From a virus, in the IMG/VR virus record IMGVR_UViG_3300017917_001008, positions 1-64,000 of that record: DNA of 64,000 bases; one strand, 5' to 3'. Of the stretch, positions 1-64,000 are shown one piece after another. Numbering within the stretch: position 1 is the stretch's first letter; each line of letters starts with the position of its first letter. Below the pieces are notes generated by a model. That model did no database searches, was not told where the DNA came from, and saw nothing but the letters and a program-made list of their open reading frames with translations. The translations under genes and the position numbers were made by a program.

Positions 1-930
1 ACGGCATACGGTACTTATCAGTATTCTAGCTGTGGTGTATACTGTTTAGACGGTGACACCCTGGTTACCATGGCAGACGGGTCTACTAAAAAGATCTCTG
101 AGATAAAACAAGGAGATATGGTTTCTTCTAGAGACGTAGAGGGTATGCCGGATGAATCTCCAAACAAAGAACATCTTACCGTACAGCTCAGCTCTCTTAA
201 CTACACAGTAAGCACAGCGGTAGTAAGAGCTACTATGGCTACTACTGCAGAAGCTTACTTTAACATTAATAACGGGCTGCTGCTAGCTACCGATGCCCAC
301 GAACACTTTGTACTAAGAGAAGGTGTGTGGAGAATCATCCTGACGGTTAACTTACGGTTAGGTGATATCTTCTTAAAAGAAGACGGCAGCCTGGAACCTA
401 TTACATCTATAGAGTTAGTAAACGAGTCTAAGGACTTTTACAACATAGACGTAGAGAACCTGGATATGTATGTGGCTAACGGAATAGTTACCCACAACTC
501 AAAAGGTACTACCAATCCTTGTAACACTTACTACTGGTATGCTGACGGAAGCTGTGGAGTTTACTATGTTGACCAGGGATATACGCCTTCTGCTTGTGGA
601 TGTTCTACTGATGTAACTATCAATTGGTACTTCCCTTACTACTTTACATGTTATCAGTCTGGTACATTTAGTGCTGCTGCTAGTGCTGTTGTAAATACCA
701 CTGTAACGGTAGATATTCAGTGGTATGGAGATCTGGGTGGTGTTGTTTATGGAACTGTACAAATATATAGTGGCACTGCATGTAACACCACTAGTGTTTA
801 CACCTATGGATCTGTGTATTGTGGTGGTGAAAACATTAGTTACAGTCAGGCTCAAATTAGTCCTTCTAGTTCTGGTGGTCAAAACTTTGTGTTGGGAACT
901 TATGGATCTTCTGGATTCTCACCTTGTTAA
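1..930 (+). CDS. 5'-truncated Cys/Tyr/Gly-rich probable tail-fibre/adhesin protein with an internal Hint (mini-intein-like) domain
   Basis: Frame 1 is open from base 1 (TAYGTYQYSSCGVY-CLDGDTLVTMADG...), so the ATG at 70 is internal. Hint motifs are followed by a ~143-aa Cys/Tyr/Ser/Gly-rich C-terminal part. Lies in the virion gene cluster. Confidence 0.75.
   Translation, partial: TAYGTYQYSSCGVYCLDGDTLVTMADGSTKKISEIKQGDMVSSRDVEGMPDESPNKEHLTVQLSSLNYTVSTAVVRATMATTAEAYFNINNGLLLATDAHEHFVLREGVWRIILTVNLRLGDIFLKEDGSLEPITSIELVNESKDFYNIDVENLDMYVANGIVTHNSKGTTNPCNTYYWYADGSCGVYYVDQGYTPSACGCSTDVTINWYFPYYFTCYQSGTFSAAASAVVNTTVTVDIQWYGDLGGVVYGTVQIYSGTACNTTSVYTYGSVYCGGENISYSQAQISPSSSGGQNFVLGTYGSSGFSPC
43..498 (+). 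other. Hint domain / mini-intein (152 aa, no endonuclease)
   Basis: Block A CLDGDTLVTMADGSTKKISEIKQGD starting at Cys (43-45), block B TDAH (TxxH), block F/G FYNIDVENLDMYVANGIVTHN, followed by Ser(+1) at 499-501. Confidence 0.9.
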
Positions 931-949
931 AACTTATTAATTTTGTAAT

Positions 950-1177
950 ATGATAAACTACTATGTAAGACCTGACGGTGCTCACGTTAAGGTGAACACT
1001 GAAACCAAAGAAGTAACCCTAGCATTAAGTATTCCTGTACAGAAGACTTTGTCTTATATAAACAATCCGGAATACTATGATCGTATGGTCCTTGACCTGG
1101 ATAAATGGCCAGTTTCAGATGAAGCTGCTTTTACAGCTGCTTTTAATGCAATCAAGGTAGTTCTTTTAGGGGAGTAA
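950..1177 (+). CDS. hypothetical protein (75 aa)
   Basis: ORF fills the gap in the operon and has an AT-rich leader; no recognisable motif. Confidence 0.7.
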   Translation: MINYYVRPDGAHVKVNTETKEVTLALSIPVQKTLSYINNPEYYDRMVLDLDKWPVSDEAAFTAAFNAIKVVLLGE

Positions 1178-1215
1178 AACTTATCCACATATTGTAGAGT
1201 TATATTAGTTCTACA

Positions 1216-1223
1216 TATATTTG
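1216..1223 (+). promoter_or_regulatory. Bacteroidota sigma-A type -7 element (TAnnTTTG)
   Basis: TATATTTG about 25 nt upstream of ATG 1249, embedded in a TCTACA/TGTAGA inverted repeat. Confidence 0.5.
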
Positions 1224-1248
1224 TAGAAGTTTAAACTGACAATATCCC

Positions 1249-1767
1249 ATGGAAAAAATCACACTTAAGTTGTTTGAGTTTTACAACCTGGAAGCAGAAC
1301 TCAATGGACTCAGAAATCAACAGACTGGTGAGGTGATCTCAGCCGGTCTTCTCCAGGAGAAATTATCCCTCGTAACCAAGTACTGGCTCTCTGACCTGGC
1401 TAAAAAGGTAGCTTCTGAAAAAGCTACTGTAGAAGAGCTGAAGAATGACCTGATCAAGAAGCACGGTGTAGAAGATGAAAAGGGTGGTGTATCCATTCCT
1501 ATGGTTATTGACGACCTGGATGCTGATGGTAACCCAATCGTGGACAAGGATTCAGAAGGTAACGAGATTACCCGTAAGAAGCTCAACCCCAAGTTCCAGG
1601 AGTTTGAGAAGGAGTTTAATGACTTGCTTCAAACTGAAAAAGAACTGGAATACAAGGCTATTAACCTCTCAGATTTTGAGAAGGTGGAGACCACTGAGAA
1701 CTATTCTACGTTCTTTAAACTGGTAAAAGTGGATGCCGAGGTAGTACCTATGGCACCTGTAAAATAA
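1249..1767 (+). CDS. hypothetical acidic helical protein (possible assembly chaperone)
   Basis: 172-aa charged ORF with its own putative promoter and terminator; function inferred from context only. Confidence 0.7.
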   Translation: MEKITLKLFEFYNLEAELNGLRNQQTGEVISAGLLQEKLSLVTKYWLSDLAKKVASEKATVEELKNDLIKKHGVEDEKGGVSIPMVIDDLDADGNPIVDKDSEGNEITRKKLNPKFQEFEKEFNDLLQTEKELEYKAINLSDFEKVETTENYSTFFKLVKVDAEVVPMAPVK

Positions 1768-1791
1768 CCCAACCAGCCCATTTATAGGTAG

Positions 1792-1820
1792 ACCACTCCT
1801 GGAAACAGGGGTGGTTTTTT
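1792..1820 (+). terminator. intrinsic terminator
   Basis: ACCACTCCTG-GAAA-CAGGGGTGGT stem with a GNRA loop, followed by a T-run. Confidence 0.85.
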
Positions 1821-1889
1821 GTTTTGGCAAGTTCTACAAAATTCAGTATATTATATTGTAGACTATCTAAAACTTAAACTCTTCATTTT

Positions 1890-2405
1890 ATGGCTTTACG
1901 TATTTTGTCACAAATAGGTACTGATCAAGGTATTACATCAGAAGCCTATCTCCGTATCTCAGATTACAACCTGAGCAAAAACGGTTGTTCTGCTAACTTC
2001 CGTCTTCAACTTTTTATGAGTGAGGCTGATGCTAAACCTGTCCTAAAGACAATGCCTTACAATCCTGCTAACCCAGAAGCTAAATGTCAGCTGATTGGTG
2101 ATAATCTATTTCACTCTTTCCAAAAGGAGATTGAAATTGATACTACTTGCGTACGCATGGTGCCTACACAAGTTCAGAAGGAAGAAACTATTATCATTAA
2201 AGATCCTGTTACAGGAGAAGAAACTACTACCACTCAGACTATCACTGTAACGGAGATGGTACAGGAAGAGTATCCTTGTAAGCAGAAAACCTTTGTGTGT
2301 GATTTAGCACCTGTAGAAGGTGTAGACATCTTTGCTTATGGATATGGTATCCTGAAGGAAAAGATGATCAGCATCTTTGGTGCTGAGAATGTGGTTGATT
2401 GCTAA
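1890..2405 (+). CDS. hypothetical protein, tail-fibre associated
   Basis: 171-aa ORF heading the Cys-rich structural cluster. Confidence 0.65.
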   Translation: MALRILSQIGTDQGITSEAYLRISDYNLSKNGCSANFRLQLFMSEADAKPVLKTMPYNPANPEAKCQLIGDNLFHSFQKEIEIDTTCVRMVPTQVQKEETIIIKDPVTGEETTTTQTITVTEMVQEEYPCKQKTFVCDLAPVEGVDIFAYGYGILKEKMISIFGAENVVDC

Positions 2406-2426
2406 CCTATTGATATCCAATAACCT

Positions 2427-3680
2427 ATGTTGCCTGTAAAATCTAATACTGTTGAGCAGGGTTGCTCTCCGGTTTCGTCAAATTGCGTAATATGGCAGGG
2501 GCCTAATATTCCCTGCATTAATCTTTGCACTGGTGACACCGTATCTGACGTAGTCTACAAGATGGCCCAAGACTTGTGCACTATTAAAACTGCATATGAT
2601 CTTAAGGACGTAGACCTATCCTGCCTGGTCACTTTTTGCACCTCTGTTAATCCTGCTCCTACTACCAAAACTCTGCCAGCAGTATTGGATTTTATTGTCA
2701 AGAAGGTATGTTGCATTAACACCCGTGTCACAGCTTTAGAAGCTGGTGGTGGGGGTGGTGGAACGTCTACCTATACAGAGCCTACGTTGAATTTACCAAC
2801 GTGCCTGCAATATACTGATCCAACTACTGGTCAAACGGTAACCCAGCTGATCCATAATCAGTATACATTGAGACTGGGTAACCAGTTCTGTACTTTGAAG
2901 GCCACTGTGGATAACCACACCAGCCAGATCAGTACTATTAACACCACTCTGAATACACATACCCAGCAGATCACAGCTTTGCAAAATGCAGCCGGTCCAT
3001 CTGTTACTCCGGTGTGTGTACTTCCTGCCGTATCTACGCCTGTAGGTACAGTGCTTACAGCCCTGGAAACCCAGTATTGCCAGCTTAGAACCCAAGTGGG
3101 TAGCTCTGCTCAATTGACAGCAGCTATTGCCCAACAGTGTTCTAATCTTGGTGCTCTACCTGCCCTTAGCCAGGCTGGCAACATGAACAGTATTACAGGT
3201 TGGAATAACACATTAACCAATCTTGCACAGTCTTTCCAGAACCTTTGGATCACTGTATGTGACATGAGAAATGCCATCAATGATCTTAAGAAATGTTGTG
3301 GTGATGTAGACTGCTCTCAGTTTGTATTAGACTTCACTGTAGGTACTAATAACGACCGCACCCAGGTGACGCTTTTCTTTGCAGGTAAGACAGTTATCCC
3401 AACAGGATATGCAAACTGTACCGCCCAGGGATCTAAGGTGACTATTAAAGATTCAGCAGGTAAAGAATACACTGGTTACCTGGATCTGGTTGCTGCTCAA
3501 ACTGATGTGGATGGTGTAACATTTGTAGTGACCGGTGCCAACCTTAATCCTTCATTAAACTACACTGTAACAGTTGAAGGCTGTGTTGTAAAAGATGGTA
3601 AGACATGTTCTAAGACAGTTAACAAAACTGCACAGGTACCATGTCCAACTATTATCATTCAGTCAGCAACTATTGGATAA
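2427..3680 (+). CDS. Cys-rich structural protein with coiled coil (tail fibre-like)
   Basis: About 22 Cys in 417 aa by my count; heptad segment (VDNHTSQISTINTTLNTHTQQITALQ); N-terminal CVxxxGPNIP module; beta-rich C-terminus. Confidence 0.65.
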   Translation: MLPVKSNTVEQGCSPVSSNCVIWQGPNIPCINLCTGDTVSDVVYKMAQDLCTIKTAYDLKDVDLSCLVTFCTSVNPAPTTKTLPAVLDFIVKKVCCINTRVTALEAGGGGGGTSTYTEPTLNLPTCLQYTDPTTGQTVTQLIHNQYTLRLGNQFCTLKATVDNHTSQISTINTTLNTHTQQITALQNAAGPSVTPVCVLPAVSTPVGTVLTALETQYCQLRTQVGSSAQLTAAIAQQCSNLGALPALSQAGNMNSITGWNNTLTNLAQSFQNLWITVCDMRNAINDLKKCCGDVDCSQFVLDFTVGTNNDRTQVTLFFAGKTVIPTGYANCTAQGSKVTIKDSAGKEYTGYLDLVAAQTDVDGVTFVVTGANLNPSLNYTVTVEGCVVKDGKTCSKTVNKTAQVPCPTIIIQSATIG

Positions 3681-3686
3681 AAATGT

Positions 3687-6275
3687 ATGGCAAGTTTTAC
3701 AGTAACGTGGAGTTCAGGGGGAGGAGTATACAAACAAGAGTTATTCCTTAAGCCTAAGTACAGCGGAAGCTGGTCTATGGTGGCCAGCCTGAACGGAACT
3801 GTAAACACATATACATTGCAAGGTCTTCAAGAGAATATCATCTACCTGTTTAAGGTTAAATCCTATTGTAATACAGGTACACCCAGTGAACTTAGTCCGA
3901 TAGAGTTTATAAAGTTTAGTTGTCCTACGTTAACAGCAACAGGTGCTTGTGGAGGTGTAATAAACTTTTCTTTTCCTCAATCTGGCGGAGACGTTGATCT
4001 TTATGATGTAGTTCTTTATAATAGTCTTGGAGTGCAGCTTAGCACCCAGTCTGTTTCTCCTGCAGCTACTATAACAGGTAGTTTTACAGGATTGTCTGCA
4101 AGCACTACGTATAAGTTAAGAGTAGTGCCAAAGGCAGATACTCATTTAAAATCAGATTGTACCCAGGTAAGTACCACTACACTGCCACCGGCACCCACTG
4201 TAACAACTCATCCGCAATCTATAGCTGTTTGTGATGATGGACCAAACAGTACTATTACACTTACAGCAGGATTCAATAACGGAACAACATATTCCTGGTA
4301 TAGAAACGGAGTGCTGATTACCAATGGTGGTAATTATTCCGGTGCCACTACTACCAGTTTAACAATATCAAATGCAGGATCCATTCTTGGAACATTTACC
4401 TGCAAAACTGTGAATGTTTGTGGAGAAGTGACAACCAACGGGGCTGTCATTACACCGCTTGCAGATACCAGTATTTCCACACAGCCTTCTGTAATCCCAA
4501 CTTGTGTAACAGATCCGGTTACGCTTTCTGTAACAGCTGGAGGCGTAAGTCTCACTTATCAATGGGAAAAGAGTACAGATGGTGGATCTGCTTATAGTGA
4601 TATTAGCGGGGCTACGAGTTCCACTTATACAGTGGCTGCCGGTACTGCCGTAGATGGTGACAGATATAGAGTGAAGGTAAACTCAACATGTGGACCTTTG
4701 ATCACATCATCTGCAGCGGTTGTAGACACTGTAGTTACGCCTGTAATAGACACACACCCTGTTAACCAGGAAGCTTGTGCAGGTGTTAATGTCACATTCA
4801 CTGTAGCTTACACTGCGGAAGATCCGACAGTAACAATCTGGCAGCAATATGTAGCTGGAATCTGGACTGATATATCCGGAGCCACAACAATAAGTTACAC
4901 TACCAATGTTCTAGGAACATACCGGTTTAAGGTGGCTAATGCTTGTGGAACAGTATATTCAAATTCAGCAACATTAACAGAAGGCCAGCTTTCTATTACA
5001 TCACACCCAAGTAGCCAGACTATTTGTGAAAATGGTACAGCTACATTTACGGTGGCAGCCAGCGGGGCAGGGTTGAGTTTTCAATGGCAGCAGTTAATAT
5101 CAGGAACCTGGACAAACATTTCCGGTGCCACTTCTGCAACACTCACTCTTACATCTGTACCGTTGTCAAGTAATGGAAAACAATACAGAGCATCTGTAAC
5201 AGGGGATTGTGGTACAGTGATCAGTAGTCCTGCTACCCTCACTGTAAACGATAGTTCTCCAATCTGGGTGAATAGAGACATTAGTCTTCACTGGGTTTGT
5301 GTTGGTGTGGATAAGCACTATCAGCAGATAGATACAAACACATGTTCTGTAACGTATAACCAGACACAGACAGGAAGTCTTTACGAGGCTAACAGTGTAG
5401 ATTGTGGTTATGATCCTCCGAGCTGTAATCCTCCGGCAGTTCAGTCAGCATCTATTACATATATAGATCCTTGTAATTGTCCTCCGGGGTATGTAGCATC
5501 ACCTGACTTATCAGAGTGTGTACAGGAAATAGAAACAGCAGCCACACCTCCTACAGCAAGTACGTTTGACAGAACACTTGTAGCTAAAACATTAGGAGCT
5601 TATACTAGTTTCCAGACAGCTGTTTTGACAGGTGGGTTTGATCCGGCAACAGGTGTACCAACAGGGGGAGTGGTAACAAACACCTCAGCCTGGTGGAAAA
5701 ACACTACCGGAAACTTAGTAGACGGACCAATGAACAGATGTGCTGTATGGACAAACCTGACAGCATCCAATCAGAGAATAGGTTTTTCTATCTGTCTGAA
5801 TACAACCCAGGATAAGACGTATTTGGTAGGTGTGGGTTGTGACAACTTTGCTTCTATAAAGGTGAATGGAACCACTGTACTAACACAAAGCCCTTCAGCT
5901 TTAGGACAGTATTGGGCTGCTAACCCTTCCAATCTTACACAGCCTTTTAACGTATGGCATATCTATCCAATATTTATACCTGCCGGAAATAACGTAATAG
6001 AAGTGAGTGGAAATAACGTGTCATCGGTAGCTGCAGTGGGTGTGGAGATATATGACGGAACTGCTGCACAAATACTAGCAGCTCAGTCTTATGCAGAACT
6101 TGGACAGCGTTTGGTGTTCTCTACAAAAGATATAGTGGGTACACAGGTGTTAAGTGGAACAGATGGTGTTGGATACACTTGTCCAGATAATACATATGTA
6201 ATTAAAAGCTGTGGTTTAACAACCCCGGTTTGCTATAAAGTGACCACTACAACCTGCTCTGCTGCTTTACCCTAA
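3687..6275 (+). CDS. FN3 + Ig-like repeat virion adhesin / tail fibre
   Basis: Two FN3-like units (YTLQGLQENIIYLFKV; FTGLSASTTYKLRV), four Ig-like repeats (HPxS...YxW...ISGATxxxY/L...Y/FxCxV), and a C-terminal beta-sandwich that may bind carbohydrate. Confidence 0.8.
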   Translation: MASFTVTWSSGGGVYKQELFLKPKYSGSWSMVASLNGTVNTYTLQGLQENIIYLFKVKSYCNTGTPSELSPIEFIKFSCPTLTATGACGGVINFSFPQSGGDVDLYDVVLYNSLGVQLSTQSVSPAATITGSFTGLSASTTYKLRVVPKADTHLKSDCTQVSTTTLPPAPTVTTHPQSIAVCDDGPNSTITLTAGFNNGTTYSWYRNGVLITNGGNYSGATTTSLTISNAGSILGTFTCKTVNVCGEVTTNGAVITPLADTSISTQPSVIPTCVTDPVTLSVTAGGVSLTYQWEKSTDGGSAYSDISGATSSTYTVAAGTAVDGDRYRVKVNSTCGPLITSSAAVVDTVVTPVIDTHPVNQEACAGVNVTFTVAYTAEDPTVTIWQQYVAGIWTDISGATTISYTTNVLGTYRFKVANACGTVYSNSATLTEGQLSITSHPSSQTICENGTATFTVAASGAGLSFQWQQLISGTWTNISGATSATLTLTSVPLSSNGKQYRASVTGDCGTVISSPATLTVNDSSPIWVNRDISLHWVCVGVDKHYQQIDTNTCSVTYNQTQTGSLYEANSVDCGYDPPSCNPPAVQSASITYIDPCNCPPGYVASPDLSECVQEIETAATPPTASTFDRTLVAKTLGAYTSFQTAVLTGGFDPATGVPTGGVVTNTSAWWKNTTGNLVDGPMNRCAVWTNLTASNQRIGFSICLNTTQDKTYLVGVGCDNFASIKVNGTTVLTQSPSALGQYWAANPSNLTQPFNVWHIYPIFIPAGNNVIEVSGNNVSSVAAVGVEIYDGTAAQILAAQSYAELGQRLVFSTKDIVGTQVLSGTDGVGYTCPDNTYVIKSCGLTTPVCYKVTTTTCSAALP

Positions 6276-6292
6276 TAGTTAAAACTTAAAAT

Positions 6293-6922
6293 ATGTCTTG
6301 TAACAACTGTAACCCTTGTAATGATTGCCCTCCTCAGGTGAGCTATACACTTCCTCCATGTGTTGGAGGTGAACCTTGTGAAGAATTATCACAGGTTGAC
6401 TGTGTAAGCTTTGTAGGGCCTAATCTTCCAGCATTGGGTGTAACCAATAATGACAGACTGGTAACTATCCTTACCAAGCTACATAAAGTACTTAATGGTG
6501 TAATTACTCCTGCAGTACCTATAGCTACATACACGGCAACCAATACAGGGACCGGAGCTAATATTCCACCTTTGGTTGTGACCTATCTTGGACTGGGTCC
6601 GGTTGTAAAAACTGGTGGTACTGGATCAGGAACTACTATTACCGTGGGATCTACCAGTGGTTTACAAGTGGGTATGACTGTTGAGGTGACATCAGGAACC
6701 GGAGCTTTTGCTGCCAATACCACTATTACAGCCATCCCTTCAGCCACTACATTCACAGTGTCTGCTGCTCCTACAACAGCACTTGTAAGTGGGGCTATAG
6801 TGACAGCCACTGGTAAAGAACACCAGATCTTCACCATTAACGTATTACCTAATGCACCGCAAACCTTTAAAGCTTTTGCAGCATCTCCTGTAAAACTTTC
6901 TGGTACCGGTACTATTTTATAA
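6293..6922 (+). CDS. Cys-rich structural protein (tail fibre-associated)
   Basis: N-terminal CNNCNPCNDC and a CVSFVGPNLP module shared with 2427; Thr/Gly-rich beta domain (TITVGSTSGLQVGMTV). Confidence 0.65.
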   Translation: MSCNNCNPCNDCPPQVSYTLPPCVGGEPCEELSQVDCVSFVGPNLPALGVTNNDRLVTILTKLHKVLNGVITPAVPIATYTATNTGTGANIPPLVVTYLGLGPVVKTGGTGSGTTITVGSTSGLQVGMTVEVTSGTGAFAANTTITAIPSATTFTVSAAPTTALVSGAIVTATGKEHQIFTINVLPNAPQTFKAFAASPVKLSGTGTIL

Positions 6923-6939
6923 AAACCAAAACTTAAGTC

Positions 6940-7392
6940 ATGGCCGTATTACCACCTAATGAGTATCCTTGTTCTAGTTACAAGACAATCACTATTATTC
7001 TACAGGCTCCTGATGTAGCTCCTGCAAATGGGTATTCAGTGAGATGGAGAGTGGTGGGGTCCACTATTTGGAACGACTATCCTGTACAGTATGGAACTAC
7101 TATTTCCGTAATAGGTGTACCTGCTTGTTACAATATAGAAGTGGGTATTAAAGCCAATTGTGATGGCGGAGCTGGTACAGAGGTATTCACCCTGGTGCAG
7201 GGAACCAATTCCAACTGTTACGTATATACACTTAATGATAATACCATCTACTCATATACACCTTGTGGAGCTGATACTCCTGTAAGTATAGAAATGAACT
7301 CTTTAATGACCGGAGCTTCCAGACAAGTGTGTGCAAGAGAAGGTACTATTACAGGAGGTGGATTTACTCAGTCTGTTCTATGTACAGGATAA
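6940..7392 (+). CDS. FN3-like small structural protein
   Basis: GYSVRWRVVGSTIW...YNIEVGIKANC FN3-like pattern; Cys-rich tail. Confidence 0.6.
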   Translation: MAVLPPNEYPCSSYKTITIILQAPDVAPANGYSVRWRVVGSTIWNDYPVQYGTTISVIGVPACYNIEVGIKANCDGGAGTEVFTLVQGTNSNCYVYTLNDNTIYSYTPCGADTPVSIEMNSLMTGASRQVCAREGTITGGGFTQSVLCTG

Positions 7393-7402
7393 AATTTAAG
7401 AT

Positions 7403-8206
7403 ATGCCATATACACTCACTGTAAACTTTACACTTGCCAATCCTGATCCTGGTTCTTACCGGGTTAAGTTTTGGCCTACAGCTAACCCTGCTAATGTTAC
7501 TACCCGACTGGTGAGTAACTCTCCTTTCCAGGAGTCTAATCTTCCAGGCTGTGCTTATACAGGTACAGTGGAAGCATCATGTGGTGGTGGTCAATATTCA
7601 TCAGCACAAAGCTTTTCTGTAGTGTGTCCAACGGTTTACTACTATTACGCAATAAGTAAGTTTGATTGTGCCAATAACTGTGCACAGGTGGGTGGCTCAG
7701 GCAGTCTGGTGGGTAGATCTACCACACAGCTTTCTACTACCAGCGGTGTTTATTACAAGGTGGGTGGTTTTACATACCAGGTGGTAAATGAAATTTTACC
7801 TGCTCCTTCTACATTTGATGTGGATTTGAACACTGCCACTACATCTGATATCAGTTGTACTACAGCTTGTGGAAACACTCCTTCTCCTTCTAGTTTCACT
7901 ATAACTAACATGACAAGTAATGTTGTTAGTTTGACAGATTTTAATCCTGCATGGTTTACCATTGATACGGGTACACCTAGTAATTTAAGTGCCGGAGCTT
8001 CAGCTGCAGGTACTCATAGTGGTTACACTGGAAACTGGAGCATCACTGTAGGAAGTAATATTAACGGATGTTTGGTACTCAGAAAAAATGAAGGGGAGCT
8101 TATCACTAGCATTGCCATCACTAATGCGGGTATCTACACTTTCCAAAACTTATCAATTCTAAGTACTGATGAAGTGGTGCTTGAGATTACTAACTCTTGC
8201 CCATAA
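7403..8206 (+). CDS. Cys/Thr-rich structural protein (FN3-like N-terminus)
   Basis: SYRVKFWP...YTGTVEASC; beta-rich composition; last gene before a terminator. Confidence 0.6.
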   Translation: MPYTLTVNFTLANPDPGSYRVKFWPTANPANVTTRLVSNSPFQESNLPGCAYTGTVEASCGGGQYSSAQSFSVVCPTVYYYYAISKFDCANNCAQVGGSGSLVGRSTTQLSTTSGVYYKVGGFTYQVVNEILPAPSTFDVDLNTATTSDISCTTACGNTPSPSSFTITNMTSNVVSLTDFNPAWFTIDTGTPSNLSAGASAAGTHSGYTGNWSITVGSNINGCLVLRKNEGELITSIAITNAGIYTFQNLSILSTDEVVLEITNSCP

Positions 8207-8254
8207 AATATATTAAAAGTCAGCGGTTTTGTTGGTTTCCGATCTGACATAACA

Positions 8255-8291
8255 AAGCCCCTTCATTTCTATGCGGGGGCTTAATTTTTTA
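8255..8291 (+). terminator. intrinsic terminator
   Basis: AAGCCCCTTCAT-TTCT-ATGCGGGGGCTT imperfect stem followed by AATTTTTT. Confidence 0.7.
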
Positions 8292-8379
8292 TAAACTGTT
8301 TATAAAAGGTGTACAAGTTGTAGAATAGTTCTACACATTAAAGTTTAGCTTTATACACCATATACTAATCCTCACCCTT

Positions 8380-9693
8380 ATGAACCTAATCTCACAGGTA
8401 TATGGCTCACTCAAGTGGAAGAAAACTGATGAGTGGTGTGCTACAAAACTAGGTATTTCTTTGCAAAAATACCAGGAAATCAAGAAACAAATTCTACAAA
8501 CTAAAGAGCTTCTTAGCCGGGAGCTGGATAATTCTGTAGTGGATATTGCTGGCAAGCGGATGCTTGACCTGATTGGAGAGGAGCAGATAAAGAACGAGTA
8601 TATATCAGACCTGGAAGACAGGCTGATGGAAGTGATCCAGCAGAATAAAGAGAAGGTGATTGAGTTTAAAGAAGACCTGGATGCTGGCACCGCTGAGATT
8701 AAAGGTGTGGCATTTGCAGAACCCAAGAGTCCGGAGGAGATCATCCGTATTCTAAAGATAGATACAGCTAAGTGGAAGCTATCCACGTATTGGAATAAAG
8801 AACATAACGGATACTGGCTGGTATCCGCTATGGTGAGCCAGGTGAAACCTGAGCCCCAGGACTTCCTGAAAGAGACCATAGAAAACTTTAAGCCTGCCTA
8901 CACTCCGGTAAAGGAAGTGCACATTAACCAGAAGTTTGAGAACGCAAGTGTGGCCGTTCTTTCTGTACAAGACTTACACTTTGGTAAAGAAGGAAACACC
9001 GGTGTTGTAGAAGACTTTAAAAAAGCCATAACTAACCTTACCCTTAGAGCATACATGAGCCACCGGCTGGATAAGATCATCTATGTCTTTGGTGGAGATC
9101 TGCTCAACATGGACACGTTCCAGGGACAGACCACCAAGGGCACTCCGGTGGATAATGACATGAGAGCCCAGGATGCATACAACCAGGCATTTGATGCTCT
9201 GTATTGGTCAGTGAATTATCTTAAGCAGTTCTGTGAAACTTTAGAAGTGGTATACCTCCCTGGTAACCATGACCGTCTTTCTTCCTATCACCTGGCACAC
9301 GCTCTTTCTAAGTGTTTCCAGGATCCTAATATTCTATTTGACGTAGCTTATGCTGAACGTAAGGTGAAAACCTTTGGTCACAACTTCTTTGGTTTTGAAC
9401 ACGGTGACGTGACCAAAAAGTGGACACCGCTGGTATATGCTACAGAGTTCCCAATAGACTGGGGATCTACACAATACAGAACCTGTTACACAGGTCACTT
9501 CCATTCTAAGAAGACCACCGAGTATGTAACGGACAACGAGATCCACGGGTTTGCCATCAAGCATCTACCCAGTCTTTCCAAGAGTGATTACTGGCACTAC
9601 CACAATAAGTTCACAGGTGCTAAGCGTCAGGCAGTTATGGAGATCCATGGCTGGGCAGAAGGCAAGATCTCTGAGTTTACATACAATGCGTAA
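8380..9693 (+). CDS. calcineurin-like metallophosphoesterase with N-terminal HTH/coiled-coil
   Basis: Motifs DLHFG, GGDLLN, GNHD, EHGD and GHFH in the canonical order. Confidence 0.85.
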   Translation: MNLISQVYGSLKWKKTDEWCATKLGISLQKYQEIKKQILQTKELLSRELDNSVVDIAGKRMLDLIGEEQIKNEYISDLEDRLMEVIQQNKEKVIEFKEDLDAGTAEIKGVAFAEPKSPEEIIRILKIDTAKWKLSTYWNKEHNGYWLVSAMVSQVKPEPQDFLKETIENFKPAYTPVKEVHINQKFENASVAVLSVQDLHFGKEGNTGVVEDFKKAITNLTLRAYMSHRLDKIIYVFGGDLLNMDTFQGQTTKGTPVDNDMRAQDAYNQAFDALYWSVNYLKQFCETLEVVYLPGNHDRLSSYHLAHALSKCFQDPNILFDVAYAERKVKTFGHNFFGFEHGDVTKKWTPLVYATEFPIDWGSTQYRTCYTGHFHSKKTTEYVTDNEIHGFAIKHLPSLSKSDYWHYHNKFTGAKRQAVMEIHGWAEGKISEFTYNA

Positions 9694-9748
9694 ACTCTAC
9701 AAGTTTAGTTTTAAACTCTCATTGTTTTTCAGTAAATTATTAATGTAG
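9691..9748 (+). promoter_or_regulatory. conserved 58-bp intergenic element, copy 1 (putative phage late promoter/operator)
   Basis: TAAAC-N5-AAGTTTAGTTTTAAACT-N18-ATTAT-N2-ATGTAG, with identical spacing to the copy at 22047-22104. Confidence 0.65.
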
Positions 9749-9753
9749 AACTT

Positions 9754-10341
9754 GTGGCCACACCCTATAAAAAACCAGACCTAAACGCTCCCAGGTACAG
9801 ACCTAAGAAACTGAATCTTACCAATAACCAGGTGTATGAACAGTTTATTACGGATCACCCCAAGTTTAAAGGATTGACAGTTTCTCAGTTTAAAGAAGTG
9901 ATCAAAACTTTTAACGGTAAGATATGGGAAACGGTGATTGCAAACAGGGACGGTGTAGAACTGCCCGAACAGCTTGGGTATATTTTTATAGGTACATGCC
10001 CTCGTAAACATGGAGACAACCCGGACAGGGTGAAGTCTATACAATACGGGGTGAAGGTTCAGAACCAGAACTGGGAGTCTGACCAGTATGTAGCCAAAAT
10101 CTTCTATACAAACTTTGAAACTAAATACCGGTTTAAACACCACGAGATGTGGGGCTTTTCCGGTGTACGTGACTTTAAGAGAACAGTAGCTAAGACATAC
10201 CCGCAAGAGTGGAAGAAGTATGTACAGGTGGATAACCTGGTAAAAGTGAGCCTGTTATTCAGAAAGCAGAAGTTCAAAGACTTTAAAAAACAAGAGACTG
10301 CTCAGCTCCTGGAGGAGTATGATGAGTTTAATCTAGACTAA
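9754..10341 (+). CDS. IHF/HU-like DNA-binding protein of crAss-like phages
   Basis: Helix-helix-strand pattern (FKEVIKTFNGKIWETVIANRDGVELPEQLGYIFIG); basic; sits just before the tail ring genes as in crAss-like phages; GTG start. Confidence 0.55.
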   Translation: MATPYKKPDLNAPRYRPKKLNLTNNQVYEQFITDHPKFKGLTVSQFKEVIKTFNGKIWETVIANRDGVELPEQLGYIFIGTCPRKHGDNPDRVKSIQYGVKVQNQNWESDQYVAKIFYTNFETKYRFKHHEMWGFSGVRDFKRTVAKTYPQEWKKYVQVDNLVKVSLLFRKQKFKDFKKQETAQLLEEYDEFNLD

Positions 10342-10344
10342 CCT

Positions 10345-11016
10345 ATGAAGACCACTATTGGAGATGTCATCTCAAGAATCCGTTCCCAGGTGAAGGCAGT
10401 GAGGCAAGATGCTTTACTGACTGACCGGGTTATTTATTCTTTTGTAAACAAGCACGCCAAGTGGTTAATGAAGCGTGAGGACTCCCGTAATAAGCTCATG
10501 GCTTTTTCCGGGGTGATCCAAACACTTGACCTGGTTGAACTGATAGAAGTGGATAAGGTGGAAGCTTGTTGTACAGGAATAAAATCTGATTGTACTATCA
10601 AACGTACAGAAAAGAAGATGCCCATATTCATGCAAGGATACTGGGGACCGCTCATCCGTACTGTGTCTTCTCTTGACGGCTCTGAAGAACTGCAACCCAC
10701 TACACCTAGTCAGTATGTGGCAATGTCTAAGAGTAAAAACTTCAAGTATAACAAGACTAAATACTACTGGTACCTGGATGACTACATCTACTTCCCCAAT
10801 CTTGAATGGGAAGCTGTACGTATAGAGGGAATCTTTGAAGATGATATTTCAGACTTCACCTGTGAAGAAGACAGCTGCATGGTGCGTTCTGACCAGAGTT
10901 TTAATGTACCAGACTATCTGCTTGGTGAAATAGAATCCCAGGTGTTTAAAGACCTGGCGGGAATGTACCAGATGCCAACAGATCTACCTAATGATAAACA
11001 AAGTGCCAGCCGTTAA
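10345..11016 (+). CDS. tail ring / tubular protein (crAss-like)
   Basis: Size, position and pattern (YYWYLDDYIYF...VRIEGIFED...FNVPDYL). Confidence 0.6.
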   Translation: MKTTIGDVISRIRSQVKAVRQDALLTDRVIYSFVNKHAKWLMKREDSRNKLMAFSGVIQTLDLVELIEVDKVEACCTGIKSDCTIKRTEKKMPIFMQGYWGPLIRTVSSLDGSEELQPTTPSQYVAMSKSKNFKYNKTKYYWYLDDYIYFPNLEWEAVRIEGIFEDDISDFTCEEDSCMVRSDQSFNVPDYLLGEIESQVFKDLAGMYQMPTDLPNDKQSASR

Positions 11017-11022
11017 TAACCT

Positions 11023-11889
11023 ATGAAAACTGAACCAAAATACAGGACGTTTGATGAGCTGCTTAACGAGGTGGCTACAGACTTTGTTCAATATAACAAT
11101 GAGGGTATGATTGAACCTGGCCAACTTATTAAGGTGGCTCAGCGTGTTAATTATGATCTCGGCTTGCGTATTCATGGTACAAAGGAAAAGATACTGGATA
11201 TAGAGAAATCCAAGACCAGACTTCCGGATGACTTCTATGTACTTAACTATGCGTTTTTGTGTGGTAAGTATACTGTCAACCAGCCTATTTTATCAGGACG
11301 TCAAACAGAAAACATTATTCTTTCTTCTGATCTGTGTAAGAAATGTGGTGCTCCGGATCCTGAGTGCACTTGTGAAAAGACTTACACTGTAGAATGTAAA
11401 ACAGGAGAAAATATTTATGTACAGGTGGTAGAGAAACGTGGTCTTGAAACCAAGACTTATGAAACATTTGACCGTGTGCATATCAGTTCATCCACTGGTA
11501 AAAAAGATGCCCTGGATAACAGCGGTCGTAACGGATACATCAAGAATGGTTTTATCTACACAGACTTTGCTCAAGGTAAGCTGTACATTTCTTACCAGGG
11601 TGCTTTAGAAGATGAAGACGGTAATCTACTTGTACTGGATCATCCAATGATCAATGAGTATTATGAGTATGCCATTAAACAACGCATACTTGAAAACCTA
11701 TATATGAATGGGGAAGATGTAGCCCAGAAGATGCAGCTGGTTGAACAGCGTCTGCGTGCTGCTCGTAATAATGCTCTCACTATTGTTAACACTCCAGACT
11801 TTGCTGAAATGAAGCAGCTCTGGGAAACCAACCGTAAAGCAATGTATGGAAAATACTATTCAATGTTCAAGTCAGAGTACGGCTGGTAA
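11023..11889 (+). CDS. tail ring / adaptor protein with Cys-rich insert
   Basis: Pattern LPDDFY...YIKNGFIYTDF...GKLYISYQG...DEDGNLLVLDHP; CKKC...CTC insert; synteny. Confidence 0.6.
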   Translation: MKTEPKYRTFDELLNEVATDFVQYNNEGMIEPGQLIKVAQRVNYDLGLRIHGTKEKILDIEKSKTRLPDDFYVLNYAFLCGKYTVNQPILSGRQTENIILSSDLCKKCGAPDPECTCEKTYTVECKTGENIYVQVVEKRGLETKTYETFDRVHISSSTGKKDALDNSGRNGYIKNGFIYTDFAQGKLYISYQGALEDEDGNLLVLDHPMINEYYEYAIKQRILENLYMNGEDVAQKMQLVEQRLRAARNNALTIVNTPDFAEMKQLWETNRKAMYGKYYSMFKSEYGW

Positions 11890-12256
11890 ACCGGTGAAGG
11901 TTCAGACTACCGTCCAGCTGCCCATGTACAATTGCAAGATTGTAATGAGCGTGGTGGACAATGTACGTCAGGAAACAGTTAAGCTGTATAAGAAATATAA
12001 GATTAAAGAAGAGATGGATGATGATGAGCTGGAAGGTGTACTGGTAATGCCTAGCATAGAAGTGTATTATCTGATGGTGAGTCACCAGTTTTTGACCCAT
12101 AACACAATAGCTCATGAGATCTTCCATGCTGCTGTAAGAATTACGGAACACAGGGGGATTACAGATGAAGAAGCTCAAGCCTGGCTTGCTGGACATCTCA
12201 CCGGACAACTGTACAAATTTTTAGACAAGAAGAAGCTTACTATAAAACATGGCTGA
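11846..12256 (+). CDS. small zincin-like (HExxH) metallopeptidase-like protein
   Basis: TIAHEIFHAA followed by DEEAQAWL; start codon uncertain. Confidence 0.65.
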   Translation: MENTIQCSSQSTAGKPVKVQTTVQLPMYNCKIVMSVVDNVRQETVKLYKKYKIKEEMDDDELEGVLVMPSIEVYYLMVSHQFLTHNTIAHEIFHAAVRITEHRGITDEEAQAWLAGHLTGQLYKFLDKKKLTIKHG

Positions 12257-15200
12257 ACAACAACAAAATCCGGGTGCTGTAAGTAATTCCTTTACTAAAG
12301 GAATGGCAAAGGACTACAATGACACCTTTATTGGAGAGGGGTTGTGGAGTCATGCCCGTAATGCTGTTAACAATTCTCATGATGGCCAGGTGGGGGTGAT
12401 TGGTAATGAACCAGCTAACCTACACTGTGTTACACTTCCTTATACACTTATTGGTGCTGTACTTCTTACAGATGATCGTTGGGCTATATTTACTACCAAT
12501 GACGTAGACTCAGAGATAGGCATCTTTGATGAATCTCAGTGTACGTATACAAAGGTGGTTAATGATAAGTGTCTTAATTTCAAAAGAACCCATCTTATTT
12601 CTGGTATCAGCCGCAGACGTTATGACTGTGAACGTCCTGTATATTGGGTGGATGGTTTAAACCCAGACAGGTTTATTGACCTGGATAATCCTCCTTTTAA
12701 ATACACCGAGAAGATAGTTGATGGTTGTATACAGAGAACCTTTACAAACGAGCTGGATTGTGAGCGTCTGCGTTTAGCATCTTATATCAAGCATCCTTGC
12801 CTGCAACTTGTAAAAGGAAAGGTGGCCGGAAGTTTACTGAATGGTTCCTACCAGGTAGCTATTGCTTACACGATCAACGGATCAAGGGTAAGTGACTACA
12901 TTGGTTTATCTGAAGTGCAGTCTGTATTTACGCACGAGAATAATAACTCATCTCTGGAGCTTAAGATTACAGAGATAGACAAGACATTTGACACCTTTGA
13001 CCTGGTTCTTCTTGCCAGGGTGAATGAGCAGACCTTTGCTCGTAAGATTGGAGAATATTCCACAGCTCAGGGAACTATCTATATAGACAGGATAGACTTT
13101 GAATCTCCCACTATTCCTATACAGAATATTGTTTTCCGTAGTGAACCTATTGAGAAAAGTGATGCCATCTACTCTGTAAATGATTATGCATTACGTGTAG
13201 GTACTCATAGCAAGTTTAAGTTCAACTACCAGAAACAGGCCAATGAGATTGTAGCCAAGTGGGCTGCAGTTCAGTATCCTTCTAACTATTATGTAAAGGG
13301 TGGAAATAACACCGGATACTTAAGAGATGAGCAGTATCCTTTCTTTATACGTTTTGTATACAACACTGGTGAACGTTCTGAGTCCTATCATATTCCAGGT
13401 AGACCTGCAGTGGCATCTGAACTAATAGATGTTGCAGGCGGGGATGCTTTTGAAACAGCTGATGGTATCCAGGTAAAACGCTGGCAGGTGGAAAATACAG
13501 CTTCTGTAACATCCACTACGGTATCAACACTACCTGATGGAGGTAGAGTGATAGCCAGTGGTCAGATGGGGTACTGGGAATCTACAGAACTATATCCTCC
13601 GGATAAACCTAACATCTGGGGTAATCTCTGCGGTAAGCCTATACGTCATCATAAATTCCCGGATGTAACTATCCAGGGAGGTAGTGTAGTGAATCACTTT
13701 AACAGTGATGGAACTAACATTGTCATTCTAGGTGTACAGTTTGAGAACATTACAGCTCCGTTAGATAACAATGGAAACCCTATTGCTTCTATAGTGGGGT
13801 ATGAGATCCTTAGGGGATCACGTCAGGGACAAAAGTCCATTCTGGCTAAGGGTATGTTTAACAACATGCGTGAGTATGATATTCCTGGTAACACCACCCT
13901 TAAAGGACTTTACCAGAACTATCCTTACAATGACCTGAGTCCTGATCATTATCTTTCTACAAGAAGAAGACTAAGCGGATCCGGTGTAGTAAATGTAGAT
14001 CAAAGTAACTCTCCTAAACTAACAGGATTTAAACGTAATATATTTTCTTTCCATAGTCCAGAGGTAACCTTTACCAATCCATTCTTAAACATGGATGAGG
14101 TGAAGATCTATGAAGAAGTTCATGGTACTTCCAGGGGACAGTTTGAAATTCCTTTCAGACACCCGAGATTTAAAGTGGCTAGTAACATAGTGGACATTAT
14201 CACTAAGGTTTCTAGTGCAATGAGTGCTGTAGCAAAGGTGGGTAAGGGCGTGAAGATAGCAGCTACAGAAGATGTACCTATTGAACTGTCCTATGGTCCT
14301 ATTGGTAAGCCTCCTGCGTTCCCTTCTGCAGCCGGTGGTAACGTATCTGGTACCATCATGACCATTGCAGCCTGGGCTAAGTATGCTGTTGATCTTGCCC
14401 TGTGGGTAAATGAAGTGGCCACTGTTGTAGCACTGGCTAAAGCTATTGCAGATGTAGAAAGAGAAAAGCTTTATGAGATTTTCAGAATACTGATTCCTAA
14501 ACGTCAGTACGCTGCACAGTTTAACTCACATGGTTTTTATAACCAGTTTAGAGTTTCTACAGCTGGTAACCGTAGAAGAAAGGTTGTGGATGCAGGATAT
14601 GTTTCCGGATCCAACATTCAATATTTTAACAATAAGTACCAGGTAAATAATATACATAGAAGTAGTGGTTTAGTAATAGAGGTGGGTGCTGATATTGCAG
14701 ATCCCACTATAGTAGATAACAGCCGTACAACTATTGGAGAAAGTGGAAAAGGATTATATGATCCATTTGATAGAACCATATCATCTCACTATGGTGGATT
14801 GAAAATAACTTTTCCATCCCAGTATGGACAGTTGGATACTATCAAACAGATTCCTATTTCCTACTGTACATTACCACTCACTCCGGATAAAACCAAGAAG
14901 TTTTCTACCGGTGTATTGTTTGGTGGAGACATCTACATCAACCGTTTTACAGAAAAGAACTCTATGTTCTTCTTTACAAACTGGTTAATGGGTGAGCCGG
15001 ATGAGTATGAGTTTGATTACACTGAATACATCAATGTTCCCTACCCAAGATTCTGGATACACAACACACAATATCATAGTGAGTTCTTATCTGTACCTAG
15101 TCAGTTTAGGGCACTGGATGCAAATGACGGACTAAATCTTTTCAGTGTTAAGAAAGGATACTTCTATTTATTTAACTCAGGTGTGCGTGACTTCTTTGTA

Positions 15201-16823
15201 GAGAGTGAGATTAATTTGGCATTCCGTGATTGGGAAGATGATTTTTCAAGACGTCACTACGATCCGGAGCGTTACACAGATCTGAATATGATGTTCCGTT
15301 CTGATATCATCAAGAGCGGAAACTACTATAAGTATGACTACTCTTTAAGTGTAGCTAAATTATTTAACTCCCAGATCACCTGGGGTGAATTACTGCCCAG
15401 GGATTACGATCCACTGGTTGCAGCCAGCTGTTACACCTATCGTCCTAATAGGGTGATCTATTCTTTACAGCAGCAGGATAACTCTAAGGATGATAACTGG
15501 AGAGTATACCTGTCTAATAACTACCGTGACTTCCCTAATAAGGTGACAGTCATAAAGTCTATTAACGCCACCGGTGCATTGTTCATGATGAAAGACCGTA
15601 GCCCAAGATTATTCATGGGTGAGGAGCAGCTAAAGATGGACGGAACAGGGGCAGTGATCACTATAGGTGACGGTAACCTGTTTAACCAAAATGGTCAGCT
15701 TAGGGAGATTGTCAATGCAGACAGATCTTATGAATATGGATCTTGCCAGAGCAGATTTGGTCATTTAGGAAACGTCTATGGTGTTTTCTGGGTTAGCCAG
15801 GATCAGGGTAAGATTTTCCAATATGCCGGACAGATCAATGAGATCAGCCGGGATGGTATGAAATACTGGTTTGCTAAATACCTGCCAAGTGAACTCTTGA
15901 AGGTGTACCCGGATTATCCTCTATATGATAATCCTGTAGCCGGTGTTGGTGTACAGATGACCTATGATAATACCAATGAGATCATCTATGTAACCAAGAG
16001 AGACTTTAAGCCAAAGATGAAAGACCTGGCCTATGATAGTGGCGGGTTCTATAAGCTTATCAATGGTGTAAAGACTTATTATCCATTTACAGATAGCAAT
16101 GCTTGGGAGAATGCCAGCTGGACAATGAGCTATGATCCAAAGAGTAAAACCTGGATCAGTTTTCATGACTGGAAACCTACGTTCCTGATTCCTGGTAAGA
16201 ATCACTTCATGAGTGTAAACAACACTTCTATATGGAAGCATAACTCACGTTGTGATCTGTTCTGTAACTTCTATGGTGTAGATTATCCATTTGAGGTGGA
16301 GTTTATTTCCGCTACCGGTCAGCAGGTAACCTCTCTTAGAAACGTAGAGTATTTATTAGAGGCATATAGATATTATAATTCCTGTGCGGATAAGTTCCAT
16401 ATCCTGGATCAGAACTTTGACCAGGCTATGGTTTATAACTCAGAGCAGGTGTCTGGACTCCTGGAGCTAAACTTAAAGGATAAGTCCAATCCGCTCACCA
16501 TGTTAAACTTCCCGCAGGTAGGCCCGCAATCTATTAAGATACAGTTCTCTAAAGAAGAACAGAAGTATAGATTCAACCAGTTCTGGGATATTACTAAAGA
16601 CCGTGGTGAATTTAACGGTACATCTATACCAATGATGGTAACCAGTCCAAACGGATATGAATGGCAGATTAACCCTCAATACGTAAACTATCAGAAACCT
16701 CCATTGGAACGTAAGAAGTTCCGTCATAACGTAAACCGTGTGTTATTACGTAGACTGAAAAGTGGAGATGTCAAACTGTTATTTAAACTATCTAATCAGA
16801 AACTTCTTCAATCTCCTAGATAA
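12249..16823 (+). CDS. tail muzzle / stabilisation protein (crAss-like, P22 gp10-like)
   Basis: 1524 aa; N-terminal NSFTKGMAKD...ARNAV...GNE; beta-propeller-like C-terminus (WTMSYDPKSKTWISFHDW); follows the ring genes. Confidence 0.75.
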   Translation: MAEQQQNPGAVSNSFTKGMAKDYNDTFIGEGLWSHARNAVNNSHDGQVGVIGNEPANLHCVTLPYTLIGAVLLTDDRWAIFTTNDVDSEIGIFDESQCTYTKVVNDKCLNFKRTHLISGISRRRYDCERPVYWVDGLNPDRFIDLDNPPFKYTEKIVDGCIQRTFTNELDCERLRLASYIKHPCLQLVKGKVAGSLLNGSYQVAIAYTINGSRVSDYIGLSEVQSVFTHENNNSSLELKITEIDKTFDTFDLVLLARVNEQTFARKIGEYSTAQGTIYIDRIDFESPTIPIQNIVFRSEPIEKSDAIYSVNDYALRVGTHSKFKFNYQKQANEIVAKWAAVQYPSNYYVKGGNNTGYLRDEQYPFFIRFVYNTGERSESYHIPGRPAVASELIDVAGGDAFETADGIQVKRWQVENTASVTSTTVSTLPDGGRVIASGQMGYWESTELYPPDKPNIWGNLCGKPIRHHKFPDVTIQGGSVVNHFNSDGTNIVILGVQFENITAPLDNNGNPIASIVGYEILRGSRQGQKSILAKGMFNNMREYDIPGNTTLKGLYQNYPYNDLSPDHYLSTRRRLSGSGVVNVDQSNSPKLTGFKRNIFSFHSPEVTFTNPFLNMDEVKIYEEVHGTSRGQFEIPFRHPRFKVASNIVDIITKVSSAMSAVAKVGKGVKIAATEDVPIELSYGPIGKPPAFPSAAGGNVSGTIMTIAAWAKYAVDLALWVNEVATVVALAKAIADVEREKLYEIFRILIPKRQYAAQFNSHGFYNQFRVSTAGNRRRKVVDAGYVSGSNIQYFNNKYQVNNIHRSSGLVIEVGADIADPTIVDNSRTTIGESGKGLYDPFDRTISSHYGGLKITFPSQYGQLDTIKQIPISYCTLPLTPDKTKKFSTGVLFGGDIYINRFTEKNSMFFFTNWLMGEPDEYEFDYTEYINVPYPRFWIHNTQYHSEFLSVPSQFRALDANDGLNLFSVKKGYFYLFNSGVRDFFVESEINLAFRDWEDDFSRRHYDPERYTDLNMMFRSDIIKSGNYYKYDYSLSVAKLFNSQITWGELLPRDYDPLVAASCYTYRPNRVIYSLQQQDNSKDDNWRVYLSNNYRDFPNKVTVIKSINATGALFMMKDRSPRLFMGEEQLKMDGTGAVITIGDGNLFNQNGQLREIVNADRSYEYGSCQSRFGHLGNVYGVFWVSQDQGKIFQYAGQINEISRDGMKYWFAKYLPSELLKVYPDYPLYDNPVAGVGVQMTYDNTNEIIYVTKRDFKPKMKDLAYDSGGFYKLINGVKTYYPFTDSNAWENASWTMSYDPKSKTWISFHDWKPTFLIPGKNHFMSVNNTSIWKHNSRCDLFCNFYGVDYPFEVEFISATGQQVTSLRNVEYLLEAYRYYNSCADKFHILDQNFDQAMVYNSEQVSGLLELNLKDKSNPLTMLNFPQVGPQSIKIQFSKEEQKYRFNQFWDITKDRGEFNGTSIPMMVTSPNGYEWQINPQYVNYQKPPLERKKFRHNVNRVLLRRLKSGDVKLLFKLSNQKLLQSPR

Positions 16824-19315
16824 TGACGCACAACGGAAAACTACTTACGCAGATTATGAACAACCTTGATAAACCAAGGAAGGTTCGTACACCTAAAAAT
16901 CAGTGGCAGACCCCTGGTCAGGTTACAGATATCAACTCACGCTTCATCACAATGCAGGGGGTAGGGTTTGATGCTATTGGTATTTCTCCGGATGGTACAC
17001 AGCAGTATATGAAACGTGGTGGAAACTATGTATTTCCTACAGGCCCTGTAACAGAAATTCCTTTACTGGGTAAGGCAAGAATGGGAGGGCAGCTTCCAAA
17101 GTTTCAACCAGGTGGTGAAGAAGCAGATGGAGGTGGTACCAAGTCTAAGTGTGGTATTACAAGAGCTTATGCTAAAGAAGATATTGCTATAGCAAAAGAG
17201 AATGCTAAAGAATACAGACTGGCAGATAAAGAGATTGCTAGAGAAAAGAAAGAACTTGCTAAATATCATAGTGACCAATATAAGAACTACATCAACCCTT
17301 ATGTTGACCAGTATGAAGAGAAGATGGATCGTAAAGCACGTCAGCAGTTTGATAGTGATTTTACTGCTTTTCAGCAAGCTAATCCAAACTTGTTTGTACA
17401 AGATGACACAGGGCTCACTCCTCAGCAGAAGTATGCAGTGGCAATGAAGATGTACAGTAGATCTAAGTATGCAGCTAAAGTTCCTGAGGCTGTTTATGGT
17501 GCTCCGTTTAACAAACGTTTTAATATAGATCCTAATAAAGTAACTCCTCAACAAGTTATGGAAAGTATAAACAGTTATGGCTGGCAGCCTTATTTAGACT
17601 GGTGGCAGAGTGGTAAGCAAGTAATGCAAGAATATGGTGGAGAGATGATCCGTAGAGCTGATGGCTCATATTCTCGTAGAGGACTATGGGATAATATACG
17701 TGCCAACCGTGGATCCGGAAAAAAGCCTACTAAAGAAATGCTAGAACAAGAACGCAAAATAAAAGCTAAAGAAATGAAAAACGGTGGAACCAACAACCCT
17801 GGCTTCCAGGCTTTGCCTGATTATGTTCAGGCTAAGATTTTATCTAACATGGGATTTGGTGGCCCAGCTATTCCTTTTTCTCCGGAGTTTTATAACCAGT
17901 TAGAAAAAGAGTATAACCAGTTTTACAATCCAAAGGTTCCAAATCGTCCACATAGTGATGATGGGTATGATGATTTTTACAGTCATAAAACTGCTGGTTT
18001 ACCTAAGGTTCAAACTTCTATGGGACCAGGCTGGGTAATAAGAAATGAAGATGTAGAGCAGTTTGTAGAAGGAGAGAAGGGGTTACCTATGCCTAAACGT
18101 GTAGAGAAGAAAAAGGGAACTAAAACTTTTGTAGATGATTACAAGACTATGAATGATAGCCCGCTGAAACAACAGTATGGTGATATGATCAGAAATATTG
18201 TAATGGATAGATTTCGTTCTAAAGCTCCTGTAGAACAGGCAATGGGAATGTTTCAAGATGGTGGTGAACCAGATGGATCTATGGCTTTGGGTCAGATTGA
18301 TGCTGCTATTGATAAGCTGCAGAAGTTAAGAAAGTTTATCCAGCCAGAGTCAGATCTTGAACCATGGGTGAGCTCAAAGCTTACCATGATGGATCACTTC
18401 AGTGATGCTGTATCTGATTACATGACTTATAATCCTGAAGCTAAAGGTGAGATGGCCCAGATGAAAAACGGTGGTGGTATTCCTCAGCGTTACAAGAACA
18501 TGGGCTTTACCAAAGTGGGTGTTAAGAAGAATAGTACACGTCCTGGTAAAAAGTGGATGGTGTTAGCTAAGAAAGGATCTCAATATAAAGTGGTGCATGG
18601 TGGTTATGATGGGATGAAAGATTTTTCTCAGCACGGATCTGAGAAACGTAAAGACAAGTTCTGGAGCCGCATGGGTGGTAAGAACTCTGCAAAAGCTAAA
18701 GATCCATTTAGCCCACTATACTGGCACAAGAAGTTTGGTACATGGCAAGATGGTGGAGACACTAGCCAACAACCTACAGCAGAAGAAATAGTACAAGCAT
18801 ATTCTGAGTTTTCAGGAATGTCTGTAGAAGAAATAATGGGAGAGTTCCAGGGTAAGAATGAGCAAGAGCAGCAAGAGCTGTTAATGCAGATGTACCAGGA
18901 ATTAATGGAGCAACAAGAGCAGGATGAAATGCCAGAGTTTGAAGCTCCGGAAGAAGAGGAAGAAGAATACATTCAAGAGGAAACACCTGAAGAGGAAGAA
19001 GTTGCAGAAGAAGTAGAGGATGATCTAGAAGAGGAAGAAGCTGCTTATGATGTTATGTATAGAAAAGGTGGGTATATAGGATATGACGGAAAGCGTCATG
19101 TTTCTAAAACACCTACTTGGTCTGGTGTAGCTGGTTATGCCATGGGTGGATATATTCCTGAAATGGCGTATGGTGGCTACTGTTATGAGTGTGGCGGTGC
19201 TGTATATAAAAACGGGGGATCCACTGCATCTTATAACGTAGGAGCAGAGATGGAAGTCACTCCGGAGCAAGCCAGAGAACTGCAACGTTTAGGTTACAAA
19301 TTTGACATAGTATAA
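16823..19315 (+). CDS. modular virion cargo-like protein with repeated aromatic/Met-x-x-GG motifs
   Basis: 830 aa made of short basic and acidic modules delimited by motifs such as FQPGG, MKNGG, FQDGG, WQDGG and YRKGG. Confidence 0.6.
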   Translation: MTHNGKLLTQIMNNLDKPRKVRTPKNQWQTPGQVTDINSRFITMQGVGFDAIGISPDGTQQYMKRGGNYVFPTGPVTEIPLLGKARMGGQLPKFQPGGEEADGGGTKSKCGITRAYAKEDIAIAKENAKEYRLADKEIAREKKELAKYHSDQYKNYINPYVDQYEEKMDRKARQQFDSDFTAFQQANPNLFVQDDTGLTPQQKYAVAMKMYSRSKYAAKVPEAVYGAPFNKRFNIDPNKVTPQQVMESINSYGWQPYLDWWQSGKQVMQEYGGEMIRRADGSYSRRGLWDNIRANRGSGKKPTKEMLEQERKIKAKEMKNGGTNNPGFQALPDYVQAKILSNMGFGGPAIPFSPEFYNQLEKEYNQFYNPKVPNRPHSDDGYDDFYSHKTAGLPKVQTSMGPGWVIRNEDVEQFVEGEKGLPMPKRVEKKKGTKTFVDDYKTMNDSPLKQQYGDMIRNIVMDRFRSKAPVEQAMGMFQDGGEPDGSMALGQIDAAIDKLQKLRKFIQPESDLEPWVSSKLTMMDHFSDAVSDYMTYNPEAKGEMAQMKNGGGIPQRYKNMGFTKVGVKKNSTRPGKKWMVLAKKGSQYKVVHGGYDGMKDFSQHGSEKRKDKFWSRMGGKNSAKAKDPFSPLYWHKKFGTWQDGGDTSQQPTAEEIVQAYSEFSGMSVEEIMGEFQGKNEQEQQELLMQMYQELMEQQEQDEMPEFEAPEEEEEEYIQEETPEEEEVAEEVEDDLEEEEAAYDVMYRKGGYIGYDGKRHVSKTPTWSGVAGYAMGGYIPEMAYGGYCYECGGAVYKNGGSTASYNVGAEMEVTPEQARELQRLGYKFDIV

Positions 19316-19319
19316 TCTT

Positions 19320-22049
19320 ATGAAAATACGTATTAAAAAAACTCCACTTCCTAAAGCCCAGTATGGTATAGAATGTCCTGAAGGATTTGTTCGGGATGAA
19401 AATGGCATCTGTGTACCAGAAGGACCTCAGAAGTTTAATGTAAATCCTCTGTTAAGTAGTCAACCTTTTAAAGAAGACCAACCTGTTAATAGTCCTCTTA
19501 ACATGCGTGCCTACTATGATCCTAATACAGGATTGATAGAAAGTCCGTTTGGTGTAGTGACACAAGAAGACACTCAGATGATTGGCTTTACTGATGACAG
19601 GGCTAAGAACTTCTTACAGCAACCTGCAAAGAAGGTGGGATTCTTTGATAAGCCTGCTGTAAAGGCAGCGTTTAATCTAAATGACGCCTTTTCTACATTG
19701 ACCACTGTAGCATTACCTATTGCTAAATACTTTGATAATAAACAGAAGATCAGGGATGCTAAGCAGAAACAGATTGAAGCTCGTTTTAATACACTCAATC
19801 CAGCTCCTAAGTTCCGTGGAAACTTTAATGACCAGGGATTGTTCAGACCTCAATTAAGAGGTGTGAATGAGGGAATGTTTGGCAATAACTTTAATGCTCC
19901 TATCATGGGTGAATATGGTGGTGAGCTTTCAACCAATAATGCTATGAAAATACGTATCACTCAGGCTCCCAAAATGGAATATGGCGGGCAGTCTAATTAT
20001 GGTTTGGATATAGGTAGAAGAAAGGTGTATACAGATATGCCTGATACCACGTCTGAAGGATCTAAAAGCTCTATGAGCCAATTATCCAATCCAGATGAAC
20101 CATATATTCTAGAAGCAGAAGGTGGTGAAACTATCTGGCGTCCAGATGGTACCCATTTTAATATTACTGGTGATAGACATCATAGTGGTGGTGAAAAGCT
20201 TACAGCTGAACAGGCTCCGGAAGGATCATTCATCTTTTCTGATACAAAGAAGATGGCTATTAAGGATCCTCAGATCCTGGCTCACTTTGGTGTGTCCTAT
20301 AAGAAAGGTGGTGTTACTCCTGCAGCTATTGCTAAGAGATTTCCTCTTAATGATTTTATGGCTCGTTTACAAGACAAGACCAGGGAGAGTGATAGTATAG
20401 GAATGAAGTCTGATGAACTGAGTGTAAAAAAGAATATGAGGTATTTGGCAGAGCTTGCTGCTGTACAGGAAGGTATGAAAGGTGAACCTATGCCAATGAT
20501 GAGTAAAGCTGTTTTAGAACAAGCTCAGATGCAGCAGGCAGCTTTTGGTGGATATGTAATGCCACAATTCCAGGGTAGCAAAGGATCTAGTCAGGTGGAT
20601 AGAACCAAGATAATGAAACGTACTTACCAACCTGAATTTAGAAAAACCGTGCTGGATCCTAAAAATCCTAAGGATTATGATATCATCTATCCTGCAGGAT
20701 TTGATGATGACATGCCTGATCTGCAAACAGAACATGATGACAAACGTGTGTTTGGTAAGAAAGACTGGACTAATCCAGAGTTAATGGCAGACTTTAGAAA
20801 AAGGTTTCCTGATTTCTTTCAAAAGAATCCTAACTGGGATCCTACTAAGCCAGGAGATACTAAAAAGTTCCAACAGTATTATAACCAGAATCATGATCCA
20901 TCCTATTTCAGTGGTGCTGGTGGATATGGTATTGATGATAAGTTTGGTCAACACACATGGAGTGCTCCGGCATGGAATAAAAAGCCAAAAGCTGTTGACC
21001 CACAATATATATGTAATGATAAAGGAGAGATTGTTCCTGTAGCTTCTGGTGGTTATAAGACTGTTGAAGAAGCTCGTCAGAACTGTCCTCAGAAGAAGAA
21101 AACCGGACCTAAGTATGTATGCGTTGACGGTAAGGTGATAGAGTCTCCAAGTGGTGTAGGTTATGATTCTGCAGAAGAAGCAGGTATCAACTGTACTTCT
21201 AACAAACAGAAAGAACCTCCATTTGAGTGGTTAGCTCCGGATAAGATGAACCTGGGATGGAAAGCCCAAAATCTTATTCCAAATATATACATGCCCACTA
21301 TGTATCAATTACCAAGAAGACAAGCTCCGTTGGCTCTTGATGATTGGTTTGCAGCAGCACAGAACAGACAAGCTGGATACAACACCGCTATGGATACAGC
21401 AGCCCGTACAAACCAGAGCCAGGCGGTAGGTTCATTCCTTGCTGGTTTGGTTGGTGCTCAGGATGCTACAGATATAGCTAGAGTGAACTCAGCTAACCTG
21501 GATCGTGCAGAACGCAGACAGATGGCTGATATGGAAGCTGATTTCAGAACTGATGTATTTAACCTGGGTCAGAGACAAGAGTATGACAAAGGAATTGCAG
21601 TGGCTCAGCAGCAGTATGATAATGCTCGTCTGCAAAGAGGTGATGCATTTGTACAGGCGTTTGCTGATGGCTGGCAGAATGCAGGAGACTTGTATGACAT
21701 TAACATGCGTGATCCATACTTCTATCGTGATCCTAGAAGCAATAAAACCATCTTTAAAGGAGCTGCAGGTAATGTATTTTCCGGAGGAGCATCTCCTGGT
21801 TACGGTACTAACGGAGCCGGTGGTCTTGAGTCATTAGGTGCTACTGCTAATTCTCTGTATAAGAAATACTATGATAGTCTTTCAGATATAAAGGATGAGA
21901 AAGAAAGATCTAGCATGGCAAAGAGTTTAGTAACAAATGCTATCAATAGTTCTCGTCAGACTAGCACTCAATCATATGATGCTAACGGTATGCCGAGATC
22001 ATCTAACAAAAGAAGTTTACGTTTTAACTACTCAGGAAACAGTGAGTAA
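19320..22049 (+). CDS. virion cargo protein (crAss-like)
   Basis: 909 aa; EAEGGE...G..H..GG...FIFSD motif; Gln/Ala-rich helical C-terminus; located between the muzzle and ejection genes. Confidence 0.6.
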   Translation: MKIRIKKTPLPKAQYGIECPEGFVRDENGICVPEGPQKFNVNPLLSSQPFKEDQPVNSPLNMRAYYDPNTGLIESPFGVVTQEDTQMIGFTDDRAKNFLQQPAKKVGFFDKPAVKAAFNLNDAFSTLTTVALPIAKYFDNKQKIRDAKQKQIEARFNTLNPAPKFRGNFNDQGLFRPQLRGVNEGMFGNNFNAPIMGEYGGELSTNNAMKIRITQAPKMEYGGQSNYGLDIGRRKVYTDMPDTTSEGSKSSMSQLSNPDEPYILEAEGGETIWRPDGTHFNITGDRHHSGGEKLTAEQAPEGSFIFSDTKKMAIKDPQILAHFGVSYKKGGVTPAAIAKRFPLNDFMARLQDKTRESDSIGMKSDELSVKKNMRYLAELAAVQEGMKGEPMPMMSKAVLEQAQMQQAAFGGYVMPQFQGSKGSSQVDRTKIMKRTYQPEFRKTVLDPKNPKDYDIIYPAGFDDDMPDLQTEHDDKRVFGKKDWTNPELMADFRKRFPDFFQKNPNWDPTKPGDTKKFQQYYNQNHDPSYFSGAGGYGIDDKFGQHTWSAPAWNKKPKAVDPQYICNDKGEIVPVASGGYKTVEEARQNCPQKKKTGPKYVCVDGKVIESPSGVGYDSAEEAGINCTSNKQKEPPFEWLAPDKMNLGWKAQNLIPNIYMPTMYQLPRRQAPLALDDWFAAAQNRQAGYNTAMDTAARTNQSQAVGSFLAGLVGAQDATDIARVNSANLDRAERRQMADMEADFRTDVFNLGQRQEYDKGIAVAQQQYDNARLQRGDAFVQAFADGWQNAGDLYDINMRDPYFYRDPRSNKTIFKGAAGNVFSGGASPGYGTNGAGGLESLGATANSLYKKYYDSLSDIKDEKERSSMAKSLVTNAINSSRQTSTQSYDANGMPRSSNKRSLRFNYSGNSE

Positions 22050-22104
22050 ACCTGTTAAGTTTAGTTTTAAACTTAGGAGATTTTAGTTTATATTATATAT
22101 GTAG
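22047..22104 (+). promoter_or_regulatory. conserved 58-bp intergenic element, copy 2
   Basis: Same 17-mer AAGTTTAGTTTTAAACT (22057-22073) and same spacing to ATTAT/ATGTAG as 9691-9748. Confidence 0.65.
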
Positions 22105-22110
22105 TATCCT

Positions 22111-23598
22111 ATGGCAACATTTATACCTGGCATTACAGATGCAATACCATCAAGGCTGAATTTCAAACCGGATTGGAACCGGGTTGAGAGAGGTCTTATG
22201 CTCAGAAGTGCAGCATATCAGGAAGGAGCACGTCAAGTGAAATCTCTCTATGATTCTGTATTCCAGTCCCCCATGCTCAGAGATGGAAACATTCAGAGAC
22301 GTGATGCCTATTTAAAACAGATATCAGAAGGGTTGAAAAATGTAAGTGCCCTGGATCTATCTATTCTTTCCAATCAGCAGAGTGCTATGCAGCTGTTTGA
22401 TCCTTTGCAGAATGATAAGGCCATCATGAAAGACATTGTATGGACTAAAGGTTATCTGCAGGCGTCTAATGAAGCTGAGCGTTTACGTACATCTTCTGAT
22501 CCAACACAAAGACGTCAATACTGGGACACCGGTATGAAGTATTTACAATACCAGGCTGAAGATTTTGCCAAGGCTGATGACGACACTGCGTTGTCTATGA
22601 GTAAGGCTAAATATGTACCTAACGTGGATCTTGTATCTCTTGCAGATAAGATGTACAAAGACATGGGTATTAGTGTACAGGAAGATGTCATCAATGGTGG
22701 TTACATCTGGACTAAAAAGAATGGTGATATAGCGGTTCCTCTTACACAAAGTATGGTGAATAACCTGTTTAGTCAGGATCCTGCTGTACAGGACATGTTA
22801 AGAGTGAAGGCTGTTGTTATGCGTAAAGACTTTATCAAGCAGAATGCTGCCAAATACGGAAGTGAGGAAGCTGCTGAAAAAGTGTACATCAATGATATTC
22901 TAAAGACCGTTGGTGTAAAACAACAGGAACAAGTTGCAAAGGATTCAGATGAGGTGAAAGACTTAAGGGCTCGTAAAGAGTCATGGAATAAAGTGATTAC
23001 GGAAAGAGGTATTATACCAGGTAGTGATGAGCACAAGAGATATTTAGAGGACATTGGTAAGCTGGAAGCTGCTGAGTCTGCTGCAAAGAATAGCAGAGAC
23101 CAGGCAGCTATTTTCACTACCATGAACCCGGATGATAATAATGATTTAAGGGCTGCCGCTGATCAGGCTGTTGTAATGGCCAACTATATAGCAGAAACCA
23201 ACCGTGTAGCTACGTTACTTGCTTATAAGAATACAAGCGTATCTGCTAAAACGGATCCTGTGTATATGGCTAAACTGAACAGTCAGCTAAGTCTGAACCG
23301 TTCTTTAGTGTTAGAGAACGTACGTCAGATGAATAAGATAGCATTTATGGATGAGCAACTTAAACGTGGTATCACTCCTGGTGCCAAAGGTGGAAAGACT
23401 GATCCTAAGAAAGCAGAAAATAATGCTACCAATAATCTATGGGGTCCATATGTAAACCCCGGTGCTACTAACAGTACAACCAATCCTTGGAATTTTAATA
23501 TAACACCAGGATCTAATACGGGTGCGTCTAACAGTGGTGGACAAACTGCATCTGACCCTGTGCGTTCAGAAACCTTGGATCTTCTTAACGGTCAGTAA
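22111..23598 (+). CDS. probable internal virion / ejection protein
   Basis: 495 aa, helical, no Cys; first gene of the giant-protein block. Confidence 0.6.
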   Translation: MATFIPGITDAIPSRLNFKPDWNRVERGLMLRSAAYQEGARQVKSLYDSVFQSPMLRDGNIQRRDAYLKQISEGLKNVSALDLSILSNQQSAMQLFDPLQNDKAIMKDIVWTKGYLQASNEAERLRTSSDPTQRRQYWDTGMKYLQYQAEDFAKADDDTALSMSKAKYVPNVDLVSLADKMYKDMGISVQEDVINGGYIWTKKNGDIAVPLTQSMVNNLFSQDPAVQDMLRVKAVVMRKDFIKQNAAKYGSEEAAEKVYINDILKTVGVKQQEQVAKDSDEVKDLRARKESWNKVITERGIIPGSDEHKRYLEDIGKLEAAESAAKNSRDQAAIFTTMNPDDNNDLRAAADQAVVMANYIAETNRVATLLAYKNTSVSAKTDPVYMAKLNSQLSLNRSLVLENVRQMNKIAFMDEQLKRGITPGAKGGKTDPKKAENNATNNLWGPYVNPGATNSTTNPWNFNITPGSNTGASNSGGQTASDPVRSETLDLLNGQ

Positions 23599-23615
23599 TA
23601 ATCAAAGATATTTTG

Positions 23616-25385
23616 ATGGAAACTATGCAAAATTTTGAACAGACAGAACAACAAGGACCACCAGCTGGGTTAACCAATCCAGGCGGGACCGTTGTTGATA
23701 AGAAGAAACCTGTCTATGATGTTAATAGAGGATTTGTGCAGGAGAGAGCTGGTTTATATACTAAGAATCTAACAGATTTTGTACAAACAGCTTTTCAAGT
23801 TTCTAACACTCTTCCTAAGGTAAATGGTAAAACTATACAGAGTATAGACCAGTTGCCAGCTTTGATTGAGAAGCATGGTGATGATTTATATAAACAAGCT
23901 AAATCTGTCCTTAGTAATCCGGATCTTACTGATGAAGACGCTGAACGTCTTGTAGTAAGACAAAAACTGGTTGATGATTCTTTTGGTCAGCTTGCTCAGG
24001 CTAACAAAGTCATTAATGAGGACATGCTTAATTCTGCTAAAACTTTAGAAACCAAAACTAAAAACAGAGAAAAAGGTAAATCAGACGGTTATTATACTAT
24101 ACTCTTTACGTCAGATGGAAGACTTAAGGGTAAGACACAAGCCGAAAAAGATTTACAAGCTGCAAAGCAGAAATATATTGCAGAAGGTATGAAAGCCTGG
24201 AGAGAAGCTAATCCTCCGCCACAGAACGCTCCGTTATTTTGGCAGCGTACAGATATGCCTAACCCAATGGCCGGTAAGGTGGTGAAAGATCCTGTTACTG
24301 GGAAAATGGTACAGCTGGATCCTAGACCTAAAATGATTAATAGTCAAGAGGGTTATGCTGCAGCAGAAGCCATGCAGTTGGAAATTCTAAACAATAAGTT
24401 TAGAGATTGGAATTATGATAAGGCTTATAAAGAAGTTACAACTGAGTATAACGATAACACTAAGACTAGAAAGATCCAAGCTGCACAGGAAAACATATTT
24501 AAAGATAATGCGGGTGGTGCTAAGACAGTGATGCAAAAAGCTGAGTTTAGATTTGATATAGATAGAGCACTTACAGATGACATGAAAGACAGAAACCCTG
24601 ATCTGGTAAATGCTATAGAGTTTTTAGAAACGGTGTCAGCAGGAGATGCTAGTATACGTTTTGCTCAAGGGACACTTAGCAGTAATACTGCAGCGGTGCC
24701 AAAAGAGTCAGATGAAGCTTCTATGAAAATGTTACAGGTAGCTTTAGAACAATTTAAAGTGGGGATGCTTGATCAGAACCGTAAAAAGGGTGCTGACAAC
24801 CGTTTTGCCGGTAGCATATCTTTTGTTCCTTTAGCAGGTGGTGATGAGAAATACCATGCCTATCATATTAAGTTTAACCAGGGATTTTTTAAAGATCATT
24901 TAGGTACTGAAAAGAATCCGGGGGTAGCTAGAAACTCAGAAGGTATAAACCACAAGTTTATTACAGATGGTATTACGGTGTTCGTACCTAAAGAAGCAAG
25001 TCAGAAACTTACTATAGGAAGAGAATCTACAAAAGGAACTAGGATTAGTCCTGTGGAAAGCATGATTGCTCTAAGTCCTGATAATTCTTTTAGCAGGAAA
25101 ATAGATGATGGAATGGAATATAAGATTACACTGGATAAAAAGACAGGTAAGTATATACTGAGTGGAAATGCTGTTTTGTATAACCCGTCTACTGCTAAGA
25201 TGGATACTTTAAACATAAACGATTTAGGATTTCAAAGTAGCTATGACCTAACTGTGGACATAGATGAAATAGAGAAAAAACTATTTCTTTTAGGTCTTGA
25301 TAGGTTAAAAATAAATCGTGCAAGAAGAAGAGAACATACTGCTATACAGGGTGTAAAGAATCCTCAACAACTATCTGGACAATAA
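23616..25385 (+). CDS. probable internal virion / ejection protein
   Basis: About 589 aa, no Cys; ATG at 23616 (TTG at 23613 is an alternative start). Confidence 0.6.
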   Translation: METMQNFEQTEQQGPPAGLTNPGGTVVDKKKPVYDVNRGFVQERAGLYTKNLTDFVQTAFQVSNTLPKVNGKTIQSIDQLPALIEKHGDDLYKQAKSVLSNPDLTDEDAERLVVRQKLVDDSFGQLAQANKVINEDMLNSAKTLETKTKNREKGKSDGYYTILFTSDGRLKGKTQAEKDLQAAKQKYIAEGMKAWREANPPPQNAPLFWQRTDMPNPMAGKVVKDPVTGKMVQLDPRPKMINSQEGYAAAEAMQLEILNNKFRDWNYDKAYKEVTTEYNDNTKTRKIQAAQENIFKDNAGGAKTVMQKAEFRFDIDRALTDDMKDRNPDLVNAIEFLETVSAGDASIRFAQGTLSSNTAAVPKESDEASMKMLQVALEQFKVGMLDQNRKKGADNRFAGSISFVPLAGGDEKYHAYHIKFNQGFFKDHLGTEKNPGVARNSEGINHKFITDGITVFVPKEASQKLTIGRESTKGTRISPVESMIALSPDNSFSRKIDDGMEYKITLDKKTGKYILSGNAVLYNPSTAKMDTLNINDLGFQSSYDLTVDIDEIEKKLFLLGLDRLKINRARRREHTAIQGVKNPQQLSGQ

Positions 25386-25386
25386 T

Positions 25387-28300
25387 ATGGCAGAAGAAAT
25401 GGTAAATATGATTAGTGCTGAAGCATTAGATACTCAGGCTGCTCAAGCAGAAAGTCTTGATAATGGTTTAGATCTAGAGTTTGCTTCTACTGATGCATTA
25501 GATGCAATGGGTGCATTTAATCTGGAGCAGTTAGATAAAGAACCTGCATCTGCTGGTGACCCTCCAGGTAAACCCAAGCCTCGTACAATGCAAGACCTAA
25601 AAAGAGATTATGATAAGGATTTGCAGAACTGGAAACAGATTACCAGATATGGTATTCCCATGGCTGCTGATCAGACTCGTAATAAGTTCCAAGCAGCCAG
25701 GGTGGTAGAATTTGATGCTAGGAAGTTTAACGTAGATAGATATTTAGGTTATGGTAAAAGCACATTTGACAAGGTGGGCTTTTCTCCGTTTGTAGATAAC
25801 GAGAAGAACTTTAATCAGAACACTACTATATGGCAGGACTATGGTAGGATGATGAGCGTGTTTGGACCGCTGGTTTACCAGGGTGCTGTGTCAAGTTACC
25901 GTTCTCTTGCTGATACTTTTGGTTCTGATAGACCTGTCTTTTCTTCAGATGATGAAACTGCAAGTGAATACGCCAGGTTGAACAATATCGGTATGTCTAC
26001 AAAAGGGGGGCCTTTAGGTTTTGCAAACAACCTTACCCTTAGTATGGCCTACACAGTAGGTACAGCATTAAGTGTTGTAGCAGAAGAAGCTTTACTTTTT
26101 GGACTCACTGTAGCAACTGAGGGTGCATTTGGTGGAGCTGCTGCCGCACGTACTGCTTTTAATATTGGCAGGCTGGGTAATGCTATTAAAAGAGGATTCC
26201 AAACAGAGCATGTTGCTAACATTCTTAAAGGAAGCACCCAACTGGTTAAGTCCCTGTCTAAGGTGGGGGATGCTAAAGATTTCTACACTGCAGTGAGAAC
26301 TGGCGGTACCACTTTTGCTAAAGGTACATTCCAGTATTTAAACCCTTTTTCCCGTACAGCTGATGATATATACGATCTCTACAGAGGTAGTGCCAGCGTA
26401 CGTAACATGAGTAATTTAGCCAAGGCTAAACAAACATTTGGATCTTTCTATAGAGATGTAAGAGATAACAACTTTGCTTTATCAGAATCCAAGCTTGAGG
26501 GGGGTAGTGCTAAGATTGATGCTATTCAAAGGCTCACTGATGAGTATGAGAAAAAGAACGGTAAGGCTCCGGAAGGAGATGACTTGGCTCGTATCTATGA
26601 TCAGGCTGAAGATATAGGAAGAGGCGTCACTGCCGTAAACTTCCCGGTTATATTTTTAACCAACCGTGTAGTGCTTGACGGACTGTTTAAGTTCCGTGGT
26701 TTTAAAACTCTTGAGCAAGCTGGAGAGTTGTCAACCAAAGGTATAGGATTTAAGAAAGGCGTAGGTTTTTATGATAACCTGGCAGATGGCTGGCTGAAGA
26801 GTTCAGTAAATACACTTAAGAACCCTAAAGCATATATCGGTAAAGGTGTTAACTACTTTAGAAGGAATCTCATGGAAGGTGTGCAGGAAAACCTGCAGAA
26901 CGTCACTTCTGAAGCTGTGGCTAACTACTATGACGGAGTTTATAAAGATGCTACGCTTGGTGGATTTGACTACGCTGCTGGTCATGCTTGGGATGCCATC
27001 AAGAAAGAAATGAGTTCCGGTCAAGGACTTGAAACCTTTGCATCAGGTTTTCTAATGGGAGGGCTGATGGGAAAGGCTCAGAACCTATTCTTAAAAGACG
27101 TTCCACAGGTTTACTACTGGACTAAGGATAAGATTGCAGGTACTAACAAACTGCAGGAGTATAAGCTGAATAAACAAAGGACCCGCCAGGATGCTATTAA
27201 CGGTTTGAATGAACTGTATAAGAACCCTCTAAAGTATTTCAGCAGCCGTAATGAAAGTGCTGTGGTTCAGAAACACACATCTGATGTAATGAACCTGGCA
27301 GAGGAAAACGGAGACGCTAAGACTTTCCAGGATGCAAAAGACCTGAAGACCTTTGATAATATCTTTACAGCATTAGATAACGGTACTTATGATACACTGC
27401 TTGAACAGTTCAAGGAGCTTAAGAAATTAAGTAATGATGAGCTGGCTAACTTCTTAGGTGTTGATAAAGCAGATCCTAAGATGATGAATAAGCTGGATGA
27501 GGTGGTTACCCGTGCTGCACAGATCAAAGAGCGTTATGATGTTGTAAACGACCGGTTCAAGAATCCGTTCTCTCCTAAGAACTTTAAGTTCGGTACAGAA
27601 GAGTTTACTAAGGAAGCTATTGCTTTCAGAGCATTTGAAGCTGCTAAGAAATCAGCTGTTATTTCCCAGTACGGTTTTGACCGTGCCCTGGAAAGAATGA
27701 ACGGTTTATACCAGGATCTAAGTAGCAACCGTCCTATTAGGAAAGCTTCCGGTAGTGACATCACTGTACTTACAGATCTAAACACACTGGACAATGAGAT
27801 CAATCTCCTGGATAAGGAAGTGAAATCTTATGCCGGTGTAACAGATAAAGACCAGAAGAAGCTAGCTGAGCAGAAGAAAGAGAAGCTGGATCTTTTAATG
27901 GACTACAGGGATAAGCTACGTACCTATAGAGAAAGAATGGGTGAGAATGAGAGAGATGAGAATGGTCAGATTATTATCAGTTTTAATGACGCAGCTGAAC
28001 CTTTAAAAAATAGTTATAAAGCATATCTCCGTTACCTTGGTAAAGTTGCTGATGACTACATGTTTGATGACAAGATAGACGAGTCATTTAACAAGGTGCT
28101 TGACTACTATAGTTTGGATAGTGATGCTAAAAATTATAGTAAGGTGGTAAACAACCTGATGGATCCATTGAATCTGTACAGGCATTCACAGATGATTGCG
28201 GCTAATTTTACCAAGCTGTTCCAAAACAGGGAGATAGATGCTGAGGAAAGAATTGCCAGAAGCCAACGCTTAGTTGAGCTTAATCAGCTTCTGTTGGCTT

Positions 28301-30594
28301 TCACTGCCAACGGCATCATGCTGGATCCCCAGGAACTACAGGAGTTCGTTAGAACCGGTAAAAAGCCCACCACATTTATAGATCCTAACACCCTTCAGAA
28401 TATACCGGAGTCTTCTCCAAAGTATGCTATTGCTCAAGGACTGCTGGAAAGAGATGATGAGATTAAGGATCCTCCTAAACCAGAAGCAGCCCCTACTGCT
28501 GAAGAACCAGTTGCTCCTACTACTACCACTACTGCCCCTACAAGTGCAGAATCTGCTCCGGCTGCTACAACAACAGCTGCCCCTACAGAATTAAATCTTG
28601 AAGCTGAGCTACAAGTAAAACTGGAAGATGCTTACAACCAGTATGTAGAAGAGACTGGATCAGAGATTTCTTTTGAGGAGTTTGTAAAGACTACAAGAAG
28701 GGCCCGTAACATTATAAAGGATTTTAGAAGAGGCAAGCCAGCTGAGGCTGCACCAGCCCCTGCTACTACAGCAGCTACAGTAACACCTACCACTCCTTAT
28801 GGTACACCAACTGGTGAGCCTATTACAACAGCTACAGAAGCTGCTAAAGCTGATATAGAAAGAAGAAGACAAGAAGAATTAAATAACATACTTGGAGATG
28901 TAATAAAATTAGAAGAAGCAGATACTAAACAAAAAGCAACTCAAGCAATTGCGGATGCTACAAGAGAAGTGGGAAACAAGGCTTTAGATAAAGCTGGAAT
29001 TATTATTGGAGAAGTTCAATGGGGTAAAAACATTATTGATGTAGCTAAAAGATTAGCTTTTAAAATAAGAGAAATACAAAAACCTGCTGTAGATAGAATC
29101 AATGCTAAATATGATGCAGAACTAGCTGCTTTAGAAGGAGCTAAACCTGCAGAAGCTGCAGCTCCTGTAGCTGAGGAAGCACCTTTAGACTTGACACCGG
29201 GGTTAATTAAAGTGTTTACAGAAGAAAAGGATAAGAAGATAGGAGAGTTACTTCCTGTCTATGGGCAAGCCCTGGCTTCTAAAGATCGTACAGAAGATGA
29301 GTCTGCTGTATTGGCTGATCCTGTTAAATGGTTGGAAGAGCAGATAGAGAACGCTGAGGAGAATCTACAGAGAGATGAAGAGCGTTTAAAAACTTTAACT
29401 GAAGACGCCAAACCTGAGGTTGGAGAAGTATTTGTTACCGGAACTACATTAGGTCTAACTAATATTTACGGGACTGCTCCTAAAAACTTTATTGATAAAA
29501 GATCAACTCCTCAACGAGCTGCTTTAGAAAGGAACAAGAGTAAAGTGTTTGATGAAGAAGAAGCAGGAGGTAAGAAAGTATTCAGTATAGTGGATTGGTC
29601 AGTGGTGGACAACGTGGGTAGACCAGGATACGTTGCCACTTCTATAGCGTTTGATAAAGACTCTACTATAACATTGGATGATGTAAAGGCTGATTTAGAA
29701 GCTGCACATGCACAAACTATGTCCGGTGTAGATCAGTTTGGTAAGATAAGTGAAGTTAAGATTCAACAAGCTTTAAAAGGAGCGTCTGTTAAGATCTCTA
29801 AAAACGAGAAAGCTGATCAAGTTAAGACTCGTATGGAGTCTGCAAAAGTTAGAATACAGAAGAGTAAGGCCAACCTTAAAAAGGTTAAGGCTGTAATGGA
29901 TGAGTTTAATGATAACATATCCAGGATCACTGGTAAACCTGTTGAACAAACTCAACCCGTTGAAAGAACAGAGCCGGTTACAGAAGCCGCTCCGGTGGTA
30001 GTGTCTACAGAAAAGACAGGTACACAAAAAGCCCAGGAGCTGGTTGATTCTATCACTTCTCTTAAGGATGTTCCTGATCTGTCTAAAGCAGACAGTAAGC
30101 CAGTCACTATTGATCTGATTGAACTCATCTCTACCGGCCAGGCTAAGGCCAAAGATGTGGTGGCTATGATTGCTGCTAAGCGTAAAGAACTTCTACAGAA
30201 TATATCAACAAAAGATCTACAAAAAGGTGATATGGTTACATTTGTAGATGGTAGAAAAGGTTTTGTAAAGTCTATCAACAAGAAGACAGTTACGTTTAAG
30301 ATGGTTGGTTCCGAGAAAGGAGCTACAGAGCTTATAGACCAAAGCAAACTACCAGGTCTTATCACCAGTTTAGAATCAGGAAAAGCCCTCTCTATGGAAC
30401 CCACTCCGGAAATAGAAATTACCCCTCAGGAAGAAACAGAAGTTAAGGCGTCACAAGATGCTTTAGCGTCCTTCACAGAAAACTCTGCTGCTGTAAAAGA
30501 AGCAGGAGAAAAAGCTGCCAAAGCTGCTGGTACAGATAACCAGGAAAACCTCAACAATCTCTTTAAGAACATTGGATGTAAAACAGGAAAGTAA
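25387..30594 (+). CDS. giant ejection protein A (1735 aa) with hydrophobic segments
   Basis: Gly/Ala hydrophobic stretches (LSMAYTVGTALSVVAEEALLFGLTVATEGAFGGAAAA), coiled coils, Pro/Thr/Ala linkers, SH3/KOW-like unit near the C-terminus; directly upstream of the RNAP. Confidence 0.7.
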   Translation: MAEEMVNMISAEALDTQAAQAESLDNGLDLEFASTDALDAMGAFNLEQLDKEPASAGDPPGKPKPRTMQDLKRDYDKDLQNWKQITRYGIPMAADQTRNKFQAARVVEFDARKFNVDRYLGYGKSTFDKVGFSPFVDNEKNFNQNTTIWQDYGRMMSVFGPLVYQGAVSSYRSLADTFGSDRPVFSSDDETASEYARLNNIGMSTKGGPLGFANNLTLSMAYTVGTALSVVAEEALLFGLTVATEGAFGGAAAARTAFNIGRLGNAIKRGFQTEHVANILKGSTQLVKSLSKVGDAKDFYTAVRTGGTTFAKGTFQYLNPFSRTADDIYDLYRGSASVRNMSNLAKAKQTFGSFYRDVRDNNFALSESKLEGGSAKIDAIQRLTDEYEKKNGKAPEGDDLARIYDQAEDIGRGVTAVNFPVIFLTNRVVLDGLFKFRGFKTLEQAGELSTKGIGFKKGVGFYDNLADGWLKSSVNTLKNPKAYIGKGVNYFRRNLMEGVQENLQNVTSEAVANYYDGVYKDATLGGFDYAAGHAWDAIKKEMSSGQGLETFASGFLMGGLMGKAQNLFLKDVPQVYYWTKDKIAGTNKLQEYKLNKQRTRQDAINGLNELYKNPLKYFSSRNESAVVQKHTSDVMNLAEENGDAKTFQDAKDLKTFDNIFTALDNGTYDTLLEQFKELKKLSNDELANFLGVDKADPKMMNKLDEVVTRAAQIKERYDVVNDRFKNPFSPKNFKFGTEEFTKEAIAFRAFEAAKKSAVISQYGFDRALERMNGLYQDLSSNRPIRKASGSDITVLTDLNTLDNEINLLDKEVKSYAGVTDKDQKKLAEQKKEKLDLLMDYRDKLRTYRERMGENERDENGQIIISFNDAAEPLKNSYKAYLRYLGKVADDYMFDDKIDESFNKVLDYYSLDSDAKNYSKVVNNLMDPLNLYRHSQMIAANFTKLFQNREIDAEERIARSQRLVELNQLLLAFTANGIMLDPQELQEFVRTGKKPTTFIDPNTLQNIPESSPKYAIAQGLLERDDEIKDPPKPEAAPTAEEPVAPTTTTTAPTSAESAPAATTTAAPTELNLEAELQVKLEDAYNQYVEETGSEISFEEFVKTTRRARNIIKDFRRGKPAEAAPAPATTAATVTPTTPYGTPTGEPITTATEAAKADIERRRQEELNNILGDVIKLEEADTKQKATQAIADATREVGNKALDKAGIIIGEVQWGKNIIDVAKRLAFKIREIQKPAVDRINAKYDAELAALEGAKPAEAAAPVAEEAPLDLTPGLIKVFTEEKDKKIGELLPVYGQALASKDRTEDESAVLADPVKWLEEQIENAEENLQRDEERLKTLTEDAKPEVGEVFVTGTTLGLTNIYGTAPKNFIDKRSTPQRAALERNKSKVFDEEEAGGKKVFSIVDWSVVDNVGRPGYVATSIAFDKDSTITLDDVKADLEAAHAQTMSGVDQFGKISEVKIQQALKGASVKISKNEKADQVKTRMESAKVRIQKSKANLKKVKAVMDEFNDNISRITGKPVEQTQPVERTEPVTEAAPVVVSTEKTGTQKAQELVDSITSLKDVPDLSKADSKPVTIDLIELISTGQAKAKDVVAMIAAKRKELLQNISTKDLQKGDMVTFVDGRKGFVKSINKKTVTFKMVGSEKGATELIDQSKLPGLITSLESGKALSMEPTPEIEITPQEETEVKASQDALASFTENSAAVKEAGEKAAKAAGTDNQENLNNLFKNIGCKTGK

Positions 30595-33500
30595 TGGCTT
30601 GTAGATTAACAGAAGATCAAATATCAGCTTTATTTGGAGCTATTCACGGAGAAGTGATTGCTTCTAAGAACCGTGATGATAAGTTTAATGCGGCACAGGC
30701 TATTCGTGCTTTATATCAAAGGCTGCTGGATGCTGGAGCTGAGCAGGTAAATGCTATGGACTATGTACAACATATACCAAGCATGTTGCAGCTTAGCTAT
30801 GCTATGTTTGCAGACTCTAAGGCTCACATGAGAGCCAGTGGTGTGAACCTGTCTGAACTGGATCAGCTAGATGCAGACTTCACTGCAGATATTAAAAACG
30901 TGGCTAAGTTCCTGGGTGTAGACCAAGGCACAGCTGATGTTGTACAAGAGATCATTGAAGAGTCTAATCCCTCTACAGGGGTTATTCCCACAGATAACTA
31001 TACACAGATAGAAGAGGGTGATATTGCTAAGAAGAAACCCTACTTTGATTCAGAGATAAGCTTTGTAGCAGCTCCTGAAACAGCTCTTGCTGTATTCAAC
31101 CAGGAAGCCCAGGACTATAATGGTGTACAGGCTAAGCAGAACATACAAGACCCGGATCCTGTTAAGAAGGTGTATTACACCGTAGTGAGAAAGCTGAATG
31201 ACCTGATGACCGGCAGCAACCGCCAGACAGCAGATAAAGTGAAGCTTGGTGATGTAGAGGGTGTGTTCTTAAGACTAGTACCCGCTTCTATGATTGCCAT
31301 GGAAGATCTGCAGGAAGCTGACAGACTTTACTATTCTACAGATGATGATCCCCGTATTCCTTTTTCCAAGACCTCTAAAACAAAGATGGAACTTAGAGAG
31401 AAAGGAGATGATGTATACTTAGTCTATACAGACAAAGATGGTAACATACTTTATTTCAATGAAGAGGGTACACCTGTAGGAAAGGAAAATGGTGGTATGG
31501 TGGCTTACGGTAAGCTCCGTAGACCATACACTCCTAAGACTACCAATGAGGCTAAGGGTCAGGTGGCCGGTCGTAAAATGGTAGGAAGAGTACAGACTCC
31601 TCAAGACCTGGTGAGAAAAGGACTGGGTACACTGGAAGAAGTTACTAAAGAGCGTGATGAGGAAATAGAGATCCTTGAGAAGTCTCGTGAGTTTGTTTCC
31701 AAGAATCGTGACGAGGTGGTGTTATTCTCTGTAACCCCTGGTAGAAATGGTTATGTAACAGAAGACTTTTCCAAGCCTAACCCAATCAGTTCTATAGATC
31801 TCACAGATGGATTTAAACCTTATTTAAACAGCCAGGAAACTGGTGTATTGATTAAGGGCGGGGTGTATTTTAATGTCCCTGGCTACGAGTTCCCATTACT
31901 GATTCGTAGACCAAAGTTTGGCAATGTACCAAACCTGTCAGGCAACCTGGCAGATATTGTGTTTGACTCAGATCTTTCTAACAAAGAAAAGATAGATGTA
32001 TTAAGACAGTTTACCTACTCTGGAGACACTAAGATATTCCAGGGTAATGACGGCAAGCTTTATGTAAAGCAGATGGATCAAACTATGGAAGTCACTGCAG
32101 ATAATAAGCAGGCTTTCATTGATAATCTAAACGGCCAAACTGTTAACATCAATAAGGACCTGATGCATAGAACCTTTAACATGCCAGTGAACCTGGATGG
32201 TAAAGTGACCCTGCAGCAGGAGCGTTATAATAACTTCCTGGCTAATAACTTCTATACCTTCCTGGCTAAGAATGACCAGAATAAGATTGTCAGCCTGAAT
32301 GCGTATAACGTAATATTTCCTACAGAGGCAGCACAGGACAAGATCTTTGGTAAAGCAAAAGCAGCATCTAACGAGCAAACCTCTTCTTTAGAGCAAGCTA
32401 CACCCACTGATGTTACCAAGGATGAGTTTAAAGAATTACTAGACCGTACAGACTTCAGTTTAAAGAAGTCTACATTACTAAGCAGTAAGGCCACTGACGA
32501 ACAGATTGCCGCTGCAGAGAAATGGTATAACAGCTCTCCGCTTTCTAAAGTGGTACCATTCCAGGTGATGTTTAACATTGTAAACTCAAATGCATTAGCA
32601 GAGTTTACCACTGCAGGTATCACCCTGTGGAGCGGATCTAACTTTACAGATCTCTATCACGAGGGATGGCATGCTTTCACCCAGATGTTCCTGACCAAGG
32701 ATCAGAAGAAAGAGTTGTACAATGAAGCCCGTAAACTCACCGGTACCTTCACTACAGTGAGCGGTGCTAAGGTGAAGTTCAGTGCAGCTACAGATATGCA
32801 GCTGGAAGAATTCATGGCTGAAGACTTTAGAAAGTATGTACTGTCTGACCGTAAGAATATAATCAATGGCCGTCCGGTACGTAATACTATTTTCAGGAAG
32901 ATCTTTAATTTCCTGAAGGTTGTATTCAGTAGCTATTCGTTAAAAGATATTGCTGCTGATCGTACAGCAGTGGCTAATATCCAGAGCCTGTATGACCAGC
33001 TGTTCATTGGAGAGATCCATGACTACAAGCCTTCCTTAAGAAACGTACAGTTTGGAATATTAAACAAGGGCGTAGAGGCTTTGGATGTCAAATCTAAAGA
33101 CACGCTCACTTACCAGGATTCTATGACCCTGGTAGAAACTATTGACTCTTTAATAGCCTCCACTATGGTAGGTTATGGTAGGAGTGTAGCTGGTATATTT
33201 ACTAACCCAGAACTCCTGGGCCCATTATACAAGAGAGTTAACACCAAGCTTGCTGAGCTTAGAGAAACCCTGGTTGCAGATCCAGAAAAAGCTAACAGCG
33301 TAAAGCTGATAGACTTTGCCCTGACTAACTGGGGTGATTTTAGTAAGGTGGCTAAGGGTGAAGAATCCACTGGTGTACTGGCATTCCATAAAAAGCGTAG
33401 TGCATATTTTACGTTTGATGATAAGATGGCCGAGATGGACGCTTATGATCAGAGTGTAAATGAAGATGCTGAAGAAGTTAAAGATGCAGATAATAATCTG

Positions 33501-36500
33501 GCTAAGTCTGAACAGCAGCTTCGTGAAGAGTTTGGATCCAACCCATTTGAACGTAAAGGAAACGAGCACTCTGTAAGAGAGCTTGCTTCTAACGAGGTGG
33601 TGTATTTGATTAAGAGCTTACCGCAAGTAGATAAAAACGGAAAGGTGGTAACCAATGCATTGGGTGTTCCTAAGCTGGTTGACTTCAACCGCACCTGGGG
33701 TATTGTGATTAACACCGTAGCCGGTTCTAATACTACTTCCCAGATGTATGCCAAGCTTCTGGATGCAGCTACACGTTTTCCAGAGCTTAGAGCTTTGGTA
33801 GAACGCCTGGGTAATCCATTAGACCATACAGAAACTAAGGACTGGCCGTTCATGAAGATGTGGATTTCATTCTTTAGAGACTTCTCTGTGTATAGAATTC
33901 CTATCAAAGAAGGTCGTTTAGTAGACGGGCCTGGTGGGTTTAAGTTTGAGTTTACAGAAGTGGATCCTCAGTTTAAACAAGTGCACCGTGCTTTCCAGGC
34001 TCAGTTTGAATCACTGGGTAGCAGTCCTTATATTACAAAGACTCCAACCGGTAATAAGCTAAACATAGAGAAGATTTTAAAGGACTTCCCTTACAGTTCC
34101 ATCTTTGCTAAAGACAAGGTGATCATTGATGAAGATAAAGCCATGGAGTTTCTAAAAGCCATTGGTTTCTATCTGACAGATAACAGAGAGATCCGTAAAG
34201 CCATCCGGGATAATTATGAAGCTGTGGCTTATATACACGGTCTTCCATACATGAAGAATCCAGGCGGATTGTTAAGACTGGCTGATAAGAAGGTGGATGT
34301 GTTCAATCCTATTGACGCCCTGTGGAAGATTGGTAGTGAAAACACCAACGTACAGAAGATCCTCACTATAGAAGCTAAGCATAGCGGTAAGTTCAGTAAT
34401 AACGCTGTTACTAACGTTAACGGTGATATTGTTTATGACCTGTCATTAAACAACACAATCACCAGGCTGTTGAATGATCTTAATGATCCTTCTAAGGATT
34501 ACACTATGACCCAGGAGCAGCACCTGCAGCATCTGAACTTCCAGAGAAATCCTTTTGCTAAGTATTCCATCTGGATGAAGTCAATGTTCAGTATTCCTAC
34601 AGGAAAGCTGGTTGACTTGTCTAATGAGAATAAAAGAATATCTCAGGATGTAAAATTTGGTGGTGGTTTTGTCTCTATGAACCTGGTAAACCTTGATGGT
34701 GTTAAGAGTGTACTGGCAAGAGATAATGCCGGTCAGTTGGTACAAAGCGGTATTAAAACAACCAGCCTGGATCCTGCATCTAAGTTCATCTTTGATTTGC
34801 ACACTATGCTACTCACCGGTACTATGGAGCTGCCAAGGCATGCTTCTAAGTCCAGTGCATATGGTGTAAGTGTATCCAAGGTGGACACTTCATATAACGA
34901 GAATGCTAAGCATCTATACATCAGCCCCGGTCATTTTGGTAAAAACGGTAAGGGTACAGAATACTCTGTAGAACTTCTATTGCCAAAGATTGCAGCTGAG
35001 ATGGAGCGTATAGCAATGGTTAACCAGGGATTGGTTCCAAGTATTCCGGGATTCAACGAGCGTGGTAAAGATTTCACCATGTTTGATGACATCTTAAGTG
35101 ATACTACTAAAGAAGAGCTTAAGAGATTAGCAGATACAGAGGATTCCCTGTCTGTGATTCAGGATCCTGCCATTAAGCAGAAGATCACTGCAGATGTCAG
35201 GAACTATCTCAATCAGCTCTTTAAAGAAAACATGGAGCTGTATAAGTCTTTAGACTTTATGTCTGATGACTTGTTATTAAACTCCAGGAGCGGTAAGACT
35301 GATATCAAAGCCTTGATTGCTAAGGATACACTAGAGGTGGTAGGTGAAGATAGAACAGACTACCTGAAAGAGGTGGCTGTTAAAGCTTTCACCGTTAACT
35401 CTCTGATTCATAACATGGAAGCTATTTCCGTTTTGTACGGAGACCTTGCTATGTATAACCACTTAAAAGAAGAATACCATAAGCGTAATGCTTCTATAGG
35501 TTCTACAGGTAGGATCTTTGCCAGTGACGGAGCTACCAATAAGTTCATTGAGAACCTGGGTAGAGGATATGCTAGATCCATTGGAGCCAGGGATAAAGGG
35601 TTTGATGGTACACTAGACACTGCTATCTTTAAAGATAACGAGGTGCCTTCTGTTTATTATGATGAGTACCTGGAGGCTCTTACTAAGAAGTACGGAGCTG
35701 ATAAGGCAAAGAAGATCCTGAAGCCTTATAAGAAGATGAATGAGGGTGACGCCCAGGGTTGGATTACATTTGATAGCTATCGTATCTTATCTATCCTGGA
35801 AGGTGCCTGGTCAGAAAAGCAGAATGAGCTTTACAATAAGATTATTAGAAATGAGCAGGTAGATCCTGCAGAGATCACCGAGTTCTTCCCAACTAAGAAG
35901 TTCCAGTATGCCGGTCCTCTAAAGACAGAGAAGCTTCACATACAGGCTTTCCATAAGTTCTCTTTGGTACCACTTATTCCAAGCTTGGTGAAGGGCACTA
36001 ACATGCAGACCCTTCATGACAACCTGGTAAAGCAGGGTAAAGACTACGCTCTGTTTGAGTCAGGATCTAAGCTGGCTACCATTACGGCTAACGGTAAACC
36101 AGATTCTCTGTATGAGAATGATGATTACAACACCCGTGTAGTTAAACCATGGAACGAGGGTGACCCTGCCTATACATCTAACGTTGTCTTTATACAATAC
36201 TTAAAAGACCAGGTGGACATCCAATCTACTTGGAAAAACAAAACTGTCTTCTCTACACAGCTTCGTAAGCTGATCATCAATGACGTATTCAAACAAGGTT
36301 TGGGTATTGGAGAGTTTGACGGACTGGTTAAAGAGTTTGAAGGTTTATTAGATGACCTGCAGGAATATAAAAAGAAAGAGCTTTTACAACAAGCCGGCTG
36401 GACAGAGAATGAGTCTGGAGAATTATCCGGAAGCACTCGTGAACTGCTGGAGTTTGTCATGAGAGAGATGGAGCGTCTTGAGCTTCCTGAACATGACGTA

Positions 36501-39500
36501 GACTTTGTAAGAGATAGTCTTAATGATGGTACGTTCACAGACTTAAGCTTCTCACTCAATGCTGAGAAGATTGAAAAGATGCTGAACAACATTGTTGTAA
36601 AGCGTCTGGTAAAACAAAAGATGAACGGTGAGCAGCTGGTGCAGTTGTCTGGTGCCGGTTTTGAATCTGCCGGTTCACGTTTTACCAATGCAACAGAAGA
36701 GGAAATTAAGAAGTACCGTGGTACTAATAACTTACCTACCTATCGTCCTGGTGCAGGAAAAGATGGTAAGACCACTGCCATGAAGGTGAAGATAGCTATA
36801 AAAGGAGACTATTACAAGCTTCTTAATCTTAAGCACAATGACGGTAAGAAGATCGGTACCCGTGAGCGTCTGAACGAGATGATCAAAGATGACAAGTGGT
36901 TAGACAAAGGGGACAACCGTAAGATGATCACTATGGTGGGTGTGCGTATTCCTGTACAAGGTTTAAACTCTATGGAGTTTATGGAGATCTATGAGTTCCT
37001 GCCTGAAGAAGCCGGATCTGTGATCATCCCGCCTGCAGAGATCGTAGCCAAGTCTGGTTCTGACTTTGATATTGATAAGCTCACTATATTCCAACCTCAT
37101 ATTGGTATTAGGATTAACCGTAATACTACCAAGTCTAAGCTGAAAGAACTGGCTAAGAAGTATCCTGACCTGGACTTCAGCTTGGATAATGTAAACACCA
37201 TCCTGGATGCATCTGAAAATGACTTCAGTGTGTACATGCCTACCGAGCAGGAGATGAAGGTGTATAAAGTGCTGGTACAGGAAGCATCTGATGAATTACC
37301 CACTTACATAAAAGGTAAGGGTATGAAGTCTACAGAGAACCAGATCATTGAGAAGATCCGTACCATCCTGGAGCACCCAGATAACTTTGATGCCCTTATA
37401 CGTCCTAACGACACTGACCTGGTAAAAGGTGTGGCTGATGAACTGGCTGAACTAAACATCCAGGGGTATGATCCGTTTGCTGTAAAGACCGGTAATACCC
37501 GTACTAGTATCAAGGGTGGTAAAGAAAGCAAGGTGATTTCTCCAACCCGTGCTTTAGAACCTAGGTATAATCTTTACAAGCATGAGTCTAACAACATTGG
37601 TAAGAAGACTCTTGGTATCGGTGCTGTAGACAACGCCTACTCTTCTATATTCAAGAGAGTAGGGGCTCGTCTTGAAAAGAACTACACCCACTACAAGAAA
37701 GAAGACGGAAGGTTTGTATATGATAAGAGTGGAAACATAGTTAAGCAGATCCGTCCTATAAACATTAGGATGAAGCATAATACCATTAAAGAGAACGGCA
37801 CTGAATACATTTCTCTTTCTGATATTGAAACCGTAACCATGGATAAGGTGAGTGACCTTATAGGCCAGCTCATGAATGGTTGGGTGGATATTGAGAAAGA
37901 CGCCTGGATCTTTAACATCAACGGAAACTCCATTGCTGGCCCGGTGTTATTGTTCTTACTGGAAACCGGTGTAGACTTCAAAACAGCAGCTTATTTCGTA
38001 TCCCAGCCTTTAGTGGTGCAGTATGTGAAAGAGATGTACATGAGTGACTCTCCGTTCTATCCTGCAGTTAATCCTGGAGCTGAAACTGAAAAAGGCCTGA
38101 AGCGTCATAAGATACGCCAGAAGTTTTTTGAAGATCTGAAAATAGCTCCGTTAAAACCTACTAAGTTTTTTGGTCCGGTGTTATCTAATGATATTCTATA
38201 CAAGGCTATCAATGATTATAACGCTAATAAGGAATACACAGTAGAGAGTCTGCGTGAGGTGATTAAGAACAAGGACGTAAAGAGTAAAGATGCCATTGCG
38301 GGTCTGTTACACTTTATGGAACTGGAAGACCTGGGTAAACAGCTCACTAACATCAAGCTCACTGTAAACGTAGACACGGCTCCATCTAAGAGTCTGTTTG
38401 CTGCCAACCAGCGTATAGATAAGATTGAGGATCTGGAGTATGTTGACTCTGTACCTAAATCTGTTATTAATAAGATCTTATATGATTCTCCTATCCGCTC
38501 CTTCCTGGTGCAGAAGTTCCAGCTGGGTATATTAAAACCGCTGATGAAACTAAGAGGAGATAGCCAGATCAATAACTTCTTATTGGACGTCATGAAGGGT
38601 GCAAACTACCCTTCTGCGTTTAACACACCAGAGAAGTTTGTAGCTGCTTTCCATAATGACCTACCGCTGTACTTGTTACAGAACCATCTTAAGGGATTGG
38701 ATATCAACTCCTTAACTGAGTATAAAGGAATGGCCGTTAAAGAAGCTATGCCTGTAAAGAATGTACAGTTACGCCAGGGTGCTTTTGTAAAAGACGGTGT
38801 GATGTACATTGACCGTGACCAGATTGCAGAAGACTTTAACACTAAGGCTTTTGCAGGAGAGGGTTATGAAAAGCAGGGACTGGCTAAGTTGGATCCTCAG
38901 ACATTCAACATGGGAGATAACTCTCAGAACTTACAGGAGTATGTTCACTTCGTATTAGAACGTGAATACTTAAGATCTGTAATCCCTGTAGGTGATGTAA
39001 CCCGTGAAGTGTATGAGCGTAAGATAGCAACACGTGCTTTAGAGCGTACGTTTAACTTCTTCCATATGCTGAAAGCTCCTGGAGAAAGTATTGCAGATAA
39101 ATTCCTGGAGATCAAAACAAAATATCCTAAGCTTTCTGAGGACTTCCTTATCATGACGGAGCTGGGGTATAACAATGATGCAGCCAAGACTGATGATGAT
39201 GGTAACGTAAAAGAGGTGAAGAACAAAAAGATGCGTACCCTAAAGCTGAAGAGTCAGCGTTTGGATACGGACTTTGCTAACGTGCTTCATGAAAACCTGT
39301 TACGTCTGGCAGATCCTATGACTATAAAGGTGGAAGATCCTAATGCAAACAGGGAGATCAGCCAGTTCTTTACACGCATGATCGTAGCAGAGTATCTCCG
39401 TGCTGGTATTACCAGGAGCGGTGAGAACCTGGCTAAGATATTACCGGTGAATACACTGCGTCAACTGATGGCAGAACCATTACAGGAGTTTTCTAAGAAG

Positions 39501-40175
39501 AGTAATAAGAACCAGGTGTTGAATCAGTATTACACCCAGTTTAAGAAAAAGTGGGATAATGAAAACTCAAGCTCTCGTTTGAAGTTCCGTAACTATCTCA
39601 CTACGTTTGATATCAAGGGAACCAAGTCTGTTTCTCTGAATAATCCTTCAGAGATTATAGACGGAGCTGAGCTGAATAAAAATGCCCAGGGTCTATATGT
39701 CTATCCAAAAATAGCTGGGTCTGCCAGTGCAAAAAATATTGTTAAGAATCATAATAACATTATATTTGCCTACCCCAATATAAGTGATAGTAAGGCTATT
39801 AAGACCACGTTTGATGCTGCTAGTAATTCGGTGAGTTTCCCAATCACTACAGACGGTAAGACTCCACTTTCAGACGAGAACTTTGAAGAGAATGTTAGAT
39901 TGATAGATGATGCCATCACTTCTATAGAAACACAGTTTGAGCTTGGTAACGAGGTGGCTTTCCCTGAAGAAGGTTTCAACATGCTAGATGGGAAAGATCT
40001 ATTGCTTAATGCTCCCCGCACTAAGAGTTACATGGCCCAGGAGCTGTACAAACGCCTTGCTTACATCATGCCAGGTATGCACAATGAGAAAGCTATACGC
40101 TCTCAGGTTCAGGCAAACCAGGAAATTACAGATGAGATGGTAGAGGAGTTCATGAAAAAATGCTTTGGAAACTAA
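30594..40175 (+). CDS. virion-packaged DNA-dependent RNA polymerase (crAss/phi14:2 gp66-like) with zincin domain
   Basis: Catalytic GSDFDIDKL (37062-37076) preceded by RIPVQGLNSM; DAQGW and KFSLVPL segments; HEGWH...EEFMAEDF zincin motif at about 32658. Confidence 0.9.
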   Translation: MACRLTEDQISALFGAIHGEVIASKNRDDKFNAAQAIRALYQRLLDAGAEQVNAMDYVQHIPSMLQLSYAMFADSKAHMRASGVNLSELDQLDADFTADIKNVAKFLGVDQGTADVVQEIIEESNPSTGVIPTDNYTQIEEGDIAKKKPYFDSEISFVAAPETALAVFNQEAQDYNGVQAKQNIQDPDPVKKVYYTVVRKLNDLMTGSNRQTADKVKLGDVEGVFLRLVPASMIAMEDLQEADRLYYSTDDDPRIPFSKTSKTKMELREKGDDVYLVYTDKDGNILYFNEEGTPVGKENGGMVAYGKLRRPYTPKTTNEAKGQVAGRKMVGRVQTPQDLVRKGLGTLEEVTKERDEEIEILEKSREFVSKNRDEVVLFSVTPGRNGYVTEDFSKPNPISSIDLTDGFKPYLNSQETGVLIKGGVYFNVPGYEFPLLIRRPKFGNVPNLSGNLADIVFDSDLSNKEKIDVLRQFTYSGDTKIFQGNDGKLYVKQMDQTMEVTADNKQAFIDNLNGQTVNINKDLMHRTFNMPVNLDGKVTLQQERYNNFLANNFYTFLAKNDQNKIVSLNAYNVIFPTEAAQDKIFGKAKAASNEQTSSLEQATPTDVTKDEFKELLDRTDFSLKKSTLLSSKATDEQIAAAEKWYNSSPLSKVVPFQVMFNIVNSNALAEFTTAGITLWSGSNFTDLYHEGWHAFTQMFLTKDQKKELYNEARKLTGTFTTVSGAKVKFSAATDMQLEEFMAEDFRKYVLSDRKNIINGRPVRNTIFRKIFNFLKVVFSSYSLKDIAADRTAVANIQSLYDQLFIGEIHDYKPSLRNVQFGILNKGVEALDVKSKDTLTYQDSMTLVETIDSLIASTMVGYGRSVAGIFTNPELLGPLYKRVNTKLAELRETLVADPEKANSVKLIDFALTNWGDFSKVAKGEESTGVLAFHKKRSAYFTFDDKMAEMDAYDQSVNEDAEEVKDADNNLAKSEQQLREEFGSNPFERKGNEHSVRELASNEVVYLIKSLPQVDKNGKVVTNALGVPKLVDFNRTWGIVINTVAGSNTTSQMYAKLLDAATRFPELRALVERLGNPLDHTETKDWPFMKMWISFFRDFSVYRIPIKEGRLVDGPGGFKFEFTEVDPQFKQVHRAFQAQFESLGSSPYITKTPTGNKLNIEKILKDFPYSSIFAKDKVIIDEDKAMEFLKAIGFYLTDNREIRKAIRDNYEAVAYIHGLPYMKNPGGLLRLADKKVDVFNPIDALWKIGSENTNVQKILTIEAKHSGKFSNNAVTNVNGDIVYDLSLNNTITRLLNDLNDPSKDYTMTQEQHLQHLNFQRNPFAKYSIWMKSMFSIPTGKLVDLSNENKRISQDVKFGGGFVSMNLVNLDGVKSVLARDNAGQLVQSGIKTTSLDPASKFIFDLHTMLLTGTMELPRHASKSSAYGVSVSKVDTSYNENAKHLYISPGHFGKNGKGTEYSVELLLPKIAAEMERIAMVNQGLVPSIPGFNERGKDFTMFDDILSDTTKEELKRLADTEDSLSVIQDPAIKQKITADVRNYLNQLFKENMELYKSLDFMSDDLLLNSRSGKTDIKALIAKDTLEVVGEDRTDYLKEVAVKAFTVNSLIHNMEAISVLYGDLAMYNHLKEEYHKRNASIGSTGRIFASDGATNKFIENLGRGYARSIGARDKGFDGTLDTAIFKDNEVPSVYYDEYLEALTKKYGADKAKKILKPYKKMNEGDAQGWITFDSYRILSILEGAWSEKQNELYNKIIRNEQVDPAEITEFFPTKKFQYAGPLKTEKLHIQAFHKFSLVPLIPSLVKGTNMQTLHDNLVKQGKDYALFESGSKLATITANGKPDSLYENDDYNTRVVKPWNEGDPAYTSNVVFIQYLKDQVDIQSTWKNKTVFSTQLRKLIINDVFKQGLGIGEFDGLVKEFEGLLDDLQEYKKKELLQQAGWTENESGELSGSTRELLEFVMREMERLELPEHDVDFVRDSLNDGTFTDLSFSLNAEKIEKMLNNIVVKRLVKQKMNGEQLVQLSGAGFESAGSRFTNATEEEIKKYRGTNNLPTYRPGAGKDGKTTAMKVKIAIKGDYYKLLNLKHNDGKKIGTRERLNEMIKDDKWLDKGDNRKMITMVGVRIPVQGLNSMEFMEIYEFLPEEAGSVIIPPAEIVAKSGSDFDIDKLTIFQPHIGIRINRNTTKSKLKELAKKYPDLDFSLDNVNTILDASENDFSVYMPTEQEMKVYKVLVQEASDELPTYIKGKGMKSTENQIIEKIRTILEHPDNFDALIRPNDTDLVKGVADELAELNIQGYDPFAVKTGNTRTSIKGGKESKVISPTRALEPRYNLYKHESNNIGKKTLGIGAVDNAYSSIFKRVGARLEKNYTHYKKEDGRFVYDKSGNIVKQIRPINIRMKHNTIKENGTEYISLSDIETVTMDKVSDLIGQLMNGWVDIEKDAWIFNINGNSIAGPVLLFLLETGVDFKTAAYFVSQPLVVQYVKEMYMSDSPFYPAVNPGAETEKGLKRHKIRQKFFEDLKIAPLKPTKFFGPVLSNDILYKAINDYNANKEYTVESLREVIKNKDVKSKDAIAGLLHFMELEDLGKQLTNIKLTVNVDTAPSKSLFAANQRIDKIEDLEYVDSVPKSVINKILYDSPIRSFLVQKFQLGILKPLMKLRGDSQINNFLLDVMKGANYPSAFNTPEKFVAAFHNDLPLYLLQNHLKGLDINSLTEYKGMAVKEAMPVKNVQLRQGAFVKDGVMYIDRDQIAEDFNTKAFAGEGYEKQGLAKLDPQTFNMGDNSQNLQEYVHFVLEREYLRSVIPVGDVTREVYERKIATRALERTFNFFHMLKAPGESIADKFLEIKTKYPKLSEDFLIMTELGYNNDAAKTDDDGNVKEVKNKKMRTLKLKSQRLDTDFANVLHENLLRLADPMTIKVEDPNANREISQFFTRMIVAEYLRAGITRSGENLAKILPVNTLRQLMAEPLQEFSKKSNKNQVLNQYYTQFKKKWDNENSSSRLKFRNYLTTFDIKGTKSVSLNNPSEIIDGAELNKNAQGLYVYPKIAGSASAKNIVKNHNNIIFAYPNISDSKAIKTTFDAASNSVSFPITTDGKTPLSDENFEENVRLIDDAITSIETQFELGNEVAFPEEGFNMLDGKDLLLNAPRTKSYMAQELYKRLAYIMPGMHNEKAIRSQVQANQEITDEMVEEFMKKCFGN

Positions 40176-40190
40176 TTATAATCATACCCT

Positions 40191-43100
40191 ATGTTAGCGT
40201 GCCCTAATAAAAACACTAAAGATTGGCAAGACCTTGTTGACCAGTTAGGAGAGAAGGAAGCTTTCAGAGCCTACCTCACTATTGGTGACGGAACTATTCC
40301 TACAGCCCAGCAATACGTACAGTATAGCAGGCAGGCTAGTGAGGAAAAAGGAGAGATTGGTGTTAACAAGCAACAGCTGTTGATGCTTCTTGGCCCCACC
40401 ATGTATAACAAGCCGCTTGCACAGGTGGCTGTAAAAGAGTTGTTACAGAATTCATTTGATGCTATTAAAGCCATGCACAACATGCGTGGTAAAACTGTAA
40501 CTACTACACCTGCTGTAGACAAGTCTGCTCTGATCCGTGAGTTTAACCAGGTGCAGAGTCAGATTAAAGCTGAATCAGCTAAGGTTACTTTTGACAGTGA
40601 AGGAGATGTGCTTACAGGTGATCCTTTTGTAGTGAGCAAGCTGGTAGACAGACGTGCTGCTTTACAGGAGCAGATTGCCAACTTTGATCAGAACCAGAAA
40701 GCTAACGCTACTACTAAGACTGGTTACGAAGGGCCGCTGGGTAATATTAAGTTTACCATTAACTATGACGACCGTACCATCTCTATACAGGATGATGGTA
40801 TTGGTATGACGCCTGATATTGTCAAGAAGGCGTTTCTCTCTATTGGTGGTACCAATAAAGAAGGACTATCTACAGGTGAGCGTTCCGGTGGATTTGGTCT
40901 GGCCAAAGTGCAGTTCTTATTGGGTAGTGAGTACGTAGAAGTGTCTACAGTGAGAGATGGTACAAGAACCTCTATTAAGGCTACCAACCTAGAGCTTTAT
41001 AATGATGACTTTACTATCCGTACAGAGCCTACCAACGAACCTAACGGTACGTTTGTAAAGGTGAAGATACCAGAAACCTACACTACACCAGAAGGAACTG
41101 TTCGTACCATTGACTTCCCTGGATCTTGGTCATCTGATCCAATAGAGCGTTTTGATATTTTAAACCAGCCCCTGATTGGTAATCTAAATGTCTCTGCAGA
41201 TGTAGTGAAGAACGGTAGGACAACTAATAAGGTGTTGCCAATAGGTAAGAACATCTCTAAGGAATTATTACCTCCATTACTTTCTAATGTAAAGTTTGCC
41301 TGGGGTGAAGCTGAAGTGTACGTAGGAGAGAACAAAACAGAGTCTCCTAGACATAGAATACTTTCATCTGGATTATACCAGTTTAGTAAACGTATAGAGA
41401 TTGCAAACTGGGAACCCATTCCTTATGATATTGTAATCAATATTAAACCGTCTGTAAGTTCTACAGCGGAGCAGTATCCATTTAACAACCAGCGTGAGGA
41501 TTTCAAGAATACGGTTTCTAAAGATGTAGATAGCCTATACGCCTATTTAAGAAAGTACGCCAGGGGAGAAGCTGAGAAAGATTTAGTGGATGTATTCCAG
41601 AATATCAAGTCTTTACCTAAAACTGACCCTAACAAGATACTCACTCCTGAAGAGAGAGCTAAACTCTATGAAGAAGTAGAAAACACCATAGCTGAATCTA
41701 AACGCTTACGTGAGCAGTATGGCAGTCAGCTTAACCAGCCACGTCAGACTACAAGACTGGTGATCAGCCAGGGATCTGTAACGGATGAAGAGACTGGTGC
41801 ACAAGTGGAAGTGGAGAAAGAGAAAAGCTATGAGTCTACATTTAAGGCTGATAAAGAGATTGAGTTAGGTAAGTCTGTAGACACATCTGCATTTAAAGAG
41901 AACGAACCCCAGTTTCATAATAACACTAACGTAGACTATTTGTCTATGCCCGGAGCTATAGAGTTCTTTAGTGACTTTGGTACTGTAGTGTATGAGATGG
42001 TAAGGTTTGCCGGTAGGGAGTTAGGCCACCGTTACAGCAAGCTTACAGGACAAGAAGGTAAGTTTTTTGCAGGTGTATCCATTGATAAAACCTACGGTGG
42101 CGTGCATGTCCGTAAAGTGATAGATGCCATCTTCATTAACCCGCTTTCTTTTGACATCTCCAGTGTAGAAGAAGCTGCAGGTTTGATGACCCACATCATT
42201 ATACATGAGATTAACCACACTACAGAGTCAGGTGAAGGAGCCAACTTTACCACTGCTCTGGCTAAGCTATATGGTAAGATATATGAGACCGGTAAGTATG
42301 GCTACTTTGAGGGGTTGGTTAGATCTGTATATCGTAAACATTTTGATACCTTTGTAAAACTAAAATCAGAATATGACAAGTCCACTACAAGAAATCTTGC
42401 AGCTTCGTTTGAAGGAAACGAACTCAATAGAGGCAGTGAAGGGAACCTTCAAGGGAATGCTTCAGCTGTACGAGCAGGAGAACAGACCTCTGGCAGAGAT
42501 CAACGAGATCAGGAAGATCTTAGCGGATCTAGACAAGAAGACCGCACAGGAGACGTTATAATCAGTCAGCTTAACAATCCACAGACAAGTGTACCTACAC
42601 TTCCTCCTGTGGAAGCCCAAAGAGCTGAGATAGGTCAAAACATAGTGCGTGCCATTGCAGACACGCTTGCTGCTAACTTAGGTGTTTCCTACACCTTAGT
42701 CACTCCTGAAGAAGCAGCTCAGCTAACAGCTAATTCCCGTAATCCATGGAAAGGTGAGAAAGCTTTCTTCTACAATGGCCAGGTGTATTTCCTGGACGGA
42801 GGCTTTACAACAGACTCTGTACTACACGAGTTTTCACATCCACTGGTAGCAGCTATTGCTGTACAGAATCCTACGTTATTTAAGAATCTTTATGAGCAGC
42901 TGGAATCCACACCAGAAGGTAAGGCTGTAATAGCTGAAGTGGAAGCTTTGTATCCGGAGTTTAAACCTACAGATACCAAGTTCCGTGAAGAGGCTTTAGT
43001 AAGAGCTATGACCGCTAAAGCTATCAACCAGATCAAGGGACAGAAACCTTCTACAGGGTTTAATGATGTGATCAACAAGATGTTGTTTGCCATTAAGCAA

Positions 43101-46100
43101 ATGTTCCGTAAGCTGTTTGGTTCTTCTATAAAGATTGAAAAACTTTCTGAGAATACTTCTTTAGAGCAGCTTGCTGAGATGCTCCGTGGTGAGAAGTTTG
43201 ATATTTCTACAGAGGTGGTTACCCAGGAAGACTACGCCCAGTATGTTCGTGACATTTCTAACTTTATGTCTGAGCTGGATGCTGTAGAATATTCTGGTAT
43301 TTCTACATCTGTAAAGCGTTTTTATGATGTAGTGACCAACCACATCAGACGTATTAAAGATAACAAGAACTACAGTGAGGCCCGTAAGTTCCTAGTAGAT
43401 GAGACCGGTCGTGGTCAGTTACAGGAACTGAAGTCAACCCTTTCTAACTCTGAGATAGACGAGAAGCTTAGTGAGATCTTTGACGAGGTGACCCTGCAGG
43501 CTAAAACCATGCAGAGTTTTGTACACTCAACGCTCCGTTTACAGAAACTGAGTGATAGCATTTTAAAGCATGTACGTGAGCTGGCTAAGCAGGGAGACTC
43601 TAAAGAGGTGATCGGTAACATCTTCTACTATGACCTTCTTGTACGTAACTGGAATAAGTATATTAACGAAACCATTGATCGTCTCTCAGATGCCGGCCTA
43701 AGTCCAAACACAGAGTTTGGCAGAGTGATTGCCGGTATACAGAATACAGTGGCTCAGACTGAAAGGATGATAGATAAGATCTATGCAGACAAGGTGGATG
43801 ACGTCATCTTTGATACACTGCAACCTCTTGCAGAAAGCATTGATAACTACTTTGGTGACTGGATAGCTGGTCTTGAAAAGAAGAACGCTTCTGCACAGAA
43901 GATAGCTGATGTTCAGAAGAAGTGGGATGAAATGAAACTTACTAAGCAGAAGATCAAAGATCTGATCAGTGGTAAGCTGGGTGATACAAATATGTACTCT
44001 GCCTTCCTGGAAGCATACACCAACTCTCCAGATCCTGTAGTGGGTGGTTTTGCCATGTTCTTGAAGAACGCCTACAATGATGTAGACGCCCAGGCTCAGC
44101 GTAACATGAATGATTTTGTACGTGACCTGGAGCCATTGTTAATAGCTGCCGGTTACAGCCGTATGGATTATGCCGGATTAATGGAAAAGCTTGTCACTGT
44201 AGAGAAAGTTCCATTTATAGATGAGAAAGGAAACTTTGCCACTAAAGAGGTGTTTTCTTTTAAGGACAAGTTTAATGATTATAATACAGAGGCTTCCCAG
44301 TTAAGGTTTGAATATGACCAGGCTGTATCTGAAGGAGACCAGGCCCTGGCAGACCAGAAGCTCCGTGACCTGCGTAAACTACGTAGGGATTATTTCCACC
44401 AGGAATATGTACCTGAATACTACGAGCGTGAGAAGATCTATGATTCAGAAATGGGTCGTGAAGCTTACAGACGTAAGCAGATGCTTCTTAATGAGATTAA
44501 AGAACTTGACGCCCAGAGTTATGATGATGACGCCCTGGATTACATTGCTGATCAGAAGAAGATCCTGTGGAGAGAATACTCTCAGCTGGCTTCTTTAACA
44601 GATCTGAATGGTGATCCTAAGACAGGTCGTGAACTGGAACTGGCTAAGATTGAAAAGGAATACCGCAAGGCTTCCCGTGAGTTCTTTGAATGGGTTCCTA
44701 TACAGGGTTTATTTGAGTCTAACTTAAGACGTTTTGAACAGAGTCTGGTGGATGAGGGTATTGATATCACCTCAGATGAGTTTAAAGAAAAACGTAATAA
44801 GTGGATTAAGAACAATACCGTTATTGCTTACACCCCAGAATTCTACGAGGAGCGTAACCAGGTGCTGGAAGATCTTAGAGATCTGATGAGCGGCCTGAGT
44901 GAAGACGTACGTAAATCTATTGACTCTACAGAGGAAATGGAAGCTATGCTTGATATAGCCACCGGCTTCCGTGACCAGGATGGTCAGGTGATCGGTACAG
45001 ATATTTCCGAGAAGAGTAAGAACAAGGTGAGAGAATACCAGAAAGCCATACTTGCCAAGCGTGATTCTATGGCTGGCTTTAGTGGTCTTACCAGGGATGA
45101 AATGGATGAGCTCACTGAGATCTTCCAGAAGATGACGGCTAAGATAAAGATCACACAGGCAGAGCGTGACCGTGTAGACGAACTGATGGAGAAGAAAAAC
45201 TCCATGGGTGTAGATAAGTTTACCAAGGCCGAGATGCAATCTCTATATGCTCAGCTGGCAGAACTTCAGAGTAAGGAAGCCACTGATTACTATGTAGACA
45301 TTGTAAATAACTATCTGTCTAAGATAGGTGAGCCGTTGATTGATAACGACACAGCTATTAATCTTTTAGATCCTGTAATGTATGTGGAGCTGTTTAAGAA
45401 GTCTCCAGAGTTTGAGAAATGGTTTAAAGAAAACCATATACAGAAAGAGGTGTTTGACAGAGCATCCGGGGATACTAAAATAGTTTACGAGCGTCTGTTC
45501 ATCTGGAACCGCACCCGTCCTAACAACCCTGATCACTACGAGAAGATTAAACTCTCTGATGGTGAAGAGATTTTAGGTAAGCCTAATCTGTCTTATTTCT
45601 ACCGTTCTGTAAAGAAAGAGTATCGTACCAAGCGTGAGGTGGGTAAGACCATAGACAACCGTGGTAACTGGTTACCTAAGTCTTTAGAAGACGGAGCTGT
45701 GGATGATAAATACTACAACCAGGATTATGAAAAACTCCGTAGAGAAGACCCTGCAGCGTTTGCTGTACTGGAGAAGATGAAGGAATATCACCTGAAGTTC
45801 CAGGAAGGTTTTGCCCGTGAGAGTAAGTTATACCTGCAGATCCCACGCTACCGTAAACCTTCTTTAGAATCTCTTAAAGATGGTAAGTTCAAGAACAAGT
45901 GGCATGAGTGGACCACTCGTGTAAAACAGTTCTTTGCTAAAGCTCCGGATGATGTACAGGATGGATTAAACTTCAAGCCTGAACAGCTCATCTATACAGA
46001 CATGTTTGACGAGGAGATCAATAAGGTTCCTATCACCGGTCTCTATGCATTAGATACCGATCAGGTGAGTATGAACATTGCAGATAACATGTTGCGTTAT

Positions 46101-47756
46101 ATGCATTCAGGTTTAAAACAAAAGAAGCTGATTGAGCTTAACCCTATGGCCCAGGCTCTGAAGAAAGCGGTGGGCAGTCCGGATAGTGCCATCAAGGACA
46201 TGACTAAGATTAACAAGTGGCAGTATGTAAACACCGGTGTTAAATCCTACCTGTCTAAGAAAGGAGAGAACGTACGAGCTAAGGCTATTGCCAATCTATA
46301 CGAGCGGGAGTTTGAAGGAAAGACCCAAGCAGGTTGGTTAGCCAATGCTGCTGGTGTACAGAAATTTGTACATGGATTATTAAAGCTTTCCAGCTTTGGA
46401 TTATTCTCCTTTAACGTACTTCCTTCTGCCATTAAGAACAGGCAGTCAGCTATTATCCAGTTGCAGATTGAAGCCAGTGGTGGTAGATTCCTAAACTGGA
46501 ACAGCTACCTGCGTGGTAAACCACGTGCTGTGTCTATGCTTGGTGCATACTCAGCTCAGCTGTATAAAACTGGTAACCGCTCTTTAGATGTGCAGCTCCT
46601 GCAGATCTTTGATCCTACCCAGGAGATATTAAACACTACGTTTGGAGACGGATCCGCCACCGATATGGGTGGTCAGTTTGGTAGATCTGTAGCCAGTGAT
46701 GCTGCAAGTCTTGGATTCTTTATGGCACCACGTAAGTGGCTGGAAATTGAGTCTGCAATAGAACTCTTTAGTGGTATGATGCACCACGTTAAAGTGGAGC
46801 AGATCATCAATGGAGAGAAGAATGAGATCCCTTATATAAACGCCTTTGAAATAGTTAACGGCCAGATAGAACTTAAAGCCGGTATTGATAAAGAGTGGGC
46901 ACCTGGCGGTAAGAAGTTCAATGAGTTTAAGAACAGGGTACATGAACTGGGTAACCGTCTGAACGGTACCTATGCTAAGATGGACCAGCCTGAGGCTCAG
47001 CGTTATTTTGTATTCAGAATAGCTGCATTCTTAAAACGCTTCTTTACATCCATGTTGATGAACCGTGTAGGAGCAACCCGTCCTAGTGCAGCTCTGGGTA
47101 CAGTGAGCACCGGATACTACCGTTCTGTTTTACAGGTGGCCAGGGACTTCCTCAGATATGGTATCAAAAACTACCAGTGGTTAAGTGAAGAACAGAAGAT
47201 CAACCTTCTAAAGTTTGCATCAGATATGGCTCACCAGATGGCGTTGTTATTCATCCTGAACGTAATGTTTGGATATGACGAGTCTGATGAAGACCGTTTT
47301 GAAAAGATGAGAAAACGCAGTGGAGCCTTGGGTGATGATGACTTCAACCTTTCCGGTTGGTTAACAAACCACGGACTGGTAGCTACACTGGGTACACTAA
47401 CCGAGGTGGAAACTTTTGGATCCTGGAGTCCTGTAGTGGTGGGAGCGGATGGTGATCTGGATATGGCAATCCTGGGTCGTAACTGGAAGCAGTTGAAGAA
47501 CACTTCTAAGATGATCATGGATCCTAGAACACTGTACGGAACTACTATAGAGAAGCAACTTAACTTCTTAAACCACTTAAGCCAGTATTTGGATGAGGAT
47601 CCAGCAGGATTTTACAAGAGAGATGTTGGACCGTATTGGTTCCAGAAGGAGGAGTCTCCTAAGTTTATCAATGATGCGGCATCCATCTTAGGCTTTACCG
47701 GATCACAGATAGATCCAGTAAAAGCCTTAAAAGGGATGGAGTTTGGTCGTAAGTAA
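40191..47756 (+). CDS. giant ejection protein C (2521 aa) with GHKL ATPase and two HExxH motifs
   Basis: VKELLQNSFDA (N box), IQDDGIGM (G1), GGFGLAK (G2), NGT (G3); HEINH at 42204; HEFSH...EEALV at 42825; long helical remainder. Confidence 0.8.
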   Translation: MLACPNKNTKDWQDLVDQLGEKEAFRAYLTIGDGTIPTAQQYVQYSRQASEEKGEIGVNKQQLLMLLGPTMYNKPLAQVAVKELLQNSFDAIKAMHNMRGKTVTTTPAVDKSALIREFNQVQSQIKAESAKVTFDSEGDVLTGDPFVVSKLVDRRAALQEQIANFDQNQKANATTKTGYEGPLGNIKFTINYDDRTISIQDDGIGMTPDIVKKAFLSIGGTNKEGLSTGERSGGFGLAKVQFLLGSEYVEVSTVRDGTRTSIKATNLELYNDDFTIRTEPTNEPNGTFVKVKIPETYTTPEGTVRTIDFPGSWSSDPIERFDILNQPLIGNLNVSADVVKNGRTTNKVLPIGKNISKELLPPLLSNVKFAWGEAEVYVGENKTESPRHRILSSGLYQFSKRIEIANWEPIPYDIVINIKPSVSSTAEQYPFNNQREDFKNTVSKDVDSLYAYLRKYARGEAEKDLVDVFQNIKSLPKTDPNKILTPEERAKLYEEVENTIAESKRLREQYGSQLNQPRQTTRLVISQGSVTDEETGAQVEVEKEKSYESTFKADKEIELGKSVDTSAFKENEPQFHNNTNVDYLSMPGAIEFFSDFGTVVYEMVRFAGRELGHRYSKLTGQEGKFFAGVSIDKTYGGVHVRKVIDAIFINPLSFDISSVEEAAGLMTHIIIHEINHTTESGEGANFTTALAKLYGKIYETGKYGYFEGLVRSVYRKHFDTFVKLKSEYDKSTTRNLAASFEGNELNRGSEGNLQGNASAVRAGEQTSGRDQRDQEDLSGSRQEDRTGDVIISQLNNPQTSVPTLPPVEAQRAEIGQNIVRAIADTLAANLGVSYTLVTPEEAAQLTANSRNPWKGEKAFFYNGQVYFLDGGFTTDSVLHEFSHPLVAAIAVQNPTLFKNLYEQLESTPEGKAVIAEVEALYPEFKPTDTKFREEALVRAMTAKAINQIKGQKPSTGFNDVINKMLFAIKQMFRKLFGSSIKIEKLSENTSLEQLAEMLRGEKFDISTEVVTQEDYAQYVRDISNFMSELDAVEYSGISTSVKRFYDVVTNHIRRIKDNKNYSEARKFLVDETGRGQLQELKSTLSNSEIDEKLSEIFDEVTLQAKTMQSFVHSTLRLQKLSDSILKHVRELAKQGDSKEVIGNIFYYDLLVRNWNKYINETIDRLSDAGLSPNTEFGRVIAGIQNTVAQTERMIDKIYADKVDDVIFDTLQPLAESIDNYFGDWIAGLEKKNASAQKIADVQKKWDEMKLTKQKIKDLISGKLGDTNMYSAFLEAYTNSPDPVVGGFAMFLKNAYNDVDAQAQRNMNDFVRDLEPLLIAAGYSRMDYAGLMEKLVTVEKVPFIDEKGNFATKEVFSFKDKFNDYNTEASQLRFEYDQAVSEGDQALADQKLRDLRKLRRDYFHQEYVPEYYEREKIYDSEMGREAYRRKQMLLNEIKELDAQSYDDDALDYIADQKKILWREYSQLASLTDLNGDPKTGRELELAKIEKEYRKASREFFEWVPIQGLFESNLRRFEQSLVDEGIDITSDEFKEKRNKWIKNNTVIAYTPEFYEERNQVLEDLRDLMSGLSEDVRKSIDSTEEMEAMLDIATGFRDQDGQVIGTDISEKSKNKVREYQKAILAKRDSMAGFSGLTRDEMDELTEIFQKMTAKIKITQAERDRVDELMEKKNSMGVDKFTKAEMQSLYAQLAELQSKEATDYYVDIVNNYLSKIGEPLIDNDTAINLLDPVMYVELFKKSPEFEKWFKENHIQKEVFDRASGDTKIVYERLFIWNRTRPNNPDHYEKIKLSDGEEILGKPNLSYFYRSVKKEYRTKREVGKTIDNRGNWLPKSLEDGAVDDKYYNQDYEKLRREDPAAFAVLEKMKEYHLKFQEGFARESKLYLQIPRYRKPSLESLKDGKFKNKWHEWTTRVKQFFAKAPDDVQDGLNFKPEQLIYTDMFDEEINKVPITGLYALDTDQVSMNIADNMLRYMHSGLKQKKLIELNPMAQALKKAVGSPDSAIKDMTKINKWQYVNTGVKSYLSKKGENVRAKAIANLYEREFEGKTQAGWLANAAGVQKFVHGLLKLSSFGLFSFNVLPSAIKNRQSAIIQLQIEASGGRFLNWNSYLRGKPRAVSMLGAYSAQLYKTGNRSLDVQLLQIFDPTQEILNTTFGDGSATDMGGQFGRSVASDAASLGFFMAPRKWLEIESAIELFSGMMHHVKVEQIINGEKNEIPYINAFEIVNGQIELKAGIDKEWAPGGKKFNEFKNRVHELGNRLNGTYAKMDQPEAQRYFVFRIAAFLKRFFTSMLMNRVGATRPSAALGTVSTGYYRSVLQVARDFLRYGIKNYQWLSEEQKINLLKFASDMAHQMALLFILNVMFGYDESDEDRFEKMRKRSGALGDDDFNLSGWLTNHGLVATLGTLTEVETFGSWSPVVVGADGDLDMAILGRNWKQLKNTSKMIMDPRTLYGTTIEKQLNFLNHLSQYLDEDPAGFYKRDVGPYWFQKEESPKFINDAASILGFTGSQIDPVKALKGMEFGRK

Positions 47757-47758
47757 TA

Positions 47759-47932
47759 TTACTTTTTAGGTAGAGTGAACCAGGTGAAATCTAGTGTGAT
47801 GAATATCAAACCTAGACGTAGCCTGGTAAAATCTATCCAGGTCTCTGGTTTAATTTCCATTTCTCCTTGGTCTAATATTACCCCAGCTACTACTTCTGAG
47901 CCACTTATCAATACTATCTTAAATTGGAACAT
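47759..47932 (-). CDS. small hydrophobic hypothetical protein
   Basis: ATG at 47932 follows the upstream stop; start uncertain. Confidence 0.5.
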   Translation of the reverse strand: MFQFKIVLISGSEVVAGVILDQGEMEIKPETWIDFTRLRLGLIFITLDFTWFTLPKK

Positions 47933-47934
47933 GG

Positions 47935-48369
47935 TTATTTCTTTTCTACGGTGAAGGGATGTTTCATCATAAAGCAGTCTTCTGGCCAACCCATGTGCCG
48001 CTTAAATCCATTGATAAAACTTTGTATATTACTAGCCCCAACAGGGTTGTGACTATGTACACTGCAAGCATTGAGCTTGAGGTTATTCTGCTCTATGTAC
48101 TTGGCTAACCACTGGGCACAATGCAGGCCCGTTTTCTCTACATAGTTTTCGTACTCCGGAATCTGGTGACCCTTCTCTAACATCTGGTCAAAGTAGTCAT
48201 CCATGTGTTCCTTGGCCAGGTCATGGTCAAAGGAGATGAGATCAGGTATACCCTCGTTTAGAATATACTGTACAAACTCATCAAAGTTTCTCACTACGTC
48301 CCATTCCTGATACCCAGGAATCGTAGCAGTGGGTGTACGAACATCATCCAAATAGAGTGCTTTTTTCAT
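47935..48369 (-). CDS. cyclic-phosphate-processing receiver-like domain protein
   Basis: LYLDDVRTP...ISFDHDL...KTG...HSHNPVG motifs. Confidence 0.8.
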   Translation of the reverse strand: MKKALYLDDVRTPTATIPGYQEWDVVRNFDEFVQYILNEGIPDLISFDHDLAKEHMDDYFDQMLEKGHQIPEYENYVEKTGLHCAQWLAKYIEQNNLKLNACSVHSHNPVGASNIQSFINGFKRHMGWPEDCFMMKHPFTVEKK

Positions 48370-48752
48370 ATGGGTAATGGAGTTTCTAATAATTCTATAC
48401 GTCTTTTAAGTTCCTCGTTTTGTATCTGCAGGTTCCGAATTTGTATCATACACTGTTCAGATACATTAGACAGGCATTTTAATGCGGTGACTATTTCTGG
48501 AAAATAAGTGTTTGATCCCTGGCTTACTAATACCTCATTATCTATAAGAACATCAACTTTGATGTTAATACCTGCTGGTAAATATCCGCTGTGGATACCA
48601 AGCTTTTGAGTCAGGTTATAATCATATTCATGGTTTATTCCAGCGTCTATACCAATTTTTAGATTATCAGCTAACCAAGCTTTCATTTCATCATGAAGGA
48701 AGAACCTGGGTTTCTCCCCCGGCTTGTGGTCCTTCAGTATTTGGTCTATCAT
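48366..48752 (-). CDS. hypothetical protein with C-terminal coiled coil
   Basis: ATGA overlap with the downstream gene. Confidence 0.6.
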   Translation of the reverse strand: MIDQILKDHKPGEKPRFFLHDEMKAWLADNLKIGIDAGINHEYDYNLTQKLGIHSGYLPAGINIKVDVLIDNEVLVSQGSNTYFPEIVTALKCLSNVSEQCMIQIRNLQIQNEELKRRIELLETPLPI

Positions 48753-48906
48753 TTTCTAGGATTGTGGTTCCTTTAACAGGAGGTTTCAGATAGGGACAAT
48801 GGAGACAACCGTTTCCACAGCAGTAACCACGTTTAATGTGATAGGCTGCCGTGAAAACTATGCGTCCATTATCTGTATAGTAGTCCTCTTCACTAAGCTT
48901 TTTCAT
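48691..48906 (-). CDS. small Cys-rich protein (DUF5522-like)
   Basis: DYY...VFTAAYHIKRGYCCGNGCLHCPY; likely start MKKLS at 48906. Confidence 0.75.
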   Translation of the reverse strand: MKKLSEEDYYTDNGRIVFTAAYHIKRGYCCGNGCLHCPYLKPPVKGTTILENDRPNTEGPQAGGETQVLPS

Positions 48907-49555
48907 ATCCAAATGCCAATAGAGAATGTTCAAACGGATTACCCGGAATATTCTGTACCTGCTCCAGCATCTGCTGAGCAATGTGACGGATCTCTACTTG
49001 TGCATGTTCATCATTACGGAGCTTCTGAAAATGCATAAAGCTTCTGAAGTTGAACTGTACATCAGCTGTAATCTGAGAGTTATATGTCTTAAAGAACCTG
49101 GCGGATTCTTTAGCTCGTTTACGTCCCAGGATTGGGGTAAGCTCTTCTAGACATTTATGGTAAGCTGCATCAGCTGCTTGAGTATGATACTCCAGCTGAT
49201 TAACCCACTTTTCCAAAACTTTATCGGGTCCTTGTGTTTCATGACCCATACTCCAGTCTACTGGGATATAGAACTTATCTTCTTTAAGCTCTTTATACCT
49301 GGCTGATTCTGCGTTTACTGATACACCTACACGGTGTTTGATCAGATGTATATGAGATGCTATATCTGTTGTGACTAAGAAATGCAGGGTGCTTTTCTCA
49401 AACGGAGTGTGGTGACCTTCAAACGCCAGCATCTTTAACAGAGCTGGTACACGGTCTTTTTTCTGATCATAGTCTCTACTGGTACTGGTCCACGCAGACA
49501 TGGCGTGCTCCTTATCTCCTCCGTACCAGCCTAATAATTCTACAGTATTATTCAT
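48893..49555 (-). CDS. thyX: flavin-dependent thymidylate synthase
   Basis: GHHTPFEK, HLIKHR-x7-SARY, and NFRSFMHFQKLR...HAQVEIR. Confidence 0.92.
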   Translation of the reverse strand: MNNTVELLGWYGGDKEHAMSAWTSTSRDYDQKKDRVPALLKMLAFEGHHTPFEKSTLHFLVTTDIASHIHLIKHRVGVSVNAESARYKELKEDKFYIPVDWSMGHETQGPDKVLEKWVNQLEYHTQAADAAYHKCLEELTPILGRKRAKESARFFKTYNSQITADVQFNFRSFMHFQKLRNDEHAQVEIRHIAQQMLEQVQNIPGNPFEHSLLAFGYEKA

Positions 49556-49940
49556 TGTTGGTTTCTTTTAGTAAGCGTTCACACTCAGCTTTCCACATAT
49601 TGTGGTCTACCATGATGATAGGTACGTTACATTCATTCACGCTAGCAAATGTTTTCTCTTCATAGTTATCATCCAGGTGCCAAACAAACTCAGTTCCTTT
49701 CAGATAGGTATGCTTCCACTGCATGCAGGTAAATCTTACTTTCCAGCGTGGAATACCTAAGTCGTCTATCACTTCCCATAGATCATCTATAGTGGGATTA
49801 AGACCATATTTGTGTTTATGGTTTTCATCCCAACGGGTTGTAGTAACCCAGATATCATGTCCTTGAGCCATTAGCTCACGTGCAAAGTCTTGCACCGGTT
49901 TTTCTGACAGCGTACCGTCAAAGTCAAAGGATACTTTCAT
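49548..49940 (-). CDS. HAD-superfamily phosphatase-like protein
   Basis: SFDFDGTL motif I, VTTTR motif II, HLDDN motif IV. Confidence 0.8.
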   Translation of the reverse strand: MKVSFDFDGTLSEKPVQDFARELMAQGHDIWVTTTRWDENHKHKYGLNPTIDDLWEVIDDLGIPRWKVRFTCMQWKHTYLKGTEFVWHLDDNYEEKTFASVNECNVPIIMVDHNMWKAECERLLKETNNE

Positions 49941-49941
49941 A

Positions 49942-50040
49942 TTAATTAAATAGGGTTTTGAGGATCCAGGACCACAAGTAATAACTTGTTATCATTACAG
50001 CTGACCATGTAATGATGAAGGCCCAGTTAAGTTTTTTCAT
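49942..50040 (-). CDS. 32-aa single-pass membrane microprotein (not in ORF track)
   Basis: MKKLNWAFIITWSAVMITSYYLWSWILKTLFN*; fills the gap exactly, overlapping the upstream stop and ending 1 nt before ATG 49940. Confidence 0.65.
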   Translation of the reverse strand: MKKLNWAFIITWSAVMITSYYLWSWILKTLFN

Positions 50041-50311
50041 CTAATAGGATTTTTCTGTTACAGTAGTCTATCTTCTCCTGGTCACCTTCTTTAATAGCAG
50101 ATAACCGGGGTGCTATCTCTTTTTTCAGTATTTCTGAAAACACTCTGCCTCGTTTAGCACAGGCATGTTGTATAACACTTGCTGAAACACCAAGCTTAGC
50201 AGCAGCTTTCTTGTAGCTGTCAAATACAGCAATCAGCTGCTGCTTAGTCGGGTCGTAAATCTTAACACAGGTATTGTCTCCAATTTGGTTTACACTAACT
50301 ATTTTCAACAT
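50027..50311 (-). CDS. NUMOD1-like HTH DNA-binding protein
   Basis: IYD...LIAVFDSYKKAAAKLGVSASVIQHAC. Confidence 0.6.
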   Translation of the reverse strand: MLKIVSVNQIGDNTCVKIYDPTKQQLIAVFDSYKKAAAKLGVSASVIQHACAKRGRVFSEILKKEIAPRLSAIKEGDQEKIDYCNRKILLDEKT

Positions 50312-50361
50312 ACGGATAGGGTAGGAATGTAAAATTAGAGAACTTCTGTAAGTTCTACAAA

Positions 50362-50583
50362 TTAATCTATAGTCACATTACTTTCACTTGCCAGCTGGTA
50401 TAGTTTATCACGTGCTTCTTGTAGAGCATCATGAGCTTCTTGGGTAAGCTTTTCATTATACTTCAGCTGTGCACGCAGGTGCTGGTCTATATTCCAGAGT
50501 ACATGTTTGTAGTCAGATCCATGTACTGCCATTTCAAAATCCACCTGGTCTTCAGGCAGGTTAAACTCAAGAATTGCTTTCAT
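50362..50583 (-). CDS. hypothetical phage protein
   Basis: MKAILEFNLPED start; tight operon packing. Confidence 0.7.
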   Translation of the reverse strand: MKAILEFNLPEDQVDFEMAVHGSDYKHVLWNIDQHLRAQLKYNEKLTQEAHDALQEARDKLYQLASESNVTID

Positions 50584-50812
50584 AGTAGTACTGTCTTATT
50601 TTGGCACCCAGTTCCATGTCATTGGGTGTGTCCTCAATCATGTACACCGGAACCATAATACACTCTACAGGAGAGTTCTTAAACTTTTTTTCCAGGCCGT
50701 AACAGTTTTTACAGAGCTGTCCGGCTCCTTCCACATAACCAACACGTTGGTCAACATGGGTGGTTTCATCGTACGGAGTTTCAGATCCGCACATAATACA
50801 ACGGTCTTTCAT
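50567..50812 (-). CDS. small Zn-ribbon-like protein
   Basis: CIMC...YVEGAGQLCKNC. Confidence 0.65.
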   Translation of the reverse strand: MKDRCIMCGSETPYDETTHVDQRVGYVEGAGQLCKNCYGLEKKFKNSPVECIMVPVYMIEDTPNDMELGAKIRQYYYESNS

Positions 50813-50813
50813 G

Positions 50814-51038
50814 TCATTCGGATTCTGTAGTTAAATTAAACTGGTCACCAATAACTCGGATGGTTTTACCAAGCATTTTAGCCAGGTTCTTTACAGCTTC
50901 TGGATCAAGTGAGTTAAGCCACTCATCCTGCTTTTCTTCAGGACAGTCTTCAAAACAGGTGGGTTGTCTGCTTTCTTCATCTTCAAACTTGTGGAAGATG
51001 TAAATACCACTAAGGCTTCTTCTGTTTACTTTTTCCAT
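50814..51038 (-). CDS. hypothetical protein
   Basis: Operon packing only. Confidence 0.6.
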   Translation of the reverse strand: MEKVNRRSLSGIYIFHKFEDEESRQPTCFEDCPEEKQDEWLNSLDPEAVKNLAKMLGKTIRVIGDQFNLTTESE

Positions 51039-51210
51039 TTTGCTTATCTAAGATTTTTGGTTTAGGTAAGTTCCAGTGATACTCACATTTACCGTCTTCT
51101 ACAGGAGGAGTTGAGAAGTATGTCTGGTATTCTGAAGGAGTGGCCCAGTACCTGTAACAGTTTTCTGCCAGTGGACAGCCAGTCCCTTTGCACATAGTAA
51201 TATCTGGCAT
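51010..51210 (-). CDS. small Cys-rich phage protein
   Basis: MPDITMC...CPLAENCYRY...CEY. Confidence 0.7.
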   Translation of the reverse strand: MPDITMCKGTGCPLAENCYRYWATPSEYQTYFSTPPVEDGKCEYHWNLPKPKILDKQNGKSKQKKP

Positions 51211-51212
51211 AG

Positions 51213-51905
51213 TTAGATAGTTAATATGTTACCATATGATGTCAGCCCTTTGTCAAACCGTCCGTCCCATACGCAGGCTGCGTTAGAGAATACAGTGGGC
51301 GTCAGGCTGTAGTGAGATACACCTTGGTTAGTATCTACACCATCCATATTGTGGATGTGACCAAAGCATACCAGCTTCAGCTGATCTCTCATTTTCCAGC
51401 AGCGTTTCATAAGAGCACTGCAGCCACACATCTCAAGCTTACCGTCACGGTCAAAGCTTAGATCACGTACGCCTTTGGGTGGCCCGTGTACAATCAGTAC
51501 ATCAGTGTCCTCTGGTATAGTATCCCATACACGGTTAATCTTCTCTCTGGCTTTCATAAATGCCCAGTTACCAAATCGTGGCGTGTGAGGTGATCCCCAA
51601 AACTTAACACCGTCTATAATGGTAGCTGTATTCTCCAGATATATAATGCCGGCTGCTGCAAAATCACCAGGGGTAACATTACGGAGCTCAATTGAAGTGT
51701 CATGGTTACCTGCTACATAGATTTTGTGCTTTACAGGTACATCCTTGTACCAGTCTATAAACGCTCTCACTTCAGGTTCATTCCACATAGTGCTGTAGTA
51801 GTTAGAACAGTCCCCACTGTGCACCACTACATCTATATCTTTGAACCTTTCCATAGGAAAGTCTTTATGGAATCCATGAGTGTCGGAAATATGCAAGAGT
51901 TTCAT
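51213..51905 (-). CDS. metallophosphoesterase (MPPED/239FB-like)
   Basis: ISDTHG, HSGD, AGNHD, VHGPP and FGHIH motifs. Confidence 0.9.
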   Translation of the reverse strand: MKLLHISDTHGFHKDFPMERFKDIDVVVHSGDCSNYYSTMWNEPEVRAFIDWYKDVPVKHKIYVAGNHDTSIELRNVTPGDFAAAGIIYLENTATIIDGVKFWGSPHTPRFGNWAFMKAREKINRVWDTIPEDTDVLIVHGPPKGVRDLSFDRDGKLEMCGCSALMKRCWKMRDQLKLVCFGHIHNMDGVDTNQGVSHYSLTPTVFSNAACVWDGRFDKGLTSYGNILTI

Positions 51906-52063
51906 TTGTCTTCTAGCTTGTTTATGTTCTGAACTACAGCATCACACAGACTTGTCATCAGATTTTCATAGTCTGTTTGGTCCATGGTTTGTTCAAGACC
52001 ATACCCTTCAACTATAGATAGCAGGTCTTCTTGGATTTGTTCACGTACTTCTTGAATTGTCAT
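51902..52063 (-). CDS. small hypothetical protein
   Basis: Likely start MTIQEV at 52063; ATGA overlap with the downstream gene. Confidence 0.55.
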   Translation of the reverse strand: MTIQEVREQIQEDLLSIVEGYGLEQTMDQTDYENLMTSLCDAVVQNINKLEDK

Positions 52064-52067
52064 AGTA

Positions 52068-52925
52068 TTAAAATATGTACCGGATACCACTCGGATTAAA
52101 GTATTCTGCATACAGGTTGGTAAAGTCCTGTATCATTTGTTTCTTAAGCTGCCACTTGTAACGGATGTTATCTGCAGCATACTGGGAGTCTTTCTTCTCC
52201 TGGATGTCTGGACGCCATAACAGATGCCGCACCGGTTGCTCATTACGCTCATGCTGCAGTTGATTATGGGTTAAGAAGATGCATTCTGACCGGGTCTCTA
52301 TACCGTGAGATTTAATCTCATGAAACAGTTTTCGGTATTCATCCAGCCAACCTGCTGTATAAATGATAGGAGAGAAGTTAATATGAACCTCCATCTGTTC
52401 CTGCAGACGAGGGATCTGCTCAATACGTGTACGTATCAGATCTGTGTTTGGTTCCAATACATCAGAGTATTTCTGAGGCATCAGGCTGACACGGATCCGG
52501 TGCTTATCTGGTACCAGGCAGTAGCGTTCTGGATAGAACATGCTTGGATACTTAGTGGCAAACGTACTCTTGGCCATAGAATCTTTGTATGAGAAATAGT
52601 CAAAGACCTCTTGCCAGTTGTAGTGTTTAGTCATTAATGGAACGTCTGTACTACACCCAATATCTATTACGTAGTACTTCTCATCACACTGGTTAGGTGT
52701 TTTAGGCCAGGGTTGCCTGCCTACCCACTCATTGATAGAGTGGAGGATCTCCGTAGTATTTAGATTTATATACACCTTGTCATGGTTGTACCTGCCTACA
52801 TAGCAGTAGGATTTCATACAGCCACCAAGGCACCCGTAGATGAAGTTGGGACTCACTGCGTCCGAACTTCTTCCATTTTCCCGGGTAATAAGTGTTTTAG
52901 TATTCTGAGGAATCATCTTCTTCAT
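52068..52925 (-). CDS. spore photoproduct lyase-like radical SAM protein
   Basis: RENGRSSD...PNFIYGCLGGCMKSYCY, DIGCSTD, FATKY, RIRVSLMP, VHINFSPII and RY near the C-terminus. Confidence 0.8.
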   Translation of the reverse strand: MKKMIPQNTKTLITRENGRSSDAVSPNFIYGCLGGCMKSYCYVGRYNHDKVYINLNTTEILHSINEWVGRQPWPKTPNQCDEKYYVIDIGCSTDVPLMTKHYNWQEVFDYFSYKDSMAKSTFATKYPSMFYPERYCLVPDKHRIRVSLMPQKYSDVLEPNTDLIRTRIEQIPRLQEQMEVHINFSPIIYTAGWLDEYRKLFHEIKSHGIETRSECIFLTHNQLQHERNEQPVRHLLWRPDIQEKKDSQYAADNIRYKWQLKKQMIQDFTNLYAEYFNPSGIRYIF

Positions 52926-53760
52926 TATCTAATATGTTGGCTTGTAAAAGAACTTCTTTGACCATGCCGGCTAAGTCTTCTATACTACCATCATTGGTGA
53001 TTACATAGTCAAAATCATAATGATCCAGACCCACCTCACTTGGATGATCGTTGGTTGGCTTAACACCCGGTCTGTTAACACGGATGATAATACCACCTGC
53101 TTTCTTAATAGCTTCTGCTTCATTCTCAAAGCGGGTGTCTGTAATGATCCAGTCTGGATATACAGGATGACCTGGTAACTGACGTAGATCAAGGTATGAT
53201 CCGTCTGATAGTACATATGACTGGTCTGTAATAGGTACATACTCACTCATGAGGGCATTCACCCATACGTTAGTGTGTAGTCCTGTGCGGAGACCTTCCG
53301 TACCAAGCTTTTGTAAGAAGTCTCGTACACTTGTTTGTTGCATATCAACTACATATTCCATTCTGAATACACCATACGCATTAATTAAATGTGGTATATC
53401 AGCTTCAGCTTCTTCTTTGGAACTATACCTTCCTTTTTTAAACATAAGTTTACCATTACTGATAACTGATATAGTCCAGAAATCCCATTCAGGACCTAGA
53501 TTAGTCTTCTTGAACTCCTGGTCTTCAAATTTTTCCATTGGAATACCGGTGAGCATAGACGCCACCTCTTTTAATTTACCTGCCCACTTCTTGATTTCCC
53601 AGTCAGTGGTATCCACAAGCCAGTCTTTATAGCTTGGGTAGTCTTCAATGACATCCTGTAAAGTGACATGTTCTGTCTCTGGTGCGTGTAAGAACTGTAT
53701 GATCTTACCTACCAAGTCTTTCCCGGAGCCTGCATAACCTGATATTGCTATTAATGCCAT
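52897..53760 (-). CDS. deoxynucleoside monophosphate kinase
   Basis: ISGYAGSGKD P-loop, RDFLQKLGTE, WIITDTRFENE, HPSE and NDGS. Confidence 0.9.
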   Translation of the reverse strand: MALIAISGYAGSGKDLVGKIIQFLHAPETEHVTLQDVIEDYPSYKDWLVDTTDWEIKKWAGKLKEVASMLTGIPMEKFEDQEFKKTNLGPEWDFWTISVISNGKLMFKKGRYSSKEEAEADIPHLINAYGVFRMEYVVDMQQTSVRDFLQKLGTEGLRTGLHTNVWVNALMSEYVPITDQSYVLSDGSYLDLRQLPGHPVYPDWIITDTRFENEAEAIKKAGGIIIRVNRPGVKPTNDHPSEVGLDHYDFDYVITNDGSIEDLAGMVKEVLLQANILDNEEDDSSEY

Positions 53761-53761
53761 A

Positions 53762-53857
53762 TTATTTGAGTTTGGTTTTTACTCGGTTATTAGTTTTACC
53801 AGTGTAGCTTACAGACTGCATACAGGAGCCTGCATAGCCGTTAATACCGATTATCAT
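53762..53857 (-). pseudogene. remnant 5' end of a second dNMP kinase allele (31-aa ORF)
   Basis: MIIGINGYAGS-CMQSVSYTGK...*; shares TATGCAGGCTCC with the start of the intact kinase gene. Confidence 0.7.
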
Positions 53858-53860
53858 AGT

Positions 53861-54208
53861 TTATTGATTGTTTATTTCTGGAAAAGGAAGACCGTCTGCC
53901 TTCCACGATTCTGCTTCTTGTTTAGTTCTTACAAGTCCTTGAGTGGATTTAATACGTTGTAAGTAACTCCTCTGTATAGTTTTAGCTGCTACAGGTGCAC
54001 TACTGGTTAAATGATACCCGTTACAAAATTTACATCGGTAGTATCTACATTGTTCTGCTTTCTTTCCTCTGCGTTTATACCGTCTTTTAGTATGAGAGTC
54101 ATGCATTTTACCTTTAGCCTTCAGTCTGATCATTGCTTCTTTAGCTGCACCTGGTGAGGGAAACCGGGTTTTACCGGTTGCACTGCACTTACTCAGGTTC
54201 AGGTCCAT
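53861..54208 (-). CDS. basic Zn-finger-like hypothetical protein
   Basis: CSATGKTRF...A...YRCKFCNGYHLTS. Confidence 0.65.
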   Translation of the reverse strand: MDLNLSKCSATGKTRFPSPGAAKEAMIRLKAKGKMHDSHTKRRYKRRGKKAEQCRYYRCKFCNGYHLTSSAPVAAKTIQRSYLQRIKSTQGLVRTKQEAESWKADGLPFPEINNQ

Positions 54209-54539
54209 ACTTATCTATTAAGTGTTTGTCAATGATTTCTGTGACTTCTTCCATGTCCTCTTTCTTCAGAGAGAAGAGCTGCTCCGTTAGTACCATGATG
54301 TATACCAGATCCACCTGATCCAGGTTTTTCTTTACAGCAAGTACTTGTTGGCTATCTCCTAACAGGTCACAAACCTGATTGATAGCTGCCCTTGTTTTAG
54401 CAAGAGCCTGACCGATTGCATACTTTTGTTTTTGTGATGTAGCTGCTTTGGCATAGTCCAATCTCACTTCTATGCACTTAAGATGTTGCATGAGATTCAT
54501 GAACAACTCACCAACTGTGTCTCTGTGTAATTCTGCCAT
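54189..54539 (-). CDS. hypothetical helical protein
   Basis: Operon packing only. Confidence 0.65.
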   Translation of the reverse strand: MAELHRDTVGELFMNLMQHLKCIEVRLDYAKAATSQKQKYAIGQALAKTRAAINQVCDLLGDSQQVLAVKKNLDQVDLVYIMVLTEQLFSLKKEDMEEVTEIIDKHLIDKYGPEPE

Positions 54540-54554
54540 AGGATAAGAATTATA

Positions 54555-54577
54555 GGAGGGGAGTGTTAATCCCCTCC
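54555..54577 (-). terminator. GC-rich hairpin (weak terminator or RNA-stability stem)
   Basis: GGAGGGGA-N7-TCCCCTCC perfect 8-bp stem with a poor U-tract. Confidence 0.5.
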
Positions 54578-54586
54578 CTGTTGGTT

Positions 54587-55402
54587 TTATAGAAACATAA
54601 CCCCGTAGTTACCTACAGGCTCTTCAACTAATTCTGGTTCAGGAACTGTTACCGGTGCCTGTACAGCAGGAGCTGGTACAGACTGAAGCTGTCCAAACTC
54701 ATCTATAAAGAACCGGTGTAACACTTCATGGTCTTGTAAGAAAGACTGTGGGTGTGATTCCTTAAGAGCTACCGTTACATTGTTGTACATAGCCCATGCA
54801 CTGTCAGGATCTGCATTGTAATTGAAAGACGGTTTGTCCATCTCACGTTTTACAATGCCCACCTGGGTCAGTGTCAGGATCTCCTGTTCTGCAAAGAGGC
54901 GTCCCAGTATGGTGCCTTTTTGTTTGGGAGATAATATGACATTCTTAAGTAGTTCTTTATCCTGTACAAGCGTACTGAAGTATTCCTTTGCACTACCAAT
55001 CTGGTCTTTGATACTGTTCACTGCTTCATATAGAGCAGATCCTGTGTGCTTACGTACGTAGCTTGCCATGTCTCCACTCACTACACCGTTCATGCATACA
55101 AATACATGACCGCCAATAGCACACTTAAACCGCATGCTCTTGTTGTAGGAGTTGCTCCAGGCAAACATCAGTCCCATATCAGGATCGTTACCATAGTCTA
55201 AATGATAAACGCCCTGTGCTACCTGTCCGTCAAATGTACACTTGTACAGCTCGTTCTTTACATTGAAGCCTGCTGCTGTTAATTCTTTCCTGGTCTCGTC
55301 TATAATGTCCCCATGGGGAATAACTGTATATGTCTTCCCATGCTGGGGAAGAGGTGTTTGTCTGATATGCTCTTCTGTGACAAACGTTGTCTTTACTGGC
55401 AT
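54587..55402 (-). CDS. DUF932/DUF945-like protein
   Basis: TYTVIPH, NSYNKS...GGHVFVCMNG, RKHT and AWAMYN. Confidence 0.75.
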   Translation of the reverse strand: MPVKTTFVTEEHIRQTPLPQHGKTYTVIPHGDIIDETRKELTAAGFNVKNELYKCTFDGQVAQGVYHLDYGNDPDMGLMFAWSNSYNKSMRFKCAIGGHVFVCMNGVVSGDMASYVRKHTGSALYEAVNSIKDQIGSAKEYFSTLVQDKELLKNVILSPKQKGTILGRLFAEQEILTLTQVGIVKREMDKPSFNYNADPDSAWAMYNNVTVALKESHPQSFLQDHEVLHRFFIDEFGQLQSVPAPAVQAPVTVPEPELVEEPVGNYGVMFL

Positions 55403-55412
55403 ATTTTAATGT

Positions 55413-57353
55413 TTAAAAAAGTGATAACTGTGTAAATGAGTTGGGCTTTACCTTCTCAATACCTTCTATCTGTTTGTAGATCTCTTCCAGGTAGTACGTA
55501 TAATTAATGTCATAACTATCCGTACTATCCGCTGGGTTTATACGGTTGACTACTGTCTGCAGCCACTGGCCTGATTCCACCTGGATCTCACGTCCGTCTG
55601 GATGACACTTAACTATCTTGGCTCCGTTGTTAGATATGTAATACCTTACAATCTTCTGCAGCTTATTGATGGTTAACTCACCCTGGTTGATAAAACGTTC
55701 TTCATAGTACCAGCCTCCTTTAGATTTAACACCGGCACAATAGTCCATCATGTCTGTGTTGTCTCTTAAGAAGTCTTCCGGCATAACGCCATTAACAAAG
55801 TAGGCGTAGATGGCTTTGGGAATGATCAGGAAGCTTTTGTTCTTATGGAACGTAGCCACCTTCTTTTTGTATAGATCTTCCCACTCAAACGCACCCTTGC
55901 ACTTAACCTTGTTGTCTTTGTTGATAGCTATGTAGTTGTTTACATCCCGGATGATCATCTTCTTATACTGGTCATGTTCCAGGCTTAGCTGTGTAAGCTT
56001 TTCCCATTCTGCACACACCTGCAGATAAGTCTGTTCCGCACTTGCAGGAATCATCATCTCCAGACCATCTGTGTTTTGCATCAGCGGTATACCTTCTGGT
56101 ATAGCAAGACTTAACATCTCGTATAACATGCTTAGTAACAGCTGACCGTTTACAGTGATCTGCATGGTCATCTTTGGATCGTACAGGAAACTATTTTCAT
56201 CACCTGTTAAACCGTATGTACTGTTCAGAATAATCTTGTACACGTAGTTCTTAGGATCTGACTTAGGAATCTTCTTACGCTCCTCAAAGAACCATTCATA
56301 CAGGTCAAGGAACTCTTTCTTCGGCAGATGTTCTGGTGCAAACCCGTTCTTGATAGCCAGGTTGGGATAGAAACTAGTCACGTCTGAAGTCATAATGATC
56401 CAGCCGGGTTTAGCTTCATATACGCCTGCAGCCTTAGCTCCGTGGATACCACCCAGTCCGTAGTCAGTCTGTACACCTTTATAAGTGACAGAGTGTTTAA
56501 ACTTGTCTTTAGTGGATGTAATTACTGTCTTACGGAAAAAGTCTAACACGCCCTGGAATTCAGGCGTCTGGAACTTGACATAATCCAGGATACAGTCACC
56601 CAGAACAATATGCGTACGTGGTGTACGAAGTTGTTTCAGGGTGGATTTTTCTATACCCGTCTTCTTTTCCAGGAAATACAGAAACAGCTCCTTGGATATT
56701 CTAGGCTCAGAGGCACTATACAGGTCTATACCATACTCTTTGGTTAGCACCTGTCTTAGTTTGATCTGCTCCTTGGAATGCTCCAGGATCTGCTTGGTAG
56801 ACAGTACGTCATTGAAACAGTACTTAACTACCATGTTGAGTTGGTTACTATCTGTAACCGGCTGGTAGTGAGGATGGGGCATCTCTTCAACGTTCTCCCA
56901 GTCCATAGCATACTGAACCCACTTAAGAGAGGAACTCTTGGCTTTGTTATCCCAATGGTTCATCTTAAACAGATCTATCTGGCGGATAGACATCTTGAAC
57001 GGTGGGTATTCCAGGAACTCTCCTTTGTTCTTTTTGGAGATGACTTCCTGTGCATACTTGTAGAGGTTATCTGCTACATCTGCACCCTGCATTTTCAATA
57101 ATGCCTGTCTGTGTTTCAGTATGTGTTCTGTGATCTGGGCGTCAAACTCCAGCCCGTTATAGGAAATGTGCCACTGCTTAAGCTGCTTGCAGTCCATTAG
57201 AAACTTTACTAACTCCGGCAGGTCATTCTGCTGGTCGTTGACTACAAAAACTTTTCTAATGCTGTCATCTTTGTAATGGATAAAACACGCAACAAACGTG
57301 TTGCAGATTGTTTCATAGTCCATTACCCAATGGGTGGCTTGTTGATTGTTCAT
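55413..57353 (-). CDS. polB: family B DNA polymerase
   Basis: Exonuclease motifs DYE, YNGLEFD and YCFNDV; polymerase motifs DVTSFYP, KIILNSTYG and NTDG; DVNNY...KCKG. Confidence 0.93.
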   Translation of the reverse strand: MNNQQATHWVMDYETICNTFVACFIHYKDDSIRKVFVVNDQQNDLPELVKFLMDCKQLKQWHISYNGLEFDAQITEHILKHRQALLKMQGADVADNLYKYAQEVISKKNKGEFLEYPPFKMSIRQIDLFKMNHWDNKAKSSSLKWVQYAMDWENVEEMPHPHYQPVTDSNQLNMVVKYCFNDVLSTKQILEHSKEQIKLRQVLTKEYGIDLYSASEPRISKELFLYFLEKKTGIEKSTLKQLRTPRTHIVLGDCILDYVKFQTPEFQGVLDFFRKTVITSTKDKFKHSVTYKGVQTDYGLGGIHGAKAAGVYEAKPGWIIMTSDVTSFYPNLAIKNGFAPEHLPKKEFLDLYEWFFEERKKIPKSDPKNYVYKIILNSTYGLTGDENSFLYDPKMTMQITVNGQLLLSMLYEMLSLAIPEGIPLMQNTDGLEMMIPASAEQTYLQVCAEWEKLTQLSLEHDQYKKMIIRDVNNYIAINKDNKVKCKGAFEWEDLYKKKVATFHKNKSFLIIPKAIYAYFVNGVMPEDFLRDNTDMMDYCAGVKSKGGWYYEERFINQGELTINKLQKIVRYYISNNGAKIVKCHPDGREIQVESGQWLQTVVNRINPADSTDSYDINYTYYLEEIYKQIEGIEKVKPNSFTQLSLF

Positions 57354-57402
57354 AGTGGTAGGTTTGTTCAGTTCAGCTGTCCCCCCTTTACAGACTTAAG
57401 CC

Positions 57403-57430
57403 AAAAAAAGGCAGATGTTACTCTGCCCTC
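57403..57430 (-). terminator. intrinsic terminator
   Basis: GGCAGA-N6-TCTGCC stem followed by T7 on the - strand. Confidence 0.7.
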
Positions 57431-57451
57431 TTTGCTTTTATAGGAATTGGA

Positions 57452-57847
57452 TTATACGGGGCTGATTATGTTAGCAACAGGTTCAGCTTTCAGATAATCA
57501 TCCAGGTTAAAACTGTCTGCATTAACAGCCAGCATGTTAACCACCTGCTTGATTTCATCTGCATTCTCCAGGTAATACTCATAGTATGTCTCCAGAGTTT
57601 TGCGTTCTTCTGCATAGTCTTTACCGTTGTCACGCTTACCAACCTTCAGACGCTGTACGTCACCTAGATCGTTAAGCTTGGCCACCATATGCATGCTCTG
57701 TTTCTTTTCCTTACCGATCAGGGCAAGTACTTTAGAGTCCAGATCAAATATGGCTTCATTGTATGGACTATCAGGTGTAACTGGTATCATCTTAAAGGTC
57801 TTCTTCTGACCCCAGCTGCCAGTAATCAGCATCATTGATTTTGTCAT
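57452..57847 (-). CDS. hypothetical protein
   Basis: 131-aa ORF with its own putative promoter and terminator. Confidence 0.7.
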   Translation of the reverse strand: MTKSMMLITGSWGQKKTFKMIPVTPDSPYNEAIFDLDSKVLALIGKEKKQSMHMVAKLNDLGDVQRLKVGKRDNGKDYAEERKTLETYYEYYLENADEIKQVVNMLAVNADSFNLDDYLKAEPVANIISPV

Positions 57848-57868
57848 GGGTATTGGTAATTAGGTCTA

Positions 57869-57876
57869 CAAATTTA
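57869..57876 (-). promoter_or_regulatory. Bacteroidota -7 promoter element
   Basis: TAAATTTG(TAGA) on the - strand, 21 nt before ATG 57847. Confidence 0.5.
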
Positions 57877-58431
57877 AAGAACTTTTTTTAAGTTCTCCAA
57901 ATGTTCTACAGGAATTTTTAGAGTTTCTTTTTCCAGGTCACATGGATCACAGAGTTCACCTACCTCTTTGAGGAGCTGAACATCTACATTTAAGATTCGG
58001 GCATAGGTGTCAAAATACTTTTCCGGATAGAGGTAGGACTCCATATACTTGATTTCTGTACTACCTTCTCCGTAGTATTGCCTGATGGCTTTCTTCAGAG
58101 GGTTGGTAAACTTTGAATACTTACCCATTATGAAATTGAACCAATCTGCCTGGTATCCAGAGTAGTCAAACAGGTAGATGTTATAATCCTGTATGGTTAC
58201 TATACTGGAGAATAGTGGATTAGAAAGTAGCATCTGCTGTTCAAAGCTTTTGAAACCTTCTGAATCATCATCTTTAAATGTGCACGCCAGCTTCATATCC
58301 TCCGGACCTACCAGCCCGTCAAGGGCTATGTAGGTACCAGAAGGTGAATGATGAGAGGTGCGTTTAATACCTAACGCTGGGTAGAGGAAAGACCGGGACT
58401 TTTGAAAATACTTAGTGTAAATGCTATCCAT
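57874..58431 (-). CDS. hypothetical protein
   Basis: 185-aa ORF in the replication operon. Confidence 0.7.
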   Translation of the reverse strand: MDSIYTKYFQKSRSFLYPALGIKRTSHHSPSGTYIALDGLVGPEDMKLACTFKDDDSEGFKSFEQQMLLSNPLFSSIVTIQDYNIYLFDYSGYQADWFNFIMGKYSKFTNPLKKAIRQYYGEGSTEIKYMESYLYPEKYFDTYARILNVDVQLLKEVGELCDPCDLEKETLKIPVEHLENLKKVL

Positions 58432-58443
58432 TATGTATTGCTC

Positions 58444-59475
58444 TTATAGAGCTACAAGTCCCTTTGCAAACGTGTAAGGAAGCTCGTAACTCCGGTGTGT
58501 GTAATGCCAATCTGCTATTTCCAGGCTTTCTTTAAACTTGTCAAACCAGGTGTTCAGAGTGGCCTCTGTCACCGGGAAAGCATACGTTTGGAAAGCTTTG
58601 TCTATCACCACAAAGTGGAATTTATACGAGTATCCCTCGTTTTCTATAAGGTGTTGATAACTCTTAAGAATCATGCTGGTATACACTACGGCCTGAAGCC
58701 AGTAGTTATAGTAGTCTACGGACTCTGAGAAGTCTTTTAGATCTTTGGACGTGGTCTTAACATCGTTGATAAATATGGTCTTCTGATCATGATCTATCAC
58801 TACGTTGTCAATGAAACCCTTTAGGCCAAATGGTCTGCCGGCTATATCCATTTCCATGTACAGCTCGTGGAAAACTTCCCTGTTATCAAACTCTGTTACG
58901 TTTAAACCTAGCAGGTTAACGATCTGCTCGTTGGTCTTAATAAGCTCTACAGCATCTTTACAGAATTTGTAGGTCTCCTCATCTATAAGGGTTTTATCTC
59001 CCTTGCTTCTAAGGAAATACCAGTAGACAAATACATCCTGGGTAAGCACCTTATCCAGACGCTGCTGGTCAGTCTTCAGGTTCTGATGGTAGTTCATGTC
59101 TTTCATGACATCCAGGATGGCATCCTTGAACTCATCAATCTCTTCCCGGGTGTCACCGCTACGCTTAAGTTCTTTATAGTGGGCAAAGACACGGTCTGCC
59201 ACTGTACGCAGGTTACCGGTTGGTAAGTTATTAGGGCAGATGACAAAGTTATCATTGAACCTTTCTTCATCCAGCAACAGAGCATGGATCACCTTTCCCT
59301 GTACCAGGTGGCTGTCTACTCTTTCTTCTTTCATACCCAGAACATACATCTGGTAAAACACTGCAGGGTTCCATAGTAGTTTATTTAAGCTACTATAGCT
59401 GAAGTAGAACTTCTTGCTGTAAAAGTCTTTCTGTAAATGCTCTATACTCTCTTGCATTAATGCTTCTAATTCCAT
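58444..59475 (-). CDS. PD-(D/E)XK exonuclease (RecE/Cas4-like)
   Basis: FSYSSL...GKVIHALLL...KGFIDNV...INDVKTT...YWLQAVVY. Confidence 0.85.
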   Translation of the reverse strand: MELEALMQESIEHLQKDFYSKKFYFSYSSLNKLLWNPAVFYQMYVLGMKEERVDSHLVQGKVIHALLLDEERFNDNFVICPNNLPTGNLRTVADRVFAHYKELKRSGDTREEIDEFKDAILDVMKDMNYHQNLKTDQQRLDKVLTQDVFVYWYFLRSKGDKTLIDEETYKFCKDAVELIKTNEQIVNLLGLNVTEFDNREVFHELYMEMDIAGRPFGLKGFIDNVVIDHDQKTIFINDVKTTSKDLKDFSESVDYYNYWLQAVVYTSMILKSYQHLIENEGYSYKFHFVVIDKAFQTYAFPVTEATLNTWFDKFKESLEIADWHYTHRSYELPYTFAKGLVAL

Positions 59476-59481
59476 GGGATA

Positions 59482-59667
59482 TTATTTTTGAGGCCAGTAA
59501 CCATTTTTCCTCATGAACTTGTCAATACGTTCACGGGTTTCTCTACATAAAGTCATTGCTTCTACATATTCCAGGAACTTAACCAGCTCATCTATTTCTA
59601 TATGACGCTGTTTTAGTTCTTCATACGGGTCATTAAGCACTGGGCTTGTTGCTACTTGATTTTCCAT
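59482..59667 (-). CDS. small hypothetical protein
   Basis: Likely start MENQV at 59667. Confidence 0.5.
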   Translation of the reverse strand: MENQVATSPVLNDPYEELKQRHIEIDELVKFLEYVEAMTLCRETRERIDKFMRKNGYWPQK

Positions 59668-60052
59668 TTTTTTCTGCTTTAGTCTTTTTATCATGACAAG
59701 TCTCACATAAGACTTGCAATCCGTCCACTTCACAGAACAGACGTTCTACAAAACCGGGGAGGTCTTGGGCACAATTAAGAGAACCAGCGGGGGTGATATG
59801 ATCTACGTTAATTAGTTTCTCTGGAAACCAACCATTACATAAGGCACACTGATATTCAAACTTCTGGCGTTTGTTAGATCCTTTATAGGTACGACGTGCT
59901 TTCTGTTTACAGAGTGCTATGGGTTTCCACCAACGTGATTTTTGCCTGAGTGCACTACGGAGAAAACTCCAGTAGGCTGATTCAGTCATGGTTCCTGCAT
60001 TACGAGTCTTGGGTACTCTTGGTTTCTTAGGGGATGTGGTTTTCCTGGGCAT
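59633..60052 (-). CDS. HNH endonuclease
   Basis: CALC...VDHI...LQVLCETCHDKKT. Confidence 0.85.
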   Translation of the reverse strand: MPRKTTSPKKPRVPKTRNAGTMTESAYWSFLRSALRQKSRWWKPIALCKQKARRTYKGSNKRQKFEYQCALCNGWFPEKLINVDHITPAGSLNCAQDLPGFVERLFCEVDGLQVLCETCHDKKTKAEKNGKSSSNKPSA

Positions 60053-60053
60053 A

Positions 60054-60103
60054 TTGTAGATTAAAGATCTACAAATCTACATATTAAATGTAGAACTACT
60101 ACA
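60054..60103 (-). promoter_or_regulatory. cluster of TCTACA/TGTAGA inverted repeats overlapping a TAnnTTTG element
   Basis: TGTAGA-N7-TCTACA-AA-TCTACA-N7-TGTAGA; TAGATTTG on the - strand at 60072-60079. Confidence 0.55.
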
Positions 60104-60107
60104 AGGT

Positions 60108-61088
60108 CTATAACTTTTTGTTGATCAGGGGGACCAACCTGTTTCTCACTTCCTTGGCTCCGTAGTCTTTAATGGAGTCTGATGGGTCTTTACTCATGGG
60201 AAGGAGCAGCAATTCTACATAGGGGTAGAGCTCTTTATATTTCTCCATGGCTTTTATACCGGCCTCGTCATTATCAAACAACACCAGGATCTTTTCATAC
60301 TTGGTTTCCCACTCATCCATAAACTCACTCTTGATCACAGAGTTTTCACTGTCCGGAGCTACGTAGTCTATAGAAAGCTTCAGGCTTTTTAGAGACATAA
60401 TATCCTTTAAAGAGGACGTGATGATCAACCATCTGTGGTCTTTGAGCTGCTCAGATCCCTGGATGTGGTCTTTCACCTTGATGAATTTCTTATCCAGAGT
60501 CTTGGGCTGGTAGATCTTGTACAGAGTACCATCTTTCTTAAAATAGCCATAGAGATAGTTACTACGGATGGTCAGCTCATGTGTGGATCCGTCTGGTTCA
60601 GTGCGTACCAGAGTGTAATATTCCAGCGGCCTGACGCAGTACTCTTCCAGCAGACGTGACCCAATGTTGAACTGAGTCCAGAAATACTGGTCTGAAGTGT
60701 TCCAGGAACGGAATATGTAACGTGATACTCTATACTTACTGGCTTGTTTAAACTGTTGAACATCATAACCTCCATTATTATGCAGGACAAAGTCATTGAA
60801 CTTCTCCACTACAAGACTGCATGCTTTGTGATAGGAGAGCTGTGTAATTTCCTTTACCAGATCTATAGCAGATCCTCCTTTGCCGGTGGAAAAATCCTTG
60901 AACTTGTACGTGTCTTTTCTTACATCGTAATATACACACATAGAAGGTGTCCGTTCCTTAGGGTTGAACAGACTCTTGATCTTTACATCCTGCCCGGTGA
61001 GCTTTTCCTTGAGCTTGCAAAAATGTTCAAATATCCAGGGGACAGGTACATCTTTGATTTCATGCACCAGGTTCTTTGTACTAAACAT
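60108..61088 (-). CDS. dnaG: DnaG-like primase (TOPRIM)
   Basis: ERTPS...FKDFSTGKGG N-domain; ITSSLKD, FDNDEAG and KDPSD. Confidence 0.85.
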   Translation of the reverse strand: MFSTKNLVHEIKDVPVPWIFEHFCKLKEKLTGQDVKIKSLFNPKERTPSMCVYYDVRKDTYKFKDFSTGKGGSAIDLVKEITQLSYHKACSLVVEKFNDFVLHNNGGYDVQQFKQASKYRVSRYIFRSWNTSDQYFWTQFNIGSRLLEEYCVRPLEYYTLVRTEPDGSTHELTIRSNYLYGYFKKDGTLYKIYQPKTLDKKFIKVKDHIQGSEQLKDHRWLIITSSLKDIMSLKSLKLSIDYVAPDSENSVIKSEFMDEWETKYEKILVLFDNDEAGIKAMEKYKELYPYVELLLLPMSKDPSDSIKDYGAKEVRNRLVPLINKKL

Positions 61089-61100
61089 ATAATCCGTATT

Positions 61101-61134
61101 TAAAAAATAAAGGGGGAAGTAGACACAACCCCCG
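61101..61134 (-). terminator. possible intrinsic terminator
   Basis: G5...C5 stem followed by TTTATTTTTT on the - strand. Confidence 0.4.
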
Positions 61135-61162
61135 TATTTGATGAATATAAAGAATACCGAGA

Positions 61163-61774
61163 TTACATATCAAAGTCGTCGTTCACCGGCTCAAAGCTGC
61201 TAACAGCCTTGGTTTCCAATGCACGGTAGTGGTACTTGTTGTTTTTATCAAACTTATCCAGTTTGTTCTCGTTTACACTACAGAACCTGATCTTAGGCAG
61301 AGAAAGCTTTACAATGGTCTTGCCATTATACTCCTCTTCCTTACCGTTCAGGAACCAGTACATATCATGTCCCTTCAGGATGTCAATTGCCTGGGATACC
61401 CAGTTCTCCAAACTGTTAGCGGAAATGTTATCTACAGCGTCACGCAGTCCAAGCTCCTGTGCAATCACAATGATTTTGTACATGATCTCGTTCTTAGTGG
61501 CATTGGTTTCTGCATGCTGGTCTGTCCAGATGGTTGCTGTAACTCTTGATGACAATCCTTTGAACTTAGGTCCATCTGGATCGTTCTTGTCTATACTCCA
61601 TCCTTCAAAGTTCTCAAGCTCCGGGCCTTCTAATACCAGCTCCAGAGATTTCTTGTCTCCATTCTTGGATGTTCTAACTTGCCCGCCAAAGATGTGGGCA
61701 TACACTACGCCTGGTTGAAATGACTTCATCGGTCCATTACCAGCTTTTACTTCTTGTCCTTTTGTACTGAACAT
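61163..61774 (-). CDS. putative single-stranded DNA-binding protein
   Basis: OB-like beta pattern, acidic/aromatic tail (NDDFDM), located between the AAA ATPase and the primase. Confidence 0.5.
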   Translation of the reverse strand: MFSTKGQEVKAGNGPMKSFQPGVVYAHIFGGQVRTSKNGDKKSLELVLEGPELENFEGWSIDKNDPDGPKFKGLSSRVTATIWTDQHAETNATKNEIMYKIIVIAQELGLRDAVDNISANSLENWVSQAIDILKGHDMYWFLNGKEEEYNGKTIVKLSLPKIRFCSVNENKLDKFDKNNKYHYRALETKAVSSFEPVNDDFDM

Positions 61775-61809
61775 AGGGCTTACCTTTTAATGATTAAGTG
61801 TTTGAATGA

Positions 61810-62493
61810 TTAATTTTCATAGTCAATGATAGCTTGCCTCACAACCTGGAGATCATTGCTAATCTCAAAGTCAGGGAACATGTCTTTGGGAGACTTACAA
61901 GTGTTCTCCCCGTTGTTACGTGTTTCAAACACGTGGCGTATGTTGCCGTCTTTATCTTTCTTCACCTTACCAAATAATACAATAGAGAACAGACCTTCCA
62001 GGGTGAGCTTTTCGTCCACCATTTTACCGATGGTCTTAGCTTTAAACTTGCGTTTACCTTCCAGGTCAGTAGACTCTTCTGCATGTGTAAGGAAGAATAC
62101 CATAAGATCTTCTCTCAGGTCTTTAGGCATGCGTGCAATACGTGCCAGGTGTGCACCGATCTGGGTGAACTTCTCATACCCCTTTTCGTCTACACGGTCA
62201 AAGAACTCAAAAGAGCTCATATACTGAAAGTCATCAATGACTAAGTTCTTGATCTCTTTACGTTTCTCAGACACATACTTTACACAAGCCTCAATGTTCT
62301 GAGGGGAATTACCATAGTACATATTACCAGTGGGGTTGTCTTTACTCCAGGTAGTGTACTTCTTTTTCCAGCCTTTAAAAGGCAGGGCCTTGTTGGCTAC
62401 ATTAATGATGAATGTTTCTGCCGGATCCAGGTTTTCTATACTAGTAGACTTACCTGCACCGGATTCTGCAATTACGAGGATACCGTTTGCCAT
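61810..62493 (-). CDS. AAA_24 / Sak4-like P-loop ATPase
   Basis: AESGAGKS Walker A, LVIDDFQY Walker B, KTIGKM and CKSP. Confidence 0.85.
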   Translation of the reverse strand: MANGILVIAESGAGKSTSIENLDPAETFIINVANKALPFKGWKKKYTTWSKDNPTGNMYYGNSPQNIEACVKYVSEKRKEIKNLVIDDFQYMSSFEFFDRVDEKGYEKFTQIGAHLARIARMPKDLREDLMVFFLTHAEESTDLEGKRKFKAKTIGKMVDEKLTLEGLFSIVLFGKVKKDKDGNIRHVFETRNNGENTCKSPKDMFPDFEISNDLQVVRQAIIDYEN

Positions 62494-62498
62494 AGTTT

Positions 62499-63122
62499 TT
62501 ATGGAAGTTTAGTGAGTATTAAATCATTAAGCCAAGGCTTCAGACTTACAGGTTTACCTGTATGAATGGTGATATAGTCCCGGATGGTCATCTCTGCATA
62601 GGGAGCATCCAGGTCTATAGGAGCTTGCTGGGCTTGGGGTTTAGAAGTAAAAACAGGCTGCGGTTTAAATTCTGCTGCAGGATTCTTGGCAAAGAGCTTG
62701 TCATTGCTAAGTACTGCAGAGTCTTTAGAAATGGCCACTGCTGCTGCGTTAACCATTCTCAACTCCTCAATAGGTACAAGGAATGAACCTTTCTCGTTCA
62801 TCTCATACTCTTCTTCAAAGTTGTCGTTGCGGGCTATCCTGTAGACTTTCCGGTCATCTTCCAGTGGATCTAGATCTCTGGTGACCAGCTCAAAGAAAAA
62901 GCCTTTGTCTTTCTTAAACTCTGAGGAGAAGATACCTACCACTTTACGTCCGTGGCTGTCATAAAAAGGCATCTTCATATTAAAGTCCATGGGGGAGATG
63001 CCCAGATCTTGTATCAGTGGCATATGATATGCCCTGATCTGATCCAGCTTCATCTTCTTCCACTCTTTAGGATTAGCGTACCTGTCTATAGTCTGTTCTG
63101 GGAACATGTTTGCTTGGGACAT
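62499..63122 (-). CDS. hypothetical protein
   Basis: 207-aa ORF in the replication operon. Confidence 0.7.
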   Translation of the reverse strand: MSQANMFPEQTIDRYANPKEWKKMKLDQIRAYHMPLIQDLGISPMDFNMKMPFYDSHGRKVVGIFSSEFKKDKGFFFELVTRDLDPLEDDRKVYRIARNDNFEEEYEMNEKGSFLVPIEELRMVNAAAVAISKDSAVLSNDKLFAKNPAAEFKPQPVFTSKPQAQQAPIDLDAPYAEMTIRDYITIHTGKPVSLKPWLNDLILTKLP

Positions 63123-63134
63123 TGTACGTGATTT

Positions 63135-64000
63135 TTAAAGTTCGTCTCCTATGTCAGCAGATATAGGTCTGCGGGTGTTTCCACCACCGCCACTGTTAGC
63201 TGCTGCTGTCTGATTAAAAGGCACATAGCCGGAGCCACCCTGTGCTGTTTGTGGTGCTACAGTCTCTATCATTCTACCCCTGTTAAATTCTGCATTGAAG
63301 AACAGTACACTGTCATCATTGCCACCATTACGGGCTTTAAGAATGTGTAGAAAGATCTGGTTCTTGTTAGTGATCCATTTCTTGGGACCGTAGATGTTGA
63401 TGTTGGCGTTATAAGGACGGTTCACTGCTGCTACCATGTCTGAAGATTGCATCAGGGCGTCACCACCAAAGATGTCAGATGATGTAGGAAAGTTTGCCAC
63501 CTGCCCCGGATGGGTACGTGAAGCTTCTTCCATAGTACGGTTCATCTGTGTGATCATCAGAATAATAATAGGCAGTTCATTCTTTAGCTGCATCAGCATC
63601 TCTGCTGTGTTGTAAAGAACATCAAACTTGTCCTTTTCACCGGCACCCTTCTTGATCAACCACGAGTGATCAATAGTGACTACCATGGGCTTGGCACCCA
63701 TTGCTTCATAATAATACCTGATGGCTTTTTCTATGTCTGAAACAACCAAGGGTTTCTTGATCAGCATACGCTGAACACCTTGTTTTTCCAGAGCAATGGT
63801 TTCCTGCAGGTATTTCTGCATTTCTTTATAAGAGAAGTCATCTAGCTGCTTGTAAGAGCTGAGCACCTGGTTGTAATCCAGTGCCACCTCTGCCGCAAAC
63901 TGACGTGCTGCATACTGCTTGTCACCCATCTCAAACTGGAACTCCAGGATGGAAAAATCCTGATCCGGATTGTGTATACGTGACTCCCTCAGTATCTGGG
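63135..64000 (-). CDS. dnaB: DnaB-like replicative helicase (5' part outside window)
   Basis: Frame open to the window edge; FQFEM (H1a), VTIDH (Walker B), QMNR, SSDIFGGDALMQSSD and KARNG. Confidence 0.88.
   Translation of the reverse strand, partial: QILRESRIHNPDQDFSILEFQFEMGDKQYAARQFAAEVALDYNQVLSSYKQLDDFSYKEMQKYLQETIALEKQGVQRMLIKKPLVVSDIEKAIRYYYEAMGAKPMVVTIDHSWLIKKGAGEKDKFDVLYNTAEMLMQLKNELPIIILMITQMNRTMEEASRTHPGQVANFPTSSDIFGGDALMQSSDMVAAVNRPYNANINIYGPKKWITNKNQIFLHILKARNGGNDDSVLFFNAEFNRGRMIETVAPQTAQGGSGYVPFNQTAAANSGGGGNTRRPISADIGDEL

Follow-up and report, generated by a model that had tools for sequence, protein, structure and literature searches.

How do crAss-like phages load their particles with a protein cargo of about 0.8 MDa, among it the polymerase with which infection starts, and inject it into the host? 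This open question is raised by a stretch of 64 000 nucleotides of viral DNA (IMG/VR record IMGVR_UViG_3300017917_001008, positions 1 to 64 000), hereafter called the window, in which three adjacent genes code for the giant proteins A, R and C. The cysteines of these proteins are few and placed only where one protein faces the next, and the disulfide chain that they suggest is proposed below as an answer.

The cargo genes and the four cysteines of the window

The features of the window that are used in the analysis are as follows.

12249–16823, + strand: large virion structural protein (phrog_37948, E 9e-71; phrog_15100, E 2e-48)
22111–23598, + strand: U1, 495 aa, Cys-free
23613/23616–25385, + strand: U2, 590 aa, Cys-free
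25387–30594, + strand: protein A, 1735 aa (191.5 kDa), first link of the proposed chain
30577–30579, + strand: A Cys1731, codon TGT (...NIGCKTGK*), sole Cys of A, five residues from the C-terminus
30594–40175, + strand: protein R, virion RNA polymerase of the two-barrel type, 3193 aa (360.7 kDa)
30600–30602, + strand: R Cys3, codon TGT (MACRL...)
32535–33023, + strand: HExxH (zincin-like) module of R, residues 648–810 approximately, HEGWH at 689
37062–37076, + strand: catalytic DFDID motif of R, residues 2157–2161
40161–40163, + strand: R Cys3190, codon TGC (...KKCFGN*)
40191–47756, + strand: protein C, 2521 aa (286.6 kDa), last link of the proposed chain
40200–40202, + strand: C Cys4, codon TGC (MLACPN...), sole Cys of C

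The structural protein is encoded upstream of the cargo genes; the chain genes thus come after the tail module, an order shared with crAss001. The structural protein is followed by U1, U2, A, R and C and then by replication genes on the minus strand, including a DNA polymerase; giant genes in this place, between the tail and cargo genes on one side and a replication module of opposite orientation on the other, are a feature of the Crassvirales cargo module. U1 and U2 occupy the gene positions of the crAss001 cargo proteins gp45 and gp46, and A that of phi14:2 g067 and crAss001 gp47. The start codon of R overlaps the stop codon of A (TAATG). The RNAP core of R matches PDB 6VR4 (phi14:2 gp66) with an E value of 3.8e-28, and tblastn with R gives matches in 97 Crassvirales records; by sequence comparison, R is a true homologue of the crAss-like virion RNAP. 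Over residues 1888–2373, C is a homologue of crAss001 gp49 (E 3e-8, searched against a small database), and it also carries a HATPase_c-like stretch at 181–295 (weak Pfam matches) and HExxH motifs at 672 and 879. None of U1, U2, A, R and C was assigned to a PHROGs family. In Pfam, U1, U2 and A had no match, and R had a single one, to DUF7831 and below threshold. A match between an HMM of the A C-terminus and crAss001 gp47 was obtained only with filters off and disappeared at default settings, and it is not relied on. No near-identical phage DNA was found in the phage collection.

A translation scan of the window finds four cysteines in the 7449 residues of A, R and C. The computational count gives exactly the positions that the initial annotation had reported from a manual scan: Cys1731 in A, Cys3 and Cys3190 in R, which has exactly these two, and Cys4 in C. 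Each C- or N-terminus that faces a neighbour thus has its sole Cys a few residues away. U1 and U2, described as Cys-free in the same annotation, do lack Cys; having no terminal Cys, they are placed outside the proposed chain. About 116 cysteines would be expected in 7449 residues from the average Cys content of the other ORFs of the window (1.56%), and the tail-module ORFs at 70–8206, already noted as Cys-rich, contain 2.8–5.3%. Read in their two other frames, the A, R and C genes contain many TGY codons (26–179 per gene), so base composition does not account for the dearth of Cys, which is a constraint at the protein level. Were the four cysteines placed at random, the chance that all four facing zones of 10 residues receive one would be 7.8e-11.

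In the AF2 model of the R N-terminus (pLDDT 82), residues 1–3 are flexible and the first helix begins at residue 7. The model of the C N-terminus places the Cys in a coil ahead of the first helix; pLDDT is 82–92 for residues 1–40 and 53 overall. The sequence MLAC at the start of C was considered as a lipobox and ruled out on established knowledge, C having no signal peptide.

Conservation of the terminal cysteines among relatives

The count was repeated across homologous loci, as had been proposed with the initial annotation. Across 76 distinct IMG/VR loci (507 500 residues), a terminal Cys is kept at every available facing end, and 276 of the 299 cysteines lie at facing ends. Counted over the available ends only, Cys is present within 10 residues of the A C-terminus in 64/64 distinct relatives, at position 3–5 of R in 68/68, at the R C-terminus in 73/73 and at position 3–6 of C in 71/71. 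The outer ends of the chain, the N-terminus of A and the C-terminus of C, were said to be Cys-free in the window, and they are so in the relatives as well (0/9 and 0/54 with Cys). Mean column identity in the alignments of the termini (A2–A5) is 12–17%; Cys is the sole invariant column in A2 (R C-terminus), in A3 (C N-terminus) and in A5 (last 250 aa of A, 60 relatives, 17% mean column identity), and it is nearly invariant in A4 (R N-terminus).

Several apparent exceptions (L029, L031, L034, L035, L040, L042, L067 and L077) are due to upstream TTG or ATG starts, the true start placing Cys at position 3–5, and two others (L038 and L050) to mis-assigned ORFs. One exception was retained: in cr273_1, a genome with many in-frame stops, the Cys of gp35 closest to the C-terminus is 50 residues from it, yet gp36 has Cys3. 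The avoidance of other cysteines is not absolute, since several gut lineages tolerate 5–15 internal Cys in the chain proteins.

The same terminal-Cys signature accompanies the homologous RNAP core in phi14:2 (g067 Cys1797, the last residue; g066 Cys3 and Cys2179; g065 Cys3), where the gene order g067–g066–g065 is that of A–R–C, and in crAss001 (gp47 Cys2339; gp50 Cys5 and Cys2404; gp49 Cys5). The IAS virus obeys the rule, and the pattern is also found in Intestiviridae and Suoliviridae. With phi14:2 and crAss001, R shares only about 21–26% identity in the RNAP core. Unlike their polymerases, the R of the window's clade has about 1000 additional aa on its N-terminal side, and these include the HExxH module, which elsewhere is located on the A-type protein. 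The chain proteins of phi14:2 and crAss001 have been detected in virions by mass spectrometry (for crAss001, PMC10172136), and the crAss001 study recorded data both with and without reduction; the terminal cysteines of these proteins are mentioned neither in the phi14:2 preprint nor in the crAss001 atlas (PMC10172136).

Fusions, splits and shifted break points

If the cysteines join separate chains, new junctions should gain a Cys pair and fused junctions should lose it, a prediction made with the initial annotation and borne out in the relatives. R and C are fused in several Intestiviridae (Carjivirus communis, crAss002, cr3_1, cr11_1, cr110_1 and cr8_1). These fusions keep the A C-terminal and R N-terminal Cys; the C-terminal Cys is absent, and no Cys pair was found in the estimated junction zone. 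In the A+R fusions of Suoliviridae (cr118_1, cr50_1 and cr52_1), it is the N-terminal Cys that is absent, and the pair facing C is kept.

Extra links are found at three loci. That of L086 (602 aa) has only Cys3 and Cys601 and corresponds to R residues 1–540 of relatives (E 1e-21); that of L032 (242 aa) has a Cys only at position 3 and at the last residue, and is the counterpart of the last 180 aa of R (E 2e-16). The link of L077 (757 aa) likewise has two terminal Cys only, and it is not counted as a homology-verified split because no homologue was found. Two of the three extra links (L086 and L032) are thus, on the homology found, splits of R. False splits have no Cys: in cr108_1 the DFDxD motif is interrupted by a group I intron (RF00028, 80 bits), and L050 differs by a frameshift from L034, to which it is otherwise 100% identical.

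The position of the break also shifts. In crAss001 and Intestiviridae the HExxH module belongs to the A-type protein, 185–262 residues ahead of its C-terminus, and the equivalence of this module to the one inside R is supported by hhalign (probability 95%, E 2.7e-8). The location of the Cys pair is set by where the polypeptide is broken and not by homologous sequence position.

A proposed disulfide chain and its alternatives

We consider it probable that A, R and C are packed and injected cargo joined head-to-tail by terminal disulfides, threaded as one chain and released by reduction. Once the three proteins are packed in the capsid, away from the reducing cytoplasm, bonds would form between A Cys1731 and R Cys3 and between R Cys3190 and C Cys4, and the product would be an unbranched covalent thread, A-S-S-R-S-S-C, of 7449 residues (839 kDa). 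Because each Cys is 1–10 residues from the chain end, a joint would measure no more than two strands across, and that for just a few residues; the thread could then go through the narrow channel of the tail as one partly unfolded polypeptide would. Cargo must partly unfold for tail passage (PMC10172136; 2026 N4 study). Non-covalent contacts would be lost on unfolding, and with the disulfides each protein would pull the next one through the tail during injection into the host. The reducing cytoplasm of the host would then cut the links and free the three proteins. Keeping the rest of the sequence Cys-free would avoid wrong bonds, and such a chain might also fix a 1:1:1 stoichiometry and the order of ejection. 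As a counterpoint, the cytoplasm in which virions assemble is reducing, and the gut habitat of many crAss-like phages is anoxic. Neither a thioredoxin nor a glutaredoxin was found in the 75-kb record (about 60% complete), and an Erv-type oxidase had no match in this record or in the control genomes, so that the Erv result carries no weight.

The initial annotation knew of no description of such a system. This has to be amended: a disulfide between Cys1715 of gp27 and Cys5 of gp26 was seen by cryo-EM in the virion pre-ejectosome of cyanopodophage A4 (Anabaena phage A-4L; PNAS 2025, PMC12002296). For crAss-like phages, we found no paper describing a terminal-disulfide cargo chain. In A-4L, Cys1715 is the sole Cys of gp27 (1717 aa) and Cys5 the sole Cys of gp26 (1114 aa). 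As in the window, large ejection proteins from neighbouring genes carry Cys at the upstream C-terminus (three residues from the end of gp27) and at the downstream N-terminus (position 5 of gp26). Unlike the window phage, cyanopodophage A4 has two such proteins, without an RNA polymerase and in five copies each in a symmetric portal ring. In the description of its pre-ejectosome the bond is a detail that stabilizes a docked helix; neither a rule nor a chain is drawn from it (PMC12002296).

HMMs of the four termini gave no credible homology to A-4L gp26–gp29 (at best 9 bits), and PDB profile searches with alignments A3 and A4 (the C and R N-termini) gave no match. Fold searches with the R N-terminal model returned only Foldseek E values above 0.3 and, in the VIA wide search, Z scores of 5.8 or lower, all for generic helical bundles; a search for relatives of A-4L gp27 returned A-4L alone. 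As no homology to gp26 or gp27 was detected, this precedent is an analogue only.

The role given to the gp27–gp26 bond (PMC12002296) might also apply to A, R and C, the facing-end disulfides forming but only stabilizing the packed cargo in the capsid, with no part in threading or order. The many purely structural disulfides of crAss001 virions (PMC10172136) agree with this reading, which we regard as unlikely: a bond of this kind could sit anywhere in the interface, so that the constant location of Cys 1–10 residues from the very end is left unexplained, as is the replacement of the pair by gene fusion, a linear covalent join. It is more doubtful still that the terminal cysteines bind a shared metal ion, or a capsid, portal or scaffold protein, without A, R and C being joined. 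Thiolates are good Zn or Fe ligands, and the crAss001 maps leave the capsid interior, with gp47, gp49 and gp50, unresolved (PMC10172136). However, a metal would find only two thiols per joint, with no conserved His, Asp or second Cys nearby, Cys being the sole invariant column in A2, A3 and A5. An anchor would not require a C-terminal and an N-terminal Cys at every break, and it explains neither the loss of both Cys at fusions nor the Cys-free outer ends.

That no bond forms at all, the Cys codons being kept at gene boundaries for a nucleic-acid or translation reason or a free thiol being needed, appears highly improbable. Junction signals are conceivable where genes abut or overlap, as at A/R, but TGT and TGC are both used for the terminal Cys, among the relatives the Cys codon lies anywhere from 1 to 10 codons away from the stop or start, and crAss001 gp47, encoded on the opposite strand and far from the gp50 start, still keeps its C-terminal Cys. 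Finally, the same four cysteines could be paired otherwise, with R closed into a ring by its own Cys3 and Cys3190 and a bond from A Cys1731 to C Cys4, and the Cys count in the window alone cannot separate these topologies. We give this pairing hardly any credence: the R+C fusions lose the R C-terminal and C N-terminal Cys together and the A+R fusions show the reverse, where other pairings would leave orphans; with each of the links in L086 and L032, one Cys is gained at an N-terminus and one at a C-terminus; and the bond of cyanopodophage A4 is head-to-tail. The head-to-tail pairing of the initial annotation is supported in part: it is the only topology that fits all fusions and splits seen in the relatives without an orphan Cys, and the cyanopodophage bond has the same signature. 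In the crAss-like particle, the bonds themselves are a proposal.

The head-to-tail chain may also be compared with the Schitoviridae (N4 and DEV), in which a giant RNA polymerase is likewise packed in the capsid and ejected, probably unfolded, through a narrow tail, with strong Cys avoidance (Cys figures for the ejection proteins in PMC11445570). Their vRNAP is a single chain of 3400–3500 aa (NTD–RNAP–CTD) essentially without Cys, whereas the window phage has three polypeptides with Cys at every break; the polymerase fold is T7-like in N4 and two-barrel here. The pattern of N4 gp50–gp52, a single-chain vRNAP with complete absence of Cys, is thus not that of the window, with its three chains and four conserved terminal cysteines. 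The correspondence of the three crAss proteins to NTD, core and CTD is explicitly left open in the 2026 N4 paper.

A broader proposal, which we put forward tentatively and at slightly less than even confidence, is that in Crassvirales a terminal disulfide bridges every break of the cargo chain. A thread of about 0.8 MDa would then be made up of two to four or more proteins and be topologically equivalent to the single-chain N4 vRNAP; it would be cut only by the reducing cytoplasm, and reduction would signal arrival and switch on the polymerase. In cyanopodophage A4 this solution would have evolved independently. With one thread, fusion, fission and shifted breaks would be evolutionarily interchangeable because the disulfide restores the chain.

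If true, a terminal-disulfide chain would explain the free fusing, splitting and boundary shifts of these genes, the avoidance of Cys elsewhere in the chain proteins, and how partly unfolded proteins stay joined through a narrow channel. The terminal-Cys rule would also serve as a simple sequence marker for ejected cargo chains in uncultured phages.

Cysteines of the cargo proteins

The window derives from an IMG/VR virus record of 75,210 bases with an estimated completeness of about 60%. A gene for a large virion structural protein is followed by the cargo genes and then by a replication module on the opposite strand; phage phi14:2 has the same layout of cargo genes (g067-g066-g065). According to the ORF listing, there are three giant cargo genes:

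25387-30594, + strand: protein A, 1735 aa
30594-40175, + strand: protein R, the virion RNA polymerase (RNAP), 3193 aa
40191-47756, + strand: protein C, 2521 aa

R carries the catalytic motif DFDID at residue 2157. It is a homologue of the phi14:2 virion RNAP of known structure (PDB 6VR4, E 3.8e-28) and, at about 21-26% identity, of proteins that 97 Crassvirales records name 'putative RNA polymerase'. Residues 1888-2373 of C match crAss001 gp49. On the basis of the RNAP homology, the gp49 match and the gene layout, the source is a distant crAss-like phage, with A, R and C as RNAP-associated cargo proteins. Proteins of these types have been detected in the virions of phi14:2 (preprint) and crAss001 (PMC10172136).

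Residues 181-295 of C (window 40731-41075) weakly resemble a GHKL/HATPase_c domain: PF13589 (E 2.3e-6) lies just above the cut-off and PF02518 below it. It would be unusual for an ejected protein to carry an ATPase domain. Over its first 450 aa, C has only 21% identity to the related locus L002, although the R cores share 68%.

A scripted count gives exactly the four cysteines that the initial annotation had reported in the 7449 residues of A, R and C: A-1731, R-3, R-3190 and C-4, with codons at nucleotides 30577, 30600, 40161 and 40200. The remaining ORFs of the window have a mean of 1.56% cysteine, from which about 116 would be expected; the two upstream proteins, U1 (22111-23598) and U2 (23613-25385), contain none by the same count. 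If uniform placement is assumed, the probability that the four facing zones of 10 residues (the C-terminus of A, both termini of R and the N-terminus of C) receive one cysteine each is 7.8e-11. In both unused frames of the three genes TGY codons are common, and selection therefore acts on the protein. The tail-module ORFs at 70-8206 contain 2.8-5.3% cysteine, in keeping with reports of many structural disulfides in the tail of crAss001, whose virions hold many such bonds (PMC10172136). One of these ORFs (6293-6922) starts with cysteines at residues 3, 6, 9 and 12 (CxxCxxCxxC).

Terminal cysteines in related phages

IMG/VR was scanned twice with the RNAP core, giving 86 loci at 36-78% identity; the conservation statistics are based on 76 distinct loci and 507,500 residues. 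In these 76 loci, 276 of 299 cysteines are located at facing ends. In the comparison with homologues suggested by the initial annotation, the terminal cysteine is kept at every available facing end: the C-terminus of A (64/64), the N-terminus (68/68) and C-terminus (73/73) of R, and the N-terminus of C (71/71). The outer ends of the same loci have none (A N-terminus, 0/9; C C-terminus, 0/54). N-terminal cysteines are at positions 3-6 and C-terminal ones 1-10 residues from the end, mostly 1-3. Apparent exceptions among the relatives were due to upstream start codons taken by the ORF finder. The cysteine column is nearly invariant at the R N-terminus, and it is the sole invariant column in alignments of the other three facing ends (terminal 250-450 residues, 12-17% mean column identity). 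Both cysteine codons occur at the terminal sites.

More distant families share this signature. The cysteines of phi14:2 are Cys1797, the last residue of g067, Cys3 and Cys2179 of g066, and Cys3 of g065. Those of crAss001 are Cys2339 of gp47, Cys5, Cys2404 and one internal cysteine of gp50, and Cys5 of gp49. The gp47 gene is on the opposite strand and still has its terminal cysteine, so gene adjacency is not the cause. Internal cysteines are tolerated in the cargo proteins of some gut lineages. The IAS virus obeys the same rule; its RNAP (NC_049978.1, 16900-16912) is recorded as a pair of overlapping CDS, gp055 ('molybdenum carrier') and gp056. N bases occur close to where the two meet, and the division seems to be an artefact of sequence quality and not a true gene boundary.

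There is one exception, the fused 5794-aa gp35 of cr273_1 (NC_055904.1), in which the nearest cysteine is 50 residues before the C-terminus; the next protein, gp36, has Cys3 (MFCPN). The annotated end of gp35 may be wrong, since dozens of stops occur in frame in this genome, which has a recoded stop codon.

Several other proteins of the cargo region have a sole or near-terminal cysteine: Carjivirus communis gp47 (857 aa, Cys856) and crAss002 gp30 (557 aa, Cys550). Small gp48-like proteins of Intestiviridae have one 6-12 residues before the C-terminus, and cr8_1 gp90 has Cys5. Such additional proteins in Intestiviridae may represent further links or a separate pairing.

Fusions, splits and a moved break

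In Intestiviridae, R and C form one protein. Homology to both gp50 and gp49 was confirmed by BLAST in the four fusions run (Carjivirus communis, crAss002, cr3_1 and cr11_1); cr110_1 and cr8_1 were also examined. All six keep the C-terminal cysteine of A and the N-terminal cysteine of R, all six lack a C-terminal cysteine, and there is no cysteine pair in the estimated R/C junction zone. In Suoliviridae, A and R are fused (cr118_1, cr50_1, cr52_1); the N-terminal cysteine is lost and the pair facing C is retained.

Splits show the converse pattern. At locus L086, A and R are separated by a 602-aa protein that has cysteines only at residues 3 and 601 and is homologous to R residues 1-540 in relatives of this locus (E 1e-21). 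At locus L032, a 242-aa protein with cysteines only at residue 3 and the last residue separates R from C and shows homology (E 2e-16) to the C-terminal 180 residues of other R proteins. Both checks proposed in the initial annotation, loss of the pair in fusions and gain in splits, thus came out as expected. A candidate link of 757 aa at L077 has cysteines only at its two termini; no homologue was found in the window's clade.

Two apparent splits are false. The break between gp054 and gp053 of cr108_1 (NC_055878.1), recorded as separate hypothetical proteins, is a group I intron at 19790-20108 (RF00028, 80 bits, E 1e-20), positioned exactly in the catalytic DFDxD motif of the virion RNAP gene (...AKAGSD | (L)YDIDK...); no cysteine flanks it on either side. 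The split A gene of L050, also without cysteine at the break, is a frameshift relative to L034: across the A gene these two IMG/VR contigs are 100% identical, apart from about 70 codons that are out of frame (L050 2700-2830). An indel from sequencing or assembly is the probable cause.

The break itself has moved. In crAss001 and five Intestiviridae, an HExxH module belongs to the A-type protein, 185-262 residues from its C-terminal end; in the window's clade, this zincin-like module is within R (HEGWH at 689; hhalign probability 95%, E 2.7e-8):

32535-33023: HExxH module in R, residues ~648-810 (hhalign)

Domain content has shifted across the A/R boundary between lineages. Together, the fusions, splits, false splits and moved break indicate that the cysteine pair tracks the polypeptide break and not a homologous position. 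Head-to-tail is the only pairing that explains all fusions and splits without orphan cysteines, and the comparison gives good support to the initially proposed A(C-term)-R(N-term) and R(C-term)-C(N-term) pairs.

A putative disulfide chain and its precedent

Cryo-EM of cyanopodophage A4, published in 2025 (PMC12002296), shows the helix at the C-terminal end of gp27 seated in a gp26 cleft, where a Cys1715-Cys5 disulfide holds it. In the A-4L genome these are the sole cysteines of gp27 (1717 aa) and gp26 (1114 aa); in this, the sole case with a structure, the sequence signature marks a real disulfide. Since the A4 and crAss proteins showed no homology in HMM, PDB profile and fold searches, the gp27-gp26 pair is an analogue only of the crAss chain.

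We consider it fairly likely, from the sequence comparisons, that a disulfide chain is present in virions of crAss-like phages. The facing termini of A, R and C would dock, and disulfides would form by oxidation after packaging or lysis, the timing being uncertain, especially in anoxic habitats. The resulting 839-kDa thread would be ejected as a single quasi-linear chain and its links reduced in the cytoplasm. In AF2 models, R Cys3 lies in a flexible leader ahead of the first helix and C Cys4 in a coil preceding a confidently predicted 40-residue helical head. The crAss001 cargo must partially unfold to pass constrictions below 50 Å (PMC10172136). The N4 vRNAP is one 'beads-on-a-string' chain thought to unfold in ejection; how the three crAss proteins correspond to its three parts is a question that a 2026 paper on N4 does not settle. 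The ejection proteins of Schitoviridae are entirely without cysteine (PMC11445570). Pairing and predicted function taken together, the initial interpretation is partly supported.

Full-text searches found no paper mentioning these cysteines in crAss-like phages. The crAss001 atlas (PMC10172136) does not discuss them, and the word cysteine is absent from the phi14:2 preprint (not the final Nature version) and from one Crassvirales review. The initial statement that no such system had been described holds for crAss-like phages, but not for ejection proteins in general, as the head-to-tail disulfide of A4 is already known (PMC12002296). What is new here is the predicted multi-link chain around a virion RNAP, its order-wide conservation and the fusion/split rule.
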